Shown here: in pieces, positions 1-64,000 of the stretch | Layout: every line of letters begins with the position of its first letter | How positions within the stretch are numbered: the first letter of the stretch is position 1 | NCBI GenBank assembly: GCA_965221775.1 | Contig: CBDCSU010000004.1 | Location: 736,001 to 800,000 of the forward strand | Length of the DNA: 64,000 bases | Direction: 5' to 3' | DNA from: Candidatus Latescibacterota bacterium | GTDB taxonomy: Bacteria; Latescibacterota; UBA2968; UBA8231 | Notes under the pieces: model-generated | Told to the model about the DNA's origin: nothing | The model's database searches: none | What the model saw: only the letters and a program-made list of their open reading frames with translations | Program-made: the position numbers and the translations under genes

Positions 1-321
1 GAGAGGGCGGTCCGGTTCTACACGGGCGTCTTCGAGGCCCCCGTCGCCTTCCGGTCCTCCGGCTGGACAACCCTCGACTTCGACGGCTTCCAGCTCGCCC
101 TGCACGTCTGGACCGCGGACCGGTTGAAGGAGGTACTCCTGCCGAACGCCGGGCTCTGCCTGCTGGTCGACTCGATCGAGGAGTTCCAGCGCGCCATCGA
201 GTCCCACGGCGGTTCGATGGAGAGCCTCCGGGAGCCCAAGGAGAACGTCCCGGTCCGGGTGGCCTCCTTCCGCGATCCGGAAGGCAACGGCTTCGACCTG
301 CGGCAGGAGGTCGCCGGCTGA
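1..321 (+). CDS. VOC/glyoxalase family protein (5' end outside window)
   Basis: Frame 1 is open from base 1: ERAVRFYTGVF...LALH...ASFRDPEGNGFDL, typical VOC motifs. Confidence 0.8.
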   Translation, partial: ERAVRFYTGVFEAPVAFRSSGWTTLDFDGFQLALHVWTADRLKEVLLPNAGLCLLVDSIEEFQRAIESHGGSMESLREPKENVPVRVASFRDPEGNGFDLRQEVAG

Positions 322-1349
322 TGTCCCGTGTGCGGTTAGCCCTCGTGGGCTGCGGCGGCATGTCGAGGTCGCACCTGCGCCGGTTCCACGTGCTCTCGGA
401 TCGCCTGGAGTTGGCCGCCGCCGTCGATGTCGATTCCGACAAGGCCGCCGCCGTGGCGGAGATGATGCCCGGCGTGCGCACCGCCTCCGACTACCGCGAG
501 GTCCTCGACGACGTCGATGCCGTCCTCCTCGTGCTCCCCCACCACGAGCACCACCCGGTGGGGCTCGCCTGCCTGCGGGCCGGCAAGCACGTCCTGCTGG
601 AGAAGCCGATGGCCATCGGCGAGGCCGCCTGCCTGGAGCTGATCGACGCCGGCCGCGCCGCCGGCCGGGTGCTGATGATCGCCTACTGCATGCGCTTCCA
701 CCCCCTCGTGTCGGGCATGAAGCGGCTCATCGACGACGGCGCCTGCGGCGATGTCTTCCAGGTCTCCATCTGGACCGAGCAGCTCACCCGCTACCACGAG
801 GGCCACTGGGCCCTGAAGGCGGCCACCCTCGGCGGCGGCCAGTTCTTCAGCCACGGCTGCCACTACGTCGACATCCTGCTGTGGTACCTGGGGCGGCCGG
901 TGCGCGGCGTGCACGTGGGAACGAACCGCGGCACTCCCTGGATGGAGCGCGAAGGGACCAGCAACGCGGTCATGGAGTTCGAGGGCGGCCGACTGGGCTA
1001 CCACTTCGGCACCTGGGGCGCCCGCGGCACGCGCCTGGGCTACGCCTTCCACGCCCACGGCACCGAGGGCATGATCGAGGCCGACATCCGCGGCGGCGAG
1101 CTGCGCCTGCTCAAGGGCGGCGAGACCGAGGTCGTGGGCCGCCACGAGACCGGCAAGCACACGGAGAACGAGATGGCCCACTTCCTGGACTGCATCGAGA
1201 GCGGCCGGGAGCCGCTCACCGGGGGACCGGCGAGCCTGCAGAGCCTGCGGGCGATCTGGCGCATGTACGAGGCCGAGGCCTCCGGCGGGATGGCCGACCT
1301 GAGGGGCCTGGGCCTGGACCAGGTGGACGAGCGAGGGAGGCTGAAGTGA
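321..1349 (+). CDS. Gfo/Idh/MocA family oxidoreductase
   Basis: ALVGCGGMS Rossmann start, GKHVLLEKPMA, GGGQFFSHGCHYVD. Confidence 0.92.
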   Translation: MSRVRLALVGCGGMSRSHLRRFHVLSDRLELAAAVDVDSDKAAAVAEMMPGVRTASDYREVLDDVDAVLLVLPHHEHHPVGLACLRAGKHVLLEKPMAIGEAACLELIDAGRAAGRVLMIAYCMRFHPLVSGMKRLIDDGACGDVFQVSIWTEQLTRYHEGHWALKAATLGGGQFFSHGCHYVDILLWYLGRPVRGVHVGTNRGTPWMEREGTSNAVMEFEGGRLGYHFGTWGARGTRLGYAFHAHGTEGMIEADIRGGELRLLKGGETEVVGRHETGKHTENEMAHFLDCIESGREPLTGGPASLQSLRAIWRMYEAEASGGMADLRGLGLDQVDERGRLK

Positions 1350-2620
1350 AGGCAGGGATCGCCCAGGTCGACATCACCCCCCGGGAGCCGGTCTGGCTCA
1401 CGGGGTACGCGAACCGCGACCACCGCTCGGAGGGCTCGTACGCCCCGCTCCTCGCCGGCGCCCTCTACCTGGAGGGGGACGGGGACCGCGCCCTGGTGCT
1501 GACCGCCGACGTCATCGGCTTCTCGCCGCCCTGCGACGCCGAGGCCCGGCAGGCGGTCTGCGACGCCACTGGCCTGCTGCCGCGGCAGGTGGTGCTCACC
1601 GCCACCCACACCCACTGCGGCCCCTTCTTCTCGCCCTGGAACATGCCCGGCGAGGTCGAGGCCGGGTACGCGGACTGGCTGATCGGGCGCCTCCAGGAGG
1701 CCGCGGTCACCGCCGCCGGCGCCGCCGTGGAGGGGCGGGTCGAGTTCTCCCGGGGGCGCTCGGCCTTCGGCGTCAACCGGCGCCTGCCCGACGGCCGCGG
1801 CGGCGTCCGCTTCGCGCCGAACCCCGAGGGACCGATCGACCGCGACCTGGACACCCTGTGGTTCCGCGGCGACGCGGGCGATCTGCTCGCCTCCCTCACC
1901 GTGTACGGGTGCCACCCCACCAGCATCGGCGGCTACCTCGTGGGCCCGGACTACCCCGGCTTCCTCTGCCGCCACCTGGGGGCCCGCACCGGGGCGCCCG
2001 CCCTCTTCGCAACGGGATGCGCCGGCGACGTGCGGCCGTGGTTCGGCGCCGGCGACCACGACGGCTTCGCGCGCCCGACGCTCGAGGAGCTGGAGGAGGC
2101 CGGGGCGGGCATGGCTGCGGAAGTGATGGAATCGCTCGACGCCGCCGAGGCCGTGGCCGCCGACGGCCTGCGCGTCGACCATCTGTACCACCGGCTGCCC
2201 TACGCCGAACTCCCGTCGATGGAACGCCTGGAGGAGGCGGCGGACAGCAGCGACGACCACTGGCGCCGCTGGGGCGAGACGATGCTGCCGCGGGCGAAGG
2301 CCGGCGGCCTGGCGGACGCCTGCGTCCACGAGATCCAGATGCTGCGGCTGAACCCGGACTTCCGCGTCGTCTTCCTCGGCGGCGAGGTGCTCTCCGAGAT
2401 CGGCCTGCACATCAAGAAGGCCCTCGCCCCCGCCACGACGATGACGGTGGCCTACGCCAACGGCCTCATCGCCTACGTGCCCGGCGCCGCCGCCGTCCCC
2501 CTCGGGGGCTACGAGGTGGACGGATCGTTCCACTACTTCATGAGGCCCGCCCCCTTCACCGCCGACTGCGAGAGGCTCCTCGTCGAGGGGACCGCCTCCC
2601 TGGCCGCCAGCCTGGGTTGA
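1346..2620 (+). CDS. Neutral/alkaline ceramidase-like N-terminal domain protein
   Basis: GTG start overlaps upstream TGA; AQVDITP..LTGY..R, ATHTHCGP, GVNRR, GCHPT, GCAGD, AYANG..YVP, GGYE motifs. Confidence 0.82.
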   Translation: MKAGIAQVDITPREPVWLTGYANRDHRSEGSYAPLLAGALYLEGDGDRALVLTADVIGFSPPCDAEARQAVCDATGLLPRQVVLTATHTHCGPFFSPWNMPGEVEAGYADWLIGRLQEAAVTAAGAAVEGRVEFSRGRSAFGVNRRLPDGRGGVRFAPNPEGPIDRDLDTLWFRGDAGDLLASLTVYGCHPTSIGGYLVGPDYPGFLCRHLGARTGAPALFATGCAGDVRPWFGAGDHDGFARPTLEELEEAGAGMAAEVMESLDAAEAVAADGLRVDHLYHRLPYAELPSMERLEEAADSSDDHWRRWGETMLPRAKAGGLADACVHEIQMLRLNPDFRVVFLGGEVLSEIGLHIKKALAPATTMTVAYANGLIAYVPGAAAVPLGGYEVDGSFHYFMRPAPFTADCERLLVEGTASLAASLG

Positions 2621-2623
2621 GAG

Positions 2624-3532
2624 ATGCCATACGATCCGGAGAACCGCACCTTCGACTGCGACCCCACCCTGAACGACTCCCAGGTCCTCGAGTTCTGCCG
2701 CGAGGGCTACCTGATGCTCCCCGGCGCCGTTCCCGACGAGATCAACGAGCGCGCCTGCCGCTACCTGAACGGGGAGATCCCCGTCGATCCGTCGTGGATG
2801 CCGGAGGGCCTGACCATCGAGGAGCTCGAGCGCATGCGCGGCACCCACGAGCCGAGCGGGATCCTGCTCGAGGACTGGTTCGTCGAGCACGTGCTGCTGA
2901 ACCCGGCCCTGGCCGGGGCCATGCGCTCCCTCCTGGGCGCCCGCGTCGGCCTGCCGGTCCTCGTCAGCAACCACAGGGTCGAGTGTCCCGCCGAGGCCCA
3001 GGGCTGGCACCACGACGCCGACCGGGTCTTCGGCCCGGAGCTGGAGTTCGCCGAGGTCTTCTACTTCCCCCAGGACACGCCGCCCGAGATGGGGCCCACC
3101 GAGATCGCCCCGCGCACCCACATCTCCCGCAGCGACGGCGACTTCACCGGCGAGGCCGTCCTCGCCGGCGGGCCCGCCGGCACCCTGGGTATCCACCACC
3201 AGAGCATCCTGCACCGCCGCGGCGCCTCCACCGCCACCGGGGTGCGCCACATGCTCAAGTACAACTACTGGCGCACCTCGCCCCCCTGCCGCGACTGGAT
3301 CGACGACCCCGAGTTCGACCCGCGCAGCGCCTGGTACGGCGGCCACGCCCACTGCCAGTACGTGGCTCACATGTTCTGGTGGCTGCAGGGCAAGGGGGAC
3401 GAGTACCGCATCATCGGGGGGCAGGGCTGGCCCTTCCGCACCCCGAACCAGATCGGCCCGTCCTACGGCTACGGACGGCCCGAGGGATACCAGCCCGACT
3501 GGCGCGGGAACCCGGACGGGTACTCGCGCTGA
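2624..3532 (+). CDS. Phytanoyl-CoA dioxygenase (PhyH) family protein
   Basis: EFCREGYL, GWHHD (HxD), GPTEIAPRTH, distal His in SILHRRG. Confidence 0.85.
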   Translation: MPYDPENRTFDCDPTLNDSQVLEFCREGYLMLPGAVPDEINERACRYLNGEIPVDPSWMPEGLTIEELERMRGTHEPSGILLEDWFVEHVLLNPALAGAMRSLLGARVGLPVLVSNHRVECPAEAQGWHHDADRVFGPELEFAEVFYFPQDTPPEMGPTEIAPRTHISRSDGDFTGEAVLAGGPAGTLGIHHQSILHRRGASTATGVRHMLKYNYWRTSPPCRDWIDDPEFDPRSAWYGGHAHCQYVAHMFWWLQGKGDEYRIIGGQGWPFRTPNQIGPSYGYGRPEGYQPDWRGNPDGYSR

Positions 3533-3548
3533 GGCGGTTCCTTCGAGT

Positions 3549-4358
3549 CTAGGCCGCCGGGGCGGCGGCCACGTCGGCGCTGTCGACGCTCCAGCACCAG
3601 AACTTCTCCGCGTACCCCACCACCAGCCGGGTGCCCTCGTCGTGGTCGACGTAGGGCGGGCGCGCCGGGCTGTACATGGTGTCGGTGAGGTCGCGGATCA
3701 GGGCCGTCTCCACCCCCCACTTGGTCATCTGCTTGATGCCGAAGCTGCGGTGGAGGACGCACATGTTGGTGTGCACGCCGAGGATCAGCATGCGGCTCAC
3801 GCCGCGGGCCTGCAGGCAGGCGTAGACGAGGCGGCCGTCGTCGGAGATCAGGTCCCGCTCCGGGTCGATGTCGATGCCGGGGTGCTGGCTCGTCCAGGCC
3901 TTGTAGGAGTCGTTCTCGGCCACGGTGGTGCCGTTGTCGGCGGCGTCCACCGGCAGGGGCGGGTCGTACTCGGCCGCTGTACCGCCCGGGGCGAAGAGCT
4001 GCCCCACGAGGGAGCCGGGGTCCCGCGCCGCCGCCGGCAGCCCCTCCGCGGGATCGGCCGGCTCCGCCTCCAGGGCCCGGAGGCGGGCCGGGTGCTCCGC
4101 GTAGAACTCCATTGTCCCCGAGGGCGCGTGGACGATCTGCACCCCGGCGGCGCGGGCCACCGTCACCGTCTGGTTCATGCGCGGCACCAGCGGCTCCATG
4201 CGCTCGCGCGCGCCGCGGCACCAGTGGCTGTCCCAGACGTCGCACAGCAGCAGGGCCGTGGCCGCCGCCGGCCACGCCGCCTCCTCCGTTACCGCGCGCC
4301 ACACGCGGTGGCCGCCCTCGTCGACGGTCAGCCGCTGGCGGCGCAGGTGGAGGTTCAT
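3549..4358 (-). CDS. Isochorismatase-like cysteine hydrolase
   Basis: TALLLCDVW and GVHTNMCVL catalytic motifs. Confidence 0.8.
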   Translation of the reverse strand: MNLHLRRQRLTVDEGGHRVWRAVTEEAAWPAAATALLLCDVWDSHWCRGARERMEPLVPRMNQTVTVARAAGVQIVHAPSGTMEFYAEHPARLRALEAEPADPAEGLPAAARDPGSLVGQLFAPGGTAAEYDPPLPVDAADNGTTVAENDSYKAWTSQHPGIDIDPERDLISDDGRLVYACLQARGVSRMLILGVHTNMCVLHRSFGIKQMTKWGVETALIRDLTDTMYSPARPPYVDHDEGTRLVVGYAEKFWCWSVDSADVAAAPAA

Positions 4359-4359
4359 C

Positions 4360-5517
4360 TTAGAAGGAGTCCTTCACGTCCATGGTCCGGGACGGCCCCT
4401 CCTTGACCCTGGAGGTGGCCACCCGCTTCTGCAGCTCGTCGTAGTAGAGATCGGCGTCGACGGGGATGTCGACCCAGCTGTCGGTCCAGGTGGACAGGAG
4501 CATGGCGTTGAACAGCTCGACGCTGTGGATGCCGTCGAGGCCGGGGGCCAGCAACTCGGTCTCGCCGCCGTCGCGGATCGACTGCACCCAGTTGGCCGTG
4601 ATCGTCCGGTGCTCGCCGTCGCCGCCGGCGGGCGGCACCTTGCAGGTCCACACGTCGGGGCTGCCGAAGCCGCCGGGGTACTCCTTCAGGAAGCGGCTCA
4701 CCGACTGCTCGGTGCGGTGGAAGACGATGCCGCCGTCCTCGGCGACGATCTTGCCGCGGTCGCCGGTGATCTCGAGGCGGTTGGTCCCCGGCGCGTCACC
4801 GGTGCCGGTGACGAAGACGCCCGTGGCGCCGTTGGGGTACTCGACGAAGGCGGTGACGTCGTCCTCCACCTCGATGTCGTGGTGCTTGCCGAAGTAGCAG
4901 AAGCCCCGCAGGCGCGAGGGCATGCCGCAGACCCACTGCCAGAGGTCGAGGTTGTGGGGGCACTGGTTGGCGAGCACGCCGCCGCCCTCGCCGGCCCAGG
5001 TCGCCCGCCAGCCGCCGGAGTCGTAGTAGCTCTGGGCGCGGAACCAGTCGGTGATGATGTAGTTGGTGCGCTGGATCTCGCCCAGCTCGCCGGAGGAGAC
5101 CAGCTCATGGAGCTTCCGCGTCTGGCCGCGGGCCCGCTGGTTGAGCATCAGGGCGAAGACCGTCCCCGCCTTCTCGGCGGCGGCGTTCATCTGCTTCACC
5201 TGGCGCGTGTACACGCCGGCGGGCTTCTCGGACATCACGTGCAGGCCGGCCTCGAAGGCGGCGATGGCGATGGGCGGGTGCAGGTAGTGGGGGGTGGCGA
5301 TGAGCACGGCGTCGATCTCGCCCGAGCCGATCATCCCCTCCGGCGTGTCGAAGCGCTCGACGCCGTCCAGGTTGCTCTCGGCCCACGCGAGCCTCTCGGG
5401 GCTGGCGTCGGCCACCGCGGCGAGCCGGCCCGCCGGGATCTGCCCCTTCGACAGGTACTCGCAGTGATTGCCCCCCATGCCGCCGATGCCGGCGACGCCG
5501 ATCCGTACCTCGTCCAT
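4360..5517 (-). CDS. Gfo/Idh/MocA family oxidoreductase
   Basis: GVAGIGGMG, ATPHYLH, HVMSEKP, GGGVLANQCPHNLD. Confidence 0.93.
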   Translation of the reverse strand: MDEVRIGVAGIGGMGGNHCEYLSKGQIPAGRLAAVADASPERLAWAESNLDGVERFDTPEGMIGSGEIDAVLIATPHYLHPPIAIAAFEAGLHVMSEKPAGVYTRQVKQMNAAAEKAGTVFALMLNQRARGQTRKLHELVSSGELGEIQRTNYIITDWFRAQSYYDSGGWRATWAGEGGGVLANQCPHNLDLWQWVCGMPSRLRGFCYFGKHHDIEVEDDVTAFVEYPNGATGVFVTGTGDAPGTNRLEITGDRGKIVAEDGGIVFHRTEQSVSRFLKEYPGGFGSPDVWTCKVPPAGGDGEHRTITANWVQSIRDGGETELLAPGLDGIHSVELFNAMLLSTWTDSWVDIPVDADLYYDELQKRVATSRVKEGPSRTMDVKDSF

Positions 5518-5657
5518 CCTGTCTCTCCTTGCTCTTTCCGTGTGGGTCAGCCGGCGGCGGAGCCGAGACGCTCCGGCGCGCCGAGTCCATCCTGTCTCTC
5601 CTTGCTCTTTCCGTGTGGGTCAGCCGGCGGCGGAGCCGAGACGCTCCGGCGCGCCGA
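5512..5657. repeat. Exact 73-bp tandem duplication (5512-5584 and 5585-5657)
   Basis: gtccatcctgtctctccttgctctttccgtgtgggtcagccggcggcggagccgagacgctccggcgcgccga occurs twice back to back. Confidence 0.95.
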
Positions 5658-6510
5658 CGGGTTGGCCGGAACGGCAGACGACCGGGAAATGGGGTCCCGC
5701 CCCGGCCATCGGGGCGCCGTCCGGCAGCTCGACGAACTGCTTCATCACGTGGTTGCCGCCGGCGTCGAAGCGGGCCTCGCCGGTCATGTAGTGGATGGCG
5801 ATCGCCCGCCGCGGACGCCCCGAGGTGTTGTGGGGCGAGCCGTGCCAGGTCAGGGAGTGGTGGAAGGAGATCTCCCCCCGCCGCACCGGCCAGGGCCGCG
5901 GCCGCACCTCGCTCACGTCGGTGCCGTCGGGCGGCTCGAAGCCCTCGATGGCCGAGAAGTCGGCCAGGTCTTCCAGGTGGCGCTGGGTGCGCAGGAACTC
6001 GATCTGGTTCCCCCAGCGGTGGCTGCCGGGGACCATCCACATGCAGCCGTTCTCCTCGTCGGCGTCGTCCATGGGGATCCACGCCGAGACCGGGGTCATG
6101 GGCTTGATGATCGGCCACAGGGGCGCGTCCTGGTGCCAGTTGGTGGGCCCCCCCGCCGACGCCGGCTTGTACTGGATCTGGTCGTGCCACACCTGCAGGT
6201 CCCGCTGCCCCGTGAGCTGGCTGACCGCCTTGACGACAAGAGGGTGGTAGATCAGCCGCTCGAAGGCCGGATGGGCCTCCCAGATGTTGACGATCTGCCA
6301 TACCGGCGAGGAACTCACGCCGCCGCCGCGGGACTTCATGTCGTGAAACAGGACCGGCCGCGTCTGGCCCTCGGCGAAGCCGTCGGGGCCGATCTCCAGG
6401 ATCTCCTCCAGGCCGGCGGTGATCCCGCCGACCTCGCTCTCCTGCAGGACGGGTCCGCTGTTGAGGAACCCGTCCTCGTGGAACCGCTCGATCTGTTCGG
6501 AAGTGAGCAT
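5620..6510 (-). CDS. Phytanoyl-CoA dioxygenase (PhyH) family protein
   Basis: Start MLTSEQIERFHEDGFL; WHQD, ENGCMWMVPGSH, HHSLTWHGS..N.S..PRRA. Confidence 0.92.
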   Translation of the reverse strand: MLTSEQIERFHEDGFLNSGPVLQESEVGGITAGLEEILEIGPDGFAEGQTRPVLFHDMKSRGGGVSSSPVWQIVNIWEAHPAFERLIYHPLVVKAVSQLTGQRDLQVWHDQIQYKPASAGGPTNWHQDAPLWPIIKPMTPVSAWIPMDDADEENGCMWMVPGSHRWGNQIEFLRTQRHLEDLADFSAIEGFEPPDGTDVSEVRPRPWPVRRGEISFHHSLTWHGSPHNTSGRPRRAIAIHYMTGEARFDAGGNHVMKQFVELPDGAPMAGAGPHFPVVCRSGQPVGAPERLGSAAG

Positions 6511-6655
6511 CCGGCCTCTTCGCCTCGGGTGGCGGGCAAGTGTACGCCGGGGGGATGGGATCTTCAATCGCCGGCGCCGCTCACCCTTGAATCCCCCCTC
6601 GGCGCGGCCCTTCGTTCTCCCCGCCCTCTCCCCCATTCCAGATGGAAGGCCCACC

Positions 6656-8602
6656 GTGACCGAATCCGACTGGCTCCGCTACCTGTTGCCCCTGCCCCGT
6701 CAGGTGTCGATCCCGGGCTCCGTGACCTGCCCGCGAACCTCGATCCGCGTCGCCGCCGCCGGACCCGCCGACGAGGTCCTGGACGAGGCGGTGGGCATGC
6801 TCGCCGAGGTGGTCGGCCAGCCCTGCGTGGGGGAGCCGCGGCTCACCGTCACCCTCGGCCGCATCGCCGACCTCGACGCCGTCCCGGAGGACCGCCTGGC
6901 CGGCGCCCGCCATCGCGGGCAGGCCTACGTGATCACCTCCCCCTCGGCGGAGGAGATCGTCATCGCCGGCGGCTCGAGCGTGGGGGCCGTGTACGGGGCC
7001 GTCACCCTGGCGCAGCTGCTCGACGCGTCGGACGGCGCCGACGACCTGGAGGTCCCGCTCCCCGAGATCGCCGACTGGCCGGAGATCGAGGAGCGCGGCG
7101 TCTGGAACTTCCCCGACGCGCCCGGCTGGGTGCCGTGGATGGCCGGCCTCAAGCTCAACTATGGCAAGATGGCCGACGTCTCCCTGGGACAGGTGGAGCG
7201 CGGCCGGCCGGTGTCGGCGCGGATCGACGCCGATCTCATGGTCCGGGCGCGGCGGCGCGGATTCAACTACGTGCCGCTGATCTCGCACCTGAACTTCCTC
7301 CACGACACCGGGATCTTCCGCGCCTGGCCGGAGCTGGCCGGCAAGGGCGACGAGGCCCTGGCGGGGCGCTACTTCGCCCACAAGCTCGGCAACCAGCACC
7401 GGGCGCCCTGCGCCTCGCAGCCGGTCCTCGTCGACCTGCTCACCGAGTGGATGCTCTCCATCTGTGAGCAGGGGGCCGGCGAGATCAGCTGCTGGCTCAG
7501 CGAGCGGCCCTGCCAGTGCCAGTGCGAGCGCTGCACCCCCGTGGGCCAGTTCGTGCTGGAGACCCGCGCCTTCGTCGCCGCCTGGGAGCGCGCCCGCCGC
7601 GACCACCCGGGCCTGGTGATCCGCATCTTCTCCTCCACCACCACCCCGGAGCAGGACGAACGTGTCCTGGCGGAACTGCCCGAGGAGGTCCGCTTCGAGC
7701 GCGCCTGCGCCACCGCCATGGAGCGCTGGCGCAACCTGCCGCGGGACCGCTTCGCCAACCCCTGCCTCGACGCCGCCGCCGCCGCCGGACGCTGGATCGC
7801 CAGCTACGACATGCCCCTGCAGGCCTACGGCAACGTCGACACGCCGGAGTTCAAGGTGCCCCAGTTCTCGGCCCAGCGGGTGCGGGACTTCGTCGAGCAG
7901 CTGGCGCGGCGGGGCTACGCCGGCGCCTACGGCATGATGGCCTGGGGCAACCTGACCCGCCAGACCAGCGGCTTCAGCGTCAGCGCCCTGGCCGAGTACG
8001 CCTGGAACCCCGGCGGCCGCAGGGTCCGCGAGTTCGCCGAGGCCTGGGCCACCCGCGAGGGTATCTCGGACCCGGCCGCCGTCGGCGACTGGGCGCAGCT
8101 GCTCGGCGAGGTCGAGTTCGACGTGTACGACTCCGACTTCCCCATGTGCTGGTCCTGGGGCCACGCGGCGGCCATGGTGGAGGAGGGACGGGCGCCGCGC
8201 TTCGGCGACGGCATGTTCCGCCACTTCTCCGGCGAGGAGGATTTCGAGTCGAAGCTGGAGATCTGCCGGAAGGCGGCCGGGCTGGTGGAGGGGCTGGAAC
8301 GCGGGGACCTGGCGCTGGCCACCGAGGTGGTGGGCTCGTACGTGGCCCTGATCCGGGCGGTCTGGCGGATCGCCCACGAAATGGCCCACGCCGACCGGAC
8401 CTCGGAGGCCGGTCAGCGCGGGCTCATGAACCGCGTGGAAGATCTGGAGGAGGCCGGGAAGGCCAACGTCGAGGCGATCCGGGCCTGGCGCTCACACCTG
8501 GGGCCGGAGCCGTGGAACCAGCGCGTCCACGACGCCATCGCCGGCACCCGCGACACGGTGGAGCGCATCGCCCGCCACGTGCGCGACCGCTACATCTACT
8601 GA
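6656..8602 (+). CDS. GH20 domain-2 (zincin-like fold) containing putative glycoside hydrolase
   Basis: LLPLPRQV, QAYVI, GAVYGAVTLAQL, IADWPEIEERG; GTG start inferred after GGAAGG. Confidence 0.65.
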   Translation: MTESDWLRYLLPLPRQVSIPGSVTCPRTSIRVAAAGPADEVLDEAVGMLAEVVGQPCVGEPRLTVTLGRIADLDAVPEDRLAGARHRGQAYVITSPSAEEIVIAGGSSVGAVYGAVTLAQLLDASDGADDLEVPLPEIADWPEIEERGVWNFPDAPGWVPWMAGLKLNYGKMADVSLGQVERGRPVSARIDADLMVRARRRGFNYVPLISHLNFLHDTGIFRAWPELAGKGDEALAGRYFAHKLGNQHRAPCASQPVLVDLLTEWMLSICEQGAGEISCWLSERPCQCQCERCTPVGQFVLETRAFVAAWERARRDHPGLVIRIFSSTTTPEQDERVLAELPEEVRFERACATAMERWRNLPRDRFANPCLDAAAAAGRWIASYDMPLQAYGNVDTPEFKVPQFSAQRVRDFVEQLARRGYAGAYGMMAWGNLTRQTSGFSVSALAEYAWNPGGRRVREFAEAWATREGISDPAAVGDWAQLLGEVEFDVYDSDFPMCWSWGHAAAMVEEGRAPRFGDGMFRHFSGEEDFESKLEICRKAAGLVEGLERGDLALATEVVGSYVALIRAVWRIAHEMAHADRTSEAGQRGLMNRVEDLEEAGKANVEAIRAWRSHLGPEPWNQRVHDAIAGTRDTVERIARHVRDRYIY

Positions 8603-8631
8603 AAGCGCGGCGGGCGGCCGGCCGGGCGGGC

Positions 8632-9069
8632 TCAGCCGGTGACGGCGGCGTGCATCTCCGTCCAGTCGTCGAGGTTGTTGAGGTTCACCGCGTCGAGGAT
8701 CGAGCCGTCGTCGGCGACGCCGGCGGCCGACAGGATCGAGCCCCGGGTGTCGTCGTCGTGGTTGTACCCGCGGATGGCGGCGTTGGAGGCGTCGACCTCG
8801 TCCTGGGGGATGCTGCCGCCCCGCTGCTGCACGACCCAGGCCTCGAACTGGGCATAGGTGGGCAGGTTGGACTTGATGTAGCCCACGGCGGCGTCGCGGT
8901 CGATGCCGAGGCCGTCGAGGACCATCTGGTCGAAGCCCTGGCCGCACTCGTCGTAGCCGTCCTCGAGCTGTCCCTTGGCGCTCAGCAGCACCTTCGACCA
9001 CAGCCTCGGCAGGTGGATGGCCCCGAGGGGACCGGCCAGGTCCGAGCTGATCAGTGGAATCGTGCCCAT
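8632..9069 (-). CDS. DUF5069 domain protein
   Basis: GPLGAIHLPRLWSK...GY...GFDQMVLDGLG...PTYAQFEAWV pattern. Confidence 0.75.
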   Translation of the reverse strand: MGTIPLISSDLAGPLGAIHLPRLWSKVLLSAKGQLEDGYDECGQGFDQMVLDGLGIDRDAAVGYIKSNLPTYAQFEAWVVQQRGGSIPQDEVDASNAAIRGYNHDDDTRGSILSAAGVADDGSILDAVNLNNLDDWTEMHAAVTG

Positions 9070-9128
9070 GTTCGTTCCTCCAATGCGGGCCGTGAGGGGA
9101 GGCCCTGTAAGGGGTTGAGGGGGGCGGA

Positions 9129-9196
9129 GATATAGGACGGCCCGGTTTCGGGCGTCAAGCGGCGGGATTGCGGGCCACCCGGCGGCCGGCTATGCT
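9129..9196. promoter_or_regulatory. Divergent sigma70-like promoters for DUF5069 gene (-) and uxuA-like gene (+)
   Basis: Plus: TTGCGG(9168-9173)-17-TATGCT(9191-9196). Minus: TTGACG(9158-9153)-18-TATATC(9134-9129). Confidence 0.5.
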
Positions 9197-9238
9197 GCAC
9201 GCCGCCCGGGATACCACCCGATACCAAGGAGCGCGGAG

Positions 9239-10219
9239 ATGCACGTCGGCACGCAGCAGTTCAGCACCAGCGATCACGATCTGGAGTTCCTCGCCCGCCA
9301 CGGCGTGACCGCCAAGAACGAGAACAACATCACCTTCCACCGCGAGTACGGGTGGGACGTGAAGGAGCTGATCGAGAAGAAGGAGAGGTGCGAGAGCTTC
9401 GGCGTCGACATGGAGATGGTGGCCATCCCCGTCCACTCCCTCGGCGTCGACGGCTGCAGCACCCCCCACTACATGCGCGGCCGCTACGACGAGGGCGACA
9501 AGGAGATCGAGCTGGTCTGCAACATGATCCGCCAGGCCGCCGAAGCCGGCATCCCGGCGGTGAAGTACTTCCTGTGCGAGATGGAGAACCAGCGCACCGA
9601 GTCGGTCCCCCTGGGGCGGGGCAACTCGCGCTACAGCACCTGGGACCTGGAGAAGGCCGACGACTCGCCGCGCTACGACGAGCCGCTCACGGCGGAGCAG
9701 AACTGGGAGCGCATCACCTACTACCTGGAACGGGTCGTGCCGGTGGCCGAGGAGTGCAAGGTGCGCATGGCCTGCCACCCCTGCGACCCGTGGCTGCCGC
9801 CGGGCTTCAAGGGTGTCGACCGCGTCCTCGGCGGCCCCGAGGGCTTCCGGCGCTTCATCACCATCTGCGAGAGCGACTACCACGGCGTCAACCTGTGCCT
9901 CGGCTGCATGGCCGAGGCCTCCACCGACCCGCGCAACGAGGTGCCCGAGATCATCCGCTACTTCGGGTCGCGCAACAAGATCTTCCTCTGCCACTTCCGC
10001 AACATCGTCGGGGGGCGCAACAAGTTCCAGGAGGTGTGGCCCGACGAGGGCGTCATGAGCATGCACCGCAACATCCGCGCCCTGCAGGAAGTGGGTTACC
10101 CGCACATGGTCGTGCCCGACCACGCCCCCGGCCACCCCGACTCCGACGCCTACCAGGCCTGGGCCTACGAGTTCGGCTACATCCAGGCGATGATCCAGTC
10201 GGTGACCGACGAGGACTGA
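9239..10219 (+). CDS. uxuA: Mannonate dehydratase (UxuA) family protein
   Basis: IRQAAEAGIP, YYLERVVPVAEE, ACHPCDP (HPDDP-like), HFRN, PDHAP; substrate not certain. Confidence 0.75.
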   Translation: MHVGTQQFSTSDHDLEFLARHGVTAKNENNITFHREYGWDVKELIEKKERCESFGVDMEMVAIPVHSLGVDGCSTPHYMRGRYDEGDKEIELVCNMIRQAAEAGIPAVKYFLCEMENQRTESVPLGRGNSRYSTWDLEKADDSPRYDEPLTAEQNWERITYYLERVVPVAEECKVRMACHPCDPWLPPGFKGVDRVLGGPEGFRRFITICESDYHGVNLCLGCMAEASTDPRNEVPEIIRYFGSRNKIFLCHFRNIVGGRNKFQEVWPDEGVMSMHRNIRALQEVGYPHMVVPDHAPGHPDSDAYQAWAYEFGYIQAMIQSVTDED

Positions 10220-10238
10220 GCCCCGGGAGGCGCCGCCT

Positions 10239-12770
10239 CTACAGGGCGGAGGCGCGCCTCATCAACTCGGCCCGCGCCTCGGCGAAGAGGGCGATCAGCC
10301 GCGCCCGCACCGCCTCGTCGCTGAAGACGCCGATGCGCTCGGCCCAGGCGGTGCCGCCCTCCATGTGGGTGAGCAGGTACTCGCCGTCGGCTTCCTCGAA
10401 GGCGCCCCTCCGGCCGACGTCGACGTAGACCGGCGACGAGTGGGCCATCACCGGGCCGGCGTCGGTGGCGTACGGCCCCCAGCAGCGCGCCGCGATCCAG
10501 CAGGGTTCCCCGCACTCGATCTCCGTCTGGAGCGTGACCGAGCGCTCCCCTTCCGCGGCCGTCTCCCGCTCCCGGGGGACGCCGTTGACGACGAGTTGCA
10601 CCGCCGTCAGGGGCCAGACGCTCCAGGCCCGGGCGTCCACCTCCACGGTCCCGCCGTTGCCGGGCAGGTCCAACTGCCCGCCCATGGGCACCCCGTCGAC
10701 GCGCAGGTCGATCATGGCGCCGGTGCTGGCGAAGGTCTGGCCGCTGCGCACCGCCCGGCACCAGTTGTCGAAGGTGAACTCCCGGCCCTCGGGGATTCGC
10801 GCATAGGTCCGCGAGCCCCCGAGGATGCGGCCGTTCGACATCTTGTCGGTGCCGCCGACGATGGGCAGCTTCTGGCCCACGTTCAGCCAGCGGTAGTAGC
10901 CGCGCTCGCCCTGGCCGATCTCCTCCCCTTCCCAGACCCAGCACATCTCCGCCGCGTCGGCCTGGCCGAGGACGATGTTGGCGGCGTTCTCGAAGTCGGG
11001 CACCGGCATGTGGGGCATGATCACCAGCCCGCCCTGGGCGCGGCACTCCTCGGCCCAGTCCGCCATGAGCGCCTGGATCTCGCCGCCGACCCAGTCCTCC
11101 TGCGGCCCGCCGGTGCACATGGGGGCCACCAACTCGCGCAGACCCAGGAGGCTGATGTGGCCGAGGACGTGCTGGCGGTTCTCCTGGCTCACGTAGACGA
11201 GGTGGTTCTCCGTCGACGTGGGGGCCACGCCGCCGGTGAACTCCTCCCAGCTGGTGAACAGCCGCCCCCACTGGCTGGCGAGCAGGTGCACCACGTTCAG
11301 GTCCTCCCCCTCGGCCTCCAGCACGCTCGACTGGGAGGAGAGGAAGTGGACGTGGGTGTCCCCGGAGAAGAAGCCCTCGGCCTTCATGTCGAAGGCGCGC
11401 TTCACGGGCAGGGTCAGGTGCCGCTGCCCAGGCTTGATCTCCAGTTGGCGGCGGGTGGGCTCGTACTCGAAGCCGCGCGCCACCTCGACGAAGCTGGCCC
11501 CCACGGGCAGCTCGATCTGGCAGGTGCCGTCGATGTAGGCGTAGGGGGTGCCGCCCGTCTTGCAGTCGCCCCCCATGTCCTCGAACCAGGCGATGTTGAC
11601 GTCGGCCTGGTGGCCGTGGGGAGCGAGGTAGACGCCCTCCTTGGAGCGGAAGTGGACGCGGCAGCCCACGGGATCGCCCGTGTCGGCGTCGACGACGCGG
11701 ACGTGCACCCACTGGCGGCCCTCGCCGTCCACCACCTGCACGCGCACCGGTCCGGACTCGGCCTCGCCCCGCTCCAGGACCTCGCCCCAGCGGAAGCCGG
11801 CACCGGCTTCTCCGGCCTTCACCTCCAGGTTGGCCCGCGGCGAGCCGTGGACCTCCACCTGCCCTCCCGGGCCGACCCGCTGTCCGCCGCGGCCCCAGCC
11901 GGTCTCGTCGGTGGTGAGGAAGTCGCCGCCGGGGACGAAGAGATCGTCCTGGCGCGCCACCACCCCGCGGTCGACGCCGATCTCCGGGGCCGCCTCTCCT
12001 CCCTCCACCGTCACCGCCACGGTGCGCCGCATCTCCCAGTGGAAGGGGTCGTCCTCCTCGTTGCACAGGGTGACCGCGCCGAGGACGATGGGTGTCGCCG
12101 TCGCCGCCTCGAGGACGACCTCGGCGATCTCCGCCTCCGGGCGGTCCACGGCCAGGTCGAAGAGCCACCAGCCCGTCAGGTCGCCGCCCATGGCGCCCGG
12201 GCCGCCGGCGGGACGGCCGTCGGCGCGGTCGTAGCGCGAGTACACGCCGACCTGGGCGCCGCCGTAGCCGACGGCCGGCTCGTGGAGGCTGGTGGAATCG
12301 AAGTGGCGGCAGTTGCGGCAGAGGAAGGGATGGTGTCCCCAGGGGGCGTTGATGTCGTGGATCTCCCAGCGCCGGCGCAGGGGCTGCGCCGTCTCGGAGC
12401 CGTCGGCGAAGCGGACGACGTACTGGCCGAGGCTCTCCCCCGCCCCCTCGAGGGTGGCCCACTCCCCGTCCACCGGAGCGCAGGCGTGGGCGAAGAGCAG
12501 CCGCCGCGCCGCGGCGCCCACGGGGATGACGACCCGCGACTCGGTTCCCTCCCCGGCCGCGGCGACCACGAAGCGGCGCTCCGCGTCGGTTTCCGCCAGA
12601 TGGAAGGGGACGCCGAGGAAGAGGCACTCGCCCGACGGCAGTCCGTCCAGCGGCGTCGCGTGGGGGTCGTCGCCGCGGGGCCACAGCCAGCGGCCGCCGC
12701 CGAGATCGACGTTGCGGGTTCCGGCGTTGCACAGGCCGGACAGGTCCAGGGGCTGGAAGGAGTCGTTCAT
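10239..12770 (-). CDS. CehA/McbA family metallohydrolase (PHP-like)
   Basis: GFFSGDTHVH, QENRQHVLGH, GGTDKM, AVRSGQTFASTG, WIAARC..AHSSPVYV. Confidence 0.82.
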   Translation of the reverse strand: MNDSFQPLDLSGLCNAGTRNVDLGGGRWLWPRGDDPHATPLDGLPSGECLFLGVPFHLAETDAERRFVVAAAGEGTESRVVIPVGAAARRLLFAHACAPVDGEWATLEGAGESLGQYVVRFADGSETAQPLRRRWEIHDINAPWGHHPFLCRNCRHFDSTSLHEPAVGYGGAQVGVYSRYDRADGRPAGGPGAMGGDLTGWWLFDLAVDRPEAEIAEVVLEAATATPIVLGAVTLCNEEDDPFHWEMRRTVAVTVEGGEAAPEIGVDRGVVARQDDLFVPGGDFLTTDETGWGRGGQRVGPGGQVEVHGSPRANLEVKAGEAGAGFRWGEVLERGEAESGPVRVQVVDGEGRQWVHVRVVDADTGDPVGCRVHFRSKEGVYLAPHGHQADVNIAWFEDMGGDCKTGGTPYAYIDGTCQIELPVGASFVEVARGFEYEPTRRQLEIKPGQRHLTLPVKRAFDMKAEGFFSGDTHVHFLSSQSSVLEAEGEDLNVVHLLASQWGRLFTSWEEFTGGVAPTSTENHLVYVSQENRQHVLGHISLLGLRELVAPMCTGGPQEDWVGGEIQALMADWAEECRAQGGLVIMPHMPVPDFENAANIVLGQADAAEMCWVWEGEEIGQGERGYYRWLNVGQKLPIVGGTDKMSNGRILGGSRTYARIPEGREFTFDNWCRAVRSGQTFASTGAMIDLRVDGVPMGGQLDLPGNGGTVEVDARAWSVWPLTAVQLVVNGVPRERETAAEGERSVTLQTEIECGEPCWIAARCWGPYATDAGPVMAHSSPVYVDVGRRGAFEEADGEYLLTHMEGGTAWAERIGVFSDEAVRARLIALFAEARAELMRRASAL

Positions 12771-13747
12771 CCGTGTCCTCCGCCGGCGAGCACGCCGGCA
12801 TAGTAGTCCAGGGGAAGGTTGCCGCCGCTGAGGACGCCCACGACCCGCTTCCCCGCCAGACGCGAACCCAGACGCGCCGCCGCCGCCAGGGGCGCCGCCG
12901 CCGCGCCCTCGGCCACGAGCCGGGCCTCGCGGGCATACCAGCGGATCGCCTCCTCGATCTCGCCGTCGTCCACGAGGACGAGGTCGTCGAGGAGGCGCCA
13001 GAGGATCTCCAGGGGCATCTGAAAGGGGACGCGCGTGGCCAGGCCCTCGTGGGCGGTTCTCATCTCCGCCTCCACGTCGAGGCGGCGCTGGGTCCAGGCG
13101 CGCCAGACCGCGGGGGCCGCCGAGGACTGCACGCCGATGACCTCGATGGCCGGGTTCCGGGCCTTGGCCACCAGGCAGGTCCCGGCGGCGCCGCTGCCGC
13201 CGCCCACCGGCACGAGTATCACCTCCGTCTCCGGCGCCGCCTCTAGGATCTCCACCGCCATGGTGCCGGCGCCGGCGATCAGCTCGGGCTCGTTGGCCGA
13301 GTGCACGTAGCGGCGGCCCTCCCGGCGGGCGACCTCCTCCACCTCGACCCGGGCCTCATCGAAGTCGCGGCCGTGGCGGCGCACCTCGGCCCCGAGGCGC
13401 TCCATGGCCTCCAGCTTTGCGGGGTTGGCGCCCTCGGCCGGGGCGTAGATCACCACCGAGGCGCCGAAGCGGGTGCCGGCCCAGGCCATGGCCTGACCGT
13501 GGTTGCCGGTGCTGGCGCTGATCAGGCCGCGGGACCGCTCCTCTTCGGACAGGTGCCCCACCACGTTGAGGGCGCCGCGCACCTTGAAGGCACCCACGGG
13601 CTGGAAGCTCTCGCACTTGACCCGGTAGTCGCAGCCGAGCCGCTGCGACAACGCCTCGCTGCGCACCAGGGGCGTGGGCTCCAGGTGATCGGCGATGAAG
13701 GCCCGGGCCGCGTCGACATCGGCCGCCGTGGGAGGAGGCCGGGTCAC
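12767..13747 (-). CDS. PLP-dependent threonine/serine dehydratase family enzyme (no ACT domain)
   Basis: KCESFQPVGAFKVRGA, SASTGNHGQA, PVGGGSG, LSGGN; GTG start overlaps upstream stop. Confidence 0.88.
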   Translation of the reverse strand: MTRPPPTAADVDAARAFIADHLEPTPLVRSEALSQRLGCDYRVKCESFQPVGAFKVRGALNVVGHLSEEERSRGLISASTGNHGQAMAWAGTRFGASVVIYAPAEGANPAKLEAMERLGAEVRRHGRDFDEARVEVEEVARREGRRYVHSANEPELIAGAGTMAVEILEAAPETEVILVPVGGGSGAAGTCLVAKARNPAIEVIGVQSSAAPAVWRAWTQRRLDVEAEMRTAHEGLATRVPFQMPLEILWRLLDDLVLVDDGEIEEAIRWYAREARLVAEGAAAAPLAAAARLGSRLAGKRVVGVLSGGNLPLDYYAGVLAGGGHG

Positions 13748-14523
13748 GGCCGGTGCTCGCGCACGGCGGCCAGCGCTTCGCCCAGGTGGCGCCGGTAGAG
13801 GTCGAGGTCGAGGCCGACGGCGAGGATGCGGTAGCCCTTGTCGAGCAGCTCGCGCGCCTCCTCGGCGGTGGCGGCGAGGCGGCCCAGGGCCTTGCCCTCG
13901 GCCTCGCAGGCGCGGCGCACTTCGTCCTCGGCGGCGAGGTAGTCGGGGTGGTCGAAGAGACCCGGACGGCCGCTGAAGTTGGCCAGGTCGAACTGGCCGA
14001 TCCAGAGGACGTCGATCCCCTTGACGGCGGCGATCTCCGGGGCGTTGCGGACCCCCCAGGGGCTCTCGATCTGGGCGATCACCAGGGTGCGCTCGTTGGC
14101 CTGCCGCATCTTCTCCTCCAGCGGCTCGCCGGTGCGGTAGTCGTCGTGGGCGACGCCGAAGGCGGCTCCGCGGCGCCCGGTCAGGGGATAGCGGCAGAAC
14201 CCGGCCAGGCTCCGGGCCTGGTCGGCGTCGTCGACCATGGGCGCCATGACGCCGAGGGCGCCGGCGTCGAGGACCCGCGCCGCGAAGTGGTACTCCGCCG
14301 TGGGGATGCGCACGAAGGGCACCGCGCCGGTGCAGCCGCAGGTGGCCACGAGGCCGCGGATCGTCTCCATCGACCAGGCGGTGTGCTCCATGTCGAAGAG
14401 CACGAACTCGGCGCCGGCGTTGTCGGCGAGACGGGCCACGCCGGTGGTGCCGAACTCCATCACCATGGTGCCCAGGGACCGGCCGCCCTCCTGCAGGCGG
14501 CGCCTCACGGGGTTCTCTCTCAT
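13744..14523 (-). CDS. HpcH/HpaI class II aldolase
   Basis: FDMEHT, RVLDAGALGVMAPMV, YPLTGRRG, IAQIES, WIGQFDL. Confidence 0.9.
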   Translation of the reverse strand: MRENPVRRRLQEGGRSLGTMVMEFGTTGVARLADNAGAEFVLFDMEHTAWSMETIRGLVATCGCTGAVPFVRIPTAEYHFAARVLDAGALGVMAPMVDDADQARSLAGFCRYPLTGRRGAAFGVAHDDYRTGEPLEEKMRQANERTLVIAQIESPWGVRNAPEIAAVKGIDVLWIGQFDLANFSGRPGLFDHPDYLAAEDEVRRACEAEGKALGRLAATAEEARELLDKGYRILAVGLDLDLYRRHLGEALAAVREHRP

Positions 14524-15566
14524 TCGCCCCTCCTGCGGCGGGCGCAGGCATCCAACTTCGCCTGGAAGCACTCCGTCTCCAGCACCTCGGCGTTGACCAC
14601 GTGATCCGGCGCCCGGCCCTCGGAGACGGCGAGGATGCCGGCGAAGGCGCTCTCCCCCATGAGGCGGAAGCTCTCGTCGGTCCAGGCCAGGGAGTGGGGC
14701 GCCACGATGACGTTGTCCTGCTCTAGGAGCGGGTTTCGCGGATCGACGGGCTCCTCCTCGAAGACGTCGAGGGCGGCGCCGGCGACGGCGCCCTCCCGCA
14801 GCGCCGCGGTGAGGGCCGCCTGATCGACGATGGGCCCGCGGGCGACGTTGATCAAATGGGCCGTGGGCTTCATCCGCTCCAGCTCCGCGGGGCCGATGAG
14901 GTGGCGGGTCTCCGCGGTCAGGGCGCAGCAGACGAGGACGAAGTCGGCCTCGTCGAGCAGCTCCGGCAACGGCGCCAGCCGCACCCCCAGCCCGGCGGCG
15001 GCCTCGGCGTCGGCGAAGGGATCGGCGGCGACCAGGGTCATCCCGAAAGGCGCGCACAGACGCGCGATCTCGCCGCCGATGTTGCCCAGCCCCACCAGCC
15101 CCAAAGTTCGCCCCCGCAGGCCGAGGCCCATGTAGTCGGCCTTCTCCGCCCAGCGCCCCTCCCGCGTGAGCCGGTCCTTCAGGGGCAGGCGGTGGGCCAG
15201 GGCCAGGAGGAAGGCCATGGCGGCGCTGGCCACGGGGCGGCGCACGCCGTCGGGGGTGATGGTCACCGCCACCCCGGCGCGGGTGCAGGCCTCCAGGTCC
15301 ACCGAGTCGTAGCCGACGCCGATGCGGGCCACCACCGCCAGGCGCCCGGCCCCCTCCAGGGTGGCGGCCGAGATCCGCGGACTCAGCACCAGCAGGGCGT
15401 CGCAGCCGGCGGCGGCCTCGGCCGGCACCTCCTCCGCCCCCGCGCCCAGGTTGTGCCACTCCACGCCCCTGGCGCGGTCGAGGACGGAGAGGTCGATGTC
15501 GGGAAAGGCCTGCCCGCCTTCGGGGCGCAGGAAGTCGACGGTGAGGCCGACGCGGAACATCCTCAT
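14520..15566 (-). CDS. D-isomer-specific 2-hydroxyacid dehydrogenase
   Basis: RIGVGYD, GLVGLGNIG, INVARGPIVD, LDVFEEEP, APH. Confidence 0.92.
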   Translation of the reverse strand: MRMFRVGLTVDFLRPEGGQAFPDIDLSVLDRARGVEWHNLGAGAEEVPAEAAAGCDALLVLSPRISAATLEGAGRLAVVARIGVGYDSVDLEACTRAGVAVTITPDGVRRPVASAAMAFLLALAHRLPLKDRLTREGRWAEKADYMGLGLRGRTLGLVGLGNIGGEIARLCAPFGMTLVAADPFADAEAAAGLGVRLAPLPELLDEADFVLVCCALTAETRHLIGPAELERMKPTAHLINVARGPIVDQAALTAALREGAVAGAALDVFEEEPVDPRNPLLEQDNVIVAPHSLAWTDESFRLMGESAFAGILAVSEGRAPDHVVNAEVLETECFQAKLDACARRRRGE

Positions 15567-16303
15567 CCTCCCCCGGAGCGGATCCGGGCCTCGGCCTCGC
15601 TCAGAGCCGCGGCGTTGTCCCAGGCGGCGATGCGCTCTGCGCGGGCCTGCTCGGTCTCTCCGCTCAGCCGCCCGGCCGCGGCGATGAGGGCGGGCAGGGC
15701 GCGGACCACGTTGTCGACGATCGTCACCGTGGCGGCTCGGGCCGTGCGCGACAGCGGGTTCAGGTCGACGGTCAGGACCTGCCGTCCCATGCGCCGGAGC
15801 GCCTCGCAGCGGTCGCCGTCCTCCAAGGGGACGAAGATCGCGTCCGCCTTCAGGATGCCCTCCGGATGGACGAGCCGGCGGTTCGAGGCGAGGCCCTCCA
15901 GGACGGTCCCGTCGACGGGCCGCAGCACCCGCTCGGCGCCGTGGGCCTGCAGGTGGGCGGCGACGGCTGCCTCGCGCTCGCGGGAGCCGTGGAAGATGTT
16001 GACCTCCAGGGGGGCGCCGGTCTGCCGCGAGAGCCGCACCAGCTCGCCGGGGACCAGGGCGGCGGCGTTGCCGTTCACCGAGAGCACCGGATGCTCCGCC
16101 GCCAGCAGCCAGGCCGCCGCCGCCTCGCAGGCGCGCAGGGCCCAGGGGCCGCTCTCCTCCCCCAGCAGATAGTCGTAGGCCTCCCCCCGGCCGTGGGCGA
16201 TCAGCCCGTGGGGCGAGGTGATGCCCGCCTCCACGCCGGCCACGATCCGGTCCCGCGTCAGCAGGGAGGCGCGCCTCGGGTGGTCCTCGGGGACGTCGGT
16301 CAC
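15563..16303 (-). CDS. Archaeal-type 4-phosphopantoate--beta-alanine ligase (phosphopantothenate synthetase, PPS)
   Basis: PEDHPR..SL..R, GLIAHGRGEAYDYLLGE, SVNGN.AAL, EVNIF, VPLEDGDRCEAL, DLNPLSRTA, DNVVRA: hallmark PPS (COG1701) motifs. Confidence 0.93.
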   Translation of the reverse strand: MTDVPEDHPRRASLLTRDRIVAGVEAGITSPHGLIAHGRGEAYDYLLGEESGPWALRACEAAAAWLLAAEHPVLSVNGNAAALVPGELVRLSRQTGAPLEVNIFHGSREREAAVAAHLQAHGAERVLRPVDGTVLEGLASNRRLVHPEGILKADAIFVPLEDGDRCEALRRMGRQVLTVDLNPLSRTARAATVTIVDNVVRALPALIAAAGRLSGETEQARAERIAAWDNAAALSEAEARIRSGGG

Positions 16304-17148
16304 GGGTCGATCAGGCCGACGCGGCGCGTCGACAGGGCGGTCTCGGTGGAGCCCGGGAAGGGCGTGTCGCTGAAGACGGCGTTTCCGAGCATGATCATCG
16401 AGGCCTCGCCGCCCCCGCCGGTCACCTCTTCGACGGCGGCGAGCACCCCCTCGTGGGCCATGAGGCCGCTGCCGGCGGCGAAGGCGCGGGACTCGCGGAT
16501 GACGCTGCCCAGGTCCAGCGAAGTCGCATCGCGGAGACGGGCGAGGGCTGCCAAGGCTTCGTCGGCGGCAGCGTTGATCCGCCGGCGCCGCTCCGGGTCG
16601 GAGAGGATGTCCCGCGTGCGGATGGGGCCGAAGTAGCGGTAGTGGATCGGCGCCCCCGCCGCCAGGGGCATGCGCTGCGCCGCGAGAGGGTCGCCGGCGA
16701 CGAGCTTCACCAGGCAGCCGCCGTGGTACTGGGCGCAGACATCGCCGAGGCCGGTGAGGTTCTCCACCTCGGCCACGTGGGCGGCGGTGGCCAGGGCGCG
16801 CTCCGACAGGCGGAGGTCTAACAGGGCGTTGGCGGCGTAGGCCGCCGCCAGGGACGAGGCGCCGCTGAGGCCGAAGCCGCTGCTCAGGGGCAGGGGCGTC
16901 TCGATCTCGACGGCCAGCCGCTGGCCCGGCGCCACCCGCTCCAGCACCGCCGCCACCGTGGGGAACTCGATCCCCTCGCCGTTGAAGGTGACGCTGGCGG
17001 CCCCGGCGCGGCGGACGGAGGCGGTGGCCCCCTCGCGCACGGTGAAGCCGAGGCCGAGGGAGTGCATCCGCGCCGGGTCGTCGTGGGGGATCACCTTGAA
17101 GACGCCGGAGATGTTCCCCGGCGCGAAGGCGGACGCCGCCTCAGGCAT
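16300..17148 (-). CDS. Archaeal-type pantoate kinase (GHMP kinase, PoK)
   Basis: AFAPGNISGVF, SLGLGF, PLSSGFGLSGA GHMP loop, AHVAEVENLTGLGDV.AQ..GG, SMIMLGNAVF; adjacent to PPS. Confidence 0.88.
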   Translation of the reverse strand: MPEAASAFAPGNISGVFKVIPHDDPARMHSLGLGFTVREGATASVRRAGAASVTFNGEGIEFPTVAAVLERVAPGQRLAVEIETPLPLSSGFGLSGASSLAAAYAANALLDLRLSERALATAAHVAEVENLTGLGDVCAQYHGGCLVKLVAGDPLAAQRMPLAAGAPIHYRYFGPIRTRDILSDPERRRRINAAADEALAALARLRDATSLDLGSVIRESRAFAAGSGLMAHEGVLAAVEEVTGGGGEASMIMLGNAVFSDTPFPGSTETALSTRRVGLIDP

Positions 17149-17839
17149 GGACGGCCTCCGGCATCAGCCGCTGTTGGCGCAGCCAGCCCGGCAGTTGCGC
17201 GACGCCGTCGAGCAGGGCGAGAGGCGCGTAGGGGGCGAAGGCCGGCGACTGCGTGGTGCCGCTGAGGACGGCGGTGAAGCGGATCCCGCCGCGGCGCGCC
17301 GCCTCGGCGTCGGGGAGACTGTCCCCCACGTAGAGGGAGTCGCCGGCATCTACCCCGAGACGCTCCAGGGCCAGGTGCAGGCAGCCGGGATCCGGCTTGT
17401 GCTCGGTGACGTCCTCCGCCCCGACGACGGCCCCCACGAGGTGGCGCAGCCCCTCGCGGTCGAGGATGCCCTCGATGCGGTAGCGGTACTTGGTGGAGGC
17501 AATGCCGCAGACCACGCCCCGGGCGCGGAGATCCGCCAGCACCCCGGGGACAGCGTCGTAGACCACGGTGCCCGCCGCCATCACCCGGTCGGCGCGCTCG
17601 AGGAAGAGCCTCCCGAACTCCTCGCTGCGCGGACGCTCGGCCTCGCCGTTGAGGGTGGCCACGATGTCGGGCACGGAGAGGCCGATGGTGCGCCGGATCT
17701 CCTCCTCCCCGGACAACTCGAGCCCCATGCGCCGCTGGGCATGGCGCACGCAGTCGATGACGCCCACGGCGGAATCCGCCAGGGTATAGTCGAAGTCGAA
17801 GAGAACCGCCTTGAGCGGCGTCGGACCCATGGCGGTCAC
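17141..17839 (-). CDS. HAD-superfamily phosphatase (phosphoglycolate phosphatase-like)
   Basis: LFDFDYTLADS (DxD), GIASTK, HKPDP, YVGDSLPDAEAA; start GTG 17839 or ATG 17830. Confidence 0.88.
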   Translation of the reverse strand: MTAMGPTPLKAVLFDFDYTLADSAVGVIDCVRHAQRRMGLELSGEEEIRRTIGLSVPDIVATLNGEAERPRSEEFGRLFLERADRVMAAGTVVYDAVPGVLADLRARGVVCGIASTKYRYRIEGILDREGLRHLVGAVVGAEDVTEHKPDPGCLHLALERLGVDAGDSLYVGDSLPDAEAARRGGIRFTAVLSGTTQSPAFAPYAPLALLDGVAQLPGWLRQQRLMPEAVHA

Positions 17840-18621
17840 GCCGGCGCGCCGGCGTTGATGCCCAGCCCTCGGCGGTAGGCCTCCAGGGAGAGCAGGTCTT
17901 CGGGCGCCACGTTGCCGATGTTGACCCGGGGGCCGAAGCGGTCGATCAGATCGCGGCGCATGGCGTGCACATGGTGCTCCTCCACCCCCGGGATCCAGGG
18001 TCCCGGAAGCTCGAACATCACCTTCTCCAGGCCCACGGCGGCGACGATCCCGTCGATGTCGGCCGCGGTCTCCGCGCCGCCGTGGATCAACTCCACCGCC
18101 TCCACCAGAAGCAGGCTGGCCCCCGCCTCCATGCACGCCTTCGCGTCGTCGGTCAGCGGAACCGCGTTGGCCAGACCCTCCTTCTTCCCCACCTCACCGA
18201 GGACCCTCAGCCCGAACTCCTCCACCGCCCGGGCGATGATCCGTTCCTTCCAGCTCAGGCTCACCGGGGCGATGTTGTCGGAGACCTCCACCCAGCGGTA
18301 GCCCGCTTCGACGCAGGCCGGCAGGTAGCGGTCGAGATAGCCGTGGACCTCGGCGTACTCCAGGAACTGCCCCCCCGGGAAGGGCTCCACGTCCCACGAC
18401 AGGTAGCGGTCGATCTTCTCCGTCAGCAGCTCCGGCGGGTGCAGCCGCGACAGGCCCACGGCGATCTTGGCGAAGTCGAAGTGGTCGGCCCCCATGTCGG
18501 TGAGATCCCGCTGCCGGCGGGGGCCGATCCCCCAGTCGATGACCATGGTCAGCCCCGAGGCGCGGGGCTTGGCGGTGCGCTCGCCGGCCAGATGTCCGTC
18601 GAGACCTTGGAACGGATGCAA
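17836..18621 (-). CDS. comA: Phosphosulfolactate synthase (ComA) family protein
   Basis: KPRASGLTMVIDWG, DFAKIAVG, PGG..LE, EVSD, EVGKK, VMFELP, NIGNV, LEAYRRGL; TTG start. Confidence 0.85.
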   Translation of the reverse strand: MHPFQGLDGHLAGERTAKPRASGLTMVIDWGIGPRRQRDLTDMGADHFDFAKIAVGLSRLHPPELLTEKIDRYLSWDVEPFPGGQFLEYAEVHGYLDRYLPACVEAGYRWVEVSDNIAPVSLSWKERIIARAVEEFGLRVLGEVGKKEGLANAVPLTDDAKACMEAGASLLLVEAVELIHGGAETAADIDGIVAAVGLEKVMFELPGPWIPGVEEHHVHAMRRDLIDRFGPRVNIGNVAPEDLLSLEAYRRGLGINAGAPA

Positions 18622-18773
18622 TGCGGGTCCTTCGTGGTGGTGTTCGGAAGCGGGCTAACCTACGAAAGGGCCCTTACCTCGTCACGGCACTTGCCGGGCC
18701 GCAGACAGGACGGCGATGTTACAGGCCGTCCCGGCGACGAACCCTCTGCGCGCTGTTCCCCGAGGAGCCGACC

Positions 18774-19682
18774 ATGACCACCACAGCCGACGTGCAAACC
18801 CTTCCCCAGCGCCTCCTCGGCAAGACCGGCGAGCGCGTCCCCGTCCTCGGCCTGGGCACCGCCTGCGGAGGACTGGGCATGCCCGACGCCGAGGCGATCG
18901 AGCTCTACGAGGCGGCCATCGACCGCGGCGTAACCTACCTCGACACCGCCCCCGGGTACGAGCGCGCCCAGCGGCAACTCGGCCACGTGGTGCCCCGCCG
19001 CCGCGACGAGATCTTCCTGGTCACCAAGTCCCCCACCGCCGACGGCGCCGAAGCCGAACGCCTGCTGGAACAGAACCTGCGCGACCTCGGCACCGACGCC
19101 GTCGACCTGTGCTACGTCCACTCCCTCGGCAACTACGATCCCGACCAGGTCCTCGCCCCCGACGGCTCCCTCGCCGGCCTGCGCGAAGCCCAGAGGCGGG
19201 GACTGACGCGCTACGTCGGCTTCACCGCCCACCACAGGACCGGCAGCTCCGAGCGCGTCCTCCGGGAGGCGGAAGTCGACGTCATCATGGTCTCCCTCAA
19301 CTTCGCCGACCACCACACCTACGGCTTCGACCGCACCGTGCTGCCCTTGGCCGCCGAGCGCGACGTCGGCGTGGCGGCCATGAAGGTCTACGGTGGCGCC
19401 GAGGCGATGGAGTACCACACGAAGGAGGGAGAGGACCAGCGCCCCTCCGCCCTTCAGGCCAGCGAGCCCGCCTTCGACCACGAACGCGCCCTGCGCTGGG
19501 CCCTCGGCCTGGCGGGAGTGAACGTCGCCGTCATCGGCATGTACTCGGAGGAGGAGCTGGACCGCAACATCGAGTGGGTGCGCCGCTGGCAGCCGCTGAC
19601 GGCGGAGGAGGAGACGCAGCTGCTGGAGGAGGGCCGTCGCATCGCCCGCTCCTGGGGCGACCACTACGGGGATACCACATGA
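18774..19682 (+). CDS. Aldo/keto reductase
   Basis: LGKTGERVPVLGLG, GVTYLDTAPGY, IFLVTK, DLCYVH, AAMKVYGG; GAGGAG RBS. Confidence 0.92.
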   Translation: MTTTADVQTLPQRLLGKTGERVPVLGLGTACGGLGMPDAEAIELYEAAIDRGVTYLDTAPGYERAQRQLGHVVPRRRDEIFLVTKSPTADGAEAERLLEQNLRDLGTDAVDLCYVHSLGNYDPDQVLAPDGSLAGLREAQRRGLTRYVGFTAHHRTGSSERVLREAEVDVIMVSLNFADHHTYGFDRTVLPLAAERDVGVAAMKVYGGAEAMEYHTKEGEDQRPSALQASEPAFDHERALRWALGLAGVNVAVIGMYSEEELDRNIEWVRRWQPLTAEEETQLLEEGRRIARSWGDHYGDTT

Positions 19683-19714
19683 CAAAGCCCATCGGGACAT
19701 ACACAGTCCGCATG

Positions 19715-19779
19715 TTGTGACGCTGTAGACTGAACGGTTACACTTGAGGGGCAACACCAGCGTTGAGTCTGGTTTGCCC
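19715..19779 (+). promoter_or_regulatory. Putative promoter and inverted-repeat operator of the MNT-HEPN module
   Basis: TTGTGA(19715)-18-TACACT(19739), then imperfect IR gggcaacaccag...ctggtttgccc before AAGGAGGA. Confidence 0.4.
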
Positions 19780-19795
19780 GCAAGGAGGAGCCCCA

Positions 19796-20113
19796 TTGAG
19801 CGCCAGAATCGACATTCCCAGAGACGAGATAGCTGCCTTTTGCCAGCGCCACCGCATCCGCCGTATGGCCCTGTTCGGCTCCGTGCTGCGCGACGACTTT
19901 TCGCCTGAGAGCGACGTGGACTTGCTCGTGGAATTCGAGCCAAACACGCGTATAGGCTACATCGGCTTGGCAGGGTTGGAGATTGAGCTGGGGAAAGTTC
20001 TGGGACGAAGGGCTGACTTGCACACCTTGGAAGGAGTTCGCAGCAGCCGCAACTGGCTCCTCCGGGACGAGATACTGGGTTCGAGAGAGGCGGTATATGA
20101 GCAGGCGCGATGA
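19796..20113 (+). CDS. MNT family nucleotidyltransferase (antitoxin)
   Basis: LFGSVLRDDFSPESDVDLLVEF (GS..DxD); TTG start after AAGGAGGA. Confidence 0.92.
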   Translation: MSARIDIPRDEIAAFCQRHRIRRMALFGSVLRDDFSPESDVDLLVEFEPNTRIGYIGLAGLEIELGKVLGRRADLHTLEGVRSSRNWLLRDEILGSREAVYEQAR

Positions 20114-20441
20114 TCAGATCAGCTTGGTGGACATGCTGAACCACGCACGGGAAGCGGTCGCCCTTTTGGGCGAGGCAGGCCCGGATGACCTCGCAGGAGA
20201 TCGGATCCGGGAACTCGCACTACGGAAGTTGGTGGAGATCGTTGGAGAAGCGGCCAATCGCGTTTCGGAACAGACACGCCAGTCCCATCAGGCAATACCC
20301 TGGCCCCAGATTGCTGGAATGCGCAACCGGCTGATTCACGGCTACGATGACGTCAGTCTGGGTAGATTGTGCGATACCATCAAGGAGGACCTGCCTCCCC
20401 TCATTGACCAACTACAAGCCAGCGTCGGCGAACAGGAGTAG
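20097..20441 (+). CDS. HEPN/DUF86 family ribonuclease toxin
   Basis: EIVGEAANRVS, IPWPQIAGMRNRLIHGYD (RX4HXY); overlaps the MNT gene. Confidence 0.92.
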   Translation: MSRRDDQISLVDMLNHAREAVALLGEAGPDDLAGDRIRELALRKLVEIVGEAANRVSEQTRQSHQAIPWPQIAGMRNRLIHGYDDVSLGRLCDTIKEDLPPLIDQLQASVGEQE

Positions 20442-20473
20442 TGGTGCCGCTCCACAAGCCACCGGCTTGAGCA

Positions 20474-20852
20474 CCGACCACCAAACCTACGGCTTCGACC
20501 GCACCGGTTGCCCCTGGCCGCCGAACGTAAGGTCGGCATGGCCGCCATGAAGGTCGACGGCGGCTCCGAGGCGATGGAGTACCACACCAAGGAGGACGAG
20601 GACGGGCGCCCAACCGCACTGTGGGCCAGCGCGCCCGCCTTCGACCACGAACGAGCCCTGCGCTGGGCCCTCGGACTGCCGGGCATCGGCATCGCCGTGA
20701 TCGGCATGTACTCGGAAGAGGAGATGGACCGCAACATCGAGTGGGTGCGCCGCTGGCAGCCGCTGACGGCGGAGGAGGAGACGCAACTGCTGGAGGAGGG
20801 CCGCCGCCGGATCGCCCGCTCCTGGGGCGACCACCACGGGGACTTGGTGTGA
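20474..20852 (+). pseudogene. Displaced diverged 3' fragment of the aldo/keto reductase gene
   Basis: Direct repeat of about 19306-19672 (AAMKV.GG.EAMEYHTKE...RNIEWVRRWQPLTAEEETQLLEEG) with a frameshift near 20506. Confidence 0.9.
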
Positions 20853-21094
20853 GGATCTCCGATCTGCGGCGGCAGTCCGCGGAGAGCCGCGCCGACTTCG
20901 TCAGGGAAATCGCCGACGACGTGAGCCGGCGAATCCGCGAGGGGCTGGTGGCCGAGCCCGAGGCGCGGGAGCTGGCCGCGGGACTGCGCTTTCAGGCGGG
21001 ACTGCTGATGCCCGAGAGGCTGGAGGCGTTCGACCGCATCTACGGAGCCCGCTTCGAGCGCCTGATCCGCCAGTTTCTGCGGGGGGAGGGCTGA
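20849..21094 (+). CDS. Small hypothetical protein (81 aa)
   Basis: GTG overlaps TGA of AKR fragment; host-like codon use; C-terminal FDRIYGARFERLIRQF. Confidence 0.65.
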   Translation: MRISDLRRQSAESRADFVREIADDVSRRIREGLVAEPEARELAAGLRFQAGLLMPERLEAFDRIYGARFERLIRQFLRGEG

Positions 21095-21206
21095 CCACCA
21101 AGGCGCCGGTCACCATGCCGTCGATTAGAGCGAAGACACTGCGGCACGACTGCGAGCTTCATCTTGTGGATCTCGCTTACGCGTCTTCCAGCATTCGCGC
21201 AGGAGG

Positions 21207-22226
21207 ATGCGCAAGTCTCATGGTGTAGACTTGGCGATCAGCAAACAAGCATTTAGAAGAGCTTACACGGCGAAGCCGACCTTTGCTGCTGAGCAGGGAG
21301 CAGTGGCTCTTGATGGACTGGGACTGGGTTCGGTTATCGAATGGGCTGAACTTGACGCCAATCCTACTAACTGTGTCTACAAAGCAGTGTGTTGCGAAGG
21401 CAGCTACATTGTCAAGATCAAGTATCGAAGAGCTTTCTCTCTGGTAGTGGAACAGAGAATTACCACACTGCTACGAGAAACAACCACTCTGCCCGTCCCT
21501 GAGATTTGTGTATTGTGCGAGAGCACCGATGCCTTCGGACATCCTTATATGATTTCCAGTCTGCTCCCCGGTATTCAAGGGCGCGACTTCTTCGAGATGC
21601 CCGGCACCTGCGATGATCGGAGGTGTCGCCTGCTCGAGGAATTTGGCTCAGTGGTTGCAATCATCAATAACCAAGGAGTCTCGGACGGTCTGATACCGGT
21701 GCAGGATATGACCGAATGGCGAGAGGACATACGGGCAAAGCTCCTTGAAAATCAGGAGTTGGTAGCCGACCTGCCAGAAGATTGTCAAGCGAAGTTGCCC
21801 ACTATCGAGGATCTTCTGGACAGAATAGATGTCGTGCCGGATCCGGGCCCGCAAGGGCTTCTATGGGGAGATGCCGCTATACACAATCTACTGGTTGATG
21901 ATGACGGCCATATAGTCGGTATTCACGATTTTGAGAATGGAGCTACTGGCGACCTTCTACATGAACAACTGCACGTCGCAGCAGAGTTTAGCCGAGAGCC
22001 CCGAGAGATCTACGGTCGCGATCACTACCCGCAGATGTTCTGGTCCGGGTATGTGGAGGCAGGTGGAGTGCGGATAGAGCCAGACGAGACGTACCTCAGG
22101 GTCAGACAAGCCACAATGGGCGCCGGCCTATGCTGGTTCTGGGAAGTACTGGGTGTTTTCCACCCCAGAACGCCGCAATGGCTGGACGACTTGGAAGGCG
22201 CATTGAGGGGCCTTGTGGAATCCTGA
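21207..22226 (+). CDS. Aminoglycoside phosphotransferase (APH)/kinase-like protein, low-GC insert
   Basis: YIVKI, LPVPEI, YMISSLLPG, WGD..IHNLLV, IHDFE; AGGAGG RBS; visibly AT-richer than flanks. Confidence 0.8.
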   Translation: MRKSHGVDLAISKQAFRRAYTAKPTFAAEQGAVALDGLGLGSVIEWAELDANPTNCVYKAVCCEGSYIVKIKYRRAFSLVVEQRITTLLRETTTLPVPEICVLCESTDAFGHPYMISSLLPGIQGRDFFEMPGTCDDRRCRLLEEFGSVVAIINNQGVSDGLIPVQDMTEWREDIRAKLLENQELVADLPEDCQAKLPTIEDLLDRIDVVPDPGPQGLLWGDAAIHNLLVDDDGHIVGIHDFENGATGDLLHEQLHVAAEFSREPREIYGRDHYPQMFWSGYVEAGGVRIEPDETYLRVRQATMGAGLCWFWEVLGVFHPRTPQWLDDLEGALRGLVES

Positions 22227-22262
22227 CCAACGCATCTGCCTGCGCCGAGGCGGCCCATCCCC

Positions 22263-24935
22263 TCAGAACGCCGTCGCCGAGACCGCCTTGGCGATCATCA
22301 GCGTCGCCGCGCAGAACATGCCCACCAGGGACATGCCCACGCCGAAGCCGACGGCCAGGACCATGGCGTACTGGCGCCACTGCTGGCGGCCGTAGCGCGG
22401 CCACAGGTAGTGCTTGGCCACGAGGGCGCCGATGACCTCGGTGAACATGGCGAAGAAGGTCGCCGCCCCGGCCGAGGCCACGCCCCGGATGAAGCCCCAC
22501 ACGAAGAACATGGGCATGCCGAAGAACCCGAGGATCGAGTAGAGGCCGAGGCCGAAGGCCAGGCCCACGACGATGATGGGCCACTTCACGCCGCCCGTGG
22601 GGTGGCGCAGGTCCTCGTCCACCTCGCCGTCGCCGTCGTCGTCCTTCTGGTTGAGTACCTCCTCGTCGGCGAGTCCGTCGAAGTCCTCGTCGCGGCCGTC
22701 GCCCGTCGACTTGGGGTCCTTCCAGTAGATCTGGAAGAACATGGGCGTCTCCACCGAGCTCTGGTAGAAGTCGCCGCGGAAGCCGGGATGGGTGTCCAGC
22801 TCGAAGAGGGTGATCAACTCGCGGTCGTGCCAGGCTTCCGGCAGGCGCACGCGCAGCATGGTCTCGGCGGCGGTCACCACGCCGGCGTCGTCGGGTGACA
22901 GCCTCAGGGGCCGCGGCAGGTCGGGGTTGATCTTGCTGTCGGGAGCCGGCTCCAGCAGGATCGGCATCTGACGGTCGGGGCCGGCTCCGGTGAAGTCGGT
23001 GTAGAAGTGGCCCGTCGCCGACCAGGGGCCGTAGCGGCGCAGCCCGGGGTTGGTGATCTCCACCTCGTCGGTGACGCGCACGCGCCAGTAGTAGAGGGAG
23101 CGGTCCTTCAGGTTGGCCGGACTCCACACCACTTCCCCGGCAGGCAGGACTTGCCCCTCCACCTCCTCCCCGGCCTGGTATGTGAGGCTGTACTGGGTCG
23201 CCGAGAACCGCACCGCTTCCTGGAAGGCGCGGGCCGGCCAGAAGGTCTGCACGTAGGGGTAGGCGTCGGAGGGGATCGGCGCCAGCTTCCACAGGAAGCT
23301 CCAGTACATCAGGCTGGCGCCGAGAACGATCGGCACCATGACCAGCTCCGCCTTCAGGAGGCTGGTGAAGCGCATCCCCGTGAGCTCGATGATGCGGAAG
23401 GTCTCGGCGTTGCCGCCGAAGTCGGCTCCCGCCAAGGGCACGAACCAGATCTCGACGCCGCGGTACCCGGTGAGGAAGACGATCGCCTCGTGCAGGTGCG
23501 GGATCTGCACGTTCTGCCCGATCAGCCCGTCGAGGCGGGCCGAGACGAAGGACATGATCGGCGCGTACACGAAGGCGATGAGGATGATCACCACCAGGAT
23601 GGTGGTGGTGATCAGCGACGGGAAGAGGGTCTTGGCCAGGACGATGGGATAGGCGGAGGCGATGAAGAACAGGGTGAGGCAGATCCACACCGGGAAGTCG
23701 CCGCGGTTGAGGTGCTTCATGCAGTAGCCGCGGATGCGGGCGGGCTCGTTGCACTCCGGGTGCAGGCAGACATCCGGGTCGTGGCCGTGGGTTTTGGCGT
23801 GGGACTGGTCCTCGCGGTGGTCCCGGGTGCCGCGCACCACCTGCACCATGGAGATGACGGTGGTGGCGAAGATGACGCCCAGTCCGAAGGGCTGCCAGAA
23901 GTCGACGCCGGCGGTGATCTGGGTCTGCACGGCGCCCATGCCGGGCACCCAGTGGGGCATGAAACCGTAGTGATGGAGCAGGGGCGACAGGACGATGAAG
24001 GAGACGACGGCGGCGAAGGAGCCCATGACGCTCCAGAACGGCAGCAGCAGGCCGGCGAAGATCGGCGACAGGCTGAAGCTGATGGCGATCGGCGTCGCCC
24101 CGAGGTAGCGTCCCAGGACCGGCGTAAGGTCGGCGAAGGGGATGGGCAGGATCGACACCTTGACGCCGGCGAAGACCTCGGTGAGGGTGGGGATCGCCAC
24201 GTACACGAACCCGAAGACGAGGCCGATCGACCCGCCCATGGTGAAGCAGGGCCACTTCCAGGTCTGTCTCTCCGAGCCGCTCTCCTCGGCCAGGGCCATC
24301 GCCCCGAGGGCGGCCTGGGGCGCCGTGGGGAAGGGCAGGCGCTCGCGGTCGGAGACCAGCCGGAAGAGGACGTACCCCGAGGTGAACCAGGTGATGCGGC
24401 CCACGAGGATGCCGAGCACCAGCAGGGCGATGGGCAGGGCCCAGTCCATGTGCAGGAAGGTGCGCTGCACGATCGCCTCGGAGTCGGGGGCCGGCGAGAA
24501 CCACCCGTGGCCGAGCCACTTCAGGCCCACCAGTTTCTCGGTGAGGCCGAACTGGGCGGCTTCCGGCGAGCCGACGAAGTACTGGCGCCAGATCAGCTGC
24601 AGGAAGGTGCCGGTCTCGGCGCGCACGATCAGCTGCGACGCCACGTACGTGAGCAGGAAGATCTCCTGCCGCCTGAGGGTGGTGAAGGAGCGCTTGGCGA
24701 TCTCCAGGAAGAGGATCACCGTCACCCACTGCGCCGCATCGCCGATGCCGATGCCGGTGACCAGACCCAGGTACATCTGCCCCGGCGTCATGATGAAGGC
24801 GATGAACAGCACCCCCACCAGCGTCTTGATGGTGTACCCGTGCTCGAAGCGCTCCGGCGCCTGCAGCAGATCCCGATACTCGTGGATCTCCTGGTACTGG
24901 CGCTCGCGCTTCGTTTGTCGGCGGTCCTCTGCCAC
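22263..24935 (-). CDS. OPT-like multi-pass peptide transporter with soluble inserts
   Basis: Many hydrophobic helices, ERLPFP.A, LAPIPS..YP motifs; inserted CxxxxC..CxxH, Ig-like and acidic DxDxDG segments. Confidence 0.75.
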   Translation of the reverse strand: MAEDRRQTKRERQYQEIHEYRDLLQAPERFEHGYTIKTLVGVLFIAFIMTPGQMYLGLVTGIGIGDAAQWVTVILFLEIAKRSFTTLRRQEIFLLTYVASQLIVRAETGTFLQLIWRQYFVGSPEAAQFGLTEKLVGLKWLGHGWFSPAPDSEAIVQRTFLHMDWALPIALLVLGILVGRITWFTSGYVLFRLVSDRERLPFPTAPQAALGAMALAEESGSERQTWKWPCFTMGGSIGLVFGFVYVAIPTLTEVFAGVKVSILPIPFADLTPVLGRYLGATPIAISFSLSPIFAGLLLPFWSVMGSFAAVVSFIVLSPLLHHYGFMPHWVPGMGAVQTQITAGVDFWQPFGLGVIFATTVISMVQVVRGTRDHREDQSHAKTHGHDPDVCLHPECNEPARIRGYCMKHLNRGDFPVWICLTLFFIASAYPIVLAKTLFPSLITTTILVVIILIAFVYAPIMSFVSARLDGLIGQNVQIPHLHEAIVFLTGYRGVEIWFVPLAGADFGGNAETFRIIELTGMRFTSLLKAELVMVPIVLGASLMYWSFLWKLAPIPSDAYPYVQTFWPARAFQEAVRFSATQYSLTYQAGEEVEGQVLPAGEVVWSPANLKDRSLYYWRVRVTDEVEITNPGLRRYGPWSATGHFYTDFTGAGPDRQMPILLEPAPDSKINPDLPRPLRLSPDDAGVVTAAETMLRVRLPEAWHDRELITLFELDTHPGFRGDFYQSSVETPMFFQIYWKDPKSTGDGRDEDFDGLADEEVLNQKDDDGDGEVDEDLRHPTGGVKWPIIVVGLAFGLGLYSILGFFGMPMFFVWGFIRGVASAGAATFFAMFTEVIGALVAKHYLWPRYGRQQWRQYAMVLAVGFGVGMSLVGMFCAATLMIAKAVSATAF

Positions 24936-25084
24936 TAAGCCACCTGTCTCGGGGCGGGATCACCCCACAAGAGTTTCGCGCCAGCGAAACTCGCAACAAA
25001 GCCGCGCAGCGGCTTTGCGATCTCCTGATATTGGCGCTCCCGCTTCGTCTGTCGGCGGTCCTCCGCCACTAAGCCACCTGTCTC
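24885..25084. repeat. 66-bp diverged direct repeat (24885-24950, 25019-25084) flanking a 68-bp triple-hairpin insert
   Basis: Both copies hold the RBS region and codons 1-17 of the transporter, with 5 synonymous differences; the spacer has 9-bp stems gagtttcgc/gcgaaactc and caaagccgc/gcggctttg. Confidence 0.92.
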
Positions 25085-28000
25085 ACGACGCCACTTCTTC
25101 CGCCGGCTCGAGCTCCACCTCGCTCGCCGCCATGACCACCTCGCGGCAGTGGACGGCGTGCTCCTCCTGGATGTCGTGCTTCAGCGTCTGCCACACCAGG
25201 AACTGCTTCCGCAGCTCCAGCATGAAGCCGAGGTTGAGGCGCTGCCAGAACGCCACGGGCCCGCTGATGCGCTCGATGTAGAGGTCGATCTCGCAGATCC
25301 GCGGATGGTCGGTGGGCGCGATGGTGAATTGCAGGTACTGGCTCACCCCCATGTCGAAGGGCGCCAGCCACAGCAGCAACTGCACGGTGTGCACCTTGCC
25401 GCCGTCCCCTTCCTCCACCAGGACGCGGGTGCGCTCGGTGTACATGCGGCCCACCGACTCGTGGCCGTACGAGGTGAAGAAGGTGTGGAGGTAGCCGCAC
25501 AGGGACTCCACGGCGTTGACGTTCACCGTGAAGGGGAAGGGGAAGCGCCAGATGTCGTCCACCGGATCGGGCAGCTGCCAGCGCCGCACCACATCGGGCA
25601 CGGCCATCTGCGATGCCGTGCGCGCCGGATAGACGGTGGACAGCAACACGACGGCGATCACCAGCAGGGCCGAGCTGATCGCCGCGGTGGAGGAGTAGTT
25701 GAGGGAGACCCCGCCCAGCAGGTCGAGGGCGAGGAGCACCCGGCCCCCCGCCTGGCCGAGGACGTAGCCGATGACCACGCCGAGGACGCCGTAGACGCAG
25801 GACTCGGCGATGAAGAGGAAGGCGATGTGGACCGGCGCCAGGCCCACCGAGGAGTAGACGCCGATCTCGCGGAAGCGCTCGTACACGGCGCCCATCATGG
25901 TGTTGAGGACGATGAGGGCGGCGATGAGCATGGGGATGACGAGGGCCCCCAGACCCTCCACGCTGGTGGCGCCCATGCTGCTGTAGGCATAGGTCCTCAG
26001 CTCCCCCTCCTCGTCGGGCATGCCCACGAAGAGGCGGAAGGTCGCCCGCGTGAGGTACTCCTCGATCAGCTCGCGGCTCGGCACCTCCTCGTCGAAGGCG
26101 ATGGCCACCGACATGAGCTCGGCCCCCAGGCTCTCCAGCCGGCCGTAGGGCATGACCGCCAGCCGCGCCGAGGGCAGGTGCTCGTAGCCGACGTCGATGT
26201 CGGCGTCGGCGAAGAAGTTGTTCATCATGAACATCTGGTCGAGGCCGGGCATGTTGAACTGCTCGAACTTCTCCTTTGCCGGCGTCAGGGGCTCGTTGTT
26301 CAGGTCGCGCACGTCCTCGAAGAGGTCCGGGTCGTAGATGCCCACGACCTTCCACCCCTGGCCGAAGACGCGCACCAGCGGCCCCTCCCCACGCTCCACC
26401 GCCTCCACCGAAACGCCGAGCTGCTCGGCCACCGGCGCCGCCAGGATGGTGCTGCTCTCCCCGGGGTCGTCGAACCAGCGGCCGGCGAGGAGGGCGCGGT
26501 CGATGCCCGTCACCTCGGTCTCCTCGGGGGTCAGGCCGAGGACGCCGAGGGCGGCCGCCTCCCGCCCCCGGTAGCGCATGGGGATGTAGCCCTCCTCCTC
26601 GAAGCCCATGGTCATCCAGGTCCGCGCCGCCACGGTGCCGGACCCGCCGAAGTGGGAGAACAGGTAGTCGTACACCGGCGGCTCCCAGGACCACCAGTGG
26701 ATGTCGTGCATGAGGACGCCGCGGTAGAGGGGCTCCCAGTCCTTCTCGAAACCGACGAAGCGGATCGCCGGCTTGAAGGAGGTGAAGGAGAGGACGGTGA
26801 AGGTGAGCATGGTGATCGTCGTCAGCGTCAGGCCCGTGCGCAGGACGCGGCGGCGCATGTTGGAGATGCCGAGCATGAAGGCCACGTAGGCGGTGCCCGA
26901 GCGGCTGAGGTCGCCGCTGGCGGTGCCCGCCGCCCGCTGGCGCAGCTCGGTCATGTAGCTGTTGAACCGCGACATGACGAGGGTGATGACGAAGACGGCC
27001 ATGACCATCACCATGAGGGCCAGGAGCACGATCACCGGGTGGGCCAGCTCGAAGGCCGGGTGCACCTGGGCGAGGATCATCCAGATGACCAGCATGATCA
27101 CCGTGAACCAGGCGATCTGGCGGCGGATGTCGGGGGCCGCGAAGAGCAGGCGCTCGGCGAAGAACGCCGCCGGCACCAGCAGGGCGACGAAGAACACGAG
27201 GCCGAGGATGATGTCGTCCTGGGTGCCGCGCACGTCCGGGTAGGCGCGGTACTCCAGGCCGATCGCCTCGCGCACGTACTTGGCGTAGCGGTCCCAGTCG
27301 AGGGCGGCCATCGCCTCCTCGGCCTTCTCCAGGGCGGTGAGCGAGCGCTGGTGCAGGGCGTCGAGGCGCGGGTTCTCGATGGCGAACTGGCGCATGCGCT
27401 CCATGCGCACGTCGTCGAGGCGCCACATGTCCTTCGTCGACTGCAGGCTGGCGTACGGGATCAGGCGCCTCTGCGACAGGTCGAAGCCGGCCCCCTGGGC
27501 GGTGAGCTCGTCCACGGCGCCGGCGTTGTTGAGCAGCACCATCGACTTGTCCACCATGCGCAGCGGCTCCCCCGGCTCTCCGTAGAGGACCATCATGCGC
27601 TCGAGGTAGTCGCCCATGACGAAGCCGTACTGGCGGGGCACGGCGCCGCGGTCGTCGAGGACCTTCATGCTGCGGCTGGAGTTGCCGAAGGTGAAGTGGA
27701 AGCCGGCGTGGATGCGGTCGTGGATCTCGACGCTCTCGGCCTCGAAGAGGATCGTCGTCCACACCGTCTCGGCCTTGGTCAGGCCCTGCTCCCAGGCGCC
27801 GATCTTCTGGGCCCGCTCGCCGTGGTCGGTGGCGAAGGTGACCTCGCCGGTCTCCTTGTCGAGGAGGAAGCCGCGCACCCCGACCTTGCCCTTGGAGAGG
27901 CCCTTGACGGTGTAGTTGCCCTCGTCGTCGGCGAGGGCGATCCAGGGCCGCCACATGTCGGGGTAGTAGTCGTGGAGGATGACGACGGTGCCGTGGGGCA

Positions 28001-29855
28001 CCGGATCCTCGGGGGTGGCGGAGCGCCTCGGCAGCAGCCGCAGCCGGCCGTCGATGGCGACGCGGCGGTCGGGCAGGTTGCGGTCGTGGGCGGGGCCGAG
28101 CTTCTCCCACTCGGGGCCGAAGAGGCCGGGGTCGGCCAGGGCCCGGGTGAGGACCTCGTTGATCATCTCGCTCTGGCGCTGCACGTTGCCGAAGTCGACC
28201 CGGTCCGGCCGGTCCAGGGGGCTGTCGAGGACCGCGCGGCGGTCGGTGGTGGTCACCAGGTTGAGGGTCACCAGGCCCACGTCGCGCGCGATCCGGCCGT
28301 CCTCGATGAAGACGTCGTCGTCGAGGTAGCTGTCCCACGACAGACCCTTGATGGGGCTGACGAGGTTGACGAGACCGTTGGGCTCCCGCCCCAGCGCCGC
28401 GGCGGCCTCGTCGGCGTGGCGCGAGAAGCTGCGCCCGAGGGAGACGAAGAACCGGCGGTGGGCGGAGAGGCGGGCGCTGTGCACCAGACCGACCTGGTCG
28501 GACTGGCTCGACAGGTCGAGGGCCAGGAAGAGATCGATGTCGAGGCTGTCCGGCTCCAGGCGGATGCCGAGGGAGTCGGGCTTGATGCGCCGGCGCTTGA
28601 GCTGCGCCGTGAGACGTTCCAGGTCGACGGACTCGAGGACCGGCCCGCCCCCCGAGTCGCCCAGCCGCACCCCCAGGGTGTCGAGAGGGATGCCGAGGTC
28701 GGCCGTCTGCCGCACCAGCTTGTCCACCTTCAGCGAGTCGGCGACGAAGCGCTTGGGCATGCGGTTGCGGAACAGGGGCAGCCGGCGCGCGTGCCGGTCG
28801 AGGAACTGGAACAGCCCCTGGTCGCCCTGGAAGTGCGAGCCCGTGGCCACCAGCACCACCGAGCGCGCCGGCGGTTGGTCGCGCAGGTGGCGGGCCAACT
28901 CCAGAAGGGCGGCGACGCCGCAGGCGGCCTCGGCGGCGGGCGCGTCCGAGGGCACTACCGAGAGGCCGTCGTAGTAGGCGTGGACGGCTACCAGCTCCTC
29001 CGAAAGCTCCGGGTCGACGCCGGGCACGCGGCCCCAGATCGCCCAGGTGGTGTGGCTCTCGAAGTCCATGCGCGCCCGAAGGCGCACCGGCAGCTCCCCC
29101 TCGCCGAGACGCTGGCGCAGGCCCAGGGCCGCCTGCCGTCCGAGCCAGAACCGGGGCACGTCGACGGGGGTCCAGCTCCACTTGGTGCGCGACTCGAAGT
29201 TCGTCGTCTCCTCGGGCTCGACGAAGACGATCGCCCCGGCGCCGAGGGCGGCGGCGTTCTTCCAGTTCGTCCAGGTGTTGTACTCCATCAGGACGACGGC
29301 GCCGTCCATGACGTGTCCGTTGAAGTCGGCGTGCTCCCCGGCGCCGCCGTAGAACAGGTGTCCGCGCCGGCCCTCCGGTCCGAGGGTGTTGGTGCGCACG
29401 AGATTCGGCCACAGCGACTGCAGCGGGATCGTCTCCAGCACGCCGCCGCCCTCGTCGAGCAGCTCCATGGAAGCGCCGTGGTCCATGGGAACGACGATGT
29501 CGTAGGGCTCGCGCTGCACCTCCCGCACGCCAGCGGCCTTCAGCTCCCGCTCCACGAAGTCGGCGGCGAAGCGGTCCCCCGGGTAGCCGGCGATCCGCGA
29601 CCCGTGGGAGGAGAGCTGGCGGATGGTGTGGGCGATGCGGCCGAAGGCGTCGTCCTCGGGGGCCTGCTCGACTTGCGCGGGGGCCGGCGATGCGGCAGCC
29701 GGCGTCGATTCAGCGGGGGCCGGCGGCGCGGCGGCCGGCGCGGCTTCCGCGGAGGATGTCACCGGGGAAGCCAGGACCGGCGATGAGAGGGCCAGGGCCA
29801 GCGCCGGCAGGAGCGGCCGCCAGGAGGCGCCGCGAAGACGGGCGGTGCTTCTCAT
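25083..29855 (-). CDS. Large envelope protein: signal peptide, PA/M28 peptidase-like domain, TM block, FtsX-like permease
   Basis: MRSTARL...LALALSSPVLA; AYYD..VP..AP.A...GVAALLELAR; NMRRR.LRT.LT; VYERFREIGVYSSVGLAP (FtsX); ATGA overlap with upstream gene. Confidence 0.85.
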   Translation of the reverse strand: MRSTARLRGASWRPLLPALALALSSPVLASPVTSSAEAAPAAAPPAPAESTPAAASPAPAQVEQAPEDDAFGRIAHTIRQLSSHGSRIAGYPGDRFAADFVERELKAAGVREVQREPYDIVVPMDHGASMELLDEGGGVLETIPLQSLWPNLVRTNTLGPEGRRGHLFYGGAGEHADFNGHVMDGAVVLMEYNTWTNWKNAAALGAGAIVFVEPEETTNFESRTKWSWTPVDVPRFWLGRQAALGLRQRLGEGELPVRLRARMDFESHTTWAIWGRVPGVDPELSEELVAVHAYYDGLSVVPSDAPAAEAACGVAALLELARHLRDQPPARSVVLVATGSHFQGDQGLFQFLDRHARRLPLFRNRMPKRFVADSLKVDKLVRQTADLGIPLDTLGVRLGDSGGGPVLESVDLERLTAQLKRRRIKPDSLGIRLEPDSLDIDLFLALDLSSQSDQVGLVHSARLSAHRRFFVSLGRSFSRHADEAAAALGREPNGLVNLVSPIKGLSWDSYLDDDVFIEDGRIARDVGLVTLNLVTTTDRRAVLDSPLDRPDRVDFGNVQRQSEMINEVLTRALADPGLFGPEWEKLGPAHDRNLPDRRVAIDGRLRLLPRRSATPEDPVPHGTVVILHDYYPDMWRPWIALADDEGNYTVKGLSKGKVGVRGFLLDKETGEVTFATDHGERAQKIGAWEQGLTKAETVWTTILFEAESVEIHDRIHAGFHFTFGNSSRSMKVLDDRGAVPRQYGFVMGDYLERMMVLYGEPGEPLRMVDKSMVLLNNAGAVDELTAQGAGFDLSQRRLIPYASLQSTKDMWRLDDVRMERMRQFAIENPRLDALHQRSLTALEKAEEAMAALDWDRYAKYVREAIGLEYRAYPDVRGTQDDIILGLVFFVALLVPAAFFAERLLFAAPDIRRQIAWFTVIMLVIWMILAQVHPAFELAHPVIVLLALMVMVMAVFVITLVMSRFNSYMTELRQRAAGTASGDLSRSGTAYVAFMLGISNMRRRVLRTGLTLTTITMLTFTVLSFTSFKPAIRFVGFEKDWEPLYRGVLMHDIHWWSWEPPVYDYLFSHFGGSGTVAARTWMTMGFEEEGYIPMRYRGREAAALGVLGLTPEETEVTGIDRALLAGRWFDDPGESSTILAAPVAEQLGVSVEAVERGEGPLVRVFGQGWKVVGIYDPDLFEDVRDLNNEPLTPAKEKFEQFNMPGLDQMFMMNNFFADADIDVGYEHLPSARLAVMPYGRLESLGAELMSVAIAFDEEVPSRELIEEYLTRATFRLFVGMPDEEGELRTYAYSSMGATSVEGLGALVIPMLIAALIVLNTMMGAVYERFREIGVYSSVGLAPVHIAFLFIAESCVYGVLGVVIGYVLGQAGGRVLLALDLLGGVSLNYSSTAAISSALLVIAVVLLSTVYPARTASQMAVPDVVRRWQLPDPVDDIWRFPFPFTVNVNAVESLCGYLHTFFTSYGHESVGRMYTERTRVLVEEGDGGKVHTVQLLLWLAPFDMGVSQYLQFTIAPTDHPRICEIDLYIERISGPVAFWQRLNLGFMLELRKQFLVWQTLKHDIQEEHAVHCREVVMAASEVELEPAEEVAS

Positions 29856-30577
29856 GCCTCGCCCGTGCGCCTGCGGAAGAAGGCGTCCCAGTCGCGGGTC
29901 GGCTCGAAGCCGAGGATGCGGCGCGCCTTCTCCCACGTGTAGGTCCCGGGGCCGCGGTACGAGAGCACGGGGAAGCACTGGAAGTCGTCGGGGATCGACT
30001 CCGCCTCCAGGGCCAGCCTGCAGATGTGGTGGAGATCTTCCCAGACCACGGTGAAGGGGGGCGCCGCCCGCGGCCCGTCCGCCGGCTCCGGCGCCGGCCC
30101 CAGGCCGTTGAAGACGAAGTAGGCGGTCTGGATGCCGTGGGCCTGGGCGAAGACCCGGCAGATCTCGGCGCTCAGCCACTTGGAGAGCATGTAGAGGCTG
30201 CTGCCCGGCGTGGCGGGCGCGTCGTCGACGCCGAAGTCGTGATCGTAGGCGTAGCGCAACCCCTGGGGGCCGGAGTGGATGACCTTGCCGATCCCCAGCT
30301 CGGCGGCGGCCTTCATCACGTGCCAGGCGCCGGCGGTGTTGACGTCGTAGCTGTCCACCGCATGGTCGCGGACGACGGTGAAGTTCATGATCGCCTCCAT
30401 CCCCCGCGCCGCCTCCAGGACCTGCTCGTAGCAGCGCACGTCGACGTGCTCGATGGGGAGGCCCGCCGGGTGGGGCTTCACGTCGGTGAGGCGCAGGTCG
30501 TAGTCCTTCTCCAGGCCCGGCGCGAGATCGGGCCCCACCAGGCCGGAGGCGCCCAGGAGGAGGACCTTCTTCTTCAT
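29852..30577 (-). CDS. NAD-dependent epimerase/dehydratase
   Basis: VLLLGASGLVG, YMLSK (YxxxK), EKARRILGFEP. Confidence 0.88.
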   Translation of the reverse strand: MKKKVLLLGASGLVGPDLAPGLEKDYDLRLTDVKPHPAGLPIEHVDVRCYEQVLEAARGMEAIMNFTVVRDHAVDSYDVNTAGAWHVMKAAAELGIGKVIHSGPQGLRYAYDHDFGVDDAPATPGSSLYMLSKWLSAEICRVFAQAHGIQTAYFVFNGLGPAPEPADGPRAAPPFTVVWEDLHHICRLALEAESIPDDFQCFPVLSYRGPGTYTWEKARRILGFEPTRDWDAFFRRRTGEA

Positions 30578-31344
30578 GCGCCGGCCGCCGCCGCCCACTG
30601 GCGGCGGAAGTCGTGCCGCGGCTCGAAGCCCATCCCGCGCATGCCGTCGAGGAGGAACTTCGGGTGCGGCGGCTGGTGGCAGACGTGCCGCACCTGCCAG
30701 CGCCCGATCCAGTTGCGGGCGCCCGCGTGGTCGCGGCCCAGGGCCAGCCCGACGGCGGCGGCCGCATCCCGCGGGTCGAGCCAGCTGAGGTCCGGCTCGC
30801 TGCCCGCCGCGACTTGGTCCTCGCGGACCAGGCGTCCCAGCCGCAGCACGGTGACGCCGAGGGCGTAGTCGCGGGCGAACTCGCGGGTGACCTGCTCGGC
30901 CAGGTGGTACGCCAGCCGCTTCATGGCGGTCCCCGGCCGCGGCCGGTGCTGGTCGGAGACGTACACGTCGTCCGGCACCTCGTGGAAGACCTCCAGGGAG
31001 CTGCAGTAGACGAGGCGGCGGACGCCGGCTTCGACGGCGGCTTGCAGCAGGACGCTGGTCCCCCGCGTGGCGCGGTCGAGGAGGGCGCGCTCGCCCTCGC
31101 AGGAGTCGGCGGGAGGAAGGGCGGGGGGACCGGCGGGACCCGTGTGGACGATGGCGTCGACGCCGCTCACGGCGTTGCCGGCGCCTTCGGGGTCGTGGAG
31201 ATCGGCGTCGACGATGTCGATGCCGGAGGGGCCCGGTGCTTCGGAGTCCGGGTGCCGGGCGACCCGGAGGCGGTGTTCCCCGGAGAGCCTACGGAGGAGG
31301 ATGGTTCCCATGCGGCTCGTACCCTCGGATACAAGAATCCGCAT
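30574..31344 (-). CDS. NAD-dependent epimerase/dehydratase-like protein (degenerate motifs)
   Basis: ILVSEGTSRMG, AAVEAGVRRLVYCSS, TVLRLG; canonical GxxGxxG and YxxxK are altered. Confidence 0.75.
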   Translation of the reverse strand: MRILVSEGTSRMGTILLRRLSGEHRLRVARHPDSEAPGPSGIDIVDADLHDPEGAGNAVSGVDAIVHTGPAGPPALPPADSCEGERALLDRATRGTSVLLQAAVEAGVRRLVYCSSLEVFHEVPDDVYVSDQHRPRPGTAMKRLAYHLAEQVTREFARDYALGVTVLRLGRLVREDQVAAGSEPDLSWLDPRDAAAAVGLALGRDHAGARNWIGRWQVRHVCHQPPHPKFLLDGMRGMGFEPRHDFRRQWAAAAGA

Positions 31345-31445
31345 GTGTGGAACGGCTCCTGGGGCCCGCCGGAGGCTCGCGCTCGGGCGGCGGGCGGGAT
31401 GAGGGGGAAGGGCTGCCGGCAGAGTGAGTTACGCTTGCAGCGGGC

Positions 31446-31474
31446 AACCTATCGACGCCCCGGAGAGGCGTCAA
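31446..31474 (-). promoter_or_regulatory. sigma70-like promoter of the epimerase-FtsX-transporter operon
   Basis: Minus strand TTGACG(31474-31469)-17-TAGGTT(31451-31446). Confidence 0.55.
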
Positions 31475-31531
31475 GTTGAGGCGCCGGGACAGCCGCGGGC
31501 CCCGGGGAGTCCCAGGGCGCGGGTCCCGGGC

Positions 31532-32704
31532 CTAGGCGCAGAAGTTCAGGGCCGTGGCCGCATACACCCGCGCCACCCGCACCAGCTCCGCCACCGGGAC
31601 CCGCTCCTCCGTTGTGTGGGCGCCGGTCGCCGCCGGACCGTGGGTGATGGCGGGGATCCCGGCCTGGGCGCAGAAGCGGTTGCCGTCGTCGAGGAAGGGC
31701 TTGTCCGCCCAGGCCAGGGCGGCGCCGTTGACGCCCGTGACCGCAGCCTGGAAAGCCTCCACGAGCGGGTCCTCCCGCCGCAGTTCGAAGGCCTCCCCCA
31801 CGATCTGGAAGTCCACGGTCGCCTCGGCGCCGAAGCGGGAGGCCACGGACGCGGCCAGGGCCGTAAGCTCCTCGCGGGCCTCCTCTCCCCGGCCCTGGGT
31901 GACCCACCGGCGCGTGCCCCGAAGCCGGCAGGAGACCGGCGCCTGGTTGAAGATCTCCCCCGACTCGAGCTGGCCGACGAAGGCGGAATCGCGGCCGCTG
32001 ACCTCGTGGCGGATGCGGCCCAGGCGCGCGTCGAGGTCCTTCAGCTCCCCCACCAGGGCGGCCCCGGCGGCGACCACGTCCGGCGTCTCCGGGGGCCGCA
32101 GGACCTCGTGCACCGCCTCCCCCGGGCGGGTCACGCGGATGTCGAAGACCCCCATGCCGCGGCCGGCCCCCGGCAGGCGGTCGGCCAGGTACTCGGGCAG
32201 GAGCACGCCGTCGCCCACGTATCCCTCGCGGATGAGGGCCTGCAACTGCCGGCCGTCGCCCCAGGGCGCCTCGTGGTGGTCGTGGGCGGTGAGCAGGATC
32301 CCGCCGGCCCGCAGAGCGCCGGAGTCGCGCAGGGCTCGCATCGCCTCCGCGGCGGCGGCGATGCCTCCTTTCATGTCCGACGCCCCCGAGCCGGTGAGCA
32401 CACCGTCGCGGACGGCCGGCGGCTGGAACGGCAGATGCACGGTATCCAGATGTCCGTTGAACTGCAGCCAGCGCCCCGGGGCGCCGCTGTCGAGACGGGC
32501 GACCACGGCGGGCGACTCGGGCCAGTCGGCGTCGGGCCGCTCCACCTCGAAGCCATCCGCCCGCAACCGCCGCTCCAGCCGGTCCGCCGCTTCACGGGCG
32601 GATCTCGTGGGGCTGGGCGCGGCGACAAGGTCCACGGCGGTCTCCATCAGGCGGGCCTCGTCGACGGCCGCTGCCGCCGCCTGGTGATCCTCGCCGCCAG
32701 TCAT
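31532..32704 (-). CDS. M20/ArgE/DapE family metallopeptidase or deacylase
   Basis: FNGHLDTV, GSGASDMKGG, HDHHEAP in place of EE, GAHTTEERV. Confidence 0.85.
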   Translation of the reverse strand: MTGGEDHQAAAAAVDEARLMETAVDLVAAPSPTRSAREAADRLERRLRADGFEVERPDADWPESPAVVARLDSGAPGRWLQFNGHLDTVHLPFQPPAVRDGVLTGSGASDMKGGIAAAAEAMRALRDSGALRAGGILLTAHDHHEAPWGDGRQLQALIREGYVGDGVLLPEYLADRLPGAGRGMGVFDIRVTRPGEAVHEVLRPPETPDVVAAGAALVGELKDLDARLGRIRHEVSGRDSAFVGQLESGEIFNQAPVSCRLRGTRRWVTQGRGEEAREELTALAASVASRFGAEATVDFQIVGEAFELRREDPLVEAFQAAVTGVNGAALAWADKPFLDDGNRFCAQAGIPAITHGPAATGAHTTEERVPVAELVRVARVYAATALNFCA

Positions 32705-32772
32705 CTCTCTCTCCTCAACACGGGTCCTCCCCCTTTCACCATCACGGGAACTTTGGTAGTCTAAAGCTCCCC

Positions 32773-34362
32773 ATGCGACCCACACCACCACCCTACCGCA
32801 TCATCTACAACTGGGACGGGGCCCCTCACGGGTACGACGAGGTCCCCCAGTCGATGGAGTCCTTCCTGGAGCGCGTGTACGCGCCCCTGGAACAGACCCA
32901 GGTGGGCGCCCTGTTCTGGTGCGTCGGCGAGCACGCCGCGCGCTGGCCCTCCGATGTCCTCGAGCAGCTCGGCGACATCCACGGCCGGCGCTACGAAGGC
33001 GCCTGGCCGCTGGCGCACACCGAGAACATCCGCCTCATGCTGGAGCGCGGCGAGGACCCGCAGGCGGCGCTCATCGAGCGCGGCCACGGCCTGGGGCTGC
33101 AGGTCTACGCCTCGGTGCGCATGAACGACAACCACTTCAACGGCGCCCAGATCGCCGACCTGCCCACTCTGCACCACACCGAGCTGACCGAGCTGCGGCG
33201 CCGCCACCCCGAGTGGCTCCTCGGCGACCGCACCTCCGAGTGGTTCGCCCTCTCCTGGGACATGTCGGTCCCCGAGGTCCGCCGCCACCGCCTCGACCAC
33301 ATCCGCGAGGTCTGCGAGCGCTACGACTGGGACGGCGTCGAGCTGGACTGGCAGCGGCACCCCTTCCACCTGCCCGACGACGACGCCTTCCGCCTGCGCT
33401 ACGTCCTCACCGACCTGCAGAGGGCCGCGCGCCGCTGCGCTGACGAGATCGGCCGCAAACGCGGCCGTCCGCTCTTCGTCGCCGTGCGCGTGGCCGCCAA
33501 CCTGCACATGTGCGAGCAGATCGGCTACGACCTGCCCGCCTGGCTGGAGGAGGGCCTGGTGGACCTCGTCATTCCCGCCGGCGGCTCGGGCACCGACGAC
33601 GACGTGGACGTGGCCGGCTTCACCGAACTCTGCCGGCCCCATGGCGTGGCCGTGTACCCGGGCTTCGACGGCGGCCTCCCCGGCCCCTGGGTCGGCCCCG
33701 AGCCGGCGGACGACAAGGACCGCCTGAGGACCCGCGCCATCGCCGCCCGGCACTGGGACCACGGCGCCGACGGGATCTACGCCTTCAACTGGCACGCGGG
33801 CCGGGAGAACCGCCGCGAGTTGCTCACCCAGGTCGGCCGCCCCGAGAGTCTGGCCGCCACCGACAAGGTCCATGCCGCCACCCACAGGGTCCTGCAGCAC
33901 GAGGGCCCGTGGCGCGGCGCCTCCCGCAACGACCGCGTGCGCGGCACGGTCCCTGTGGCCCTCAGGGAGACGATCACCGAATCCGGCCCGGTGATCCCCC
34001 TCGACGTGGCCGACGACTTCGAGACCCACCCGCCCCGCGCCCTGGAGCTGCGCCTCCACCTGAGCGACTGGGCCCGGGGCGACGAGGTGGCCGTGCGCTG
34101 GGACGGCGCAGAGTTGCCGGCGGCCACGGTGACCTACGACACCACCGGCGACCGCCACGGGCTCTCGGGGGTGCACGCCGCCGCATGGGTGCGATTCGCA
34201 CTGGCCCCCAGCCAGGTGAAGAGCGGGCGGCACGCGGTCGAGGTGGTTCTGCGGCAGCGGCACCCGCAACTGGCGAGCGATCTCGTTTTGACCGACGTGG
34301 AGCTGGTGGTGGCCTACTCCGAAGCCCTGGCGGGCACCCTGCTGGACGCCGGCTCTCCCTGA
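32773..34362 (+). CDS. GHL10-like (family 10 glycosyl hydrolase-like) TIM-barrel protein
   Basis: IIYNWDG, VYASVRMND, YDWDGVELDWQRHP, WLEEGLVD, GADGIYAFN. Confidence 0.7.
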   Translation: MRPTPPPYRIIYNWDGAPHGYDEVPQSMESFLERVYAPLEQTQVGALFWCVGEHAARWPSDVLEQLGDIHGRRYEGAWPLAHTENIRLMLERGEDPQAALIERGHGLGLQVYASVRMNDNHFNGAQIADLPTLHHTELTELRRRHPEWLLGDRTSEWFALSWDMSVPEVRRHRLDHIREVCERYDWDGVELDWQRHPFHLPDDDAFRLRYVLTDLQRAARRCADEIGRKRGRPLFVAVRVAANLHMCEQIGYDLPAWLEEGLVDLVIPAGGSGTDDDVDVAGFTELCRPHGVAVYPGFDGGLPGPWVGPEPADDKDRLRTRAIAARHWDHGADGIYAFNWHAGRENRRELLTQVGRPESLAATDKVHAATHRVLQHEGPWRGASRNDRVRGTVPVALRETITESGPVIPLDVADDFETHPPRALELRLHLSDWARGDEVAVRWDGAELPAATVTYDTTGDRHGLSGVHAAAWVRFALAPSQVKSGRHAVEVVLRQRHPQLASDLVLTDVELVVAYSEALAGTLLDAGSP

Positions 34363-34364
34363 TC

Positions 34365-34385
34365 CCCGGGCGCCTGGCGCCCGGG
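34365..34385. terminator. Perfect GC-rich palindrome after the GHL10-like gene
   Basis: cccgggcgcc-t-ggcgcccggg immediately after the stop; no U-tract. Confidence 0.35.
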
Positions 34386-34534
34386 ACCCGTTGCGGCCGC
34401 TTCTCGCCGGTGGACGAATCACGGCGCTGAAGCGCCTCGTCCCTTCGCCCCGTCCATCTACGAATCTCCCCGTGCGTGGCCGGCACTTGGCGAGCCCTGC
34501 CGCCGCACCTTCGCCATGGCCCGTCACTTCGGTC
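34385..34534 (+). pseudogene. Collapsed remnant of the downstream enolase-superfamily gene
   Basis: 34385-34395 = 35665-35675; 34393-34486 resembles 36271-36365; 34491-34534 matches 36512-36555 at 42/44. Confidence 0.85.
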
Positions 34535-34660
34535 AGCCGATCCGTAAGGCAACCGGAGCTTTTGGGTCCATGAGCCGAAGCCGCGGCGCATCTGTGCGGC
34601 CGATGTCCGCGACCGGGTGGTGCATCACGCGATTGTCCGCGTGTTGGACCCGCTTCTCTA

Positions 34661-34689
34661 TTGACGAAATAGACAGAATAGACTATGTT
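34661..34689 (+). promoter_or_regulatory. sigma70 promoter of the antitoxin-RES module with tandem AATAGAC in the spacer
   Basis: TTGACG-17-TATGTT; spacer aaatagacagaatagac may be an autoregulatory operator. Confidence 0.65.
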
Positions 34690-34720
34690 GCTCTGCTTTC
34701 GGGTTCATCAGGAGAGACTC

Positions 34721-35317
34721 ATGCTGCAAACGAAGAGGCAAGACGTGAGGGCGTTGGCCGTCGTGGTGCAGGATGTCGCGAAAAACCTCAGCCCCCATGC
34801 GGTCACCACCCTAGTCGCACACCCCGACGCCGTGCAGTCCGCTCTGGCAGTGGCGGCCGATGCCCTCGCGGCACGAGAGGCGGGCGCGAACATCGAGATA
34901 GTCCGGGGCGCCAAGCCGCGCTTGGTCGCGACGCGAGAGGCCGACCAACACATCGCCGCGCATACCCAACCCGGAAAGCAGGAAGAATTACTCACCTCGC
35001 AAGAACTCGCCAACCGCGCCGGTCTCAAGACCCGCCAATCCGTTCACGACTGGCTGAAAAAAGGGCGCATCATAGGCTGGCAGGGAGCCAAGCGCGGCTT
35101 TGTTTTTCCCGCCGCCCAGTTCGACGACCGCGGCCAGCCTCTCGACGGACTAGATCGCATCGCCGCGCATTTCGATAACGGTTATGCCGCGTGGGTCTGG
35201 CTGACAACGCCGCGTACCGCCCTCGATGGGAGGACGCCCCTGGCCCTTCTTCGCAAAGGTGAACTTGACCAAGTGGCGGCGGCCGTTGCCGGAGACATCC
35301 AAGGCGACTTTGCGTGA
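34721..35317 (+). CDS. Xre/MbcA/ParS-type antitoxin with HTH
   Basis: LLTSQELANRAGLKTRQSVHDW HTH; FPAAQF; AWVWLTTPRTALDGRTPLALLRKG. Confidence 0.8.
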   Translation: MLQTKRQDVRALAVVVQDVAKNLSPHAVTTLVAHPDAVQSALAVAADALAAREAGANIEIVRGAKPRLVATREADQHIAAHTQPGKQEELLTSQELANRAGLKTRQSVHDWLKKGRIIGWQGAKRGFVFPAAQFDDRGQPLDGLDRIAAHFDNGYAAWVWLTTPRTALDGRTPLALLRKGELDQVAAAVAGDIQGDFA

Positions 35318-35594
35318 GCTCGATGGACCAATCCAGATTGGTGCCCCTACGGCAGTCGCTCACGACTCAAACCAGGCCGCAGGCCGGGCACTGTCAGCCG
35401 CTGCTTTCGCCGGAGTACCGGAAGCCGATGGTTTCTTGTTTCAGTCCCGGTTCACGGGGCAGCTCTGTATAGCGACGTTTGACCGGGCGATCGGCAAGCT
35501 GGATGCGCTGGAGATCACTCCCCTGATTGAGAACGTCGATTTCATCGATGCCCTAAGAGACTACGACATCCAGCTTACGACGCCACCTGAGTGA
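35310..35594 (+). pseudogene. RES-domain toxin, C-terminal half only
   Basis: GRALSAA...PEADGFLFQSRFTG..CIATFDRA; the N-terminal R/E part is missing. Confidence 0.7.
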
Positions 35595-35687
35595 ACAGTG
35601 CCAGTGATGCGACAGCTTTCCTTACGAGAAGCGTTGACCTAGGCCCGTACATTTGCCGATCTGAGACCCGTTGCGCCCTCCTCTCCA

Positions 35688-36791
35688 TTGAAGATCACCG
35701 CCCTCGAGCTGACCCCGGTGCGAACGCACCGCGAGATGGGACGCCGCGCCCCGAGCGATCCGGAGCCGGCCGAGTCCCGCCACGTGGTCGTGCAGCTGCA
35801 CACCGACGCGGGCGTCACCGGCCTCGGCGAGATGTCGGACGTCCCCTGGGAGCTGGACGCCGGGTCCGCCGCCCGCCTGCAGGCCGCCCTGGAGCCGCTG
35901 CTGGTCGGCGCCGACGCCGGGCGCCGGGGCCCGCTGCTGGAGGAGCTGTCGCGCCGGCCCTGGGAGCACCAGGTCCTGTGCGGCATCGACATGGCCGTCC
36001 ACGACGCCGTGGCGCGCAAGCTCGGAGTGTCCCTGGCCGCCCTCCTCGGGGGCGCCTTCCGCGACCGCGTCCCCTTCGCCTATCCCCTCGCCCCCTGCCG
36101 CGACGAGGCCGACGTGGCGGCCAACCTCGACCGCATCGAGCGCCGCCTCGGCGAGGGGCACTCCGCCTTCCGCTACTACTTCGGCATCGACCTGGAGCGG
36201 GACGAGAGCCTCCTCGACCGCGCCCGTGCCCGCTGGGGCGACAGCATGAAGCTGACCGCCCTCGACGCCAGCGGCCGCTTCTCGCCCGACGAGGCCGTGG
36301 CTGCGCTGAAACGCCTGGCGCCCTTCGCCCCGGACGTCTTCGAGTCCCCTGTGCGCGGCCGGCACCACGCGCCGGCGGAGCACTTCCTCGCGGTCAAGAG
36401 CGAGATCGACGTGCCGATCTCCGAGCACACGGCCGACGAAGCCTCGGCCCTGCGGATGGCTCGGTCCGGGGCCGTGGATGTCTTCAACACCGGCCTCGGG
36501 TACGCCGGCATCGAGCCCTGCCGCCGCACCTTCGCCATGGCCCGCCAGTTCGGTCTGAAGACGCTCATGGGGAGCACCGTGGAGATGTCGATCGGCACGG
36601 CCGCGAGGGTTCAGGTGGCGGCGGCCACGGCGAACCTCGATCTCGGATGCTACATGGCGGGACCCCTCGTGTACCACGAGGACGTCACCGTGGAGCCGGT
36701 CCGCTACGAGGAGGGGCAGGTGCTGGTGCCCGACGGCCCGGGGCTGGGCGTCGAGCTGGATCCGGGGAAGCTGCGGTCACTGCGGATCTGA
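35688..36791 (+). CDS. Mandelate racemase/muconate lactonizing enzyme (enolase superfamily)
   Basis: VVVQLHTDAGVTGLGE, GIDMAVHD, LLGGAFRDRVP, LDA..FESP..ISE, VPDGPGLGVELD; TTG start. Confidence 0.9.
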   Translation: MKITALELTPVRTHREMGRRAPSDPEPAESRHVVVQLHTDAGVTGLGEMSDVPWELDAGSAARLQAALEPLLVGADAGRRGPLLEELSRRPWEHQVLCGIDMAVHDAVARKLGVSLAALLGGAFRDRVPFAYPLAPCRDEADVAANLDRIERRLGEGHSAFRYYFGIDLERDESLLDRARARWGDSMKLTALDASGRFSPDEAVAALKRLAPFAPDVFESPVRGRHHAPAEHFLAVKSEIDVPISEHTADEASALRMARSGAVDVFNTGLGYAGIEPCRRTFAMARQFGLKTLMGSTVEMSIGTAARVQVAAATANLDLGCYMAGPLVYHEDVTVEPVRYEEGQVLVPDGPGLGVELDPGKLRSLRI

Positions 36792-36918
36792 GGGGAAGCG
36801 CAGTCCCTTCAGTCATCGCCTGCATGGAACTGCGTCGACCGAAGCGATGACCACAGTTCCTTTGCCGCCCTCCTTCCGTGCTCGTAGCTTGCTCATGTCA
36901 GGCTCCTTTGGTTACCGG

Positions 36919-37170
36919 ATGAACGAGTCAGCAGTCCGGCTCCGTATCGAGCCACTGGATGAAGGTGGCTATCTGGCCACGAGTCCCGATGTCCCGGGCC
37001 TGGTTGCGGAAGGACGCAGCGTCACCGAGGCCGCCGAGATTGCGCAAGGTCTCGTACGCAAAATCGCAGAGTCGTGCCTTGAGCACGGGGACCCGCTCCC
37101 TGGTGCATTGGCCACGCTTCCGGAGGGCCACGCCTCAATTGACCTGATGGTACCTGTCAGTATGCCGTAG
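36919..37170 (+). CDS. hicB: HicB family antitoxin
   Basis: IEPLDEGGYLATSPDVPGLVAEGRSVTEAAEIA...EHGDPLP. Confidence 0.85.
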   Translation: MNESAVRLRIEPLDEGGYLATSPDVPGLVAEGRSVTEAAEIAQGLVRKIAESCLEHGDPLPGALATLPEGHASIDLMVPVSMP

Positions 37171-37196
37171 TGGGACGGCTCTCCGGGTTGGCCTGA
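37170..37196 (+). pseudogene. Possible stub of hicA toxin (8 codons)
   Basis: TAGTG overlap then VGRLSGLA*, resembling MGRL(S/A)G N-termini I recall for HicA proteins. Confidence 0.45.
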
Positions 37197-37202
37197 CCGG
37201 AC

Positions 37203-37916
37203 CTACCCCAGTATCTCCACCGTCGCCGCCAGAAGCACCTCCCCCTTCATCAGCTGGCACTTCGCCTCGCCGATCGTCCCGTCGACGATCTGGCCGCGGG
37301 CGCGCAGCACCTCCTCCATGCGGTCGAAGGCGGGGGTGTGGCCCATCATCTCCGTCAGGCGGATCTCCATCTCCCGGTGCTCGGGATGGTTCAGCACCAC
37401 CACCCCGGGTGTCTCCGGCGAGAACCTCCCGTGGCGGTCGGCGCCGGCGTAGTCCTCGCCGATGTGGATCGACGAGTTCGAGGATTGACTCACCCCGAGT
37501 AGGAAGATGTAACCCCCCTTCTTGATGAGGCGGTCCAGGGCGCAGTCCCTGCCGAGGGCGCCGCGCTCCAGATCGTCCTCCACCAGGCTCTCGGCGTCGG
37601 GGCCGATGGCGGTCACCGCGTGGGTCGGGTGGAGACTCCGCACCGCCCCGGGGAACCGCCTCGCCGCTTCGGTGACGGCCCCGTTGAGCGAGGGCGACTC
37701 CAGGGGATCGAAGTACTCGCAGCTGCTGTGGGTGAAGGTCGGCACCATCAGGGTGCCTTCGGGCCCCAGGACGTCCAGGAAGGCCTGCACCACCGTTGCG
37801 GCTCCACCCTCGACGTGTCCCATGCTCGACAGCGAGCTGTGGACCATCACCCGGTCGCCGGCCTTGAGGCCCATGCTCTTCAGGCTTCTTGCGATGTCGG
37901 CTCGCGTGACGTTCAT
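37203..37916 (-). CDS. AAC(3)/YokD family N-acetyltransferase
   Basis: GLKAGDRVMVHSSLSSMG.VEGG, GTLMVPTF, RSLHPTH, LLGV....SSIH..E. Confidence 0.9.
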   Translation of the reverse strand: MNVTRADIARSLKSMGLKAGDRVMVHSSLSSMGHVEGGAATVVQAFLDVLGPEGTLMVPTFTHSSCEYFDPLESPSLNGAVTEAARRFPGAVRSLHPTHAVTAIGPDAESLVEDDLERGALGRDCALDRLIKKGGYIFLLGVSQSSNSSIHIGEDYAGADRHGRFSPETPGVVVLNHPEHREMEIRLTEMMGHTPAFDRMEEVLRARGQIVDGTIGEAKCQLMKGEVLLAATVEILG

Positions 37917-39376
37917 CGGTCCCACACGCCGTAGTCGACGACCAGCTCCACGTCCTCGATCCCCACCTTGCTGCGCAGGTCCGAGGGCCGCTCCAGCAGG
38001 CCGACCTCCAGACGGTTGGTCCCCTGCCGCAGGGCCTTCCGGTCGACCTCGATCTCCAGCCACATCCCGGTGTAGGGCGCCACCGCCTGCATGGGGCTGC
38101 GCCTCGCCCCGTCGAGGGAGACCGCTTCCCCGTTGAGGCGGACCTCCAGCCGGTCGTCCCGCACCAGGTCGTTGAAGCACAGGCGCAGGCGGGTGGAGTT
38201 GATGCGGGCGTTGCCCTCCACGTCGTCGGCGATGGTCAGGGGGATCTCGTGCATGCGGCCGAGGTCGAGGGCGGGATCGATCGACACCGGCAGGTGGGAG
38301 GGGTAGTCGACGCCCTGCACGTGCTCCACGTCGGTGCGGCGCCGCAGGAAGTAGTGCTTGTCGCCCTCGGCGATCTGCTCGGGCGTCGACAGCTGGCCGA
38401 GGATGGAACGCTCCTGGTCGCCCAGGGGCCAGGACATGAACCAGGTGTAAAGGCCGTCCACCCCGAGGCGCCAGGCGTTGGCCGCCGCCGCCCGGAACAT
38501 CGACGGCGTCGGGTATTGCCGGGCGTTGAAGCGGCGGCTCTCGTCGGCGTAGTAGGGGTGCAGCATGTAGTACACGGAGACGTCCCGTTCGTGGGCCGCC
38601 TCCACGAGCCACTCCACCGGCATGGCGGAGTCGAGGATCATGTGGGCGTATACCATGGGCACGAGGTAGTCCACCAGGCCCTCCTCGAGCCAGCGCTCCA
38701 CCTCGAGGCCGGTCTTGTGGTTGACCTCCGCCGTCGGGTAGACCCGCGCGCCGACGAGGCCGGCGTCCTTCCCGGGGCGGCTGCGCGCGGCTTCGGACGC
38801 GTGCCGGAGCCACTCCGTCATCACCGGGCCCAGGCCCTCCGCCTCCTCCTGCGGGAACCAGAAGGCGGTGCCGCCGGGGGCGGCGGCGAAGTCCAGCTCC
38901 ACACCCTCGGTGTCGTAGTCGGCGGCCAGCTCGGTGACGCCGCGCAGCATGAACTCCCGCACGTCTTCCCGGGCCATGCCCGGGCCCCCTTCCCGGGGCG
39001 AGACCTCCTTGGGCAGGCCGGCGTAGGCGCCCATGCGCAGGGAGGCGATGAAGTCCATGCCGCGGTCGTGGGCGCGGTCGACGAGGACCTGCAGCGGGTC
39101 GAGGCCGCGGTCGATGAGGCTCTGCATGTTGTGCCACACCCGCCAGTAGGCGCACTGCTCGAAGCCGCCCTGCATGTCCTGGCCGAAGGGCAGGCCCACC
39201 TTGGACGGGTAGAACCAGCCGTCGTCGCGGGCCATGCCGTAGACGAAGGTGTCGACGCCGGTGTCGGCGATCTCGTCGACGGGGGCCCAGGCGTCCTCCA
39301 GGCGCATGGGCGGCTCGTGGACGAAGAGGTAGTAGTGGCGCGCGTCGTTGAAGTAGATGGTGCGGCGCTGGCGCAT
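37913..39376 (-). CDS. GHL10-like TIM-barrel protein
   Basis: IYFNDARH, FIASLRM, YDTEGVELDF, WLEEGLVD, GVDGLY; GGAGG RBS. Confidence 0.7.
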   Translation of the reverse strand: MRQRRTIYFNDARHYYLFVHEPPMRLEDAWAPVDEIADTGVDTFVYGMARDDGWFYPSKVGLPFGQDMQGGFEQCAYWRVWHNMQSLIDRGLDPLQVLVDRAHDRGMDFIASLRMGAYAGLPKEVSPREGGPGMAREDVREFMLRGVTELAADYDTEGVELDFAAAPGGTAFWFPQEEAEGLGPVMTEWLRHASEAARSRPGKDAGLVGARVYPTAEVNHKTGLEVERWLEEGLVDYLVPMVYAHMILDSAMPVEWLVEAAHERDVSVYYMLHPYYADESRRFNARQYPTPSMFRAAAANAWRLGVDGLYTWFMSWPLGDQERSILGQLSTPEQIAEGDKHYFLRRRTDVEHVQGVDYPSHLPVSIDPALDLGRMHEIPLTIADDVEGNARINSTRLRLCFNDLVRDDRLEVRLNGEAVSLDGARRSPMQAVAPYTGMWLEIEVDRKALRQGTNRLEVGLLERPSDLRSKVGIEDVELVVDYGVWDR

Positions 39377-39387
39377 TGGAGCCTCCT

Positions 39388-40980
39388 TCAGGTGACGCCC
39401 GTGTTCCAGGGGCCCAGGTCGAGGTCGACGAAGCCGCGGTGGAAGTGGCGGCCCATGAGATAGTGGACCTCCAGCTCCACGTCGCGCAGGCTCAGGGGCG
39501 GGATCACCTTCGGCTCGCGCTTCACCAGCTCCACCTCGATCTCGTTGGCCCCCCGCCGCGGCCAGTGGTCGGGCCCGAGGCGGTAGATGAACCAGTAGCA
39601 GGTGCCGGTGCGGTATCGCGGCCCCCCCATGCGGTACGACTCGTTGATGGTGCGCAGGCCCTCGGCGGGCAGCTCGCGGCCGTTGAGGCGCATGCGCACC
39701 TCGTCGGTCTCGGTGGCGCTGAGCAGGCGCAGGCGCAGGATCACCTCGTGGACGCGGCCGTCGGCGTGCCAGCGCGGCAGGTCGTCGGAGACCTGGAGAG
39801 GGATGCGCAGCGGCTCTCCCTCGATCAGCTCCGCCGGCAGCGGGCAGCGGGCCCCCGGCTCCAGCTCGGGGTTGGGGTAGCGGTGCGTGCCGGTGGGCAC
39901 GTAGTAGTACTTGTCCTTCGGCGCCATGATCTCCGGGTGGGGCAGCTCGCGCAGCTTCTCGTAGAAGTCGGCCTTGTAGGGCCAGCAGCCGAACCAGTGC
40001 CCGAGGTAGAGGCCGTGGACGCCCTGCTCCCAGTAGTTGTTGGCGCAGGCGCGGATCATCTCGATCGGCGCCTGGTTGAGCCGGTCGGAGTCGACCAGGC
40101 TCTGCACCGTGGCCATGACGTGCACCTCCCCGCCTTCGGCCTCGCTCACCAGCTCCCGGTAGTCGGCGTTGCAGTCGACCAGCTCGGGCCCGTGGAAGGT
40201 CTGGCCGATGACGATGTCCACCAGGCCCTCCCGCATCCAGCCGGCCAGGTCGAGGCCGATGTCGTAACAGCCCTGCAGACTGGTGGGCACGCGCACGGCC
40301 AGGCGCCGGCCCTCGCCGCTGCCGCGCACGGTCTCGGAGACCTGGCGGACCCAGTCCGTCATCACCTGCCGCCCGTCGGCGACCTCGTCCGGGTGGAAGT
40401 AGTAGGGCTGGTAGTTGAGCTGCAGCTCGAAGCCGTCCACCGGGTAGTCCCGCACCGCCTCCTCGACGAGGGCGAAGCGCTCCCGGCGCACCTCCTCGTG
40501 GGCGAAGTCGAGGCAGTTGTGGCCTCTCCACGACTCGTCGACGCCGCTCTTGGCGCCGATCTCCAGGTGGGCGTTGTCGAAGCGGAAGTCGGAGCAGCGC
40601 ACGTCCTCCTCGCGCGGCCCCCTCCCCTGCTGCACCAGCAGCGTCGGGTACACGGGCAGACCCTTGGCGCGGGCGCGCTCGCAGATCACCCGCATGGGGT
40701 CGTCGCCGCTGTCGATCAGGTGGCGGGCGTTCTGGTGGGCGCGCCGGAAGATCAGGTGCGGCCAGCGATCGACGTTGTGGCCCCACAGCTCCCCGACCTT
40801 GGTGTCGTGGAGCACGGTGCGCCCGTCGCCGAGGCAGAACATGATGGCGTCCACGGGCGTGCCGACGAGCTCGTCCACCCCCTGCTCGAACTCGGCGCGC
40901 TGCATGGGGGGCTCGTACATGTAGATCAGCGGGTGGCGGCCGTCGTGGTAGAAGGCCAGCCGGGGCAGCTCGGTTGTCAT
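39388..40980 (-). CDS. GHL10-like TIM-barrel protein
   Basis: FYHDGRH, LDFAHEEVR, YPVDGFEL, WMREGLVD; tandem paralog of 37913-39376. Confidence 0.7.
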   Translation of the reverse strand: MTTELPRLAFYHDGRHPLIYMYEPPMQRAEFEQGVDELVGTPVDAIMFCLGDGRTVLHDTKVGELWGHNVDRWPHLIFRRAHQNARHLIDSGDDPMRVICERARAKGLPVYPTLLVQQGRGPREEDVRCSDFRFDNAHLEIGAKSGVDESWRGHNCLDFAHEEVRRERFALVEEAVRDYPVDGFELQLNYQPYYFHPDEVADGRQVMTDWVRQVSETVRGSGEGRRLAVRVPTSLQGCYDIGLDLAGWMREGLVDIVIGQTFHGPELVDCNADYRELVSEAEGGEVHVMATVQSLVDSDRLNQAPIEMIRACANNYWEQGVHGLYLGHWFGCWPYKADFYEKLRELPHPEIMAPKDKYYYVPTGTHRYPNPELEPGARCPLPAELIEGEPLRIPLQVSDDLPRWHADGRVHEVILRLRLLSATETDEVRMRLNGRELPAEGLRTINESYRMGGPRYRTGTCYWFIYRLGPDHWPRRGANEIEVELVKREPKVIPPLSLRDVELEVHYLMGRHFHRGFVDLDLGPWNTGVT

Positions 40981-40987
40981 GGCGTCC

Positions 40988-42112
40988 TCAGGTCCAGTTG
41001 CGGGGATCGGGAACGGCGACCCAGGTCGATCCTTCGGCGATCGACTGCTGGCTCGCCAGGCCGGGAAGGGTCATGTCCATGGCGGCGTCGATGCCGACGG
41101 CCGGCTCTGTCTCGCCGCAGATGGCGGCGACGAAGTCCTGCACCTCCCAGTAGTCGCCGCCGCCGTGGCCGGCCTGCAGCGCCTCCGGGGGCGGGCTCTT
41201 CCAGAAGTCGGGCAGGAACTCCTCCTCCAGGGCCGCCAGGGGCTCCCACCTCTGCTCCTCGCCGCGGGAGCGCAGCCACACCTTGGGCTCGGCCTCGTGG
41301 CCGTCGCCGGACTCGTAGGCGCCGTCGGTGCCCTGCAGGGCGTAGCGGGCCGTGTGGTGGGGCCGGTCGGAGAGCATGTCGACGCGGATCTGCACGAGGC
41401 CGCCGCTGACCATGCGGCACATCATGGTCACCGAGTCCTCCATCTCGTAGCGGTCGCCCCGGGGGTCGAGGTAGTGGTGGCCGGTGCCGGCGGCAGAGAC
41501 GGCGGCGACGCGGTCGGGGCGCGGGGCCCCGGCGTTGAACCACTGGTACACCGGGCCGAGGCTGTGGGTCGGGTAGGTGCAGCCGTTGACGCCGGTCTGC
41601 CAGCGCCGGCGCCAGGGTGTCGCCTCGTTGAGCCCGCGGAGCTGGTGGATGTAGGCGCCCTCGCCGTAGTAGGGGTCGCCGAAGAGCCCCCGCCGGGCCA
41701 GCTCGCGCACGAGGACGTTGGGCTTCATGTAGGTGAAGTTCTCGGCCATCATGTAGGTGGCCCCGCTGCGGCGGGCGGCGCGCACCAGGTCGCGGCACTC
41801 CTCGATGGAGACCCCGGCGGTGACCTCGCTCAGCACGTGGATCTCGCGCTCGAGGGCGAGGATCGCCTGGGGCGCGTGCCACTGCATGGGGGTGCCGATG
41901 ATGACGGCGTCCACGGCGCCGGAGTCGAGCAGCTCTCCGGCGTCGGTGAAGGTGTGCTCCACGCCGAGCTCGGCGGCGTTCGCCCGGAGCGGCTCGAGGC
42001 GCACGTCGCAGAGGGCGGTCAGCTCGGTGGCCGGGTTCGCCCGCAGGGCCTGCACGAAGCTGTTGCCGCGGCCGGCGGCGCCGATGATGCCGAAACGGAT
42101 CTCCGCCATCAC
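40988..42112 (-). CDS. Gfo/Idh/MocA family oxidoreductase
   Basis: GIIGAAGRG, HVLSEV, YMMAENF, YPTHSLGP, GHGGGDY. Confidence 0.9.
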   Translation of the reverse strand: MMAEIRFGIIGAAGRGNSFVQALRANPATELTALCDVRLEPLRANAAELGVEHTFTDAGELLDSGAVDAVIIGTPMQWHAPQAILALEREIHVLSEVTAGVSIEECRDLVRAARRSGATYMMAENFTYMKPNVLVRELARRGLFGDPYYGEGAYIHQLRGLNEATPWRRRWQTGVNGCTYPTHSLGPVYQWFNAGAPRPDRVAAVSAAGTGHHYLDPRGDRYEMEDSVTMMCRMVSGGLVQIRVDMLSDRPHHTARYALQGTDGAYESGDGHEAEPKVWLRSRGEEQRWEPLAALEEEFLPDFWKSPPPEALQAGHGGGDYWEVQDFVAAICGETEPAVGIDAAMDMTLPGLASQQSIAEGSTWVAVPDPRNWT

Positions 42113-43116
42113 TCCTGGTCCCAGGGAAGGGGCACGCCGAGGCGGGCGCCGGCGCCGCGCACCGACTCCTGCTCCGGCGGCCCGAAGGGGATGCCCTCGC
42201 GGCGGTAGCGCTCGAAGCGCTCGGCCTCGACGGCGCCGGGCAGCAGGGCGCGGTCGTGACCGGGGAAGGGCTCGTACGTGGCGGCCACGTCGCGGACCAT
42301 GCGGTCCACCTCGGCGCGGAAGGCCTCCTCCGAGACCGCCGAGCCCACGTGGATGGCCAGGATCGTGCCGCCGCTGGTGGCCTTCGGCCAGCGTTCAGCC
42401 GTGGCCGGGTCGGTCTGGGTGATCCCGGCGAGGCCGCCGCCCATGAGGGCGGCCACCGCGGTGTAGCCGACGCTCTTGAAGAAGGCCGCCGGGATCAGGG
42501 GGATCAGGGCGTCGAACTCCGCCCCCTTCTGGTAGTCGGCGAGGATGCGGGTGGCCGCGTCGAGAACGACCCCCGGCGTCTCTCCCCCCGGAAGGGCGAA
42601 GCAGATGGGCGGGTTGCCGTAGTAGGCCAGCTGCGGCTTGGGGTCGGCGGCGGCGGCGTTGCCGAGCCCCCGCGGTCCCTGCGCCGAGAACCCGATGCAG
42701 CCGGCGGCCGCGGCCCGGCGGCAGTAGTGGCCGGCGGAGCCGTAGTGGCCGATGGAGCGCACCGTGGCCATGCCCAGGCCCAGCTCCCGCGCCCGGGCGA
42801 CGGCCATGTCGGTCGCCTCCAGCATCGGCACGTATCCCAGGCCGCCGTCGCCGTCGAGGGCGGCCACGGCCGGGGTCTCGTGGATGACCGAGGCCCGCGG
42901 GGCGGGGTTGAGCAGACCCGCCTCCAGGGAGGCGCAGTATCCGTCGAGGGCGCGGCAGCCGTGGCTGCGGACGCCGCGCAGGTCGGAGTCGACGAGAAGC
43001 CGGGCCACGGCGCGCGCCTGGGCGGGAGGCGATCCGGCCTTCTCGAAGCAGGCCGAGGCAAAGCTCAGCAGCCGCTCCTCGCGCACGTTGACGGCCGTCT
43101 CCGGCGGCCGGTTCAC
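42109..43116 (-). CDS. Ldh_2 family oxidoreductase (malate/L-lactate/sulfolactate dehydrogenase type)
   Basis: SDLRGVRSHG, LDGDGGLG, HYGSAG, GNPPICFA, LLPG. Confidence 0.88.
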   Translation of the reverse strand: MNRPPETAVNVREERLLSFASACFEKAGSPPAQARAVARLLVDSDLRGVRSHGCRALDGYCASLEAGLLNPAPRASVIHETPAVAALDGDGGLGYVPMLEATDMAVARARELGLGMATVRSIGHYGSAGHYCRRAAAAGCIGFSAQGPRGLGNAAAADPKPQLAYYGNPPICFALPGGETPGVVLDAATRILADYQKGAEFDALIPLIPAAFFKSVGYTAVAALMGGGLAGITQTDPATAERWPKATSGGTILAIHVGSAVSEEAFRAEVDRMVRDVAATYEPFPGHDRALLPGAVEAERFERYRREGIPFGPPEQESVRGAGARLGVPLPWDQE

Positions 43117-43200
43117 GGCCTCTCCCTCCTTGCCCCGCCCCGGCGGCCGGAGCTACCTTGCCCCGCTCCCATTTCTCACCTGAGACCGAGCTGGATCCGA

Positions 43201-44343
43201 ATGAAACTCGACGTCGTGGAGCTGACGAAAGAGCTCGTAAGCTACAGATCCGAGAGCCGCCTGAGCAACGTCCCGGTCACCGAGCGGATCGCGGCGATTC
43301 TGGAGTCGCTGGGGTTCGAGGTCGAGCGGCTTCCCTATACCGACGACCGGGGTGTGGACAAGCTCTGCGTCGTCGGCCGGCTGGGGAAGGGCGGCGGCGG
43401 CCTGACGCTGATGAGCCACGACGACGTCGTGCCGGCGGCCCTCGAGGACGGCTGGAAGCAGGACCCCTACCAGGCCCGCGTGGCCGGGGGCAAGCTCCAT
43501 GGCCGCGGCGCCTGCGACATGAAGGGCCCCCTGGCGGCCTCGATCTGCGCCGCCGCGAAGTTCGGCGCCGGCGACCTGAAGCAGCCGCTGTTCATCGTGG
43601 TCACCGCCGACGAGGAGGTGCAGGCCCGCGGCGCCCGCGAGGTGACCCGCAAGTCGAAGCTCTTCGACGCGGCCAGCACCGGGTACGGGGTGATCTGCGA
43701 GCCCACCCTGCTGCGCGTGGTCTACGCCCACAAGGGATCGATGGCGATCCGCGCCACCGCCAGCGGCCGCGCCGCCCACACGAGCACCCTGAAGGGGGTC
43801 AACGCCAACCTCGCCATGATCCCCTTCCTGGTGGAGATGAGGAAGATCAACGACCTCGTCCTCTCCTCGAAGCGCTACCGCAACGAGGAGTTCTCGCCGC
43901 CCCACTCGGAGTGGAGCATCGGCATCAACGACGGCAACGTGGCCACCAACATCTCTCCCGTGCGCAGCGTCTGCACCGTGAGCTACCGGCTCATGCCCGG
44001 CATCGACCCGGCGCGGCTGCTGGAGCGCACGAAAGCCAAGGCCAGGGAGTGCGGCCTGAAGGTGGAGGTCCGGTTCCCCGGCGAGCCGGTCTACACCCCC
44101 CCGGACGCCCCCATCGTGCGCACCGCCCTGCGCCTGACCGGCACCCGCAAGCCGACGACCGTGGCCTACGGCACCGACGGCCTCGCCTTCCGCGAGAAGA
44201 TGCGCGACCTGGTCGTGCTTGGACCCGGCAACATCGCCCAGGCGCACACCGTGGACGAGTGGGTGCGGATCGATCAGCTGCGCAAGGCCGTCGACCTGTA
44301 CGGGCGCTTCATCGACCACGTCTGCGTGCGCGCAGAGAGCTGA
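43201..44343 (+). CDS. argE: Acetylornithine deacetylase-like M20 metallohydrolase
   Basis: SHDDVVP, GRGACDMKG, TADEE, ICEPT, HKG, YGTDG, GPGNIAQAHTVDEW. Confidence 0.78.
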   Translation: MKLDVVELTKELVSYRSESRLSNVPVTERIAAILESLGFEVERLPYTDDRGVDKLCVVGRLGKGGGGLTLMSHDDVVPAALEDGWKQDPYQARVAGGKLHGRGACDMKGPLAASICAAAKFGAGDLKQPLFIVVTADEEVQARGAREVTRKSKLFDAASTGYGVICEPTLLRVVYAHKGSMAIRATASGRAAHTSTLKGVNANLAMIPFLVEMRKINDLVLSSKRYRNEEFSPPHSEWSIGINDGNVATNISPVRSVCTVSYRLMPGIDPARLLERTKAKARECGLKVEVRFPGEPVYTPPDAPIVRTALRLTGTRKPTTVAYGTDGLAFREKMRDLVVLGPGNIAQAHTVDEWVRIDQLRKAVDLYGRFIDHVCVRAES

Positions 44344-44350
44344 GGGAGGA

Positions 44351-44517
44351 TCCGCCGCAGGGGCGAGCCCGGGAGCCCGGTCGACCGACGGCGGCCGGGG
44401 CCTCGGCGATGGACGGCTATCAGAGCCGCCCTTGCGAAGCCGATCGCCGCAGAGGTCCTGGCGGATGCGCCCCACGAGCACCTCGTCGCGGCCGCTGGCC
44501 TCCAGGGGCACGGGAAG
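44351..44517 (-). pseudogene. Degenerate copy of the asd 3' end and its downstream flank
   Basis: Translates PLEASGRDEVLVGRIRQDLCGDRLRKG; 44453-44510 matches 47702-47759 at 54/58; 12-codon internal deletion. Confidence 0.9.
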
Positions 44518-44528
44518 AGGAGAACGCA

Positions 44529-45755
44529 ATGATGAAGCTGGCGCAACGTCCGGTCTCTCGCTCGATGGCCCCCCTGTTGATGATTGCAGGATTGCTGCTG
44601 GCCGCCTTTGCCATGGCCTGTCGGGGCGGGCAGGATGCACCCGAGCCAGAAGGCCGGGACGACCCCGGGTTCTCCGACGACCACGTCCTCTTCGGTCAAT
44701 CCGCCGCCTTCACCGGACCGGCGCGGGAGTTGGGTCAGGCGATGCGCCTGGGAATCGAGGCGGCCTTCCACGAGGCGAACCAGGGAGGGGGCGTCCATGG
44801 CCGCGAGCTGAAGCTCAAGGCCCTGGATGACGGCTACGAAACCGGCTTCGCCGCTTCCAACACGGAACGGCTGATCGAGATCGAGAGGGTCTTCGCCCTC
44901 ATCGGAGCGGTGGGCACACCCACGTCCCGCGCCGCATCACCGCTGGCCCGGGCGGCCCGGGTGCCCTTCCTGGCTCCCTTCACGGGGGCCGAGTTCCTGC
45001 GCCACCGGGAGTTGGACAATGTCCTCAACCTCCGGGCCTCGTACTACCAGGAAACCGAGGAGATGGTGGCGCGGCTCACCGAGGACCTGGGGATCACCCG
45101 CGTCGCCGTCCTCTACCAGGATGACTCCTTCGGCCTGAACGGGCTGGAGGGCGCGAGACGGGCCCTCGAGCGCCGCGGCCTGGAGCCGGCAGCGGCCGCC
45201 CACTACCCGCGCAATACCCGCGCCGTGAGGGGGGCGGCGCTCAAGATCACCGCGGCCGATCCGGAAGCGGTGATCCTCATCGGCTCCTACATGCCGGTGG
45301 TGAAGACCATAGAGTTGGTGCGGCGGGAGCTGGACCCGGTATTCATGACGGTCTCCTTCGTGGGGAGCAACGCCCTGGCCAACGAGCTGGGCCCCGACGG
45401 GGCCGGCGTGTACGTCACGCAGGTGGTTCCCCTCCCCCACGACGCGGACATCCCCGTGGTGGCTCGATACCACGGGGCGCTCTTCGAGTACGACCCCCGG
45501 GCGGAACCCGGGTTCGTCTCGTTGGAAGGGTATCTGGCCGGCCGCCTGGCCGTGGCCGGCCTCGAAGCCTGCGGCCGCGACCTGAGTCGAGAGTGCCTTC
45601 TCCAGGCGGTGCGGGAGGCCGGCACCATCGACATCGACGGCATGCGGCTCAAGTACGGGCCGGACGACAACCAGGGATCCGACGCCGTGTTCCTCACCGT
45701 GATCGGCACGGACGGCGAGTACCAAGGGGTCGACAGACTCAGAGGCCCGAACTAG
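44529..45755 (+). CDS. ABC branched-chain amino acid-type substrate-binding lipoprotein
   Basis: AAFAMA-C lipobox-like, FGQSAAFTGP, GGVHGR..DDGYE, VGTPT, LRASY..E. Confidence 0.88.
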   Translation: MMKLAQRPVSRSMAPLLMIAGLLLAAFAMACRGGQDAPEPEGRDDPGFSDDHVLFGQSAAFTGPARELGQAMRLGIEAAFHEANQGGGVHGRELKLKALDDGYETGFAASNTERLIEIERVFALIGAVGTPTSRAASPLARAARVPFLAPFTGAEFLRHRELDNVLNLRASYYQETEEMVARLTEDLGITRVAVLYQDDSFGLNGLEGARRALERRGLEPAAAAHYPRNTRAVRGAALKITAADPEAVILIGSYMPVVKTIELVRRELDPVFMTVSFVGSNALANELGPDGAGVYVTQVVPLPHDADIPVVARYHGALFEYDPRAEPGFVSLEGYLAGRLAVAGLEACGRDLSRECLLQAVREAGTIDIDGMRLKYGPDDNQGSDAVFLTVIGTDGEYQGVDRLRGPN

Positions 45756-45789
45756 AGACCTCCCGAACGGCACTGCGGAGAACCCCAAG

Positions 45790-47523
45790 ATGTCCATGGA
45801 AGGCTTCTCGCTCCAGGCGATAACGGATCTGTTCAAGTTCGCCGAGCACACCCACGAACTGCACCAGTCGCTGTTGACTCTCGGACTGCTCATCATCGTT
45901 GCCAAGCTGGCCGAGGGCGTCTTCCGCAGGCTGCGCCTGAACTCCATCATCGCCTATGCGGCGACGGGCATGCTCCTGGGTCCGGTCATGGAGCTCACCG
46001 GCCTCTGGTGGATCGAGTCGACCCTGCACCTCGAGCTGGTCCTGGCGCTGGGGGTGTTCATCTTCTTCTTCCTCATCGGCCTGGACGAAGTCGACATCTC
46101 CAGTTTCATGTCGTCCCTCAAAGGCCACTACTTCCTCGCCGCCGTGCTCTCCGTGACCGTGTCGCTGAGCATCTCGATGCTGGTCACCACCGACCTGGTC
46201 TTCGATTTCGGACTGAAACTGAATTTCACCGAGTCCCTGGCCCTGGCCGGCGTCCTGTCCATGACCAGTCTGGGCATCGTGGCGAAAGTGCTGACGGACG
46301 GCGGCTACCTGAAAAAGCCGGTCGGACTGCAGATCTTCACGGTGGTGATCATCGCCGAGTTGATCGCCCTGCTGCTGATCGGCTTCAGCATCGGCGAGCA
46401 CGCCCACCAGCTTTCCCCCGTGGGCATACTGATCCTGCTCGGCAAAGTCGCCGGTTTCTCGGTGGTGACCTGGGTGTTGTCGTCGCGGGTGCTGCCACCC
46501 CTGGTGGCGCTGTTGCAACGGGTGATCCAGGTGCCGCAGCTCTCCCTGGGTCTGCTCCTCGGCATGCTCTTCCTGATCGTGTACGGCGCCGAAGCGGTGG
46601 GACTCCACGGCTCGCTGGGGGCCCTGCTCTTCGGGGCGTCGCTCTCGGGCCTTCCCTACCAGGTGCAGCGGGAGATCATCCCGGGGATTCGCAGCGTCGC
46701 CGAGGGGTTCTTCGTGCCCCTGTTCTTCGCTTCCGCCGGATTGAGCTTCAGCTTCACCTTCGTCACCCTGCCCCTGGAGGCGATGGCGGGGCTGGCGCTG
46801 ATCCCGTTGCTCGGCAACTTCACCGGCGCCTTCATCGGCGCTTACGTCTCCCGCCTCGCCGTTCCCTACGCCGTGGCCACCGGCCTGATGGGCAAGGGCG
46901 TGGCCGAGATCGCGCTGTTGCTGGTCATGTGGGATTCCGGAATCATCGACGAGGTGGTTTTCTCGTTCCTGGTGCTGGTCATGTTCTGCTACATCCTGTT
47001 CATGCCGTCGGTGATCAACTTCGCCGTGGGCCGGGCCAGCCACAGGACCGACCTGCCGGAGAAACTCGACGACATTCCCCTGGGAATCGCCCGCTTCGCC
47101 CTCGAAGACATCAGGATCGACGACATTCTGGACCGCGCGCACCGGCATCCGGCGCCGACCGTCACGGTGCGCGACTTCACCGAGCAGTGGATCGTCCCGC
47201 ACCAGCCCCACTACGTCGTGGCAGACGAGGAAGCGCTCGTGGGGATCGTCTCCCTGGAGATGCTCCGCTACCTGCCCAAGGAGGCCTGGGGCAAGACCCG
47301 GCTCGACGCCGTGGTACGCCGCCAGACCCCGTTGGCCTGGCCGGACGAGCAGGTCGAAGACGTGCTGCAGCGCATGTCGGAGAGTTCCCTTTCCGTCATG
47401 CCTGTCGTGGAGCGGGATTCGGAGAGGTTTCTGGGCTCGGTCACCAGCAACGACATCATCCAGCTCATGACCATGGAGACCGTGGACGAGAGCAGATCGC
47501 CGCGCGGTCCGATCAAGGCCTGA
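45790..47523 (+). CDS. Cation:proton antiporter (CPA2) with C-terminal CBS pair
   Basis: About 12 hydrophobic helices, FLIGL, GALLFG, FFVPLFFASAG, KGVAE; CBS-like LVGIVS and FLGSVT. Confidence 0.85.
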   Translation: MSMEGFSLQAITDLFKFAEHTHELHQSLLTLGLLIIVAKLAEGVFRRLRLNSIIAYAATGMLLGPVMELTGLWWIESTLHLELVLALGVFIFFFLIGLDEVDISSFMSSLKGHYFLAAVLSVTVSLSISMLVTTDLVFDFGLKLNFTESLALAGVLSMTSLGIVAKVLTDGGYLKKPVGLQIFTVVIIAELIALLLIGFSIGEHAHQLSPVGILILLGKVAGFSVVTWVLSSRVLPPLVALLQRVIQVPQLSLGLLLGMLFLIVYGAEAVGLHGSLGALLFGASLSGLPYQVQREIIPGIRSVAEGFFVPLFFASAGLSFSFTFVTLPLEAMAGLALIPLLGNFTGAFIGAYVSRLAVPYAVATGLMGKGVAEIALLLVMWDSGIIDEVVFSFLVLVMFCYILFMPSVINFAVGRASHRTDLPEKLDDIPLGIARFALEDIRIDDILDRAHRHPAPTVTVRDFTEQWIVPHQPHYVVADEEALVGIVSLEMLRYLPKEAWGKTRLDAVVRRQTPLAWPDEQVEDVLQRMSESSLSVMPVVERDSERFLGSVTSNDIIQLMTMETVDESRSPRGPIKA

Positions 47524-47557
47524 GGCGGCTGGCCCGCGAGGCCGGGTGTCCGCCGCA

Positions 47558-47578
47558 AGCCCGCCGGAGAGGCGGGCT
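47558..47578. terminator. Hairpin between the convergent antiporter gene and asd
   Basis: agcccgcc-ggaga-ggcgggct. Confidence 0.4.
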
Positions 47579-48600
47579 CAGGAGCCGAGACGGCCGGCGG
47601 CGGCCAGGGCCTCGGCGATCTGCACGGCGTTGAGGGCCGCGCCCTTGCGGAGCTGATCGCCGCACAGGAACATGCTCACGGAGGTGCCGTCGGGCCGCGA
47701 CAGGTCCCGGCGGATGCGGCCCACGAGCACGTCGTCCCGGCCGCTGGCCTCCAGGGGCATGGGGAAGTGGTTGGCCTCGCGGTCGTCCACGAGAGCCACC
47801 CCCGGCGCCTCGCCCAGGATCCGCCGCACCTCCTCCTCGCTCACCGGCTCCTCGAACTCGACGGTCACCGCCTCGGAGTGGGCCCGCAGGATGGGGACGC
47901 GCACGCAGGTGGGCGACACCAGGATCGACTCCTCGTGGAACATCTTGCGCGTCTCCCGGATCATCTTCACCTCTTCCTCGCAGTAACCGTCGGCGTCGAT
48001 CTCGGTGTTGTGCGAGAACAGGTTGAAGGCGATGGGGTACGGCAGCTCGCGCGGCACCGCCGGCCGGTCGTTGAGGACGTCCCGCGTCTGCTCCACCAGC
48101 TCCTCCATGGCGGGGGCGCCGGCGCCGGAGATCGCCTGGTAGGTGGAGACGATCACGCGGCGCACGCGGTGGACGCGGTGCAGGGGCCACAAGGGGACGA
48201 CCATGATGATGGTGGAGCAGTTCGGGTTGGCGACGATGCCCTTGTGGGCGTCCAGGTCGGCGGGATTGACCTCGGGCACCACGAGGGGCACCTCCGGGTC
48301 CATGCGGAAGGCGGAGGTGTTGTCCACGACCACGGCGCCGGCGGCCACCGCCGCGGGCGCGTAGCGCCGGCTGAGGCTGCCGCCGGCCGACGACAGCACC
48401 AAGTCCATGCCCTCGAAGGAACCCTCGGTCAGCTCCTGCACGGTGAGGCTCTCGCCGCGGTAGTCGATCCTGCGCCCGGCGGAACGGCGCGAGGCCAGCA
48501 GCCGCAGCTCCTTCACCGGGAAGTCGCGCTCGGCGAGGATCTCGAGCATGACCTCGCCCACGGCGCCGGTGGCGCCCATGATGGCGACGCGGAAGCTCAC
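47578..48600 (-). CDS. asd: Aspartate-semialdehyde dehydrogenase
   Basis: GATGAVG, DNTSAFRM, PLVVPEVN, ANPNCST, STYQAISGAG, DQLRKGAALNAVQIAE. Confidence 0.97.
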   Translation of the reverse strand: MSFRVAIMGATGAVGEVMLEILAERDFPVKELRLLASRRSAGRRIDYRGESLTVQELTEGSFEGMDLVLSSAGGSLSRRYAPAAVAAGAVVVDNTSAFRMDPEVPLVVPEVNPADLDAHKGIVANPNCSTIIMVVPLWPLHRVHRVRRVIVSTYQAISGAGAPAMEELVEQTRDVLNDRPAVPRELPYPIAFNLFSHNTEIDADGYCEEEVKMIRETRKMFHEESILVSPTCVRVPILRAHSEAVTVEFEEPVSEEEVRRILGEAPGVALVDDREANHFPMPLEASGRDDVLVGRIRRDLSRPDGTSVSMFLCGDQLRKGAALNAVQIAEALAAAGRLGS

Positions 48601-49895
48601 AGGTCCTGCATCCGGATCAGGCGCGCTCCGCGGGTCACCGGAGGCAGGGCCTCGATGGCACCCATGGCCTGCTGCATGGCCCGCTCCCGCGCCTCGTGGG
48701 TGACGATGACCAGGGGCACGGCGCCGCCCTGGAGGTCGCGCTCCTTCTGCAGCACGGAGGCGATGCTGATGCGCTCCTCGGCGAGGATGCGGGCGATCTG
48801 CTCGAGGACGCCGGGGCGGTCCTCCACCAGGACCCGCAGGAAGTAGCGGATCTCGGCGTCGCGGATGTCGGCGAAGCCCAGCGCTTCTTCGCCGAGGATC
48901 ATGTCCTCGATGGAGGTCGACGCCCCCCGCCGGCGGCGCTCGGCCAGCTCCACGAGATCGGAGACCACGGCGCTCGCCGTGGGCATGCGCCCGGCGCCGG
49001 CGCCGGAGAACACCTGGGTGCCCACGGCGCTGCCCACGACCTCGATGGCGTTGAACTCGTCCTGGATGTTGGCCAGCTGCGACTCGCCGGGGACCATGAC
49101 CGGATGGACGCGGGCCTCCACGAGGCCGCCGCCGCCGTGCCGGGCGATGGCCAGGAGCTTGATGGCGAAGCCCAGCTCGCGGGCGTACTCGATGTCGCTC
49201 GCCTCGATATCCTCGATCCCCTCGCAGTAGATGTCGGCCGCCGTGCCCCGCGTGTGAAAGGCGATGCGGCTGAGGATGGCGAGCTTGGAGGCGGCGTCGG
49301 CGCCGCTCACGTCGGCCGCCGGGTCGGGCTCGGCGTAGCCGGCGGCCTGGGCCCGGGCCAGGATCTCGGGGTAGTCGCCCTCGCCGCGGGTCATGCGGCT
49401 GAGGATGTAGTTCGTCGTGCCGTTGAGGATGCCGTAGAGGCTCTCCACGCGGTTGGCCACGAGGCCGTTGCGCAGGGAGCGGATGATGGGGATCCCGCCG
49501 GCGACGCTGGCCTCGAAGAGCAGGTCCACGTCGCCCTCGGCGGCCAGGTCGAACAACTCGTCGCCGTGCTCGGCGATGACCGCCTTGTTGGCGGTGACCA
49601 CGTGTTTGCCCGCCTGCAGGGCCTGGCGAATCCAGCCGAAGGCCTCCGGCGCCCCGGTCAGCTCGACCACCACCTGCACCTCCGGATCGGAGATCACCCG
49701 GCCGGCGTCGCCGGTGAGCACGCCCCGAGGAAGATCGACGTCGCGGCTCTTCGAGGGATCGCGCACCCCTACCCGACGCACCTCGAAGCTGGCCTTGCGG
49801 CGGCGCACGGCGGCGGGGGCCTCGCGCAGGAGCTGCACGACGCCGGTGCCGACCGTGCCGAGGCCGATCAGGCCGAGTCCGAGGGGGTTGCTCAT
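48597..49895 (-). CDS. hom: Homoserine dehydrogenase with ACT domain
   Basis: GLGTVGTG, VVTANK, EASVAGGIP, GILNGTTNYIL, GAGAGRMPTASAV, DRPGVL. Confidence 0.97.
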   Translation of the reverse strand: MSNPLGLGLIGLGTVGTGVVQLLREAPAAVRRRKASFEVRRVGVRDPSKSRDVDLPRGVLTGDAGRVISDPEVQVVVELTGAPEAFGWIRQALQAGKHVVTANKAVIAEHGDELFDLAAEGDVDLLFEASVAGGIPIIRSLRNGLVANRVESLYGILNGTTNYILSRMTRGEGDYPEILARAQAAGYAEPDPAADVSGADAASKLAILSRIAFHTRGTAADIYCEGIEDIEASDIEYARELGFAIKLLAIARHGGGGLVEARVHPVMVPGESQLANIQDEFNAIEVVGSAVGTQVFSGAGAGRMPTASAVVSDLVELAERRRRGASTSIEDMILGEEALGFADIRDAEIRYFLRVLVEDRPGVLEQIARILAEERISIASVLQKERDLQGGAVPLVIVTHEARERAMQQAMGAIEALPPVTRGARLIRMQDL

Positions 49896-50069
49896 CGGTT
49901 CGGGAAGGGGCCCGCGGCGGACGGCGTTGCGCGGCCGGGGATGGGACGGCTCTCGGCGGTCATCGGCGGATCGTTCGGTCGCGCGGTGTGGGTGAGAACG
50001 GCCAGCGGCGAGGTGCCTTCCGGGCGCCTTGGGCTAGCGGCGGGCTCGGAGAACGGGCCAAGCTGTTCG

Positions 50070-50159
50070 AAAGTACCGGGGCCCCCGGATATCGTCAATC
50101 AGAGTGCCCCGACGCGGTACGGGGGCCGCATTGCCGCCCCGGACGGCGGCGGGTAGGTT
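50070..50159. promoter_or_regulatory. Divergent sigma70 promoters for hom-asd (-) and ctaA (+)
   Basis: Minus TTGACG(50098-50093)-17-TACTTT(50075-50070); plus TTGCCG(50131-50136)-17-TAGGTT(50154-50159). Confidence 0.6.
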
Positions 50160-50179
50160 GATTCGGGAGGAGAGGACAG

Positions 50180-51151
50180 GTGAGAGGATTCCGCGACATC
50201 GCCGTGGCCGCCGCGGCGGCGACCTTCCTGCTGATTGCCGTGGGCGGCTTCGTGCGCGCCGCCGGCGCCGGCCTCGGGTGCCCCGACTGGCCCCGGTGCT
50301 TCGGCCGCTGGATCCCGCCCACCGACGCGAGCCAGCTGCCCCCGGAGATCGACCCCGAGAGGTTCGACTTCGCCCTCGCCTGGATCGAGTACGTCAACCG
50401 CCTCCTCGGGGTGGTCGTGGGCCTGCTGATCGTGGCCGTCCTGGTCGCCGCCTGGCGCGTGCACCGCCGCCGGCCGGACATCCTGGTCCCGGCGGCGGCC
50501 ACGGCCCTGCTCGTCGCCTTCCAGGGGTGGTTCGGCGGCCAGGTGGTGGCCCACGAGCTCGACCCGCGGCTGGTGACCGTCCACCTCTTCGTGGCCCTGG
50601 CCATCGCCGGCCTGCTCCTGCACCTGGTCGTGCAGGGCTTCGACGCCGCGGGCGGCCGCCTGCCGCGCCCCCCGGCCGGAGCCGCGCCGCTGTTCCCCAT
50701 CGCCGGCCTCGTCCTGGGGGCGGCGGTTGTGCAGCTCGTCCTCGGCGCCTTCCTGCGCGGCGGCCTGGAGGGGGTGGCCGCCGCCGACCCCGGCCTCGAC
50801 CGCTCCCTCCTCCTCGGCCGCGTCGGCCTGGCCGACGAGATCCACAAGACCGGCGCCCTCGTGGTCGCCCTGCTGTGCGCCTGGCTGCTGTGGGCGGCCC
50901 ACACCCGGCTGCCGGACAGCCCCGGCCTGCGGCGCCTGGCGCAGGCGCCGGCGTGGCTCACCCTGGCGCAGATCGCCGCCGGCCTGGGGCTGACCTCCTG
51001 GGCCCTGCCCCCCGTCCTGCAGCTGGTTCACCTGGTCCTGGGGAGCCTGCTCTTCGGGTGCCTGGTGCTCTCGGTGCTGCTGCTGGCCCCGGGCCGGCAG
51101 GCGCCGCCCGGAGGGACTCCGTCGCGTTCCGCGGCGGCGGGGACTCCGTGA
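50180..51151 (+). CDS. ctaA: Heme A synthase (COX15/CtaA)
   Basis: GAGLGCPDWPRCFG, IEYVNR, QGWFGG.VV, VTVHL, VHLVLG. Confidence 0.88.
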   Translation: MRGFRDIAVAAAAATFLLIAVGGFVRAAGAGLGCPDWPRCFGRWIPPTDASQLPPEIDPERFDFALAWIEYVNRLLGVVVGLLIVAVLVAAWRVHRRRPDILVPAAATALLVAFQGWFGGQVVAHELDPRLVTVHLFVALAIAGLLLHLVVQGFDAAGGRLPRPPAGAAPLFPIAGLVLGAAVVQLVLGAFLRGGLEGVAAADPGLDRSLLLGRVGLADEIHKTGALVVALLCAWLLWAAHTRLPDSPGLRRLAQAPAWLTLAQIAAGLGLTSWALPPVLQLVHLVLGSLLFGCLVLSVLLLAPGRQAPPGGTPSRSAAAGTP

Positions 51152-51272
51152 GGCCGCGAGCATCCTGCTGCCGCACGCGCCGTGCGGACCACCCTTCTCC
51201 AAGGGAGAGCCCATGCAGACCATCGATCATCATCGATGCCCCCCCGCGGGCGGGCCCTCAGGGGCAACTCTG

Positions 51273-51776
51273 GTGAAGTCCGTCCGCGGCATCCTGCCGG
51301 TGCTGCTGGTGTGGTGCGCCGGAGCCCAGGCGCAACCGGCCGCGCCCGACTCGGTCTGGAGCGACGAGGAGTGCTGGACCCTGGCCACCGTGGACGAGAC
51401 GGACGGGCAAGGAGCCCGGATCTGCCTGTGCTGGACCACCGTCGAGGAGGCCGACGCCTATCGGATCTGGCGGGAAATCATGGTGACCCAGGGCCTGGAC
51501 GAAGACGGCAACCTCGTGGAGCTCGACACGCCGAAACCAGCCTGGGTGGCGTGGGGAAGGGTGGATCGACCGGAGGACCAGGGGCCGATCCTGTGCGCCG
51601 TGATCGCCAGCCTCGATGGCGATGCCACCCGGTTGGGCGTATCCAGCGTTCAGGACGAGGAGAGTTCGGAGACGACGGCGGCAGGTGACGCGGCAACGGC
51701 CGTCCGGCGGACCGGTTGGGGCCGGGTCAAGGAGAGCCTCAGAGGCGCAGCCGCCCCGGATTGGCGTAGACGTTGA
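51273..51776 (+). CDS. Small secreted hypothetical protein with C-terminal TAVxxxxWGxVK motif
   Basis: Signal peptide (LPVLLVWCAGAQA), acidic body, TAVRRTGWGRVK; start uncertain (51213 or 51273); overlaps fdhD 3' end. Confidence 0.6.
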   Translation: MKSVRGILPVLLVWCAGAQAQPAAPDSVWSDEECWTLATVDETDGQGARICLCWTTVEEADAYRIWREIMVTQGLDEDGNLVELDTPKPAWVAWGRVDRPEDQGPILCAVIASLDGDATRLGVSSVQDEESSETTAAGDAATAVRRTGWGRVKESLRGAAAPDWRRR

Positions 51777-52569
51777 ACCCGCGGCCGCGGACGAAACCGG
51801 TGAGGGTGATGCCGGCCTCGAGGGCCAGGTCGACGGCCAGGCTCGAGGGCCCCGAGACCGAGGCGATGAAGCCGATCCCCGCGAGGCGCGCCTTCTGCAC
51901 GATCTCGAAGCTGGTGCGGCCGCTGACCATGAGGACCGAGGCGGAGGGCGGCCAGCGGCCGGCGGCGACGTGGTGGCCCACGAGCTTGTCCACGGCGTTG
52001 TGACGGCCCACGTCCTCGCGCAGGGCCAGCAGCCCGCCGGCGGGATCGAAGAGGCCGGCGGCGTGGAGCGAGCCGGTGCGCTCGAACTGGTCCTGGGCGG
52101 TGCGCAGCCGGTCGGGCAGCCCGTGCAGGGTGTCGCCGGCGACCTCGAAGTCGGCGAGCTCCCGGCGGGCCTTGAGCCGGACCTGGTCGATGCTCGCCTT
52201 GCCGCAGACCCCGCAGCTGGAGGTGGCGTAGAAGTTGCGCTTGATCCCGTCGCCGTCGAAGGGGACGCCGGCGGCGAGACGGACGTCGACGACGTTGCGC
52301 TCGTTCGGCGGCGAGGCGGAGGGACAGTAGGAGAGAGTGCCGAGGGCGGCCGGCTCGGGGAGGATGGCCTCGGTGAGGAGGAACCCGGCCACGAGATCGA
52401 AGTCGTCCCCGGGCGTGCGCATGACCACCGCCACCGGCTCGTCGTCGATGCGGATCTCCAGGGGCTCCTCCACGGTCACCGCGTCCGCCTCCGGATCGGC
52501 GGCGGCGCCGTCGCGCACGACCACGCGCCGGCGCTCGGCGAGCCCCGGGGCAGATGCGGCGGGCTTCAC
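51739..52569 (-). CDS. fdhD: Formate dehydrogenase accessory sulfurtransferase FdhD
   Basis: VEEPLEI, MRTPG.D, SSCGVCGK, TGSLHAA, EDVGRHNAVDK, SGRTSFEIVQK. Confidence 0.95.
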   Translation of the reverse strand: MKPAASAPGLAERRRVVVRDGAAADPEADAVTVEEPLEIRIDDEPVAVVMRTPGDDFDLVAGFLLTEAILPEPAALGTLSYCPSASPPNERNVVDVRLAAGVPFDGDGIKRNFYATSSCGVCGKASIDQVRLKARRELADFEVAGDTLHGLPDRLRTAQDQFERTGSLHAAGLFDPAGGLLALREDVGRHNAVDKLVGHHVAAGRWPPSASVLMVSGRTSFEIVQKARLAGIGFIASVSGPSSLAVDLALEAGITLTGFVRGRGFNVYANPGRLRL

Positions 52570-52930
52570 GCGGAGTCCCTCCGGCCGGGCGTGGCCGCGG
52601 GCGCGGGCGTGTCGGTCACCGGCGCGAGCACCCTCCCCCGGCCTGGCCGCGCGCCCGCGAGCGCGTCCCGTCCCACCGGGCGGAAACCAGCCTCTCCGGA
52701 ACCGGGTCCGTCTGCTGGGAGGGCCTCGCCTCGACCGGGGAAGGGATGCATCTGTCTGCGCCGGGATCGATCTGGAAGGAAGGAATGGTGCGAATCTACC
52801 CTGGCCCGCGGCGAACGGCAATCCCGCCGGCGGCGGCGGCGCCCCCCCTCGCAGGGGGCCGTAAACGCCCGAGGACGCCTGAGCGGCGCGATCTCGACGG
52901 CGGGGCCCTCCACCCGCTGACAACTGCCGA

Positions 52931-54841
52931 ATGACACCCTTCCTCGAGGCCCTGCGCGAGGGGCCCCTGCTGGCCGACGGCGCCATGGGCTCCTACCTCT
53001 TCGAGCTGACCGGCCGCCTGTCGGAGGCGAACCACGTGTACGAGGCCTTCGGCGCCGAGCGGCCGGAGGTCCTGCGCCAGGTCGGCCTCGCCTACCTGCA
53101 GGCCGGCAGCCGCTGCCTCACCACCAACACCTTCGCCGGCAACCGCGCCTGCCTGGCCGCCGCCGGCCTCGGGCACCGCACCGCCGAGCTGAGCGCCGCC
53201 GCCGCCGCCGTCACCGGCGACGCCATCGACGAGTACTGCCGCGCCGCCGGCGAGGACCGCGGGCGCTTCTTCGTCCTCGGCTCGGTGGGCCCCACACCCT
53301 CCGGGGACGAGTCCGGCGACGCCCTGACGGAAGCCTACGGCGATCACCTCGCCGCCCTCGTCGCCGGCGGCGTCGACGCCCTGCTGCTGGAGACCTTCCG
53401 CTGCCTCGACCAGTTGCGCGGGGTCCTGGAACTCGTGGCGCGGACGGCCCCGGACCTGCCGGTGATCGCCCAGATGGCCCTGGAGCAGGACGGCGACGGC
53501 TGGTCCGTCGACCCCCTCCGGTTCGCCCGCACCGCTGCCGAGGGCGGCGCCTGCGCGGCCGGCATCAACTGCTGCACCCCCTGGGAGGCGGAGCGGTTCG
53601 TGGCGCAGGTGGCGGGCTCGGAGGAGGCGGCCGACAGCGGCCTGCTGGTCTCGGCCATGCCCAACGCCGGCGGCTTCCAGCACATCGGCAACCGCTACAT
53701 GACGCGGGTCAACCCGGAGTTCATGGGCCGCCTCGGGCGCACCTTGTGCGAGTCGGGGGCGCGGCTGGTGGGCGGCTGCTGCGAGATCCACCCGCCCCAC
53801 GTGGCGGAGATGGCCAACTACCTGCAGAGCCGCGCCGCCGGCGCCCGGTCCGTGGCCGTGGACTGGACCGGGGAGCGCGACCCTGCGGGCGTCGAGGCCA
53901 AGGCGGAGAACGGCGGCTTCTCGCGCAAGATCTTCAGCGGCGAGTTCGCCGTGAGCGTCGAGGTCCTGCCGCCGCGGGGCACGGCGCCGAAGCAGCTTCA
54001 GGCCAGCGTCGACTTCATCGGCCGCCTGGCCGAGTCCGGCCGGGCCGACGCCGTCGACATCACCGACGGCTCGCGGGGCATCCCGCTCATGCCGCCGGGA
54101 GACTTCGTCCACCTCCTGCGCCAGCGCCTCGGCTGGACCGCCGACGGCGGCGACGGCCTCGAGCTGATCCCCCACTTCACCTCGCGCGACCTGAACCTCA
54201 TGGGCGTGCAGGCGCGGCTGATCGGCTACTGGGCGAACCGCATCCACAACGTCCTCTTCATCACCGGCGACCCGCCCAAGATGGCGCCCACCTACCCCCG
54301 CTCCACCGCGGTCTTCGACGTCGACTCGGTGCAGATGATCCGCCTCACCCAGACGCGGCTGAACGCCGGCGTCGACTTCGGGGGCCAGCCCCTCGGCCGC
54401 CACCGGGACCCGCGCACGCGCTTCACCATCGGCACCGGCGTCGAGCCGGAGGCCCCCGCCCGCGAGCGCGAGCTGGACCGGCTGCGGCGCAAGATCGACG
54501 CCGGCGCCGACTACGTCATGACTCAGCCCGCCTTCCGGCCCGATGCGCTCGACGGCCTGGAGCCCTTCCGGGAGCGCGTGGCGGTCCTGGCGGGGGTGCT
54601 CGTCCTGCGGGGGCTGGAGCACGCCCTGCGCATGCGCGCCGTGCCGGGGATGGTCGTGCCCGACGAGGTGGTGGCGCGCCTGGGGTCCTGCCGCGAGGCG
54701 GCCGACCAGGCGCGGGCAGGGGCGGAGATCGCCGCCGGGCAGATCCGGCGGCTGCGGGAGGAGGGGTGGGCGGGGGTCTACCTCATGTCGCCCGCCGGGC
54801 ACGGTCCGGTCCTGGACGTGCTGGCCGAGGGGCTCGGCTAG
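52931..54841 (+). CDS. Bifunctional homocysteine S-methyltransferase / methylenetetrahydrofolate reductase (YitJ-like)
   Basis: LADGAMG, TNTF, GINC, PNAG, GGCC; EVLPPRG, ITGDPP, KIDAGADYVMTQP. Confidence 0.92.
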   Translation: MTPFLEALREGPLLADGAMGSYLFELTGRLSEANHVYEAFGAERPEVLRQVGLAYLQAGSRCLTTNTFAGNRACLAAAGLGHRTAELSAAAAAVTGDAIDEYCRAAGEDRGRFFVLGSVGPTPSGDESGDALTEAYGDHLAALVAGGVDALLLETFRCLDQLRGVLELVARTAPDLPVIAQMALEQDGDGWSVDPLRFARTAAEGGACAAGINCCTPWEAERFVAQVAGSEEAADSGLLVSAMPNAGGFQHIGNRYMTRVNPEFMGRLGRTLCESGARLVGGCCEIHPPHVAEMANYLQSRAAGARSVAVDWTGERDPAGVEAKAENGGFSRKIFSGEFAVSVEVLPPRGTAPKQLQASVDFIGRLAESGRADAVDITDGSRGIPLMPPGDFVHLLRQRLGWTADGGDGLELIPHFTSRDLNLMGVQARLIGYWANRIHNVLFITGDPPKMAPTYPRSTAVFDVDSVQMIRLTQTRLNAGVDFGGQPLGRHRDPRTRFTIGTGVEPEAPARERELDRLRRKIDAGADYVMTQPAFRPDALDGLEPFRERVAVLAGVLVLRGLEHALRMRAVPGMVVPDEVVARLGSCREAADQARAGAEIAAGQIRRLREEGWAGVYLMSPAGHGPVLDVLAEGLG

Positions 54842-54980
54842 ACCCTGCGCGCAGTCTCGGGTGACGCGCTGCGCCGATGCACGGCTCGCGGCGTTGCGCT
54901 CTGTCGGTGAGTCCCCTACCGCTTCCGCCGCGCGCCTTGCGGGCCCGGCGCCGCGGCGCACTCCTCCGGGCGCGGGCCTG
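54841..54980. repeat. Long imperfect palindrome (REP/MITE-like) between convergent genes
   Basis: tgcgccg...ggctcgcggcgttgcgc...cggt/accg...gcgcgccttgcgggcc...cggcgca nested stems. Confidence 0.4.
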
Positions 54981-54992
54981 ACGGACGCGGGC

Positions 54993-56348
54993 TCAGGCGC
55001 CCGCCGCCCAGCGGCGGCGCACCGCCTCCAGGGCCGAGTCGCGATCCGGCAGGCGGCCCTCCAGCTGCTCGTCCTCCACCCAGCGCAGGATCTCGCCGAA
55101 GGCCGGACCCGGCCGCAGCCCGAGGCTGACGAGGTCGCGGCCGCTGAGCAGCGGCGGCGGCCGCAGCGGGTCCCCCTCCTCGTCGCCGGCCGCCCGCAGC
55201 GCCTCCTGGCAGAACTCGTGGAGATCGAGCATCCCGTGGCTCGCCAGGCAGTCGATGCGGTGCAGCTCGAGGAGCTGGTCGAAGCCGTCCTGGCGCAGGA
55301 AGCGCTTGAGCTTGCCGGGGCGCATGTGCCGGGCGTTGGGGAAGCGCATGTGCTGGGCGGTGAGCATGCGCACGCGCTCGGCGTCGCGGTTGGAGAACCG
55401 CAGGCGGCGGGCGATCTCCTCCACCATCTCGGCGCCGAGCTGGTCGTGGCCGTGGAAGCGGATGCGGTCGGACTCGGTGAAGGTGGGCGGCTTGCCCACG
55501 TCGTGGAGCAGGACCCCCCAGGCCAGGGTCGGCGGCGGATCGGCGAGGCTGTCGACCTGCTCCAGCATGAGCAGCACGTGCCGCCAGACATCGCCCTCGG
55601 GGTGGTGCTCCGGAGGCTGCCGGACGCCTTCGAGGGCGGCCACCTCGGGCAGGACGCGCTCCAGGAGGGCCAGCTCCCGCAGCAGCCCGAAGCCGCGGGC
55701 GGCGGCGCCCTCGACGAGGATCCGCGTCAGCTCGTCGCGCACGCGCTCGGCGGAGAGGGCGTCGACCATGTGGGCGCACTCGCGGATCGCCAGCCGGGTG
55801 CCGGCCTCGATCTCGAAGCCGAGGCTCGCGGCGAGGCGCACGGCCCGCAGGGTGCGCAGCCCGTCCTCGGCGAAGCGCTCGGCGGGATCGCCGATGGCGC
55901 GGACGAGCCGGGCCTTCAGGTCCTCCACTCCGCCGACGAAATCGATCACCCCCTCGCCGCCGGGATCGTGGAACAGGCCGTTGATGGTGAAGTCGCGGCG
56001 GCGGGCGTCCTCCTCGGGGCCGGTGAACTCGACCCGCTCCGGGTGCCGGCCGTCGGCGTACGGCCCCTCGCGCCGGAAGCGGGCCACGTGGTACTCGCCC
56101 TCCTCCAGGCGCACGAGGACGATGCCGAACTGCGCCCCCACGGGGACGGCGCGCTCGAAGAGGTCCATCACCTGGCCGGGGTCGGCGTCGGTGGCCACGT
56201 CCCAGTCCTTCGGCCGGCGGCGCAGCAGCAGGTCGCGGACGCCGCCGCCGGCGAGGTAGGCCCTGTGGCCGGCGCCGCGGAGACGCTCGATCACCGCCGC
56301 CGCGCCGGGATCGACCTGCCCGGGATCGATGGGACCTACTTGCCCCAT
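54993..56348 (-). CDS. cca: CCA-adding tRNA nucleotidyltransferase with HD domain
   Basis: GGGVRDLLL..PKDWDVAT, RRDFTIN, EDGLRTLRAVR, HHPEGDVW.H, LLHDVGKP. Confidence 0.92.
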   Translation of the reverse strand: MGQVGPIDPGQVDPGAAAVIERLRGAGHRAYLAGGGVRDLLLRRRPKDWDVATDADPGQVMDLFERAVPVGAQFGIVLVRLEEGEYHVARFRREGPYADGRHPERVEFTGPEEDARRRDFTINGLFHDPGGEGVIDFVGGVEDLKARLVRAIGDPAERFAEDGLRTLRAVRLAASLGFEIEAGTRLAIRECAHMVDALSAERVRDELTRILVEGAAARGFGLLRELALLERVLPEVAALEGVRQPPEHHPEGDVWRHVLLMLEQVDSLADPPPTLAWGVLLHDVGKPPTFTESDRIRFHGHDQLGAEMVEEIARRLRFSNRDAERVRMLTAQHMRFPNARHMRPGKLKRFLRQDGFDQLLELHRIDCLASHGMLDLHEFCQEALRAAGDEEGDPLRPPPLLSGRDLVSLGLRPGPAFGEILRWVEDEQLEGRLPDRDSALEAVRRRWAAGA

Positions 56349-56413
56349 TCCGGGACCCCGGCTAGGCTCTGGGCTCGGCCCGCCGAGTGGGCGAGGGAGG
56401 AGACGGAGGAGAG

Positions 56414-57031
56414 ATGAGTGGGAACGACGTGAAGGCCGCCAGAGCGCTGCTGAGCACCTCGGACCGGTCGGGGCTGGCGGAGTTCGCCGCGGCCCTGGCC
56501 GAGCTGGGCATCGAGCTGGTGAGCACCGGCGGCACCGGGCGGGCCCTGCGCGAGGCGGGCCTGGAGGTGACCGAGGTCTCGGAGGTCACGGGGTTCCCGG
56601 AGATGATGGACGGACGAGTGAAGAGCCTGCACCCCAGGATCCACGGCGGCCTCCTCGGGCTGCGCGACAACGCCGAGCACATGGCCACCCTGGAGAGTCA
56701 CGGGATCGCGCCTTTCGAGCTGGTCTGCGTCAACCTCTACCCCTTCGAGCAGGCCATCTCCCGCCCCGGCTGCACCCTGGCCGAGGGGATCGAGAACATC
56801 GACATCGGCGGCCCCGCCATGCTGCGCTCGGCGGCCAAGAACCACGCCTCGATCTACGTGGTCAGCTCTCCCGGCCAGTACCCGGAGACGATCGCGCGGC
56901 TGCGCGCCGACGGCGGCCGCATCGACCCCGCGTACGGCATGCGCCTGGCGGTGGAGGCCTACCGCCTCACGGCGCGCTACGACACCGCCGTCAGCGGCTG
57001 GCTCGCCGCCCGCGCCGAGCCCTCCTCCTGA
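56414..57031 (+). CDS. Stand-alone IMP cyclohydrolase (PurH N-terminal MGS-like domain)
   Basis: RALLS.SD, STGGT, TGFPEMMDGRVKSLHPRIHGG, VNLYPF, ENIDIGGPAMLRSAAKNH, TARYD then stop. Confidence 0.88.
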   Translation: MSGNDVKAARALLSTSDRSGLAEFAAALAELGIELVSTGGTGRALREAGLEVTEVSEVTGFPEMMDGRVKSLHPRIHGGLLGLRDNAEHMATLESHGIAPFELVCVNLYPFEQAISRPGCTLAEGIENIDIGGPAMLRSAAKNHASIYVVSSPGQYPETIARLRADGGRIDPAYGMRLAVEAYRLTARYDTAVSGWLAARAEPSS

Positions 57032-57041
57032 GCCCCGCCGC

Positions 57042-58163
57042 TCACCGCCCCTCCCCCGTCAGCACCTGGCGCAGGCGCCGGGCCGCGACCTCCTCCTCCC
57101 CCTCTTCCATCATGTAGGGGTTGAACTCGACGGACCGCTCCCCGTGGAAGACCTCGATCCGGGGGTCGCCCGCGGACAGGGCCCGCGCCGCGCCGGCCCC
57201 GTCGAGGCCCACGGCCTCCGGGTCCCAGGTCACGTTCAGGCCGGGGGCGACGTTGGAGCGCCCCGTGTGCTCGTTGACCGCGGTCTCCACCGTATCCAGG
57301 TCCCGCACGGCGCCGCCGATCACCTCCAGGCGCCGCAGCCAGTCCCGCCACTCCGCCGCGTGGTCGCGCCGCACCCACATCTCCACCGCCGCCAGCAGCC
57401 CCATCACCTCTTCCTTGCCCGCCTTCATGGGCCGGCCCAGGGAGTGGTGGGGGGCGCCGTTGCGGAACGCCGCCTGGAGCAACTCCTTGTCGCCGAGGAT
57501 CAGGCCCGAGGCCTGGGGGCCGCGCAGGCACTTGCCGCCGCTGTAGGCGACGGCGCTGGCGCCCTCGGCGAGGTAGCGGTTGGGCACGTCCGGGCGCTCG
57601 GCGGCGGCGTCGACGAGACTGGGGATGCCGTGGCGGCGGCCGACGGCGGTCATCTCCGGGATCGGGATCGTCCCGCGGTCGCCGGCGTCGCCGAAGATCA
57701 GCAGCATCGCCGTTCGCTCGCTCACCGCCGCCTCCAGCTCCTCCAAGGTCTCGACCTCGATCAGGCGCGCGCCGGTCATGCGCACGGCGCGGTCGTACCC
57801 GTGGCGGTGGCTCTTCTGCACGATCACCTCGTCCTTCATGCCCGTCGCGTCGGGCAGGCGCTCCATCTTCTCGCCGTCGGTGCCGGCCACGCAGGCGGCG
57901 GTCACCTGGCAGAGGGCGGCGGCGCAGCCGTTGACGATGAGACCCCACTCGCACTCCATCAGCTCGGCGATGCGCGCGCCCACGGCCTCGGCCAGCTCGT
58001 CGAGGTGGACGTAGCGCCTGGAGGCCTCCTCCATGGCCGCCCTCGCCTCGGGCAGCAGCAGGGAGCCGCTGATGATGGTGTAGGTGCCGCGGCAGTTGAT
58101 CAGCGGCCGCACGCCGATGGTGTCGTACGTCGGGAACCGCAGGCCGGGGGCCTCTCCACTCAC
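57042..58163 (-). CDS. SelA-like/DgaE-like PLP-dependent enzyme
   Basis: IGVRPLINCRGTYTIISGS, VDAAAE, YSGGKCLRGPQASG, GRPMKAGKEE. Confidence 0.82.
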   Translation of the reverse strand: MSGEAPGLRFPTYDTIGVRPLINCRGTYTIISGSLLLPEARAAMEEASRRYVHLDELAEAVGARIAELMECEWGLIVNGCAAALCQVTAACVAGTDGEKMERLPDATGMKDEVIVQKSHRHGYDRAVRMTGARLIEVETLEELEAAVSERTAMLLIFGDAGDRGTIPIPEMTAVGRRHGIPSLVDAAAERPDVPNRYLAEGASAVAYSGGKCLRGPQASGLILGDKELLQAAFRNGAPHHSLGRPMKAGKEEVMGLLAAVEMWVRRDHAAEWRDWLRRLEVIGGAVRDLDTVETAVNEHTGRSNVAPGLNVTWDPEAVGLDGAGAARALSAGDPRIEVFHGERSVEFNPYMMEEGEEEVAARRLRQVLTGEGR

Positions 58164-59380
58164 AGCACGTCCTCCGCGTGTTCGGCCAGGTGGGCCTCCA
58201 TGGAGGCCATCCCGGCGCTGGGGTCGAGGTGGACGCCCTGGCGCGCAAAGGCGACACCGAGGGCGTGCAGGGTACGGAACAGGTTCGGCGCCCGGCACTG
58301 CTCCCCCATCTGGCCGATACGCACGGCCGGGATGCCGAAGGAGTCGGCGATGAGCACCTTGAAGCGGTCGGTCATGTACTTGCGGGCGACGCCGTCGTCG
58401 ACGCCGTGGGGGACGCGGATCGCCAGGACCGAGTTCAGGCGGTACTCGGCGGGGGCGTAGAGCTCCAGGCCCATCGCCTCGACGCCGGCCTGCAGGGCCA
58501 GGGAGCTGTGCAGGTGGCGCTTGAAGCGCCGCTCCAGGGTCTCCTCGATGATCAGGCGCAGGGCCTCGTGGAGGGCCAGCAGCGCGGGCACCGGCGCCGT
58601 GTAGTGGTAGGCGTGCTCGCCCCAGAACCGCTCCGCCCGGGCCGCGTCGAGGCACCAGTGGGGCCTGGGGCCTTCGCGGCCCTGGATCACCTCCCAGGCC
58701 CGGGGGGAGAAGGAGATGAGGGAGACGCCGGGCAGCGACGACAGCCCCTTCTGGCTGCCGGTGACGACCACGTCGATGCCCCAGTCGTCCTTCTTCAGCG
58801 GCATCGTGCTCAGGGTGCAGACGGCGTCGACGATGGTCAGGGCGCCGTGGTCGCGGGCCAGGGCCACGATCTGCTGCAGGTCGCCGGTGAGGACGCCGGA
58901 GGAGGTCTCCCCCTGCACCAGGGTCACGGCGTCGAAGCGCCCCTTGCCCAGGGCCGCCTCGACCATGCCGGCGCAGACGGGCCGGCCCTCGGGCCCCTCC
59001 AGGACCGTCACCTCGGCGCCGACGCCGGCGGCCATCTCGGCGAAGCGGCTGCTGAACAGCCCGTTCTGGCAGACCAGCACCCGGCGCCCGGGCCACAGCA
59101 GGTTGCCCACGGCCATCTCCATCGCCGCCGAGGCCGGTCCGGAGACGCCGTAGATGCGCTCGTCGCGGGTCTGGAAGACGTAGCGCGACATCTCGCGGAT
59201 GTGGCGCACCACCATGGCCATGGTGTCGCCCACGTGGTTGATGACCATGCCGCCGGCGCGCGCCACCTCCGCCGGCACCGGCACCGGGCCGGCCGTCATC
59301 AGCAGCAGCGGCTCGGCGGGCAGGACCTGGGTCAGGGGGGGCGGCTGCGGCCGCCGGATGTCCTTGTCCACGGGGGTCAC
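58160..59380 (-). CDS. Class V aminotransferase (alanine/serine--glyoxylate family)
   Basis: LMTAGP, AAMEMA, GETSSGV, VDAVC, TGSQKGL, YHYTAP. Confidence 0.9.
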   Translation of the reverse strand: MTPVDKDIRRPQPPPLTQVLPAEPLLLMTAGPVPVPAEVARAGGMVINHVGDTMAMVVRHIREMSRYVFQTRDERIYGVSGPASAAMEMAVGNLLWPGRRVLVCQNGLFSSRFAEMAAGVGAEVTVLEGPEGRPVCAGMVEAALGKGRFDAVTLVQGETSSGVLTGDLQQIVALARDHGALTIVDAVCTLSTMPLKKDDWGIDVVVTGSQKGLSSLPGVSLISFSPRAWEVIQGREGPRPHWCLDAARAERFWGEHAYHYTAPVPALLALHEALRLIIEETLERRFKRHLHSSLALQAGVEAMGLELYAPAEYRLNSVLAIRVPHGVDDGVARKYMTDRFKVLIADSFGIPAVRIGQMGEQCRAPNLFRTLHALGVAFARQGVHLDPSAGMASMEAHLAEHAEDVL

Positions 59381-59393
59381 GGGGGGGCCTCGT

Positions 59394-60797
59394 TCAGATG
59401 TTGATCGACCGGCCGAAAGCGGCGGCGGCCGCCTCCATCACCCCCTCCGACAGGGTCGGGTGGGCGTGCACGGTGCCGGCCAGCTCCTCCCAGGTCGCCT
59501 CCAGGGTCAGGGCCAGACCCAGCTCGGCGATCAGCTCGGTGGCCTCGGGACCGGCGATGGAGGCTCCCAGCAGCTCGCCGTAGCGGGCCCCGAAGACCAG
59601 CTTGATCAGCCCCGCCGTGTCGCCCGAGGCGCGCGCCCGGCCGCTGGCGGTGAGGGGGAAGCGGCCCACCTTCACCTCGATCCCCCGGTCCTCGGCCTGG
59701 GCCTGGGTCAGGCCGACGCTGGCCACCTCCGGGTCGCTGTAGATGCACCGCGGGATCGACGCCGGGTCCGGTCTGCCCCGCCCCTGGCCGGCCATCGCCT
59801 CGGCCGCCGCGGCTCCCTCGGCCGAGGCGGCGTGGGCCAGCTGCGGCGGCCCGATGAGGTCGCCGATGGCGTAGACCCCCGGCACCGGGGTCTGGTAGGC
59901 GTCGTCCACGGGGACCCGGCCGCGGTCGGCGCGCAGGCCGAGGGCGGCCAGCCCGAGCCCGCCGGCGTTGGCGGTGACGCCCACGGCCATGAGCACGCGC
60001 TCGCCCTTGACCTCGGCGGGGCCCTCCGGGCCTTCGAAGGCCACGGTGGCGCGCCGGGCCCTGGCCGGGGTCTTCACCCCGGTGACGCGGACGCCGGTGT
60101 GCACCTCCACCCCGTCGGCCTCCAGGCCGGCGGTGAGGACGGCTGCCGTCTCCGGATCCTCTTCGGGCAGGACCTGCGGCTGGGCCTCCAGCAGCGTCAC
60201 CTCGGTGCCGAAGGCGCCGTAGAACGACGCGAACTCCACGCCGATGGCGCCGGCGCCGATGATCACCAGGGTACCGGGGCGCTGCGGCAGGACCATGGCC
60301 TCGCGGCTGGAGATCACCCGCTCGCCGTCGATCTCGACGCCGGGCAGGCTCGCCGGCCGTCCGCCCGTGGCCAGCAGGATCCGCTCCGCCCGCAGGCGGA
60401 CGGGGTCGCCGTCGTCGGGAACCACCTCGACCTCGCGGCTGGGGGTGAGCCTCCCGCGGCCGCGAACCACCTCGACGCGGTTCTTCTTCATCAATGCGGA
60501 GACGCCGCCGGCCAGCTCCTCGACGACGCCGCGGCTGCGGGCGATCACCCGCTCCCAGTCGTGGCCGATGTCGCCGGTGGTGAGGCCGAACTCCTCCGCC
60601 CGGCGCAGCAGCCGCAGCACCTGGGCCTGGCGCAGCAGGGCCTTGGTGGGGATGCAGCCCCAGTTGAGGCAGGTGCCTCCGAGACGTTCCTCGGCCTCCA
60701 CCAGCGCGACGCGCAGGCCGAGCTGGGAGGCGCGGATGGCGGCGGCGGAGCCGCCGGGGCCGCCGCCGATGACTACGAGATCGATAGAGTCGCTCAT
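59394..60797 (-). CDS. lpdA: Dihydrolipoyl dehydrogenase
   Basis: GGGPGG, GGTCLNWGCIPTK, GAGAIGVE, AIGD, HAHPTLSE. Confidence 0.95.
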   Translation of the reverse strand: MSDSIDLVVIGGGPGGSAAAIRASQLGLRVALVEAEERLGGTCLNWGCIPTKALLRQAQVLRLLRRAEEFGLTTGDIGHDWERVIARSRGVVEELAGGVSALMKKNRVEVVRGRGRLTPSREVEVVPDDGDPVRLRAERILLATGGRPASLPGVEIDGERVISSREAMVLPQRPGTLVIIGAGAIGVEFASFYGAFGTEVTLLEAQPQVLPEEDPETAAVLTAGLEADGVEVHTGVRVTGVKTPARARRATVAFEGPEGPAEVKGERVLMAVGVTANAGGLGLAALGLRADRGRVPVDDAYQTPVPGVYAIGDLIGPPQLAHAASAEGAAAAEAMAGQGRGRPDPASIPRCIYSDPEVASVGLTQAQAEDRGIEVKVGRFPLTASGRARASGDTAGLIKLVFGARYGELLGASIAGPEATELIAELGLALTLEATWEELAGTVHAHPTLSEGVMEAAAAAFGRSINI

Positions 60798-60886
60798 GAC
60801 GTTGACGGGAAAAGAGGAAACGTCCTAATCTAACCCACCCTTCCTTGTAGCTCCACGCTCCTCAGCCCCGATTCCTTCCCGCAGCG

Positions 60887-61366
60887 ATGGAGACGGCCGT
60901 GAGTCCCTCCGAGGATCCCCTCGTCATCTACAGCGACGGCGCCTGCTCCGGAAACCCCGGACCGGGCGGCTGGGCGGTGGTGATGCGCTACCCGGACGGC
61001 CGCACCGTGGAGCGGGGCGGCGCCGTGGCCGACACGACCAACAACCGCATGGAGATCCAGGCCGCCATCGAGGGCCTGAAGGAGGCGGGCGCCGCCGGCG
61101 CCGTGGTCATGGTCACCGACAGCGAGTACCTGCGCAAGGGCATCACCGAGTGGATCCACGGCTGGAAGCGGCGGGGGTGGAGGACGGCGGCGAAGAAGCC
61201 GGTCCTCAACCAGGACTTGTGGAGGGAGCTGGACCGCCTCAACTCCGGCGCCGTGGAGTGGCGCTACACCCGCGCCCATGCCGGCGACCCGGGCAACGAG
61301 CGCTGCGACGAGATCGCCCACGCCTTCTCCCAAGGCTGGGAGCCGGCGCTCAACCTCACCGCCTGA
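60887..61366 (+). CDS. rnhA: Ribonuclease HI
   Basis: YSDGACSGNPGPGGW, TTNNRME, TDSEY, NQDLW, HAG..GNERCD. Confidence 0.97.
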   Translation: METAVSPSEDPLVIYSDGACSGNPGPGGWAVVMRYPDGRTVERGGAVADTTNNRMEIQAAIEGLKEAGAAGAVVMVTDSEYLRKGITEWIHGWKRRGWRTAAKKPVLNQDLWRELDRLNSGAVEWRYTRAHAGDPGNERCDEIAHAFSQGWEPALNLTA

Positions 61367-61379
61367 CCGCCGCGGTGGC

Positions 61380-62156
61380 TCACAGCCAGCCGCGCAGCCG
61401 GTAGACCACCAGACCCGCGTACTCCTTCACCGCCCGCGTGCTGCTCTCCAGGGCCTCCAGGTCCGGCAGCAGCCGCCAGGGCGAGAACGGCTTGTCGACG
61501 ACGCGGAAGTCGGTCGGCGCCGGCACCAAGTCGACCCCCGCCTTGCGGAAGACCGCCGCCGCCCGGGGCATGTGCCGGGCCGAGGTCACCAGCAGCACCC
61601 GCTTCATTCCCCTCTCTTCCAGGAGCCGCGCCGTGTGCACCGCGTTCTCGCGGGTGTTGCGCGAGCGGCTCTCCAGCAGCAGCTGCCCCGGCTCGACGCC
61701 GAGCTCGGCCGCGAGACGGGCCATGCGCGCCGCCTCCGGGAGGCCGGAACCGGTGAGGAAGGGGACGGCGCCGCCGCTGAGGATCAGTCGCGGCGCCCGG
61801 CCGGCGCGCAGCAGCCGCAGGCCGTGGAGCAGGCGGTCGAAGGAGCCGTTCACCTCCACCTCGATGCGCGGCGGCAGCGGCGGCAGGGTCGCGCCTCCGA
61901 GGACGACGATGGCGTCGGCGAGGGGATACTCCTCCACCGGCGCCGGCGGGTAGCGCGACTCCAGGGAGCCGAGGAGCAGGCCGGCGGCCATGGGGTTGCT
62001 CGCCGCCAGGATCACGGCGATGCCGGCGAGCAGGCAGCGCCGCGCCCCCACGGTCCGGCCCCGCCAGCGCAGCAGGGCGGCCGCCGCCCACAGGCAGGCC
62101 GCCGCGCCCAGGGGATAGACCAGGGGCGCCAGCAGCTTCGAGAGGAAGAGGAACAC
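61380..62156 (-). CDS. YdcF/DUF218 family membrane protein
   Basis: DAIVVLGG, LILSGG, SRNTRENA, LLVTSARHMPRA. Confidence 0.9.
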   Translation of the reverse strand: MFLFLSKLLAPLVYPLGAAACLWAAAALLRWRGRTVGARRCLLAGIAVILAASNPMAAGLLLGSLESRYPPAPVEEYPLADAIVVLGGATLPPLPPRIEVEVNGSFDRLLHGLRLLRAGRAPRLILSGGAVPFLTGSGLPEAARMARLAAELGVEPGQLLLESRSRNTRENAVHTARLLEERGMKRVLLVTSARHMPRAAAVFRKAGVDLVPAPTDFRVVDKPFSPWRLLPDLEALESSTRAVKEYAGLVVYRLRGWL

Positions 62157-62696
62157 TCAGTCCGGCAGCGGCAGGCGCAGGCGCCGGGCCATGTCGCAGG
62201 TGACCGCCGCCAGTTGCTCGACGCGCTGGCGCACCTCGTCGCTGGTGATCGACTCGCCGTCGAAGTCGTCGGTGATGGCGTAGACTTGGCGCGGCACGAC
62301 CCAGGCGCGCAGGTCGAACATCAGGCTCTGCACCACCGACAGCACGCTCATGTAGCCGAAGCGCCCCCCGGCCGTCGCCATGAGGCCCACGACCTTGCCC
62401 GCCATGGCCGGTCCGCAGTGCTCGATGACCGCCTTCAGGGTGGCGTTCATGTTGAAGTTGTACACCGGGAAGCAGAGGATCACTCCGTGGGCCCCGGCGA
62501 GCTGGTCCCGCATCTTCTCGGCGCCGTCGGAGTTTCCCTCCCCGTAGGGCAGGATGCTCCCCGCCTGGGTCTCGAGCATCAGGGGGCTGGCCCCCTGGCC
62601 GCGCAGGGCTTCGCCCATGGACCGGCAGAGCACGGCCGTGAGGCTGGAGGCGGCGCCGGCGTCGACGACGGCGATGCGGGGGGTATTCTCGGTCAT
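62157..62696 (-). CDS. NADPH-dependent FMN reductase
   Basis: PVYNFNMNATLKAVIE, GKVVGLMATAGG. Confidence 0.85.
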   Translation of the reverse strand: MTENTPRIAVVDAGAASSLTAVLCRSMGEALRGQGASPLMLETQAGSILPYGEGNSDGAEKMRDQLAGAHGVILCFPVYNFNMNATLKAVIEHCGPAMAGKVVGLMATAGGRFGYMSVLSVVQSLMFDLRAWVVPRQVYAITDDFDGESITSDEVRQRVEQLAAVTCDMARRLRLPLPD

Positions 62697-62752
62697 GGCG
62701 GCGTTTGGGCGGCGGCTTAATATATGCCGACCACAACCGAGGAGAGATCCCC

Positions 62753-63511
62753 ATGCCCACGCTCCGTCTCACCGCCCTGCTGCTGCTCGCCGCCGCCCCC
62801 GTGCTCTCCGAGCGCGTCCAGGACCCGCCCGCGCAAGTGCCGGAGACGGTGATCCCCAAGGCCGCGGGACCGATCGTCGTCGACGGCGATCCCGGGGACG
62901 CCGCCTGGCGGCAGGCCCCTCCCCTGGAGTTCGTCTTCCCCTGGGACGACGTCTCCGGCGGCGGCGCCCAGAGCACGGTGGCGCGCATGCTCTACGACGA
63001 CGACGCCCTCTATCTCCTCTACGAGTGCGTCGACCCCTACCTCGACGCCGAGGTCACCGAGCACGACGGGCCGGTCTACGAGGAGGACGCGGTGGAGATC
63101 TTCGTCACCCCCAACCCGGCCGACGTGAGCGCCTACTTCGGGTACGAGATGAACATCCGGGGGGTGTGGCTGGACTACCTCGCCTTCGGCGGCGGCGAGC
63201 ACGGCACCGAGAGCATCCACTTCGAGTGGCAGGCCGAGGGCGTGCTCATGGGCACCTCCCACGACGGCACCCTCAACGACCACTCCGACACCGACACCGG
63301 GTGGGTGCTGGAGATGGCCATCCCCTTCGACAACTTCCGTCACCTCGGGGGCCGCATCCCGCCCGAGCCCGGCGACGAGTGGCGCCTGAACCTCAACCGA
63401 ACGAAGGGCTACGAGGGGCAGTTCAGCATGTGGTCGGACTCGCACGCCGACGAGGCCTCGTTCCACCACTCGGCGTTCTTCGGACGCGCCTTCTTCGGCC
63501 GCAGGCCCTGA
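62753..63511 (+). CDS. Secreted CBM9-like (DOMON-like) sugar-binding protein
   Basis: Signal peptide; IVVDG...AW, YDDDALY, DAVEIF, WVLEMAIPF, WRLNLNR. Confidence 0.85.
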   Translation: MPTLRLTALLLLAAAPVLSERVQDPPAQVPETVIPKAAGPIVVDGDPGDAAWRQAPPLEFVFPWDDVSGGGAQSTVARMLYDDDALYLLYECVDPYLDAEVTEHDGPVYEEDAVEIFVTPNPADVSAYFGYEMNIRGVWLDYLAFGGGEHGTESIHFEWQAEGVLMGTSHDGTLNDHSDTDTGWVLEMAIPFDNFRHLGGRIPPEPGDEWRLNLNRTKGYEGQFSMWSDSHADEASFHHSAFFGRAFFGRRP

Positions 63512-63548
63512 GGACCCGCCCGGCGCCCGGGGCCCGCGCCGGCAGGCC

Positions 63549-63998
63549 CTAGTCCGTCCAGGTCTCGCCGCCGTCGGAGGAGCGCCGCGTCGTCTGCCTC
63601 CACAGGCGGAAGTCCTCGCCCTTGATGCGCCGGATGTCGGCCACCTCGGCGACGGCCTGCTCCACGCCGACCTCGCCGGAGCCGTCGGGGCGGTTGGTCT
63701 CGACGCGCAGGCTCTCGAACTCCACTCCCTCGCGGAGCAGCTCCCAGACCGCGTGCTGCACGCGCATCTGGCGGCGCTCCAGGGCCTCGCGCTCGAGGTC
63801 GCGGACCCGGAAGCGGATCTGTACCTGGCCCATGTCCGGGTCCAGGCGCATGCCGTAGAACCGGCCGAAGCTCTCCTCGATCAGGTCGCGCACGTCGTCT
63901 AGGTGCAGGGCCAGGGCGGTGCGCGGCTTGCGGGTCGCCTCGACGTCGACCTCTTCCTCCTCGCGGCTCTGCGGACCGGCCCCGCCTTTGGAGGGGCC
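63549..63998 (-). CDS. Hypothetical protein (5' end outside window)
   Basis: Frame stays open to the window edge with host-like codon use; no recognised motif. Confidence 0.65.
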   Translation of the reverse strand, partial: GPSKGGAGPQSREEEEVDVEATRKPRTALALHLDDVRDLIEESFGRFYGMRLDPDMGQVQIRFRVRDLEREALERRQMRVQHAVWELLREGVEFESLRVETNRPDGSGEVGVEQAVAEVADIRRIKGEDFRLWRQTTRRSSDGGETWTD

Positions 63999-64000
63999 GT

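What the first reader, a model, noticed from the sequence alone, without database searches (positions are those of the whole stretch)
10239..18621. Archaeal CoA module (PoK + PPS) embedded in an 8-gene coupled bacterial operon
Seen: comA, HAD, pantoate kinase, phosphopantothenate synthetase, D-2-hydroxyacid dehydrogenase, HpcH aldolase, Thr-dehydratase-like and CehA/McbA all overlap stop-to-start (six 4-nt overlaps, one 8-nt). Known: bacteria normally use PanC then CoaA/CoaX, while archaea phosphorylate pantoate first (PoK, PPS). I recall PoK/PPS being reported in Ca. Poribacteria, so the pair alone may not be new. Codon use looks host-like, which suggests an old transfer. I do not recognise this gene company, and panB/panE/coaBC are not nearby.
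Basis: partly seen in the sequence, partly recalled or inferred. Interest (0 to 1): 0.85.

Follow-up and report, generated by a model that had tools for sequence, protein, structure and literature searches.

The report
Archaeal-type CoA genes in a bacterium
This bacterium makes the coenzyme A precursor phosphopantothenate with the two "archaeal" enzymes instead of the usual bacterial pair, a swap already published for one other bacterial group, and the other six genes of the operon look like neighbours by history rather than partners in that pathway.

Summary
Eight minus-strand genes (10239-18621) overlap stop-to-start, six by 4 nt and one by 8 nt.

PPS is a clear 4-phosphopantoate--beta-alanine ligase. 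It scores 326 bits on NF010324 (cut-off 227) and E 4.8e-64 to PDB 3wdk. The kinase matches pantoate kinase best, in NCBIfam and in PDB 6jbc, but lies below the equivalog cut-offs.

The genome (96.8% complete) has no PanC, CoaX or CoaA hit. PanB, CoaBC and CoaE lie on the same contig. Of 61 related genomes, 28 hold PPS, 32 hold PanC, none holds both and one holds neither. CoaX follows PanC. PoK/PPS is therefore most likely the only route here.

Bacterial PoK/PPS is already published for sponge Poribacteria (PMC7883664).

All eight genes lie together only within the genus. In other genera only PoK-PPS is constant. A PanC-bearing sister genus has comA-methyltransferase-ThrDH without PoK-PPS, and the ComA, ThrDH and CehA orthologues do not track PPS. 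The operon is best read as a composite: a transferred cassette set into an older neighbourhood. It is a new member of a known kind, of modest interest.

The parts
17836..18621 (-). ComA-family gene (phosphosulfolactate synthase family), first gene of the operon, 261 aa, TTG start
   Evidence: Pfam PF02679 6e-51, 173.7 bits. NCBIfam arch_ComA equivalog 161.7 bits, below its cut-off of 280. Single copy in the genome. Found in 27 of 61 relatives, with or without PPS.
17141..17839 (-). HAD-IA phosphatase (phosphoglycolate-phosphatase-like), 232 aa; overlaps comA by 4 nt and PoK by 8 nt
   Evidence: HAD_2 7.6e-33. PGP_bact 107.6 bits, below its cut-off of 180. Lies directly upstream of PoK only in genera g1, g8 and g6.
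16300..17148 (-). Pantoate kinase (PoK) homologue, GHMP kinase, 282 aa
   Evidence: GHMP_kinases_N 1.2e-12. The best NCBIfam models are the two pantoate kinase equivalogs (146.3 and 65 bits, cut-offs 380 and 500); the next family, homoserine kinase, scores 37 bits. The best solved structure is T. kodakarensis pantoate kinase 6jbc, E 4.8e-11. Single copy. Adjacent to PPS in 37 of 80 public loci and in all 26 PPS-bearing loci taken from relatives' genomes.
15563..16303 (-). Phosphopantothenate synthetase (PPS, 4-phosphopantoate--beta-alanine ligase), 246 aa, GTG start
   Evidence: PF02006 6.3e-66. NF010324 326 bits, above its cut-off of 227. NF041123 293.4 bits, against a cut-off of 300. Aligns end to end with solved PPS 3wdk (E 4.8e-64) and 4mb0. 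Single copy. Lies inside the PPS tree.
14520..15566 (-). D-isomer-specific 2-hydroxyacid dehydrogenase, 348 aa
   Evidence: 2-Hacid_dh_C 7.1e-58. The best NCBIfam models (glyoxylate reductase 245 bits, PGDH 243 bits) are all below their cut-offs. One of 13 paralogues in the genome. Orthologues of 65% identity or more occur only in g1, g8 and g6.
13744..14523 (-). HpcH/HpaI-family class II aldolase, 259 aa
   Evidence: PF03328 6.1e-34. HpaI, GarL and RhmA models score 113-116 bits, all far below their cut-offs. One of 7 paralogues in the genome.
12767..13747 (-). PLP-dependent (PALP) threonine/serine-dehydratase-like enzyme without a regulatory domain, 326 aa, GTG start
   Evidence: PALP 2.9e-75. 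Threonine ammonia-lyase and dehydratase models score 261-264 bits, below their cut-offs. It is the only hit of its kind in the genome at E <= 1e-10. Orthologues of 57-66% identity also occur in the PanC-bearing genomes G022, G033 and G029.
10239..12770 (-). 843-aa protein: N-terminal ~465 aa without any Pfam family, plus a C-terminal CehA/McbA-type metallohydrolase domain (aa 466-784)
   Evidence: NF038032 149.1 bits, above its cut-off of 80; no Pfam hit. 3077 homologues were found, all uncharacterised. The atlas clusters are likewise unnamed. 58 of 61 relatives hold it, including PanC genomes at 58-66% identity.
18771..19682 (+). Divergently transcribed aldo/keto reductase (context, not part of the operon)
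   Evidence: PF00248 1.7e-26. A 60-64% orthologue lies near comA in G010 and G014.
9239..10219 (+). Convergent UxuA-like TIM-barrel gene (context, not part of the operon)
   Evidence: PF03786 1.4e-36. 9 paralogues in the genome. The UxuA-like gene next to PPS in some Poribacteria is only 30% identical.

Best explanation
**What it is.** PoK and PPS are this bacterium's working, and probably only, route from D-pantoate to 4'-phosphopantothenate. PoK phosphorylates pantoate, and PPS then ligates beta-alanine to 4-phosphopantoate. Pantoate comes from PanB plus a reductase, most simply IlvC. The product passes to ordinary bacterial CoaBC and CoaE.

**How it got there.** The pair is a horizontally mobile two-gene cassette of a PPS clade shared by several bacterial phyla and DPANN archaea. 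In part of this bacterial family it displaced PanC and CoaX. In the ancestor of the window's lineage it was set into an older neighbourhood (comA ... ThrDH-like ... CehA-like). In this genus the stretch has been compacted into one eight-gene, translationally coupled operon.

**The other six genes.** They are co-expressed with the cassette but belong to other, unresolved metabolism. This is probably sulfolactate or 2-oxoacid chemistry for ComA, HAD, the dehydrogenase and the aldolase.

**Shown versus inferred.** Shown: family membership, the gene content of the genome, the either-or distribution with PanC, and the pattern of synteny. Inferred: enzyme activities, co-transcription, the direction of transfer and its number of events.
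For: **Identity.**
- PPS scores above the curated subfamily cut-off and aligns over its full length to solved PPS.
- PoK matches pantoate kinase best, both among NCBIfam models and among solved structures.

**Need for the pair.**
- The own genome (96.8% complete, 6 contigs) gave no hit for PanC, CoaX (type III PanK) or CoaA (type I PanK).
- PanB, CoaBC and CoaE lie on the same contig C4 as the window. IlvC (KARI_C) lies on C5.

**Replacement in relatives (61 genomes, own included).**
- PPS is in 28, PanC in 32, both in 0 and neither in 1 (G014).
- CoaX is in 31 of the 32 PanC genomes and in 0 of the 28 PPS genomes.

**Composite origin.**
- Outside genus g1 only PoK-PPS is constant.
- The PanC-bearing genus g14 has comA-[321-aa methyltransferase-like]-ThrDH-like(58%)-HDOD. 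Its CehA orthologue lies about 21 kb away on the same contig. It has no PoK-PPS.
- In g5 the cassette lies before comA; in g17 it lies after comA.
- ComA is in 9 of 32 PanC genomes and in only 17 of 28 PPS genomes.
- CehA orthologues of 58-66% identity are in 8 PanC genomes.

**Mobility.**
- All named bacterial PPS plus DPANN sequences form one starred clade (97*).
- A single clade of the 19 PPS sequences of this family is rejected (p-AU 0.0022).

**Age.** Codon use is host-like.

**Expression (weak).** Contigs of a sponge metatranscriptome run, about 92% alike, bridge the PoK/PPS and HAD/PoK junctions.
Against: - No enzyme activity has been measured for any bacterial PoK or PPS. I know of none and found none in the searches.
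- PoK is far below the NCBIfam equivalog cut-offs (146 against 380), and PPS is just below its equivalog cut-off (293.4 against 300).
- The search for type II PanK (PF03630) had no positive control and says nothing.
- Absence calls rest on a MAG with 7.75% estimated contamination.
- The recurrence of ComA, ThrDH-like and CehA-like genes beside PoK-PPS in several genera, in different orders, could reflect selection for linkage rather than decaying ancestry.
- The dehydrogenase orthologue occurs only in genera that lack a PanE-type gene. This fits a role in pantoate synthesis.
- The RNA contigs may include DNA carry-over, and a contig across two genes does not prove one transcript.
- The direction of transfer and the root of the PPS tree are not established.
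Confidence: 0.7

Rival explanations
1. Extended pantoate module. The D-2-hydroxyacid dehydrogenase that overlaps the PPS stop codon is a non-orthologous ketopantoate reductase, giving D-(R)-pantoate. It completes the branch that lacks PanE. The aldolase and HAD might also serve pantoate supply or control.
For: - No ApbA_C (PanE-type) hit in the own genome, and only 1 of 10 genomes of the genus has one.
- Dehydrogenase orthologues of 59% identity or more occur only in g1, g8, g6 and g20. These genera lack ApbA_C, except G009.
- The 4-nt overlap with PPS.
- D-specific stereochemistry matches D-pantoate (established chemistry; my inference).
- Poribacteria also lack a classical reductase (PMC7883664, main text).
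Against: - IlvC is present and is the accepted substitute (PMC7883664).
- Many PanC-bearing relatives also lack ApbA_C, so no new reductase is required.
- g17 and g2 lack both ApbA_C and a close dehydrogenase orthologue.
- In g6 the orthologue lies on another contig.
- It is one of 13 paralogues in the genome.
- The dehydrogenase near PPS in some Poribacteria is orthologous to a different paralogue: 60% to C4:581500, against 43% over a part of the operon copy.
- The genera are kin, so the pattern amounts to about four independent observations at most.
Confidence: 0.15
2. Sulfonate sub-pathway. ComA, the HAD phosphatase and the 2-hydroxyacid dehydrogenase copy the logic of the first three steps of coenzyme M synthesis (PEP + sulfite to phosphosulfolactate, then sulfolactate, then sulfopyruvate). 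The aldolase and PALP enzyme work on the product. PoK-PPS merely shares the transcript. This refines the best explanation rather than contradicting it.
For: - A ComA-family hit is followed directly by a phosphoglycolate-phosphatase-like HAD.
- comA is linked to the ThrDH-like gene without PoK-PPS in g14.
- In g17 a second PALP enzyme follows; its N-terminal sequence looks ACC-deaminase/D-cysteine-desulfhydrase-like to me, which no tool tested.
Against: - ComA is below the archaeal equivalog cut-off (161.7 against 280).
- (2R)-sulfolactate has the L-configuration (my reading of the CIP rules, recalled chemistry), so a D-specific dehydrogenase is the wrong type.
- HAD and the dehydrogenase are missing beside comA in g14, g17 and g5.
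- No sulfopyruvate decarboxylase or sulfite source was looked for.
Confidence: 0.25
3. The PoK/PPS homologues and their neighbours make a pantothenate-like or sulfonated secondary product rather than CoA.
For: The gene company is unusual. PoK scores below the equivalog cut-offs.
Against: - The genome would then have no route to 4'-phosphopantothenate, yet it keeps PanB, CoaBC and CoaE.
- PoK and PPS are single-copy.
- PPS and PanC are strictly either-or in 60 of 61 genomes.
- The neighbours are not conserved with the pair.
Confidence: 0.04
4. Assembly or binning artefact. The PoK-PPS stretch comes from an archaeon or another bacterium and was mis-binned into this genome.
For: Estimated contamination is 7.75%.
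Against: - The window lies inside contig C4, which also carries PanB, CoaBC and CoaE, with hits out to position 1,173,194.
- GC3 and codon use match the genome.
- The same arrangement is found in 7 of 10 genomes of the genus, some in 1-2 contigs.
Confidence: 0.01

Closest known systems
PoK/PPS of sponge-associated Candidatus Poribacteria (Entoporibacteria), Thomes & Lescure 2020, Genome Biol Evol, PMC7883664 (main text read; supplements closed)
   Same: Bacterial genomes with archaeal-type PoK and PPS, no PS (PanC) and no PanK. CoaBC and DPCK are of the bacterial type. There is no classical ketopantoate reductase, and KARI is proposed instead. Here the findings are the same: PanC, CoaX and CoaA were not found, CoaBC, CoaE, PanB and IlvC are present, and ApbA_C is absent.
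   Different: - The lineage differs: MAGs deposited as Gemmatimonadaceae or Ca. Latescibacterota.
- PPS is 54-69% and PoK 54-57% identical to the poribacterial proteins (best tblastn segments).
- Here the pair sits inside an eight-gene overlapping operon. In Poribacteria PPS stands with PoK or alone, and none of the other six genes is orthologous there.
- The either-or pattern with PanC/CoaX is seen here within one family: 27 of 36 genomes with PPS, 8 of 36 with PanC.
Archaeal PoK and PPS of Thermococcus kodakarensis (solved structures 6jbc/6jbd and 3wdk/3wdl/3wdm; T. onnurineus PPS 4mb0)
   Same: Same two families and the same inferred order of reaction. PPS aligns at residues 1-242 to 1-243 of 3wdk (E 4.8e-64). 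PoK aligns at 6-260 to 4-262 of 6jbc (E 4.8e-11).
   Different: - The host is bacterial.
- The rest of the CoA pathway is bacterial: CoaBC fusion domain and CoaE.
- PoK is strongly diverged.
- The nearest named archaeal PPS sequences are from Woesearchaeota and Nanoarchaeota MAGs (52-61% identical), which fall inside the clade of bacterial sequences.
ComA-ComB-ComC steps of coenzyme M biosynthesis in methanogens (recalled from established literature, not read here)
   Same: A ComA-family gene is followed by a phosphatase gene, and a 2-hydroxyacid dehydrogenase lies in the same operon.
   Different: - The phosphatase is HAD-type, not ComB-type.
- The dehydrogenase is of the D-2-hydroxyacid family, not ComC-type (recalled).
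- ComA is below the archaeal equivalog cut-off.
- The trio is not conserved outside g1, g8 and g6.

Membership tests
Phosphopantothenate synthetase (PPS; PF02006 / NF010324 / NF041123) | Profile score above the curated cut-off | tested here: met
   PF02006 221.7 bits (cut-off 26.4). NF010324 subfamily 326 bits (cut-off 227). The archaeal equivalog NF041123 scores 293.4 bits, just under its cut-off of 300.
Phosphopantothenate synthetase (PPS; PF02006 / NF010324 / NF041123) | Full-length likeness to enzymes with solved structure and known activity | tested here: met
   Residues 1-242 align to 1-243 of 3wdk_A (E 4.8e-64) and of 4mb0_A (E 2.1e-62).
Phosphopantothenate synthetase (PPS; PF02006 / NF010324 / NF041123) | Falls inside the PPS tree, with poribacterial and archaeal sequences | tested here: met
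   It lies in a starred clade (95* of 82 rows; 97* of 50 rows) with Poribacteria, other bacteria and DPANN archaea. Unnamed representatives form the outgroup.
Phosphopantothenate synthetase (PPS; PF02006 / NF010324 / NF041123) | Substrate-binding residues of the solved enzyme conserved | not tested
   I did not have the list of residues. It is in Kim et al. 2013, which I did not read, and in the closed supplement of PMC7883664.
Phosphopantothenate synthetase (PPS; PF02006 / NF010324 / NF041123) | ATP-dependent ligation of beta-alanine to 4-phosphopantoate | not testable with these tools
   Needs an enzyme assay.
Pantoate kinase (PoK; GHMP kinase; NF040725 / NF041122) | Score above the curated equivalog cut-off | tested here: inconclusive
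   146.3 bits against 380 (methanogen model) and 65 bits against 500 (Thermoplasmata model). Both models are lineage-specific equivalogs, so missing their cut-offs does not exclude the family. They are the two best models, and the next GHMP family, homoserine kinase, scores 37 bits.
Pantoate kinase (PoK; GHMP kinase; NF040725 / NF041122) | Best solved relative is a pantoate kinase | tested here: met
   6jbc_A pantoate kinase E 4.8e-11. Next come homoserine kinase at 1.3e-4 and mevalonate kinase at 1.8e-3.
Pantoate kinase (PoK; GHMP kinase; NF040725 / NF041122) | Conserved pairing with PPS, and absence of pantothenate kinases | tested here: met
   Adjacent to PPS in 37 of 80 public loci and in all 26 PPS-bearing loci taken from relatives' genomes. 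CoaX and CoaA were not found in the own genome. CoaX is in 0 of 28 PPS genomes. Type II PanK: the search had no positive control.
Pantoate kinase (PoK; GHMP kinase; NF040725 / NF041122) | Phosphorylation of D-pantoate | not testable with these tools
   Needs an enzyme assay.
ComA, (2R)-phospho-3-sulfolactate synthase (PF02679 / TIGR03849) | Profile score above the curated cut-off | tested here: inconclusive
   Pfam family met (173.7 bits against 25.2). The archaeal equivalog was not met (161.7 against 280). It is a family member, but the same reaction is not shown.
CehA/McbA metallohydrolase (NF038032) | Domain model above the cut-off | tested here: met
   149.1 bits against 80, at residues 466-784 only. 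The N-terminal 465 residues match no family.
Single translationally coupled operon | Same strand, start codon overlapping the upstream stop, no internal terminator | tested here: met
   Seven overlaps of 4 or 8 nt. No terminator-like site in 9000-20000. One transcript is not shown; RNA-library contigs bridge two of the seven junctions.

The most novel reading that the evidence does not exclude
The D-2-hydroxyacid dehydrogenase coupled to the PPS stop codon is a new, non-orthologous ketopantoate reductase. The core of the operon (HAD-PoK-PPS-dehydrogenase, shared by genera g1 and g8, with the dehydrogenase elsewhere in g6) would then be a self-contained module from ketopantoate to phosphopantothenate. 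Free pantothenate is never formed in this route. The HAD phosphatase could therefore be what releases pantothenate (vitamin B5) from 4'-phosphopantothenate for a sponge host.
Probability: 0.12. Interest if true: 0.6.

Novelty: new member of a known kind. Interest (0 to 1): 0.35.

Why it matters
- **Scope of the swap.** The 'archaeal' order of steps (phosphorylate pantoate first, then add beta-alanine) is not an oddity of Poribacteria. It has fully displaced PanC and PanK in most sampled genera of another bacterial family. The same PPS clade reaches Gammaproteobacteria, Verrucomicrobiota and Methylomirabilota. A sister clade holds a Planctomycetes MAG and a cultured Sorangium.
- **Annotation and modelling.** Genomes like this one are easily mis-scored as pantothenate auxotrophs.
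- **Use as a marker.** The pathway is weak as a marker that separates bacteria from archaea.
- **Symbiosis.** Such cells never make free pantothenate, which bears on ideas about vitamin B5 exchange with hosts.
- **What is not there.** The eight-gene operon does not appear to reveal a new pathway.

Tried and rejected
**Neighbours supplying beta-alanine.** Rejected. PanD is missing from the own genome, but it was found in only 4 of 61 relatives, and most PanC-bearing relatives lack it too. Its absence is class-wide and not tied to the operon.

**CehA-like protein as a pantothenate amidase for salvage in cells without PanK.** Rejected. Orthologues of 58-66% identity occur in 8 PanC/CoaX genomes, 58 of 61 relatives hold the protein, and the family is spread over many phyla.

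**Co-transfer of PoK-PPS with the UxuA-like gene between Poribacteria and this lineage.** Rejected. The two UxuA-like proteins are only 30% identical, and the own genome has 9 paralogues.

**Poribacterial dehydrogenase near PPS as orthologue of the operon dehydrogenase.** Rejected.

**First AU test (p 7.7e-5).** Discarded as flawed. Rows of unknown affiliation (L031, L062, L063, L072, P0121 and others) were forced outside the group. I repeated the test on 50 rows of known label.

**Conserved PoK residues.** By eye in the alignment, His124, Glu127, Asp136 and Ser95 stand opposite His131, Glu134, Asp143 and Ser104 of 6jbc. That these residues matter is recalled only. The structure paper is not in the library, so I make no claim from it.

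**tRNA-Tyr called by ARAGORN at 10201-10273.** Not supported by Rfam at gathering score or at E <= 1. I treat it as a false positive.

**Type II PanK search.** Nothing rang in any control genome, so it is uninformative.

**Naming the unnamed PPS representatives.** This failed. One homologue search with P0138 gave names for the sister clade only.

**Promoter and terminator scan.** Nothing found. This is no evidence either way in a 70% GC genome.

**Literature.** In the held library, 17 papers hold 'pantoate kinase' + 'phosphopantothenate synthetase' + 'bacteria', and 13 papers since 2020 hold 'phosphopantoate' or 'pantoate kinase'. Only PMC7883664 deals with bacterial PoK/PPS. None of the 20 listed papers holds 'pantoate kinase' together with Latescibacter* or Gemmatimonad*. 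Subscription journals are not covered. The supplements of PMC7883664 are closed; its abstract mentions 'other related organisms', and the supplements may name further bacteria.

Full report
**Observation.** Eight ORFs lie head to tail on the minus strand between 10239 and 18621. With starts that agree with the N-termini of orthologues in related loci, each start codon overlaps the upstream stop. The overlaps are comA/HAD 4 nt, HAD/PoK 8 nt, and 4 nt for each of PoK/PPS, PPS/dehydrogenase, dehydrogenase/aldolase, aldolase/ThrDH-like and ThrDH-like/CehA-like. The only doubtful one is comA/HAD, where an ATG lies 9 nt further in. GC3 is 0.92-0.97, inside the range of long ORFs of the genome (0.919 +/- 0.033). 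That reference set was chosen by GC3, so the comparison is partly circular. No promoter-like or terminator-like site was found in 9000-20000.

**Identity of the pair.** PPS scores 221.7 bits on PF02006 and 326 bits on NF010324 (cut-off 227), and 293.4 bits on the archaeal equivalog (cut-off 300). It aligns end to end with the solved Thermococcus enzymes 3wdk and 4mb0, at E 4.8e-64 and 2.1e-62. The kinase is a GHMP kinase. Its two best NCBIfam models are the pantoate kinase equivalogs, at 146 and 65 bits, both far below their lineage-specific cut-offs. The next family scores 37 bits. Its best solved relative is T. kodakarensis pantoate kinase 6jbc, at E 4.8e-11. Both genes are single-copy in the genome.

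**Is the pair needed?** The window is C4:736001-800000 of a 5.36-Mb assembly in 6 contigs, 96.8% complete with 7.75% contamination.
- Not found: PanC, type III PanK CoaX, type I PanK CoaA, PanD and PanE-type ApbA_C.
- Found on the same contig as the window: PanB, CoaBC and CoaE.
- Found on contig C5: IlvC.
- The type II PanK search had no positive control and is uninformative.

So only the two middle steps are of the archaeal type, as described for Poribacteria.

**Relatives.** In 61 genomes (own included) of the same class:
- PPS is in 28, PanC in 32, both in none, and neither in one (G014, 90% complete).
- CoaX is in 31 of the 32 PanC genomes and in none of the 28 PPS genomes.
- Inside the window's family, 27 of 36 other genomes have PPS and 8 have PanC (genera g7, g10, g14, g16).
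- All 24 genomes of the three other families have PanC.
- PanD was found in only 4 of 61, so its absence is class-wide.

These genomes are kin, so the counts are not independent events. The either-or pattern is nonetheless complete.

**What is published.** Thomes & Lescure 2020 (PMC7883664; I read main text parts 1-2; the supplements are closed) report PoK and PPS in sponge-associated Poribacteria. They found no PS, PanK or classical KPR there, bacterial CoaBC/PPAT/DPCK, and proposed KARI as the reductase. In the held library this is the only paper on bacterial PoK/PPS.

**Wider distribution and tree.** A scan of one genome per species found 187 confirmed relatives, of which the best 80 were kept.
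- The nearest (94-70% identity) are MAGs deposited as Gemmatimonadaceae or Ca. Latescibacterota.
- Then come many Poribacteria (54-69%, best tblastn segments).
- A few are Gammaproteobacteria/Thiotrichales, one Verrucomicrobiales and one Methylomirabilia.
- Five are Woesearchaeota or Nanoarchaeota MAGs.

The whole family is small: 513 representatives at E <= 0.001 among 1.84 billion proteins. In trees, all named bacterial sequences plus the DPANN sequences form one well-supported clade (95* in 82 rows; 97* in 50 rows). The poribacterial sequences sit among those of the window's family. Holding the family's 19 sequences together as one clade is rejected, at p-AU 0.0022. An earlier test was flawed and is discarded. 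I therefore do not claim a direction of transfer. A neighbouring clade holds a Planctomycetes MAG and Sorangium sp. So ce381.

**The gene company.** All eight genes in order on one contig are seen in 7 of 10 genomes of the genus. The other 3 are cut by contig ends but are consistent. In the deeper members of the genus (about 70% identity), extra genes are inserted. An S15-type hydrolase lies between comA and HAD. An HDOD gene, a sulfatase and a small ORF lie between ThrDH-like and CehA-like. Only the HAD/PoK/PPS overlaps persist there.

In the other genera of the family the arrangements are as follows.

| Genus | Arrangement around PoK-PPS |
|---|---|
| g8 | HAD-PoK-PPS-DH-HpcH-ThrDH |
| g6 | comA-x-HAD-PoK-PPS-ThrDH-..-CehA |
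| g17 | comA-PoK-PPS-ThrDH |
| g5 | PoK-PPS-comA-x-ThrDH |
| g12 | PoK-PPS-ThrDH |
| g15 | PoK-PPS-ThrDH-x-CehA |
| g9 | PoK-PPS-(x)-CehA |
| g3 | PoK-PPS-[GNAT]-CehA |
| g13 | PoK-PPS-[GH2]-HpcH-[HDOD]-CehA |
| g2 | comA-x-PoK-PPS (contig ends) |
| g11, g4, g18 | PoK-PPS alone (g4 and g18 on short contigs) |

Genus g14 has PanC and CoaX and no PPS. It carries comA, a 321-aa methyltransferase-like ORF that starts at the comA stop, a 58% ThrDH-like orthologue and the same HDOD gene. Its CehA orthologue lies about 21 kb away on the same contig.

Phyletic patterns agree with this picture.
- ComA is in 17 of 28 PPS genomes and 9 of 32 PanC genomes.
- ThrDH-like orthologues of 57-66% identity are in three PanC genomes.
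- CehA-like orthologues are in 58 of 61 genomes.

The simplest reading is that comA ... ThrDH-like ... CehA-like is an older neighbourhood of this family. The PoK-PPS cassette landed in it, and in this genus the stretch has been compacted into one coupled operon.

**What the neighbours might do.** The dehydrogenase (13 paralogues in the genome), the aldolase (7) and the CehA-like protein (4) belong to multi-copy families. ComA, HAD and the ThrDH-like gene are single.

One pattern favours a link to pantoate. Dehydrogenase orthologues of 59% identity or more occur only in genera without a PanE-type gene: g1, g8, g6 and g20, with G009 as an exception. A D-specific enzyme would give D-pantoate.

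Against it:
- IlvC is present.
- Many relatives lack PanE anyway.
- g17 lacks both a PanE-type gene and a close dehydrogenase orthologue.
- The poribacterial dehydrogenase near PPS is orthologous to a different paralogue.

I put this reading at about 0.15. The sequence ComA, then HAD, then dehydrogenase recalls the first steps of coenzyme M synthesis. However, ComA is below the equivalog cut-off, and the stereochemistry of a D-specific dehydrogenase does not fit (2R)-sulfolactate (my reading of the chemistry). The CehA-like protein belongs to a large, uncharacterised family whose N-terminal half matches no known domain.

**Expression.** Near-identical DNA is present in a sponge metagenome run that I laid (X5). 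In a sponge metatranscriptome run (X20), 92 contigs of 90-100% likeness fell on 29 of 30 bins of 9000-20000. They include a 1007-nt contig over 15927-16929, which crosses the PoK/PPS junction, and a contig over 16955-17510, which crosses the HAD/PoK junction. These are assembled contigs of a relative (about 92% alike) from an RNA library. They are a weak hint of transcription and do not prove a single transcript.

**Verdict.** The sequence observation is confirmed. The PoK/PPS assignment is well supported, and the genome content makes the pair the likely sole route to 4'-phosphopantothenate. Bacterial PoK/PPS is already published, so this is a new member of a known kind. Two things add modestly to what is in print:
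- the complete either-or replacement of PanC/CoaX within a second bacterial family;
- evidence that the cassette has moved among phyla.

The striking eight-gene company is specific to the genus and is best explained by history, not by a shared pathway.

Noticed in passing
window 10201-10273 (-): ARAGORN calls a tRNA-Tyr (anticodon at position 32) that overlaps the stop of the CehA-like gene. Rfam finds no tRNA there at gathering score or at E <= 1. The stretch holds a GC-rich hairpin between the two convergent genes, z-score -1.06. Probably a false positive.
   Followed up: yes
P0328, P0325: PPS homologues of 55% identity to P0138, a clade next to the window's, are named from a cultured myxobacterium (Sorangium sp. 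So ce381, on a 12.98-Mb contig) and from a Planctomycetes MAG. PPS in bacteria therefore reaches well beyond Poribacteria, and a culturable host may exist for experiments.
   Followed up: partly
P0130 (521 aa), P0137 (529 aa), P0154 (408 aa): Long representatives carry the PPS match in the N-terminal ~240 residues. These may be fusions of PPS with another domain, perhaps PoK.
   Followed up: no
L011:4510-6099, L101:1852-3453 and cluster c38 (L012, L089, L096): A 529-533-aa protein with no Pfam family lies directly upstream of comA in several genera, including the PanC-bearing g14. It is absent from that position in the window.
   Followed up: partly
window 10239-12770 (-), residues 1-465: The N-terminal half of the CehA-like protein matches no Pfam or NCBIfam family. 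Yet the whole protein is 58-97% identical across the class and has 3077 homologues. It is a large, conserved, uncharacterised family.
   Followed up: partly
G007 locus (L007/L098) and G006, G009, G035: In some long-read assemblies of relatives the operon genes show in-frame stops or split matches. ThrDH-like is in two pieces in G007, and single TGA stops occur in G006, G009 and G035. PoK is only 65% identical over a part in L007. These may be frameshifts from assembly errors or real decay.
   Followed up: no
G027:C1:1261184-1261363: A PPS-bearing genome holds a 60-residue PanD fragment with two in-frame stops. It looks like a remnant.
   Followed up: no
window 20001-22000: GC falls to 0.60 here, against about 0.70-0.75 around it. 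I did not examine it.
   Followed up: no
window 22263-24959 (-) and 25083-30920 (-): Two very long ORFs with high GC3 (898 and 1945 codons, stop to stop) lie downstream of the region. They were not annotated.
   Followed up: no
L022:1316-3241 and cluster c2 (loci, mostly labelled Poribacteria): In many poribacterial loci PPS is followed not by the window's genes but by a 641-aa DUF6785+DUF6784 protein. Cluster c2 occurs in 38 loci.
   Followed up: partly

Follow-up and report, generated by a model that had tools for sequence, protein, structure and literature searches.

Eroded direct duplications around cargo genes in a Latescibacterota genome and their probable origin by out-of-register recombination

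Four diverged direct repeats were recovered by self-blastn in the window, the 64,000-nucleotide stretch of a Candidatus Latescibacterota genome analysed here, and at three of them cargo genes lie between an intact gene and a decayed part of it. From comparison with related genomes, these relics appear to be the eroded ends of whole-gene or multi-kilobase duplications of which either copy may survive. On balance, the probable origin is recombination out of register, between sister chromosomes or with those of kin, giving a target-cargo-target arrangement that deletions later eroded.

Repeat-bracketed sites of the window

The genome studied (G000) was compared with four close relatives (G002, G004, G006 and G007), and 10 genomes of the genus were searched in all. 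The repeats lie at an aldo/keto reductase gene (AKR; 19306-19672 and 20474-20842, 370 bp, 88% identity), at site 2 (24885-24950 and 25019-25084, 66 bp, 92%), at a mandelate racemase/MLE gene (34393-34486 and 36271-36365, 77%, with 34491-34534 and 36512-36555, 95%) and at asd (44352-44514 and 47561-47763, 68% with 40 gap positions). A first-pass annotation had described four sites of one geometry; all four repeats are there, but only three hold cargo genes (inserts of 0.8, 1.1 and 3.0 kb), site 2 enclosing a 68-bp hairpin spacer. Pfam matches were obtained for AKR, MNT, HepT, the Xre/MbcA antitoxin, MR/MLE, the periplasmic binding protein, the Na/H exchanger-CBS protein and Asd. The same annotation had reported no transposase, integrase or tRNA site, and indeed none of the 35 open reading frames scanned matches a transposase or integrase family in Pfam and the sole tRNA (10201-10273) is 9 kb away, though the MLE cargo does contain a reverse-transcriptase relic.

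The AKR site is made up as follows.

18686..18720, +, promoter-like motif before AKR, TTGCCG...GATGTT, with a putative sigma70 role
18774..19682, +, aldo/keto reductase, intact upstream copy (Pfam)
19796..20113, +, MNT antitoxin, cargo (Pfam)
20100..20441, +, HEPN (HepT-like) toxin, cargo (Pfam)
20474..20852, +, AKR 3' relic, 88% identical to 19306-19672, with a frameshift and indels
20849..21094, +, 81-residue open reading frame, the native downstream neighbour of AKR, which adjoins AKR also in G007 and the distant G009

The relic retains the native, downstream-type end DLV*, overlapping the start of the next open reading frame, while in the intact copy another tail, DTT*, which is shared with G002 and G006, stops at the same codon. 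The geometry is common to G002 and G006, whose MNT-HEPN pairs in the same slot show 69-71% identity to that of G000; the MNT gene is also 88% identical over 170 bp to one in G004 that sits directly behind the promoter. It is the upstream AKR that survives in G000, G002 and G006 and the downstream one in G007, where a 42-bp 5' relic remains with the same MNT upstream. MNT genes in the upstream and downstream positions are 93-95% identical, and G002 has the order relic-MNT-AKR-MNT-HEPN-relic. The second AKR of G006 and G002 has a start region with a copy of the promoter-like motif ahead of it, this second copy following HEPN in G006 and preceding the intact AKR in G002. The first-pass annotation had set against its own reading an origin of the remnants in old whole-gene tandem duplications unrelated to the cargo; as regards the whole-gene origin, the promoter copy and the reciprocal survivor in G007 bear this out. 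Support within the clade in the AKR tree was at most 74%, and a clean empty AKR site is absent among the four close relatives.

At site 2 there is no cargo gene, the triple hairpin lying within a duplicated gene-gene junction.

22263..24935, -, 890-residue membrane protein, intact (earlier called a transporter; no Pfam match), its first 51 bp duplicated upstream
24885..25084, -, site 2, duplicated 66-bp gene junction enclosing the 68-bp triple hairpin

The duplication creates a 44-residue open reading frame (24935-25069), kept in G006 and G007 and lost in G002.

At the MLE site the features are these.

34365..34540, +, MLE relic, native intergenic leader joined by deletions to pieces matching 36271-36365 and 36512-36555
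34552..34652, +, reverse-transcriptase gene relic, 87% nucleotide identity to the RVT_1 gene of L317
34685..35317, +, Xre/MbcA/ParS-type antitoxin, cargo (Pfam)
35314..35594, +, RES toxin relic, C-terminal part, about 88 residues matching a 199-residue RES relative
35661..36791, +, intact mandelate racemase/MLE gene including its leader (Pfam)

The relic begins in the leader, which matches that of the empty site of G004, and extends to about nucleotide 870 of the gene; the leader of the intact gene resembles those of G006 and G007 (TTG start), unlike that of G004 (ATG). The cargo opens with the 100-bp reverse-transcriptase relic and so is not free of mobile-element debris. Its antitoxin, for which no counterpart was found in the 9 further members of the genus searched, agrees with the antitoxin-RES pair proposed earlier, but of RES only the C-terminal relic is present; this region has 277 letters in sequencing run X2 against 130 in the window. 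An independent insertion is found in G002 and G006; in the latter, the gene upstream has left a relic some 1.4 kb ahead of the MLE end.

The fourth repeat flanks a transport cassette.

43201..44343, +, M20 peptidase (probably ArgE-like), convergent to asd where the site is empty
44352..44514, -, internally deleted 3' relic of asd, 68% identical to 47561-47763
44517..47528, +, periplasmic binding protein and Na/H exchanger-CBS cassette, cargo (Pfam)
47578..48600, -, asd, intact (Pfam)

The site is common to G002, G004 and G007, with relic lengths varying among these and G000, and the cassette is missing from it in G006. In G007 the duplication is two-sided, a relic of the 3' end of the peptidase gene surviving to the right of the cargo. 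Copies of the cassette with 82-88% nucleotide identity occur in records of other Latescibacterota, Binatia and Gemmatimonadota. At one cassette locus in another lineage a relic of the end of gene A lies downstream (L238/L241) or one of the start of gene B upstream (L243/L299), the latter 100% identical over 55 bp and fused in frame to the cassette gene; there is no relic at 8 of the 12 loci, and the relics appear younger than the cassette they flank.

The comparison with relatives proposed earlier thus yielded empty sites for MLE (in G002, G004, G006 and G007) and asd (in G006); in total, 8 of the 16 events compared by eye on blast maps had an empty site with a single target copy. The joints themselves have been overwritten by later deletions.

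Relics across the genome

The signature is integrase-free and recurs both throughout the genome and within the lineage. The whole genome yields 59 raw gene-relic matches, 53 of them polar, with a median spacer of 1.3 kb; among 45 downstream relics, 27 extend into the final 5% of the gene. Non-coding pieces that match a gene less than 12 kb away are all in direct orientation (88 against 0 inverted), while for those more than 200 kb away the counts are 24 and 35. The repeats flanking cargo measure 40-480 bp; in one young case they are 100% identical over 56 bp, and C6:759449-760984 is an example of a young site with 100% identity. Two-sided relics occur at asd in G007, site 2, C4:1158-1161k and C6:941-947k. 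The density of sites within 28 kb, thought special in the first-pass annotation, is not: when 57 sites are placed at random over 5.28 Mb, three of them fall within some 29-kb stretch in 88% of placements, so that three cargo sites in 29 kb are expected somewhere by chance (P=0.88). Nor do the data speak for a routine mechanism of gene acquisition, such repeats being found at 10 of 55 indels among G000, G006 and G007, no excess over random segments (21 of 150).

Local neighbours shifted by duplication and loss make up several of the cargos. A local paralog is left in G000 for only 8 of the 59 spacers (about 6 events). The cargo at C6:942.9k has a 93% copy 19.6 kb downstream, and native gene order is permuted at three loci, all outside the window. 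C6:1926-1929k has the order Y-Z5'-W-V-Z where G007 has V-Y-Z and G006 Z-W; in the G002 orthologue of C5:1118-1124k two native genes are swapped around the relic. The three window cargos have no local paralog in G000, and the local route therefore does not explain them.

Decay of the relics has been near neutral. Of 192 relic-only changes 66 were synonymous and 126 non-synonymous, slightly more synonymous than the neutral expectation of 28% (p=0.044), against 37 and 20 for changes in the intact copies only; 40 of 97 G000-derived states are common to relic and intact copy. It had been proposed that an incoming allele rebuilds the gene while the old end decays. This fits AKR and MLE, where the native end is retained in the relics and the intact copies differ, but finds no support as a general rule, given the near-neutral decay and the lack of a clean mosaic break in intact genes where the repeat ends (sliding identity and diagnostic sites), control genes being equally patchy. 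In 8 of 12 pairs the similarity of the intact gene to G004 is slightly lower within the repeat than beyond it, and relic 67 is 95% identical to G006 and 89% to its own gene; the allele differences at AKR, MLE and relic 67 are consistent with an incoming kin allele.

Origin of the duplications

In the reading we favour, out-of-register recombination, the agents would be the general recombination and repair of the host and no dedicated element. An out-of-register or one-ended event would duplicate 0.05 to >20 kb, the templates being either sister chromosomes or the chromosome and imported DNA of close kin, both of which are included because the data do not separate them; the cargo at the joint would be foreign or a neighbour from within the duplicated span. 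Comparison of the relatives shows that one copy of each gene then stays intact, upstream or downstream, while the spare drifts almost neutrally and is shortened. Erosion would tend to halt at those parts of a relic that provide a neighbour with its start, ribosome site, promoter or stop, and for that reason 3' relics would remain downstream and 5' relics upstream. Homologous recombination among strains may later reshuffle left and right halves, as the arrangement in G002 suggests, and loss of single-copy genes from both copies would lock a new order.

Homology-facilitated illegitimate recombination, the second option of the first-pass annotation, we consider unlikely as the main route, though it comes closest among the alternatives. 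Here linear kin DNA would anchor by homology, bring its own gene end with the cargo and join illegitimately inside the resident gene, displacing the old end. The retained native ends of the AKR and MLE relics, the downstream relics reaching the final 5% of the gene and the one-sided relics at the cassette locus of the other lineage are all as this would predict. It has been proposed for the T6SS arrays of V. cholerae (PMC5361080), and the competence genes are in place: ComEC and DprA are each found in 9 of 10 genomes and, as open frames in G000, are apparently intact. The two-sided relics would, however, require two events, whole-gene AKR copies with promoter and reciprocal survival are not expected, and neither are near-neutral divergence and the missing mosaic break. 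A donor with the cargo already beside the gene is also needed, so that the route would spread cargo and leave its first entry unexplained. Single crossover, of Campbell type, of postulated small circles carrying a host piece and the cargo, for instance popped out of a relative through the repeats, would account for two-sided duplications over gene junctions and for exact empty sites, and the repeated MNT-HEPN-promoter-AKR unit of G002 fits amplification through repeats. Furuta 2010 (PMC2853133) hypothesised such a cycle for RM units while stating that release was not shown; no circle was seen among the assembled contigs, permutation of native genes over 20-40 kb and the origin of the first repeat are left unexplained, and we regard these circles as distinctly improbable.

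Less probable again, and by our estimate very much so, is a transposase or nuclease acting in trans that inserted cargo with long variable target duplications and was later lost. IS1634-family elements insert in this way, and the length of the repeats, the young identical pair, the reverse-transcriptase relic and an IS1595 transposase (1 among 43 cargo or neighbouring proteins scanned at other sites of G000) might be read so. IS1634 is, however, absent over the cut-off from the 10 genomes, with no match at all in G000, the longest terminal inverted repeats average 6.1 bp against 5.9 bp in shuffled pairs, no end motif shared by the inserts was found, the cargo is heterogeneous and in most of its other hosts the cassette lacks a bracketing repeat. 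Strain-chimeric assembly can be considered refuted for these sites, even though the genome is listed with 7.75% contamination and has close matches in metagenome runs. The same structures, with different decay, recur in G002, G004, G006 and G007, and the relics bear frameshifts and deletions. At contig level, runs from two further studies span the MLE junctions; another run bridges AKR and MLE junctions with zero differences but is possibly the source and was not counted as independent, and the AKR and asd structures recur in relatives.

As a speculation beyond out-of-register recombination at these sites, recombinase-free insertion-duplication, by DNA uptake with end-joining or template switching (ComEC/DprA and Ku/LigD, the latter two also present as open frames), might be a standing entry route in Latescibacterota for genes from other phyla, which would then hop between neighbouring gene junctions and leave about 10 fixed scars per Mb. 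The genomes might then preserve, as a natural series, every stage of the gene-order change by duplication and loss that SNAP predicts, a series so far lacking from wild genomes.

Relation to known systems

The entry of genes without mobility functions into bacterial chromosomes, and their movement there, is poorly understood. The footprint matches insertion with long target duplication, already published (Furuta 2010, PMC2853133), and is not a new genetic system. As described there by Furuta, Abe and Kobayashi, an insert of <20 kb without a mobility gene is flanked by direct target repeats of >30 bp and a relative has the empty site; the repeats often cover start or stop codons, leaving the target intact, and the species are mostly naturally competent. 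The sites here agree in insert size, in direct duplications >30 bp, in the empty sites at MLE and asd and in the lack of integrase and tRNA, with the reverse-transcriptase relic as a caveat. That class, however, requires R and M genes, whereas the window cargos are MNT-HEPN, Xre-RES and SBP-antiporter, so that they work alike without being RM members. The repeats are 68-100% identical and internally deleted, compared with about 93-100% in the table rows of that paper considered here; there are dozens per genome, with toxin-antitoxin, defence, transport and repeat-protein cargo; and, as relatives show, what was first duplicated was often at least an entire gene. The known class rests on a few dozen restriction-modification cases without a demonstrated mechanism, while in this clade several near-complete genomes each supply dozens of dated scars, along with empty sites, reciprocal survivors and recombinants. 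Two questions become testable by comparison, whether duplication or cargo came first, and whether duplication and loss drive gene order as SNAP proposes.

T6SS/Rhs arrays, as presented by Kirchberger et al. 2017 (PMC5361080), are similar in that a module lies behind the conserved part of a gene, the old 3' end is displaced downstream, there is no integrase and homologous shuffling follows. They are described as one-sided and for toxin-immunity loci only, whereas here the targets are housekeeping and metabolic genes, two-sided relics are possible and the upstream copy can die. In the account of Streptococcus pneumoniae merodiploids cited here (Johnston et al. 2013, PMC3784515), a fragment that is repeated in part leads, once taken up, to unequal crossing-over and tandem duplication, self-transformation included. 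Those duplications are of 100-900 kb, IS861-bounded and transient, while ours are small, fixed and eroded and transformation would be a presumed step. SNAP (Brandis and Hughes 2020, PMC7055797; Cao et al. 2022, PMC9016547) is outlined as tandem duplication, loss from either copy and locking of the new order, with pseudogenes that have matching active copies named as the intermediate to seek (PMC7055797). Tandem direct duplication, loss of either copy (as at AKR, and in the exclusively direct nearby pieces) and the permuted native order at the three loci outside the window are all shared with it. The duplications of SNAP, as given in these sources, span tens of kb to Mb and are held by dosage selection; those described here are mostly of 0.1-5 kb, many with foreign cargo at the joint.

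Scars in the window and in four related genomes

Self-comparison of the window recovered all four repeats where the first-pass annotation had placed them, and a Pfam search upheld its gene names; tblastx self-comparison returned compositional noise only. The repeats were also said to bracket cargo at all four sites, which does not hold for site 2, where there is no cargo gene. Below, a relic is a decayed partial copy of a nearby intact gene and a scar the whole arrangement of relic, cargo and gene. The window is positions 736001-800000 of contig C4 in G000, a genome of 5.36 Mb with 70% GC in six contigs. G000 was compared with four of the same genus (G002, G004, G006 and G007; alignment identity about 87-97%), and genes were called with a custom hexamer model that recovers the Pfam-supported genes of the window. 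Close relatives of the window genes in named records are labelled Candidatus Latescibacterota or Gemmatimonadaceae, and the runs that contain the DNA are mostly sponge metagenomes.

Features of the window (window positions; strand where assigned)
About 3535 (C4:739535): point at which about 19.5 kb present in G006 and in G007 is missing from G000
5512-5657: two perfect, directly abutting 73-bp tandem copies; one copy in G007
10201-10273, minus strand: tRNA-Tyr; no adjoining insertion in G006 or G007
18720-18760: slot directly behind the AKR promoter-like motif, gene content differing by relative (names by eye): empty in G000, large helicase-like in G006, ankyrin-repeat-like in G002 and G007, MNT in G004
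21207-22226: low-GC phosphotransferase (APH-family Pfam match) in a variable slot with no bracketing repeat; also in G007, with other genes at the slot in G002 and G006
24885-25084: site 2, with its hairpin at 24951-25018
36795-37200: decayed 400-bp piece after MLE, common to G004; weak translated match at C6:2542.7k
44517-47528: SBP + antiporter cassette of the asd site

At the AKR site, where the cargo is MNT-HEPN, AKR in G006 is followed first by part of another gene and a different MNT-HEPN (71% to the G000 pair), then by a second promoter-like motif and an AKR relic of 444 bp. The reverse outcome is found in G007, with a 42-bp relic of the AKR 5' end, the same MNT as in G002 and G006 (95%) and then an intact AKR, which ends DLV* and is coupled to an 81-aa ORF. 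G002 has both halves: a 5' relic, a decayed MNT-HEPN, a promoter copy, an intact AKR, MNT-HEPN and a 74-bp 3' relic. In G004 a G000-type MNT lies immediately behind the promoter, and AKR was not found in its 83% complete assembly. The simplest history would be duplication of the promoter and whole gene around the toxin-antitoxin pair, followed by loss of either copy; the G002 arrangement would come from recombination between strains inside AKR. No close relative of AKR turned up in the metagenome search, the best match being 74% at the amino acid level.

The MLE cargo of G000, an antitoxin and a RES gene that is itself a C-terminal relic, is absent from the four relatives and was not found in the other searched genomes of the genus. 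The MLE relic begins in native intergenic sequence, as in G004, and extends to about nt 870 of MLE; the first copy was therefore nearly whole. The relic is followed by a 100-bp reverse-transcriptase relic, and the intact copy has a leader like that of G006 and G007. G002 and G006 have an independent insertion here of an ATPase-like gene (named by translated motifs); G002 kept the first MLE and G006 broke both copies. Since G006 retains a 37-bp relic of the upstream gene, the duplication behind the G002 and G006 arrangements would have been about 1.4 kb or more.

The asd site is empty in G006, and its cassette is common to G002, G004 and G007 with asd relics of differing lengths. In G007 a relic of the convergent gene's end also lies on the right side, which implies that the duplication spanned the gene junction. 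Copies of the cassette at 82-88% nucleotide identity are present in other Latescibacterota, Binatia and Gemmatimonadota records, with lower-identity copies in Dehalococcoidia, at many unrelated sites (loci L238-L300); this distribution points to transfer across phyla. At one position in another lineage, twelve loci have a common right flank. Eight of them lack a relic. In two, the end of the upstream gene survives in decayed form after the cassette, and in two the start of the downstream gene survives before the cassette, one of these 100% identical over 55 bp. These relics look younger than the arrival of the cassette, and a scar therefore need not date acquisition. At L243 and L299 (about 3675-3750) the downstream gene start, MLE-like judging by its N-terminus, is fused in frame to the SBP gene and replaces the SBP start.

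At site 2 a 66-bp junction (15 bp from upstream and 51 bp of a membrane-protein start) is duplicated around a 68-bp triple hairpin of -41 kcal/mol. The hairpin is conserved at the site in G002, G006 and G007, with a core of about 50 bp identical in the four genomes and flanks that vary; G006 has an extra partial copy upstream, and the 44-aa ORF created by the duplication is lost in G002. A REP or MITE was ruled out because the hairpin is single copy in G000 and occurs only at the orthologous site among 327 loci. It has no Rfam match and may be an RNA structure under selection, lying between two genes that are coupled.

Genome-wide census

Local self-blast of G000, with hits classed as gene or non-gene, gave 82 genes with a match, 68 with three copies or fewer and 59 with a spacer of at least 250 bp, the 59 being raw hits that include two sides of one event and paralog fragments. 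The matches are polar. Of 45 downstream relics, 42 correspond to the 3' half of the gene and 27 reach its last 5%; of 14 upstream relics, 11 correspond to the 5' half. In a separate count, unique gene-matching non-coding pieces within 12 kb of the gene were direct in 88 cases and inverted in none, against 24 direct and 35 inverted at distances over 200 kb and 41 and 43 where piece and gene are on different contigs, so the pattern is real and tandem. The density of scars in the window, which had been taken to suggest a routine way of acquiring genes, is not unusual genome-wide (P=0.88). Among the cargo and its neighbours are genes for toxin-antitoxin and defence functions (AbiEi/AbiEii, HigB, PLD nucleases, TIR, AAA-DUF4143), WD40 and LRR proteins, transporters and enzymes; one of 43 proteins scanned from other G000 sites is an IS1595 transposase. 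Repeats flanked 10 of 55 indels and 21 of 150 random segments, a comparison that does not show enrichment, since most control segments matched tandem paralogs; several of the 10 are repeat counts of one site in different genomes.

Scars occur beyond this genus. Stretches from three other genera gave two polar hits in 180 kb (G011), two in 200 kb (G017) and four in 200 kb (G019), and the small samples from distant genomes of the same genus none in 92 kb (G001) and none in 81 kb (G009), 173 kb in total.

Of twenty G000 loci fetched, 12 were searched in relatives and 11 further ones, representing 13 events, were compared in detail; L082 was dropped, its host gene being partial in G004 and not found in three relatives. 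Empty sites with a single target copy, which the first-pass annotation had proposed looking for, were found for 8 of 16 events, MLE and asd included, and most of the others had different cargo in the same slot. Relatives also have scars of their own at positions empty in G000. At three loci, local genes were duplicated and lost: the cargo at C6:942.9k has a 93% copy 19.6 kb downstream, and after the cargo itself come sequence bits from about 40 kb downstream; the gene order at C6:1926-1929k is that expected after reciprocal loss from a duplicated V-Y-Z-W block; and in G002 two native genes are swapped around a relic. A local paralog is retained in G000 for only 8 of the 59 spacers, so local origin is shown for a minority.

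There are two side observations. An AbiEi/AbiEii pair (85% nucleotide identity) occupies neighbouring but different slots, each with its own flanking relic, in G000 (L075, 13137-15169) and in G002 (L163/L164). In G006, pieces of two genes that belong to two distant G000 loci (88% and 95%) are adjacent at C1:2845013-2845968, as if captured ectopically.

Origin of the copies and the machinery

The first-pass annotation held that an incoming allele rebuilds the gene while the old end decays. In its favour, three genomes have an upstream AKR copy ending in DTT* whose stop falls at the codon where the native DLV* end also has it, and this looks like the end of another allele. The AKR tree restricted to the 286 repeat columns does not resolve the question (support 36-74%); a first tree, with a high-support split between upstream and downstream copies, was set aside because it included tail and flank columns. 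As to whether the intact genes are mosaics at the repeat boundary, a test that the first-pass annotation had suggested, sliding identity and G004-diagnostic sites gave no sharp break at the repeat edges, and control genes were equally patchy. On the other side, the similarity of the intact genes to G004 was slightly lower inside the repeat for 8 of 12 pairs, and in one case the relic matches G006 better than it matches its own gene; alleles from kin were probably involved at some sites.

Nineteen relic-gene pairs, one of which contributed no sites, gave 2668 polarised sites. Changes confined to the relic numbered 66 synonymous and 126 non-synonymous (neutral expectation 28%; p=0.044), and those confined to the intact gene 37 and 20 (p=6e-9). 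Relic and intact copy have G000-derived states in common at 40 of 97. Most of the difference between relic and gene thus arose after the relic died, and in several cases both copies come from the G000 lineage. An assembly chimeric between strains is ruled out at the cargo-bearing sites of the window; contigs of one zero-difference run, possibly the source itself, span the AKR and MLE junctions, and those of MLE are also spanned in runs from two other studies.

IS1634 elements make long target duplications; a search for them found none. Searches for terminal repeats, for a motif common to the ends, for Rfam families and for tRNA sites were likewise negative, and none of the seven tyrosine recombinases of G000 is near the window. 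The competence genes ComEC and DprA, which had been suggested as worth seeking, are present with open frames, as are Ku, LigD and MutS; they are also in most of the distant members of the genus, so their presence alone explains nothing. Loss of MutS as a cause of promiscuous recombination was rejected, MutS being in 10 of 10 genomes.

Comparison with known footprints

The scars are real and recurrent, and a known footprint explains most of the pattern. The present comparison adds that the scars appear to be eroded duplications of a whole gene or more with reciprocal survival, that some have moved native genes and that some appear to postdate their cargo. The initial entry of foreign DNA at the joint is a step that we infer. 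A literature search, mostly of open-access papers without their supplements, found no description of the footprint for Latescibacterota or for toxin-antitoxin cargo.

In the accessible text of the papers concerned, a displacement model by homology-facilitated illegitimate recombination is given by Kirchberger et al, 2017 (PMC5361080), and the sign of intermediates in SNAP, gene-order change by duplication then reciprocal loss, is pseudogenes beside active copies (Brandis and Hughes, 2020; PMC7055797). Repeats flank 10-18% of variable segments in three species and are mostly below 30 bp, from what is available of Touzain et al, 2010; the share here (10 of 55) is similar, though the repeats are longer. 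The class of insertion with long target duplication, as set out in the parts consulted of Furuta 2010 (PMC2853133), has an insert below 20 kb, a duplication above 30 bp and no other mobile element. Its repeats are noted to run across start or stop codons in many cases and to be found mainly in competent species. The window fits the defining points of that class, except that its cargo is not restriction-modification.

Follow-up and report, generated by a model that had tools for sequence, protein, structure and literature searches.

A gene start duplicated around a three-hairpin insert at an operon junction of a Candidatus Latescibacterota bacterium

The locus considered here raises the question of how the start of a gene came to be present twice around a cluster of hairpins, and whether the translation of the two neighbouring genes can still be connected across it. 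The window is the whole 64,000-nt stretch of DNA analysed, whose positions are used throughout; the genome to which it belongs (G000, 5.36 Mb) comes from a sponge-associated lineage. The gene sense is the minus strand.

Anatomy of the junction

According to the ORF listing, the junction joins an upstream gene for a protein of 1894 aa (25083..30767, minus strand; stop TGA at 25083-25085) to a downstream gene for an 890-aa polytopic membrane protein (22263..24935, minus strand). The upstream protein contains an FtsX-type permease domain (Pfam FtsX, 7.2e-12) together with a weak Peptidase_M28 match (Pfam, 1.4e-4) and weak MacB/FtsX/LolC matches, each far under its cut-off. The downstream protein has no match among Pfam, NCBIfam or PDB sequences, and its sole lead (0.89) is to a cluster automatically named 'peptide transporter'; the term transporter, used for it in a preliminary description of this DNA, is therefore not retained.

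The repeat search found one family of direct repeats, with two copies of 66 nt (24885-24950 and 25019-25084) that are identical at 61/66 positions (92%) and lie 134 nt apart from start to start. The upstream copy of the duplicated target, A1 (25019..25084, minus strand; repeat search and sequence), carries a Shine-Dalgarno-like AGGTGG (25074-25079), a spare copy of the stop, a spare GTG (25067-25069) and codons 1-17; the functional copy, A2 (24885..24950, minus strand; repeat search and ORF listing), carries AGGTGG at 24940-24945, the true GTG at 24933-24935 with the first 17 codons of the 890-aa gene. Between them lies the inserted element, the 68-nt spacer S (24951..25018, minus strand; repeat search and folding), which in gene sense consists of hairpin A (24997-25017), TTGC, hairpin B (24971..24992, minus strand; a 22-nt core with a 9-bp stem and the loop TGGC) and hairpin C (24951-24966). 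Two of the hairpins are perfect 9-nt inverted repeats (24971-24979/24984-24992 with a loop of 4 and 24997-25005/25009-25017 with a loop of 3), and the third has 6 bp, one of them G-U. Folded by itself, the spacer forms three hairpins with an energy of -38.8 kcal/mol (z = -5.03; as stable in 0 of 200 shuffles), as expected from the preliminary description; the whole 161-nt region folds unremarkably (z = -1.30; 20 of 200 shuffles as good). The hairpin patterns occur once each in the window, with 0 expected from 100 shuffles, and no terminal inverted repeats are present at the spacer ends, where the inverted repeats are the internal hairpins only.

From the spare GTG a bridging, or leader, ORF of 44 codons (24935..25069, minus strand; ORF listing) is open across the insert: after the spare start and the 17 codons of the duplication it continues for 27 codons across the hairpin element. 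It closes with a TAG (24935-24937) that forms an overlapping TAGTG with the true GTG at 24933-24937, base 24935 being common to both ORFs. Since the 44-aa and 890-aa ORFs open with the same 17 residues, all 5 differences between the copies are silent; both the gene start duplicated around a triple hairpin and the leader ORF ending on the true start thus stand as originally described.

This layout is confirmed as real, being shared with three sister species. The same copy-spacer-copy arrangement (A-S-A) is found in G007 and G006, whose assemblies consist of 2 and 1 contigs respectively, and it is crossed by contigs of other metagenome studies, X5 spanning 24921-25079 with 1 difference and X6, from a second independent study, spanning 24939-25027. 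A fusion of two strains during assembly, named as a possible refutation in the preliminary description, could be suspected from the metagenome-type assembly of G000 with its 7.75% contamination and from short-read contigs that end at the repeat, but the two relatives and the bridging contigs reduce its probability to almost nothing. One X6 contig of low depth (3.3, side 27), too weak to carry any argument, links 24957 to 25082 and has 8 other letters at the join; a relative without copy 1 and most of the spacer may be its source.

The insert and its repeat family

The junction is single-copy and free of any insert in G001, G005 and G016, where the stop of the upstream gene and the start of the downstream gene overlap (intergenic length -1; TAGTG or TGATG); in orthologues that lack the insert the homologous codon serves as the start, over the upstream stop. 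The search for further spacer copies, suggested at the outset, gave a divided answer: within G000 (5.36 Mb) the spacer and hairpin B are each present a single time, so that the refuting condition of a unique spacer holds for this genome, but it does not hold for the core hairpin in other phyla, as hairpin B reaches 115-216 copies per genome at up to 2 mismatches in four genomes of unrelated phyla (G092-G095), with 0 for the backwards control. Among the fetched loci, 31 copies of its 22-mer are exact; they come from Pseudomonadales, Ca. Azophilus, Vicinamibacterales, Solirubrobacterales and others, and they keep the layout of an upstream hairpin, TTG(G/C) and hairpin B; the family counts use exact 22-mer copies only, the broad patterns of 18 specified bases including chance palindromes. 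In G007 the identity to the repeat family reaches 28 nt. Taken together, these comparisons support a spacer that is foreign to the ancestral junction and a member of a repeat family, and the best explanation of its distribution is an element family with many copies in other phyla that has all but disappeared from the lineage of G000.

A REP-associated tyrosine transposase had been proposed as a candidate partner, and Y1_Tnp (PF01797, RAYT) was found in 0 of 5 genomes (G000 and G092-G095), with a control search positive in 6 of 14 known genomes. DUF559 matches are present in G092-G095 and absent from G000; this nuclease is rejected as a partner, since hairpin B lies within 1.5 kb of DUF559 genes at 0 of 7 loci of G092-G095. 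Two intervals between paired copies in G094, one inverted and one of the same orientation, contain no transposase and hold QueG-like, AlgH-like and amidohydrolase genes. Neither the 22-mer nor small hairpin elements with long target duplications were found described in the literature searched. A 22-nt hairpin that is common base for base to distant phyla and present in hundreds of copies without RAYT points to a partner protein behind these repeats.

Origin of the flanking duplication

The tree of the flanks has the form (G006,(G000,(G007,G002))), and places G008 (insert) as sister to G005 (none) and G003 (insert) as sister to G001 (none). A deletion of ~56 nt has affected G002, where a fragment of the copy 1 ribosome-binding region is still ahead of the spacer, so that its state derives from A-S-A. 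In G006 a 35-nt partial second spacer is located upstream of copy 1 (S*-A-S-A, period 134), and its copies show one non-synonymous difference. When the silent changes of G000 are polarised by G007, G002 and G006, 3 of the 5 fall in the functional copy, and the remaining 2 look like conversion or allele mixing; with the non-synonymous difference of G006, the earlier claim that both copies evolved under coding constraint is not supported.

The 66-nt repeat is read as a long duplication of the resident target, and not as a copy brought by the element, because of the overlap present in insert-free relatives and the duplications around related hairpins; in particular, both copies carry the lineage's own sequence in G006, G008 and G023, which indicates a duplication made from the resident target. 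Insertion with long duplication is recognised by direct repeats of >30 bp that are single-copy in an insert-free relative, and the 66-nt repeat has this form; at this and related hairpins the duplications measure 66, 38, ~27 and 19-47 nt. Between the sisters G008 and G005 the difference is the insert together with a duplication of ~27 nt, below the 30-bp criterion; at the G008 junction this 27-nt duplication is gapped and was found by reading the sequence. Four of the 11 loci of the same class with a hairpin variant of 8-bp stem, namely the G023 junction and the three gene ends L275-L277, have flank-repeat scores of 16.5-25.5 (control mean 9.0, 95th percentile 12.5), and long flank duplications are absent at 6 of the 11. 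In the high-copy genomes, a gene-end duplication was found at 1 of 51 exact 22-mer copies tested, which is the 33-nt duplication beside the hairpin copy of L288 (Vicinamibacterales); three further high flank scores come from tandem arrays in L073 and L137. With this single gene-end case among 51 copies, long flank duplication is rejected as a general trait of the high-copy family. Long and variable target duplications are recorded, in passages of the respective papers, for restriction-modification units (Furuta, Abe and Kobayashi 2010, PMC2853133) and, with lengths of 8-514 bp, for IS1549/IS1634 (De Palmenaer et al. 2008, PMC2266710).

Other origins of the repeat can be weighed against the same data. 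The preliminary description had considered a mobile element carrying its own target copy, of which the mobile, foreign nature of the spacer stands and the carried copy does not: an att-type element of this kind is not supported, the element-side copy not being foreign in G006, G008 and G023. More generally, the element could have imported a gene-start copy from another strain, by att-type integration or homology-facilitated illegitimate recombination; the differences are only silent, as between alleles of two strains, copy 1 of G000 is of G007 type at 4 of the 5 differing sites and an independent metagenome has G007-type letters at two of those sites, in copy 2. This origin is nevertheless highly improbable, as the lineage-specific sequence shared by the copies of G006, G008 and G023 is quite unlike copy A of G000 and no integrase-sized cargo is present. 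A different history would begin with the element in a short intergenic spacer, followed by tandem duplication of 134 nt that comprised the element, the ribosome-binding site and 17 codons, with the first element copy later lost in G000 and G007 and partly deleted in G006. The upstream remnant of G006 fits such a tandem duplication better than a simple target duplication, tandem repeats readily expand and collapse, and G002 shows that deletions happen at the junction; however, the two steps must recur at G008, G023, L275-L277 and L288, where a single element with two target copies is found and no second element, and the piece of the copy 1 ribosome-binding site kept before the spacer in G002 speaks for an A-S-A origin. 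Such a history is regarded as unlikely, and a long duplication of the resident target is the reading followed below.

The bridging ORF and known systems of coupling

All 7 of the 7 junctions that carry hairpin B (G000, G007, G002, G006, G003, G008 and G023) have an ORF that opens at the spare start, crosses the insert and ends in a stop overlapping the true start, and in G003, G008, G023 and G009 an overlap also exists at the beginning of the bridging ORF. The in-frame start of G002 survives its deletion; in G009 the hairpin has decayed and the small ORF ends 9 nt before the start. The chance of an open bridging frame is 0.07-0.18 per event, with a naive product of 1.4e-5 over 5 events, a value that assumes independent events and whose independence one ancient insertion would break. 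Under a single ancient insertion, the bridging frames would have had to survive later indels. The frame through hairpin B varies between lineages, so that the peptide is not the conserved thing. These comparative data favour a role of the leader ORF in translational coupling, the spare start and the insert probably forming a small ORF that keeps the translation of both genes connected. The translation-coupled attenuator put forward in the preliminary description is thus favoured in its coupling part, but a leader-peptide attenuator is not supported, with 0 terminator-like sites in the scan of 24500-25500 and no U-run after any of the hairpins.

In the proposed mechanism, a stop/start overlap once coupled both genes, and a small element, made up of a variable hairpin A, TTGC, a conserved hairpin B and a tail, inserted at the junction and left the resident target duplicated over a long stretch, 66 nt in G000. 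Since then the region at the end of the upstream gene has come from the first copy, and the ribosome-binding site, the start and the first 17 codons of the downstream gene from the second, while the left-over spare start and spare stop with the element form the 44-codon ORF. Ribosomes that have finished the upstream gene, or that enter at the spare Shine-Dalgarno, would translate through it, melt the three hairpins and stop on the true GTG, so that coupling would be relayed across the insert. The data show the anatomy, the insertion, the membership of hairpin B in the family, the local origin of the duplication, the recurrence of the open frame and the sequence constraint on hairpins A and B; the mode of insertion, the translation of the bridging ORF and its effect on expression are the predicted parts of this scheme. 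In the RNA run X17 no contig lies over 24870-25085. As a whole, a long resident-target duplication accompanying the insertion of the element, with a spare-start ORF that relays coupling, is a reading that could equally prove right or wrong.

The relay may also be judged against explanations that assign no role to the ORF or a primary role to the hairpins. With a real insertion and duplication, the 44-codon ORF could be a mere by-product, a neutral scar without a role in expression: start and stop come free with the duplication, GC-rich DNA is poor in stops, the right frame without a stop arises by chance at the rate per event given above, the junctions may share ancestry, the spare Shine-Dalgarno has decayed from AGGTGG to AGGCGG in G007 and G006, and the ORF of G009 is not exactly coupled. 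The frame is kept at all seven junctions despite differing insert lengths and hairpin frames, the product of chances is low and G002 retains an in-frame start notwithstanding its deletion, so that a neutral scar is considered rather doubtful. The hairpins themselves are conserved beyond expectation: spacer positions 1-48, comprising hairpins A and B, have 0 changes in four species, against 41/219 fourfold sites (~19%) that differ between G000 and G006, and the chance of 48 unchanged positions is ~5e-5 (0.81^48); in the region of hairpin C 8 of 20 sites are variable. Across 35 copies, covariation in hairpin A is weak (4 pairs changed on both sides, 83.7% of cells pairing) in an alignment partly out of register, and no conclusion is drawn from it. 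Judged from the unchanged positions 1-48, hairpins A and B are under a constraint other than ribosome transit, which cannot explain identity at every base. They could be a selected cis-acting RNA or DNA device, for example one that stabilises the mRNA, marks a site for its processing, binds a protein or switches in response to translation, and that the cell controls or tolerates by means of the leader ORF; the base-for-base constancy of hairpin B across phyla and the strong fold (z = -5.0) agree with this proposal as well. On the other hand, no Rfam family reaches its threshold in the window or in the 10 hairpin-family loci searched, the best match of the window being TD-2 (RF03162), which scores 24.4 bits where the gathering score is 48.7; neither terminator-like nor promoter-like sites were found in the scan, G001, G005 and G016 manage without the hairpins, and the hundreds of copies per genome elsewhere suggest a selfish repeat rather than a gene-specific regulator. 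A cis-acting device is accordingly held to be improbable.

A wider and more tentative proposal, possible although on balance doubted, is that gene-less hairpin elements present across phyla duplicate 20-70 nt of their target and rebuild the gene end or start, that the relay ORF is translated at coupled junctions, and that hairpins A and B are read by a widely shared protein. If the relay is true, an operon would have absorbed a structured mobile insert at a stop/start overlap, its most fragile point, with coupling kept and the by-products of insertion turned into a relay ORF; the locus would offer a bacterial example, from a sponge-associated lineage, of a small hairpin element with a long target duplication.

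Several known systems share part of these features. REP, BIME and REPIN sequences are likewise short, GC-rich intergenic palindromes, often right after stop codons, with modular tandem arrays and hundreds of copies; REP elements have a GTAG-type head as a motif, whereas the element described here is without it, no Y1 transposase is found in G000 or the four high-copy genomes, G000 has one copy, and the same core is present in different phyla. The absence of Y1_Tnp from the five genomes and the single copy in G000 exclude a REP/REPIN-RAYT system. MITEs in or between genes, such as Correia elements and Rickettsia palindromic elements, are likewise non-autonomous inserts of small size that form structures; they are transcribed together with genes, and ribosomes sometimes read through them. 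The spacer lacks the terminal inverted repeats and the short target duplication of fixed length by which MITEs are defined, 2-10 nt compared with 19-66 nt here. TD-2 (clan CL00124) also has three hairpins with a middle stem GAGUUU...AAACUC, and its match covers the whole model on the plus strand; it differs in its score, half of the threshold as given above, and in the strand of the match, opposite to the operon. In eight Spirochaete loci with the same stem TD-2 gave no match at E up to 0.01.

As far as the cited passages describe them, restriction-modification units and IS1549/IS1634 (PMC2853133, PMC2266710) resemble this junction in repeats of tens of bases that are single-copy in insert-free relatives, vary in length from case to case and often overlap gene ends; the inserts reported there are gene units of kilobase size or complete insertion sequences, whereas the insert here is ~50-70 nt and gene-less. 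Translational coupling by termination-reinitiation at overlapping stops and starts is documented in portions of other reports (PMC6728339, PMC10666635), and the bridging ORF likewise ends in an overlap, TAGTG or TGATG. As in a coupled gene chain, its stop overlaps the next start, here at 7/7 junctions. In Salmonella mgtCB, according to the relevant part of the source, a small intergenic ORF opens a structured start region (PMC8092293), and the bridging ORF would similarly be a small ORF whose translation unfolds the structure ahead of the next start. Compared with these coupling systems, as portrayed there, the predicted small ORF of this junction differs in having been made by the insertion of a mobile element and the duplication of its target.

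Architecture of the junction and of its gene pair

The junction separates two minus-strand genes: the upstream one (25083–30767) encodes an 1894-aa protein with a C-terminal FtsX permease domain (residues 1609–1721) and a weak M28 peptidase match (residues 584–643), all its NCBIfam matches being far below the cut-offs, and the downstream one (22263–24935) an 890-aa membrane protein of no recognised family, for which the one hint is a match (0.89) to a cluster automatically named 'peptide transporter'. On the same strand, two 66-nt direct-repeat copies, A1 upstream (25019–25084) and A2 downstream (24885–24950), with 61/66 identity and a spacing of 134, enclose a 68-nt spacer, S (24951–25018), containing two perfect 9-bp hairpins; folded alone, S forms three hairpins (A, B, and C) at −38.8 kcal/mol (z = −5.0; 0/200 shuffles as good). 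A1 opens a 44-codon bridging ORF (25069–24935, minus strand) whose stop codon, TAG, overlaps the true GTG at base 24935, and the five A1/A2 differences are silent because this ORF and the 890-aa ORF begin with the same 17 residues. Repeat search, folding, and ORF listing therefore confirm the preliminary description of a repeat around a triple-hairpin spacer, with silent differences and a leader ORF overlapping the true GTG.

The A1-S-A2 layout is real DNA. The same layout is present in the close species G007 (an assembly of 2 contigs) and G006 (1 contig), and it is bridged from copy to copy in contigs of two other metagenome studies, X5 (24921–25079, 1 difference) and X6 (24939–25027); X1, which is probably the source sample, has one contig that covers the entire stretch with 0 differences, and the runs containing the stretch are sponge metagenomes. 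One low-depth X6 contig has 24958–25081 swapped for 8 other letters, joining 24957 to 25082, and may belong to a co-occurring relative whose junction is short, without A1 and hairpins A and B. The RNA contigs leave S uncovered. The window's own genome (G000) also holds several paralogous permease and 890-aa gene pairs with 72–79% DNA identity (C4:358298–358858, C5:267429–267938, C6:234070–246040); in the two pairs checked, those of C4 and C5, the match spacing indicates a junction without insert.

The spacer as an insert and its repeat family

Comparison with relatives indicates that S is an insert at a formerly overlapping gene junction. In G001, G005, and G016, the last codon of the upstream gene and the first of the downstream gene overlap (TAGTG or TGATG), which gives an intergenic length of −1, and sister pairs are mixed, the insert being present in G008 and absent in G005, present in G003 and absent in G001. 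A tree built on 2.4 kb of the flanking genes gives (G006,(G000,(G007,G002))); G002, nested within this insert clade, has GTG and S only ahead of A2, and since it keeps a piece of the A1 ribosome-binding region, it derives from the A-S-A state through loss of about 56 nt. In G023, of another genus, this junction holds a related hairpin flanked on either side by a copy (38 nt) of that genome's own gene start, which is quite unlike that of G000, and G009 retains a decayed hairpin remnant. At L013 (G010:C38), the orthologous junction of another genus, the spacer is 104 nt long, is locally richer in AT, and contains neither hairpin B nor a bridging ORF; the genes there may be uncoupled.

As regards other copies of the spacer, the mobile-element proposal of the preliminary description held in part: G000 (5.36 Mb) has a single copy of S, and 4/76 genomes of the family match it at full length, always at this junction (2 more of the 76 give short partial matches of 19–22 nt, E about 0.005), and its central 22-nt hairpin B recurs elsewhere. 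At least 31 exact copies were present among the matches listed from a looser pattern, in Pseudomonadales, Ca. Azophilus, Vicinamibacterales, Solirubrobacterales, and others, with the layout of S, namely a GC-rich hairpin followed by TTG(G/C) and hairpin B. With up to 2 mismatches, four genomes contain 178, 216, 138, and 115 copies and a fifth 4 (backwards control 0), modular and in tandem arrays, often after stop codons; a variant with an 8-bp stem is found in 6/132 genomes of the window's class. Through hairpin B, S thus belongs to a repeat family. In G092–G095, the high-copy genomes, which come from Pseudomonadales, Ca. Azophilus, and Vicinamibacterales in other phyla (L035–L141, L278–L297), a two-hairpin unit ends in hairpin B, in some cases inside a composite of about 130 nt.

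The suggested REP-type transposase was not found: Y1_Tnp/RAYT genes are absent from all five genomes searched (G000 and four high-copy ones), the control search being positive in 6/14. Hairpin B is within 1.5 kb of none of seven DUF559 loci, G000 has no DUF559 match, and two intervals between neighbouring hairpin B copies in G094, searched for a partner gene, contain ordinary genes only. A 22-nt hairpin common to several phyla, for which these searches found no enzyme, is worth following up.

Origin of the duplication

Both copies bear the sequence of their own lineage, ATGGCGGAAAAA in G006, the G008-specific GGTAGAGGC in G008, and an unrelated gene start in G023; therefore, the duplicate was made from the resident target and not brought in. 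Of the earlier proposal, the mobile insert and the coupled leader are supported; an element carrying its own target copy is not. Flank-repeat scores reach 16.5–25.5 at 4/11 loci with the 8-bp-stem variant (control mean 9.0, 95th percentile 12.5), which are the G023 junction and gene ends L275–L277, whose 19–47-nt duplications include the stop codon; flank duplication is absent at 6/11, and at the G008 junction a gapped duplication, about 27 nt long, is seen by reading. Of the 51 exact 22-mer copies tested, one (L288) lies at a duplicated gene end (33 nt), and the three other high scores come from tandem arrays. The gene-end bias may reflect survivorship, in that insertions near a gene end would persist only where the duplication restores it. 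The rival reading, a tandem duplication of the 134-nt unit after which the first element was lost, keeps some support from G006, in which a 35-nt remnant of S lies upstream of A1.

Several individual loci can be described. L275 (G008:C217), L276 (G001:C119), and L277 (G001:C123) carry the 8-bp-stem variant at 3' ends, with imperfect duplications of the last codons and stop; from their common flanking sequence, L275 and L276 are apparently one gene in two species. At L288 (G094:C1, about 3873186; Vicinamibacterales), the unit lies between two gene-end copies (33 nt, 4 mismatches), stop codon included. L063, on an Acidimicrobiales MAG contig, has the same stem with a different loop and an exact flanking duplication of at least 30 nt, by reading about 52 nt, which takes in half of the hairpin.

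The silent differences had been attributed to coding constraint on both copies, which polarisation with G007, G002, and G006 does not support. GCA is common to A2 of G000, G007, and G002, GCG being retained in the A1 copies and G006; A2 of G000 alone has CAA at codon 7 and CGC at codon 10; CAA (codon 13) and TAT (codon 14) are common to A1 of G000 and both G007 copies, and between the two G007 copies there is a single difference. The codon 13/14 pattern points to conversion or allele exchange, and an independent metagenome has G007-type letters in A2 at 24897 and 24906. Most changes thus arose in the functional gene or were copied from it, and silent changes are what one expects there; the G006 copies differ by CGC/CGA and the non-synonymous CCC/TCC.

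Bridging ORF, hairpin constraint, and known systems

At all seven hairpin B junctions, an ORF from the spare start crosses the insert and its stop overlaps the true start (offset −2 in six, +5 in G023), with 44 codons in G000, G007, and G006, 28 in G002 and G003, 30 in G008, and 34 in G023. The reading frame through hairpin B varies between lineages; therefore, the bridging peptide is not conserved. In G003, G008, G023, and G009 the start of the small ORF also overlaps the upstream stop, and in G009, with its decayed hairpin, a 17-codon ORF stops 9 nt short of the start. With the frame taken at random and the interior shuffled, chance alone yields a bridging ORF at 0.07–0.18 per event, with a five-event product of 1.4e-5 if independence is assumed; if there was one old insertion, the argument becomes that of frames surviving later indels.

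In the portions consulted, termination-reinitiation is reported to require overlaps or very short gaps (PMC10666635, PMC6728339), so coupling over a structured insert of 134 nt would be lost unless some translation spans it; for Salmonella, the part seen describes a small ORF between genes that opens a structured start region (PMC8092293). On these grounds, together with the seven frames, translation of the predicted ORF across the insert, which would keep both genes coupled, is taken as the best explanation, at roughly an even chance, and the repeated retention of this ORF is worth following up.

G000, G007, G002, and G006 do not differ at any of S positions 1–48 (hairpin A, TTGC, hairpin B), with 8 variable sites in the last 20 nt; between G000 and G006, 41/219 fourfold sites in the downstream gene have changed, and by our own arithmetic the chance of 48 neutral sites staying unchanged is about 5e-5. 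Ribosome transit does not account for this identity, which argues that hairpins A and B are themselves constrained. A site scan of the junction found no terminator-like or promoter-like site, and the attenuator suggested earlier is not upheld.

Rfam gave no family at threshold for the window or the family loci; the best match, TD-2 (RF03162; 24.4 bits vs 48.7), resembles S as a three-hairpin motif with a GAGUUU...AAACUC middle stem. In the literature searched, no paper was found linking long target duplications with small palindromic repeats; restriction-modification units have documented target duplications that are long and vary in length (PMC2853133, in the part seen), and for IS1549/IS1634 the excerpt consulted gives duplications of 8–514 bp with no mechanism known (PMC2266710). 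In kind, the feature is a variant of two known phenomena, palindromic repeats and insertion accompanied by a long target duplication.
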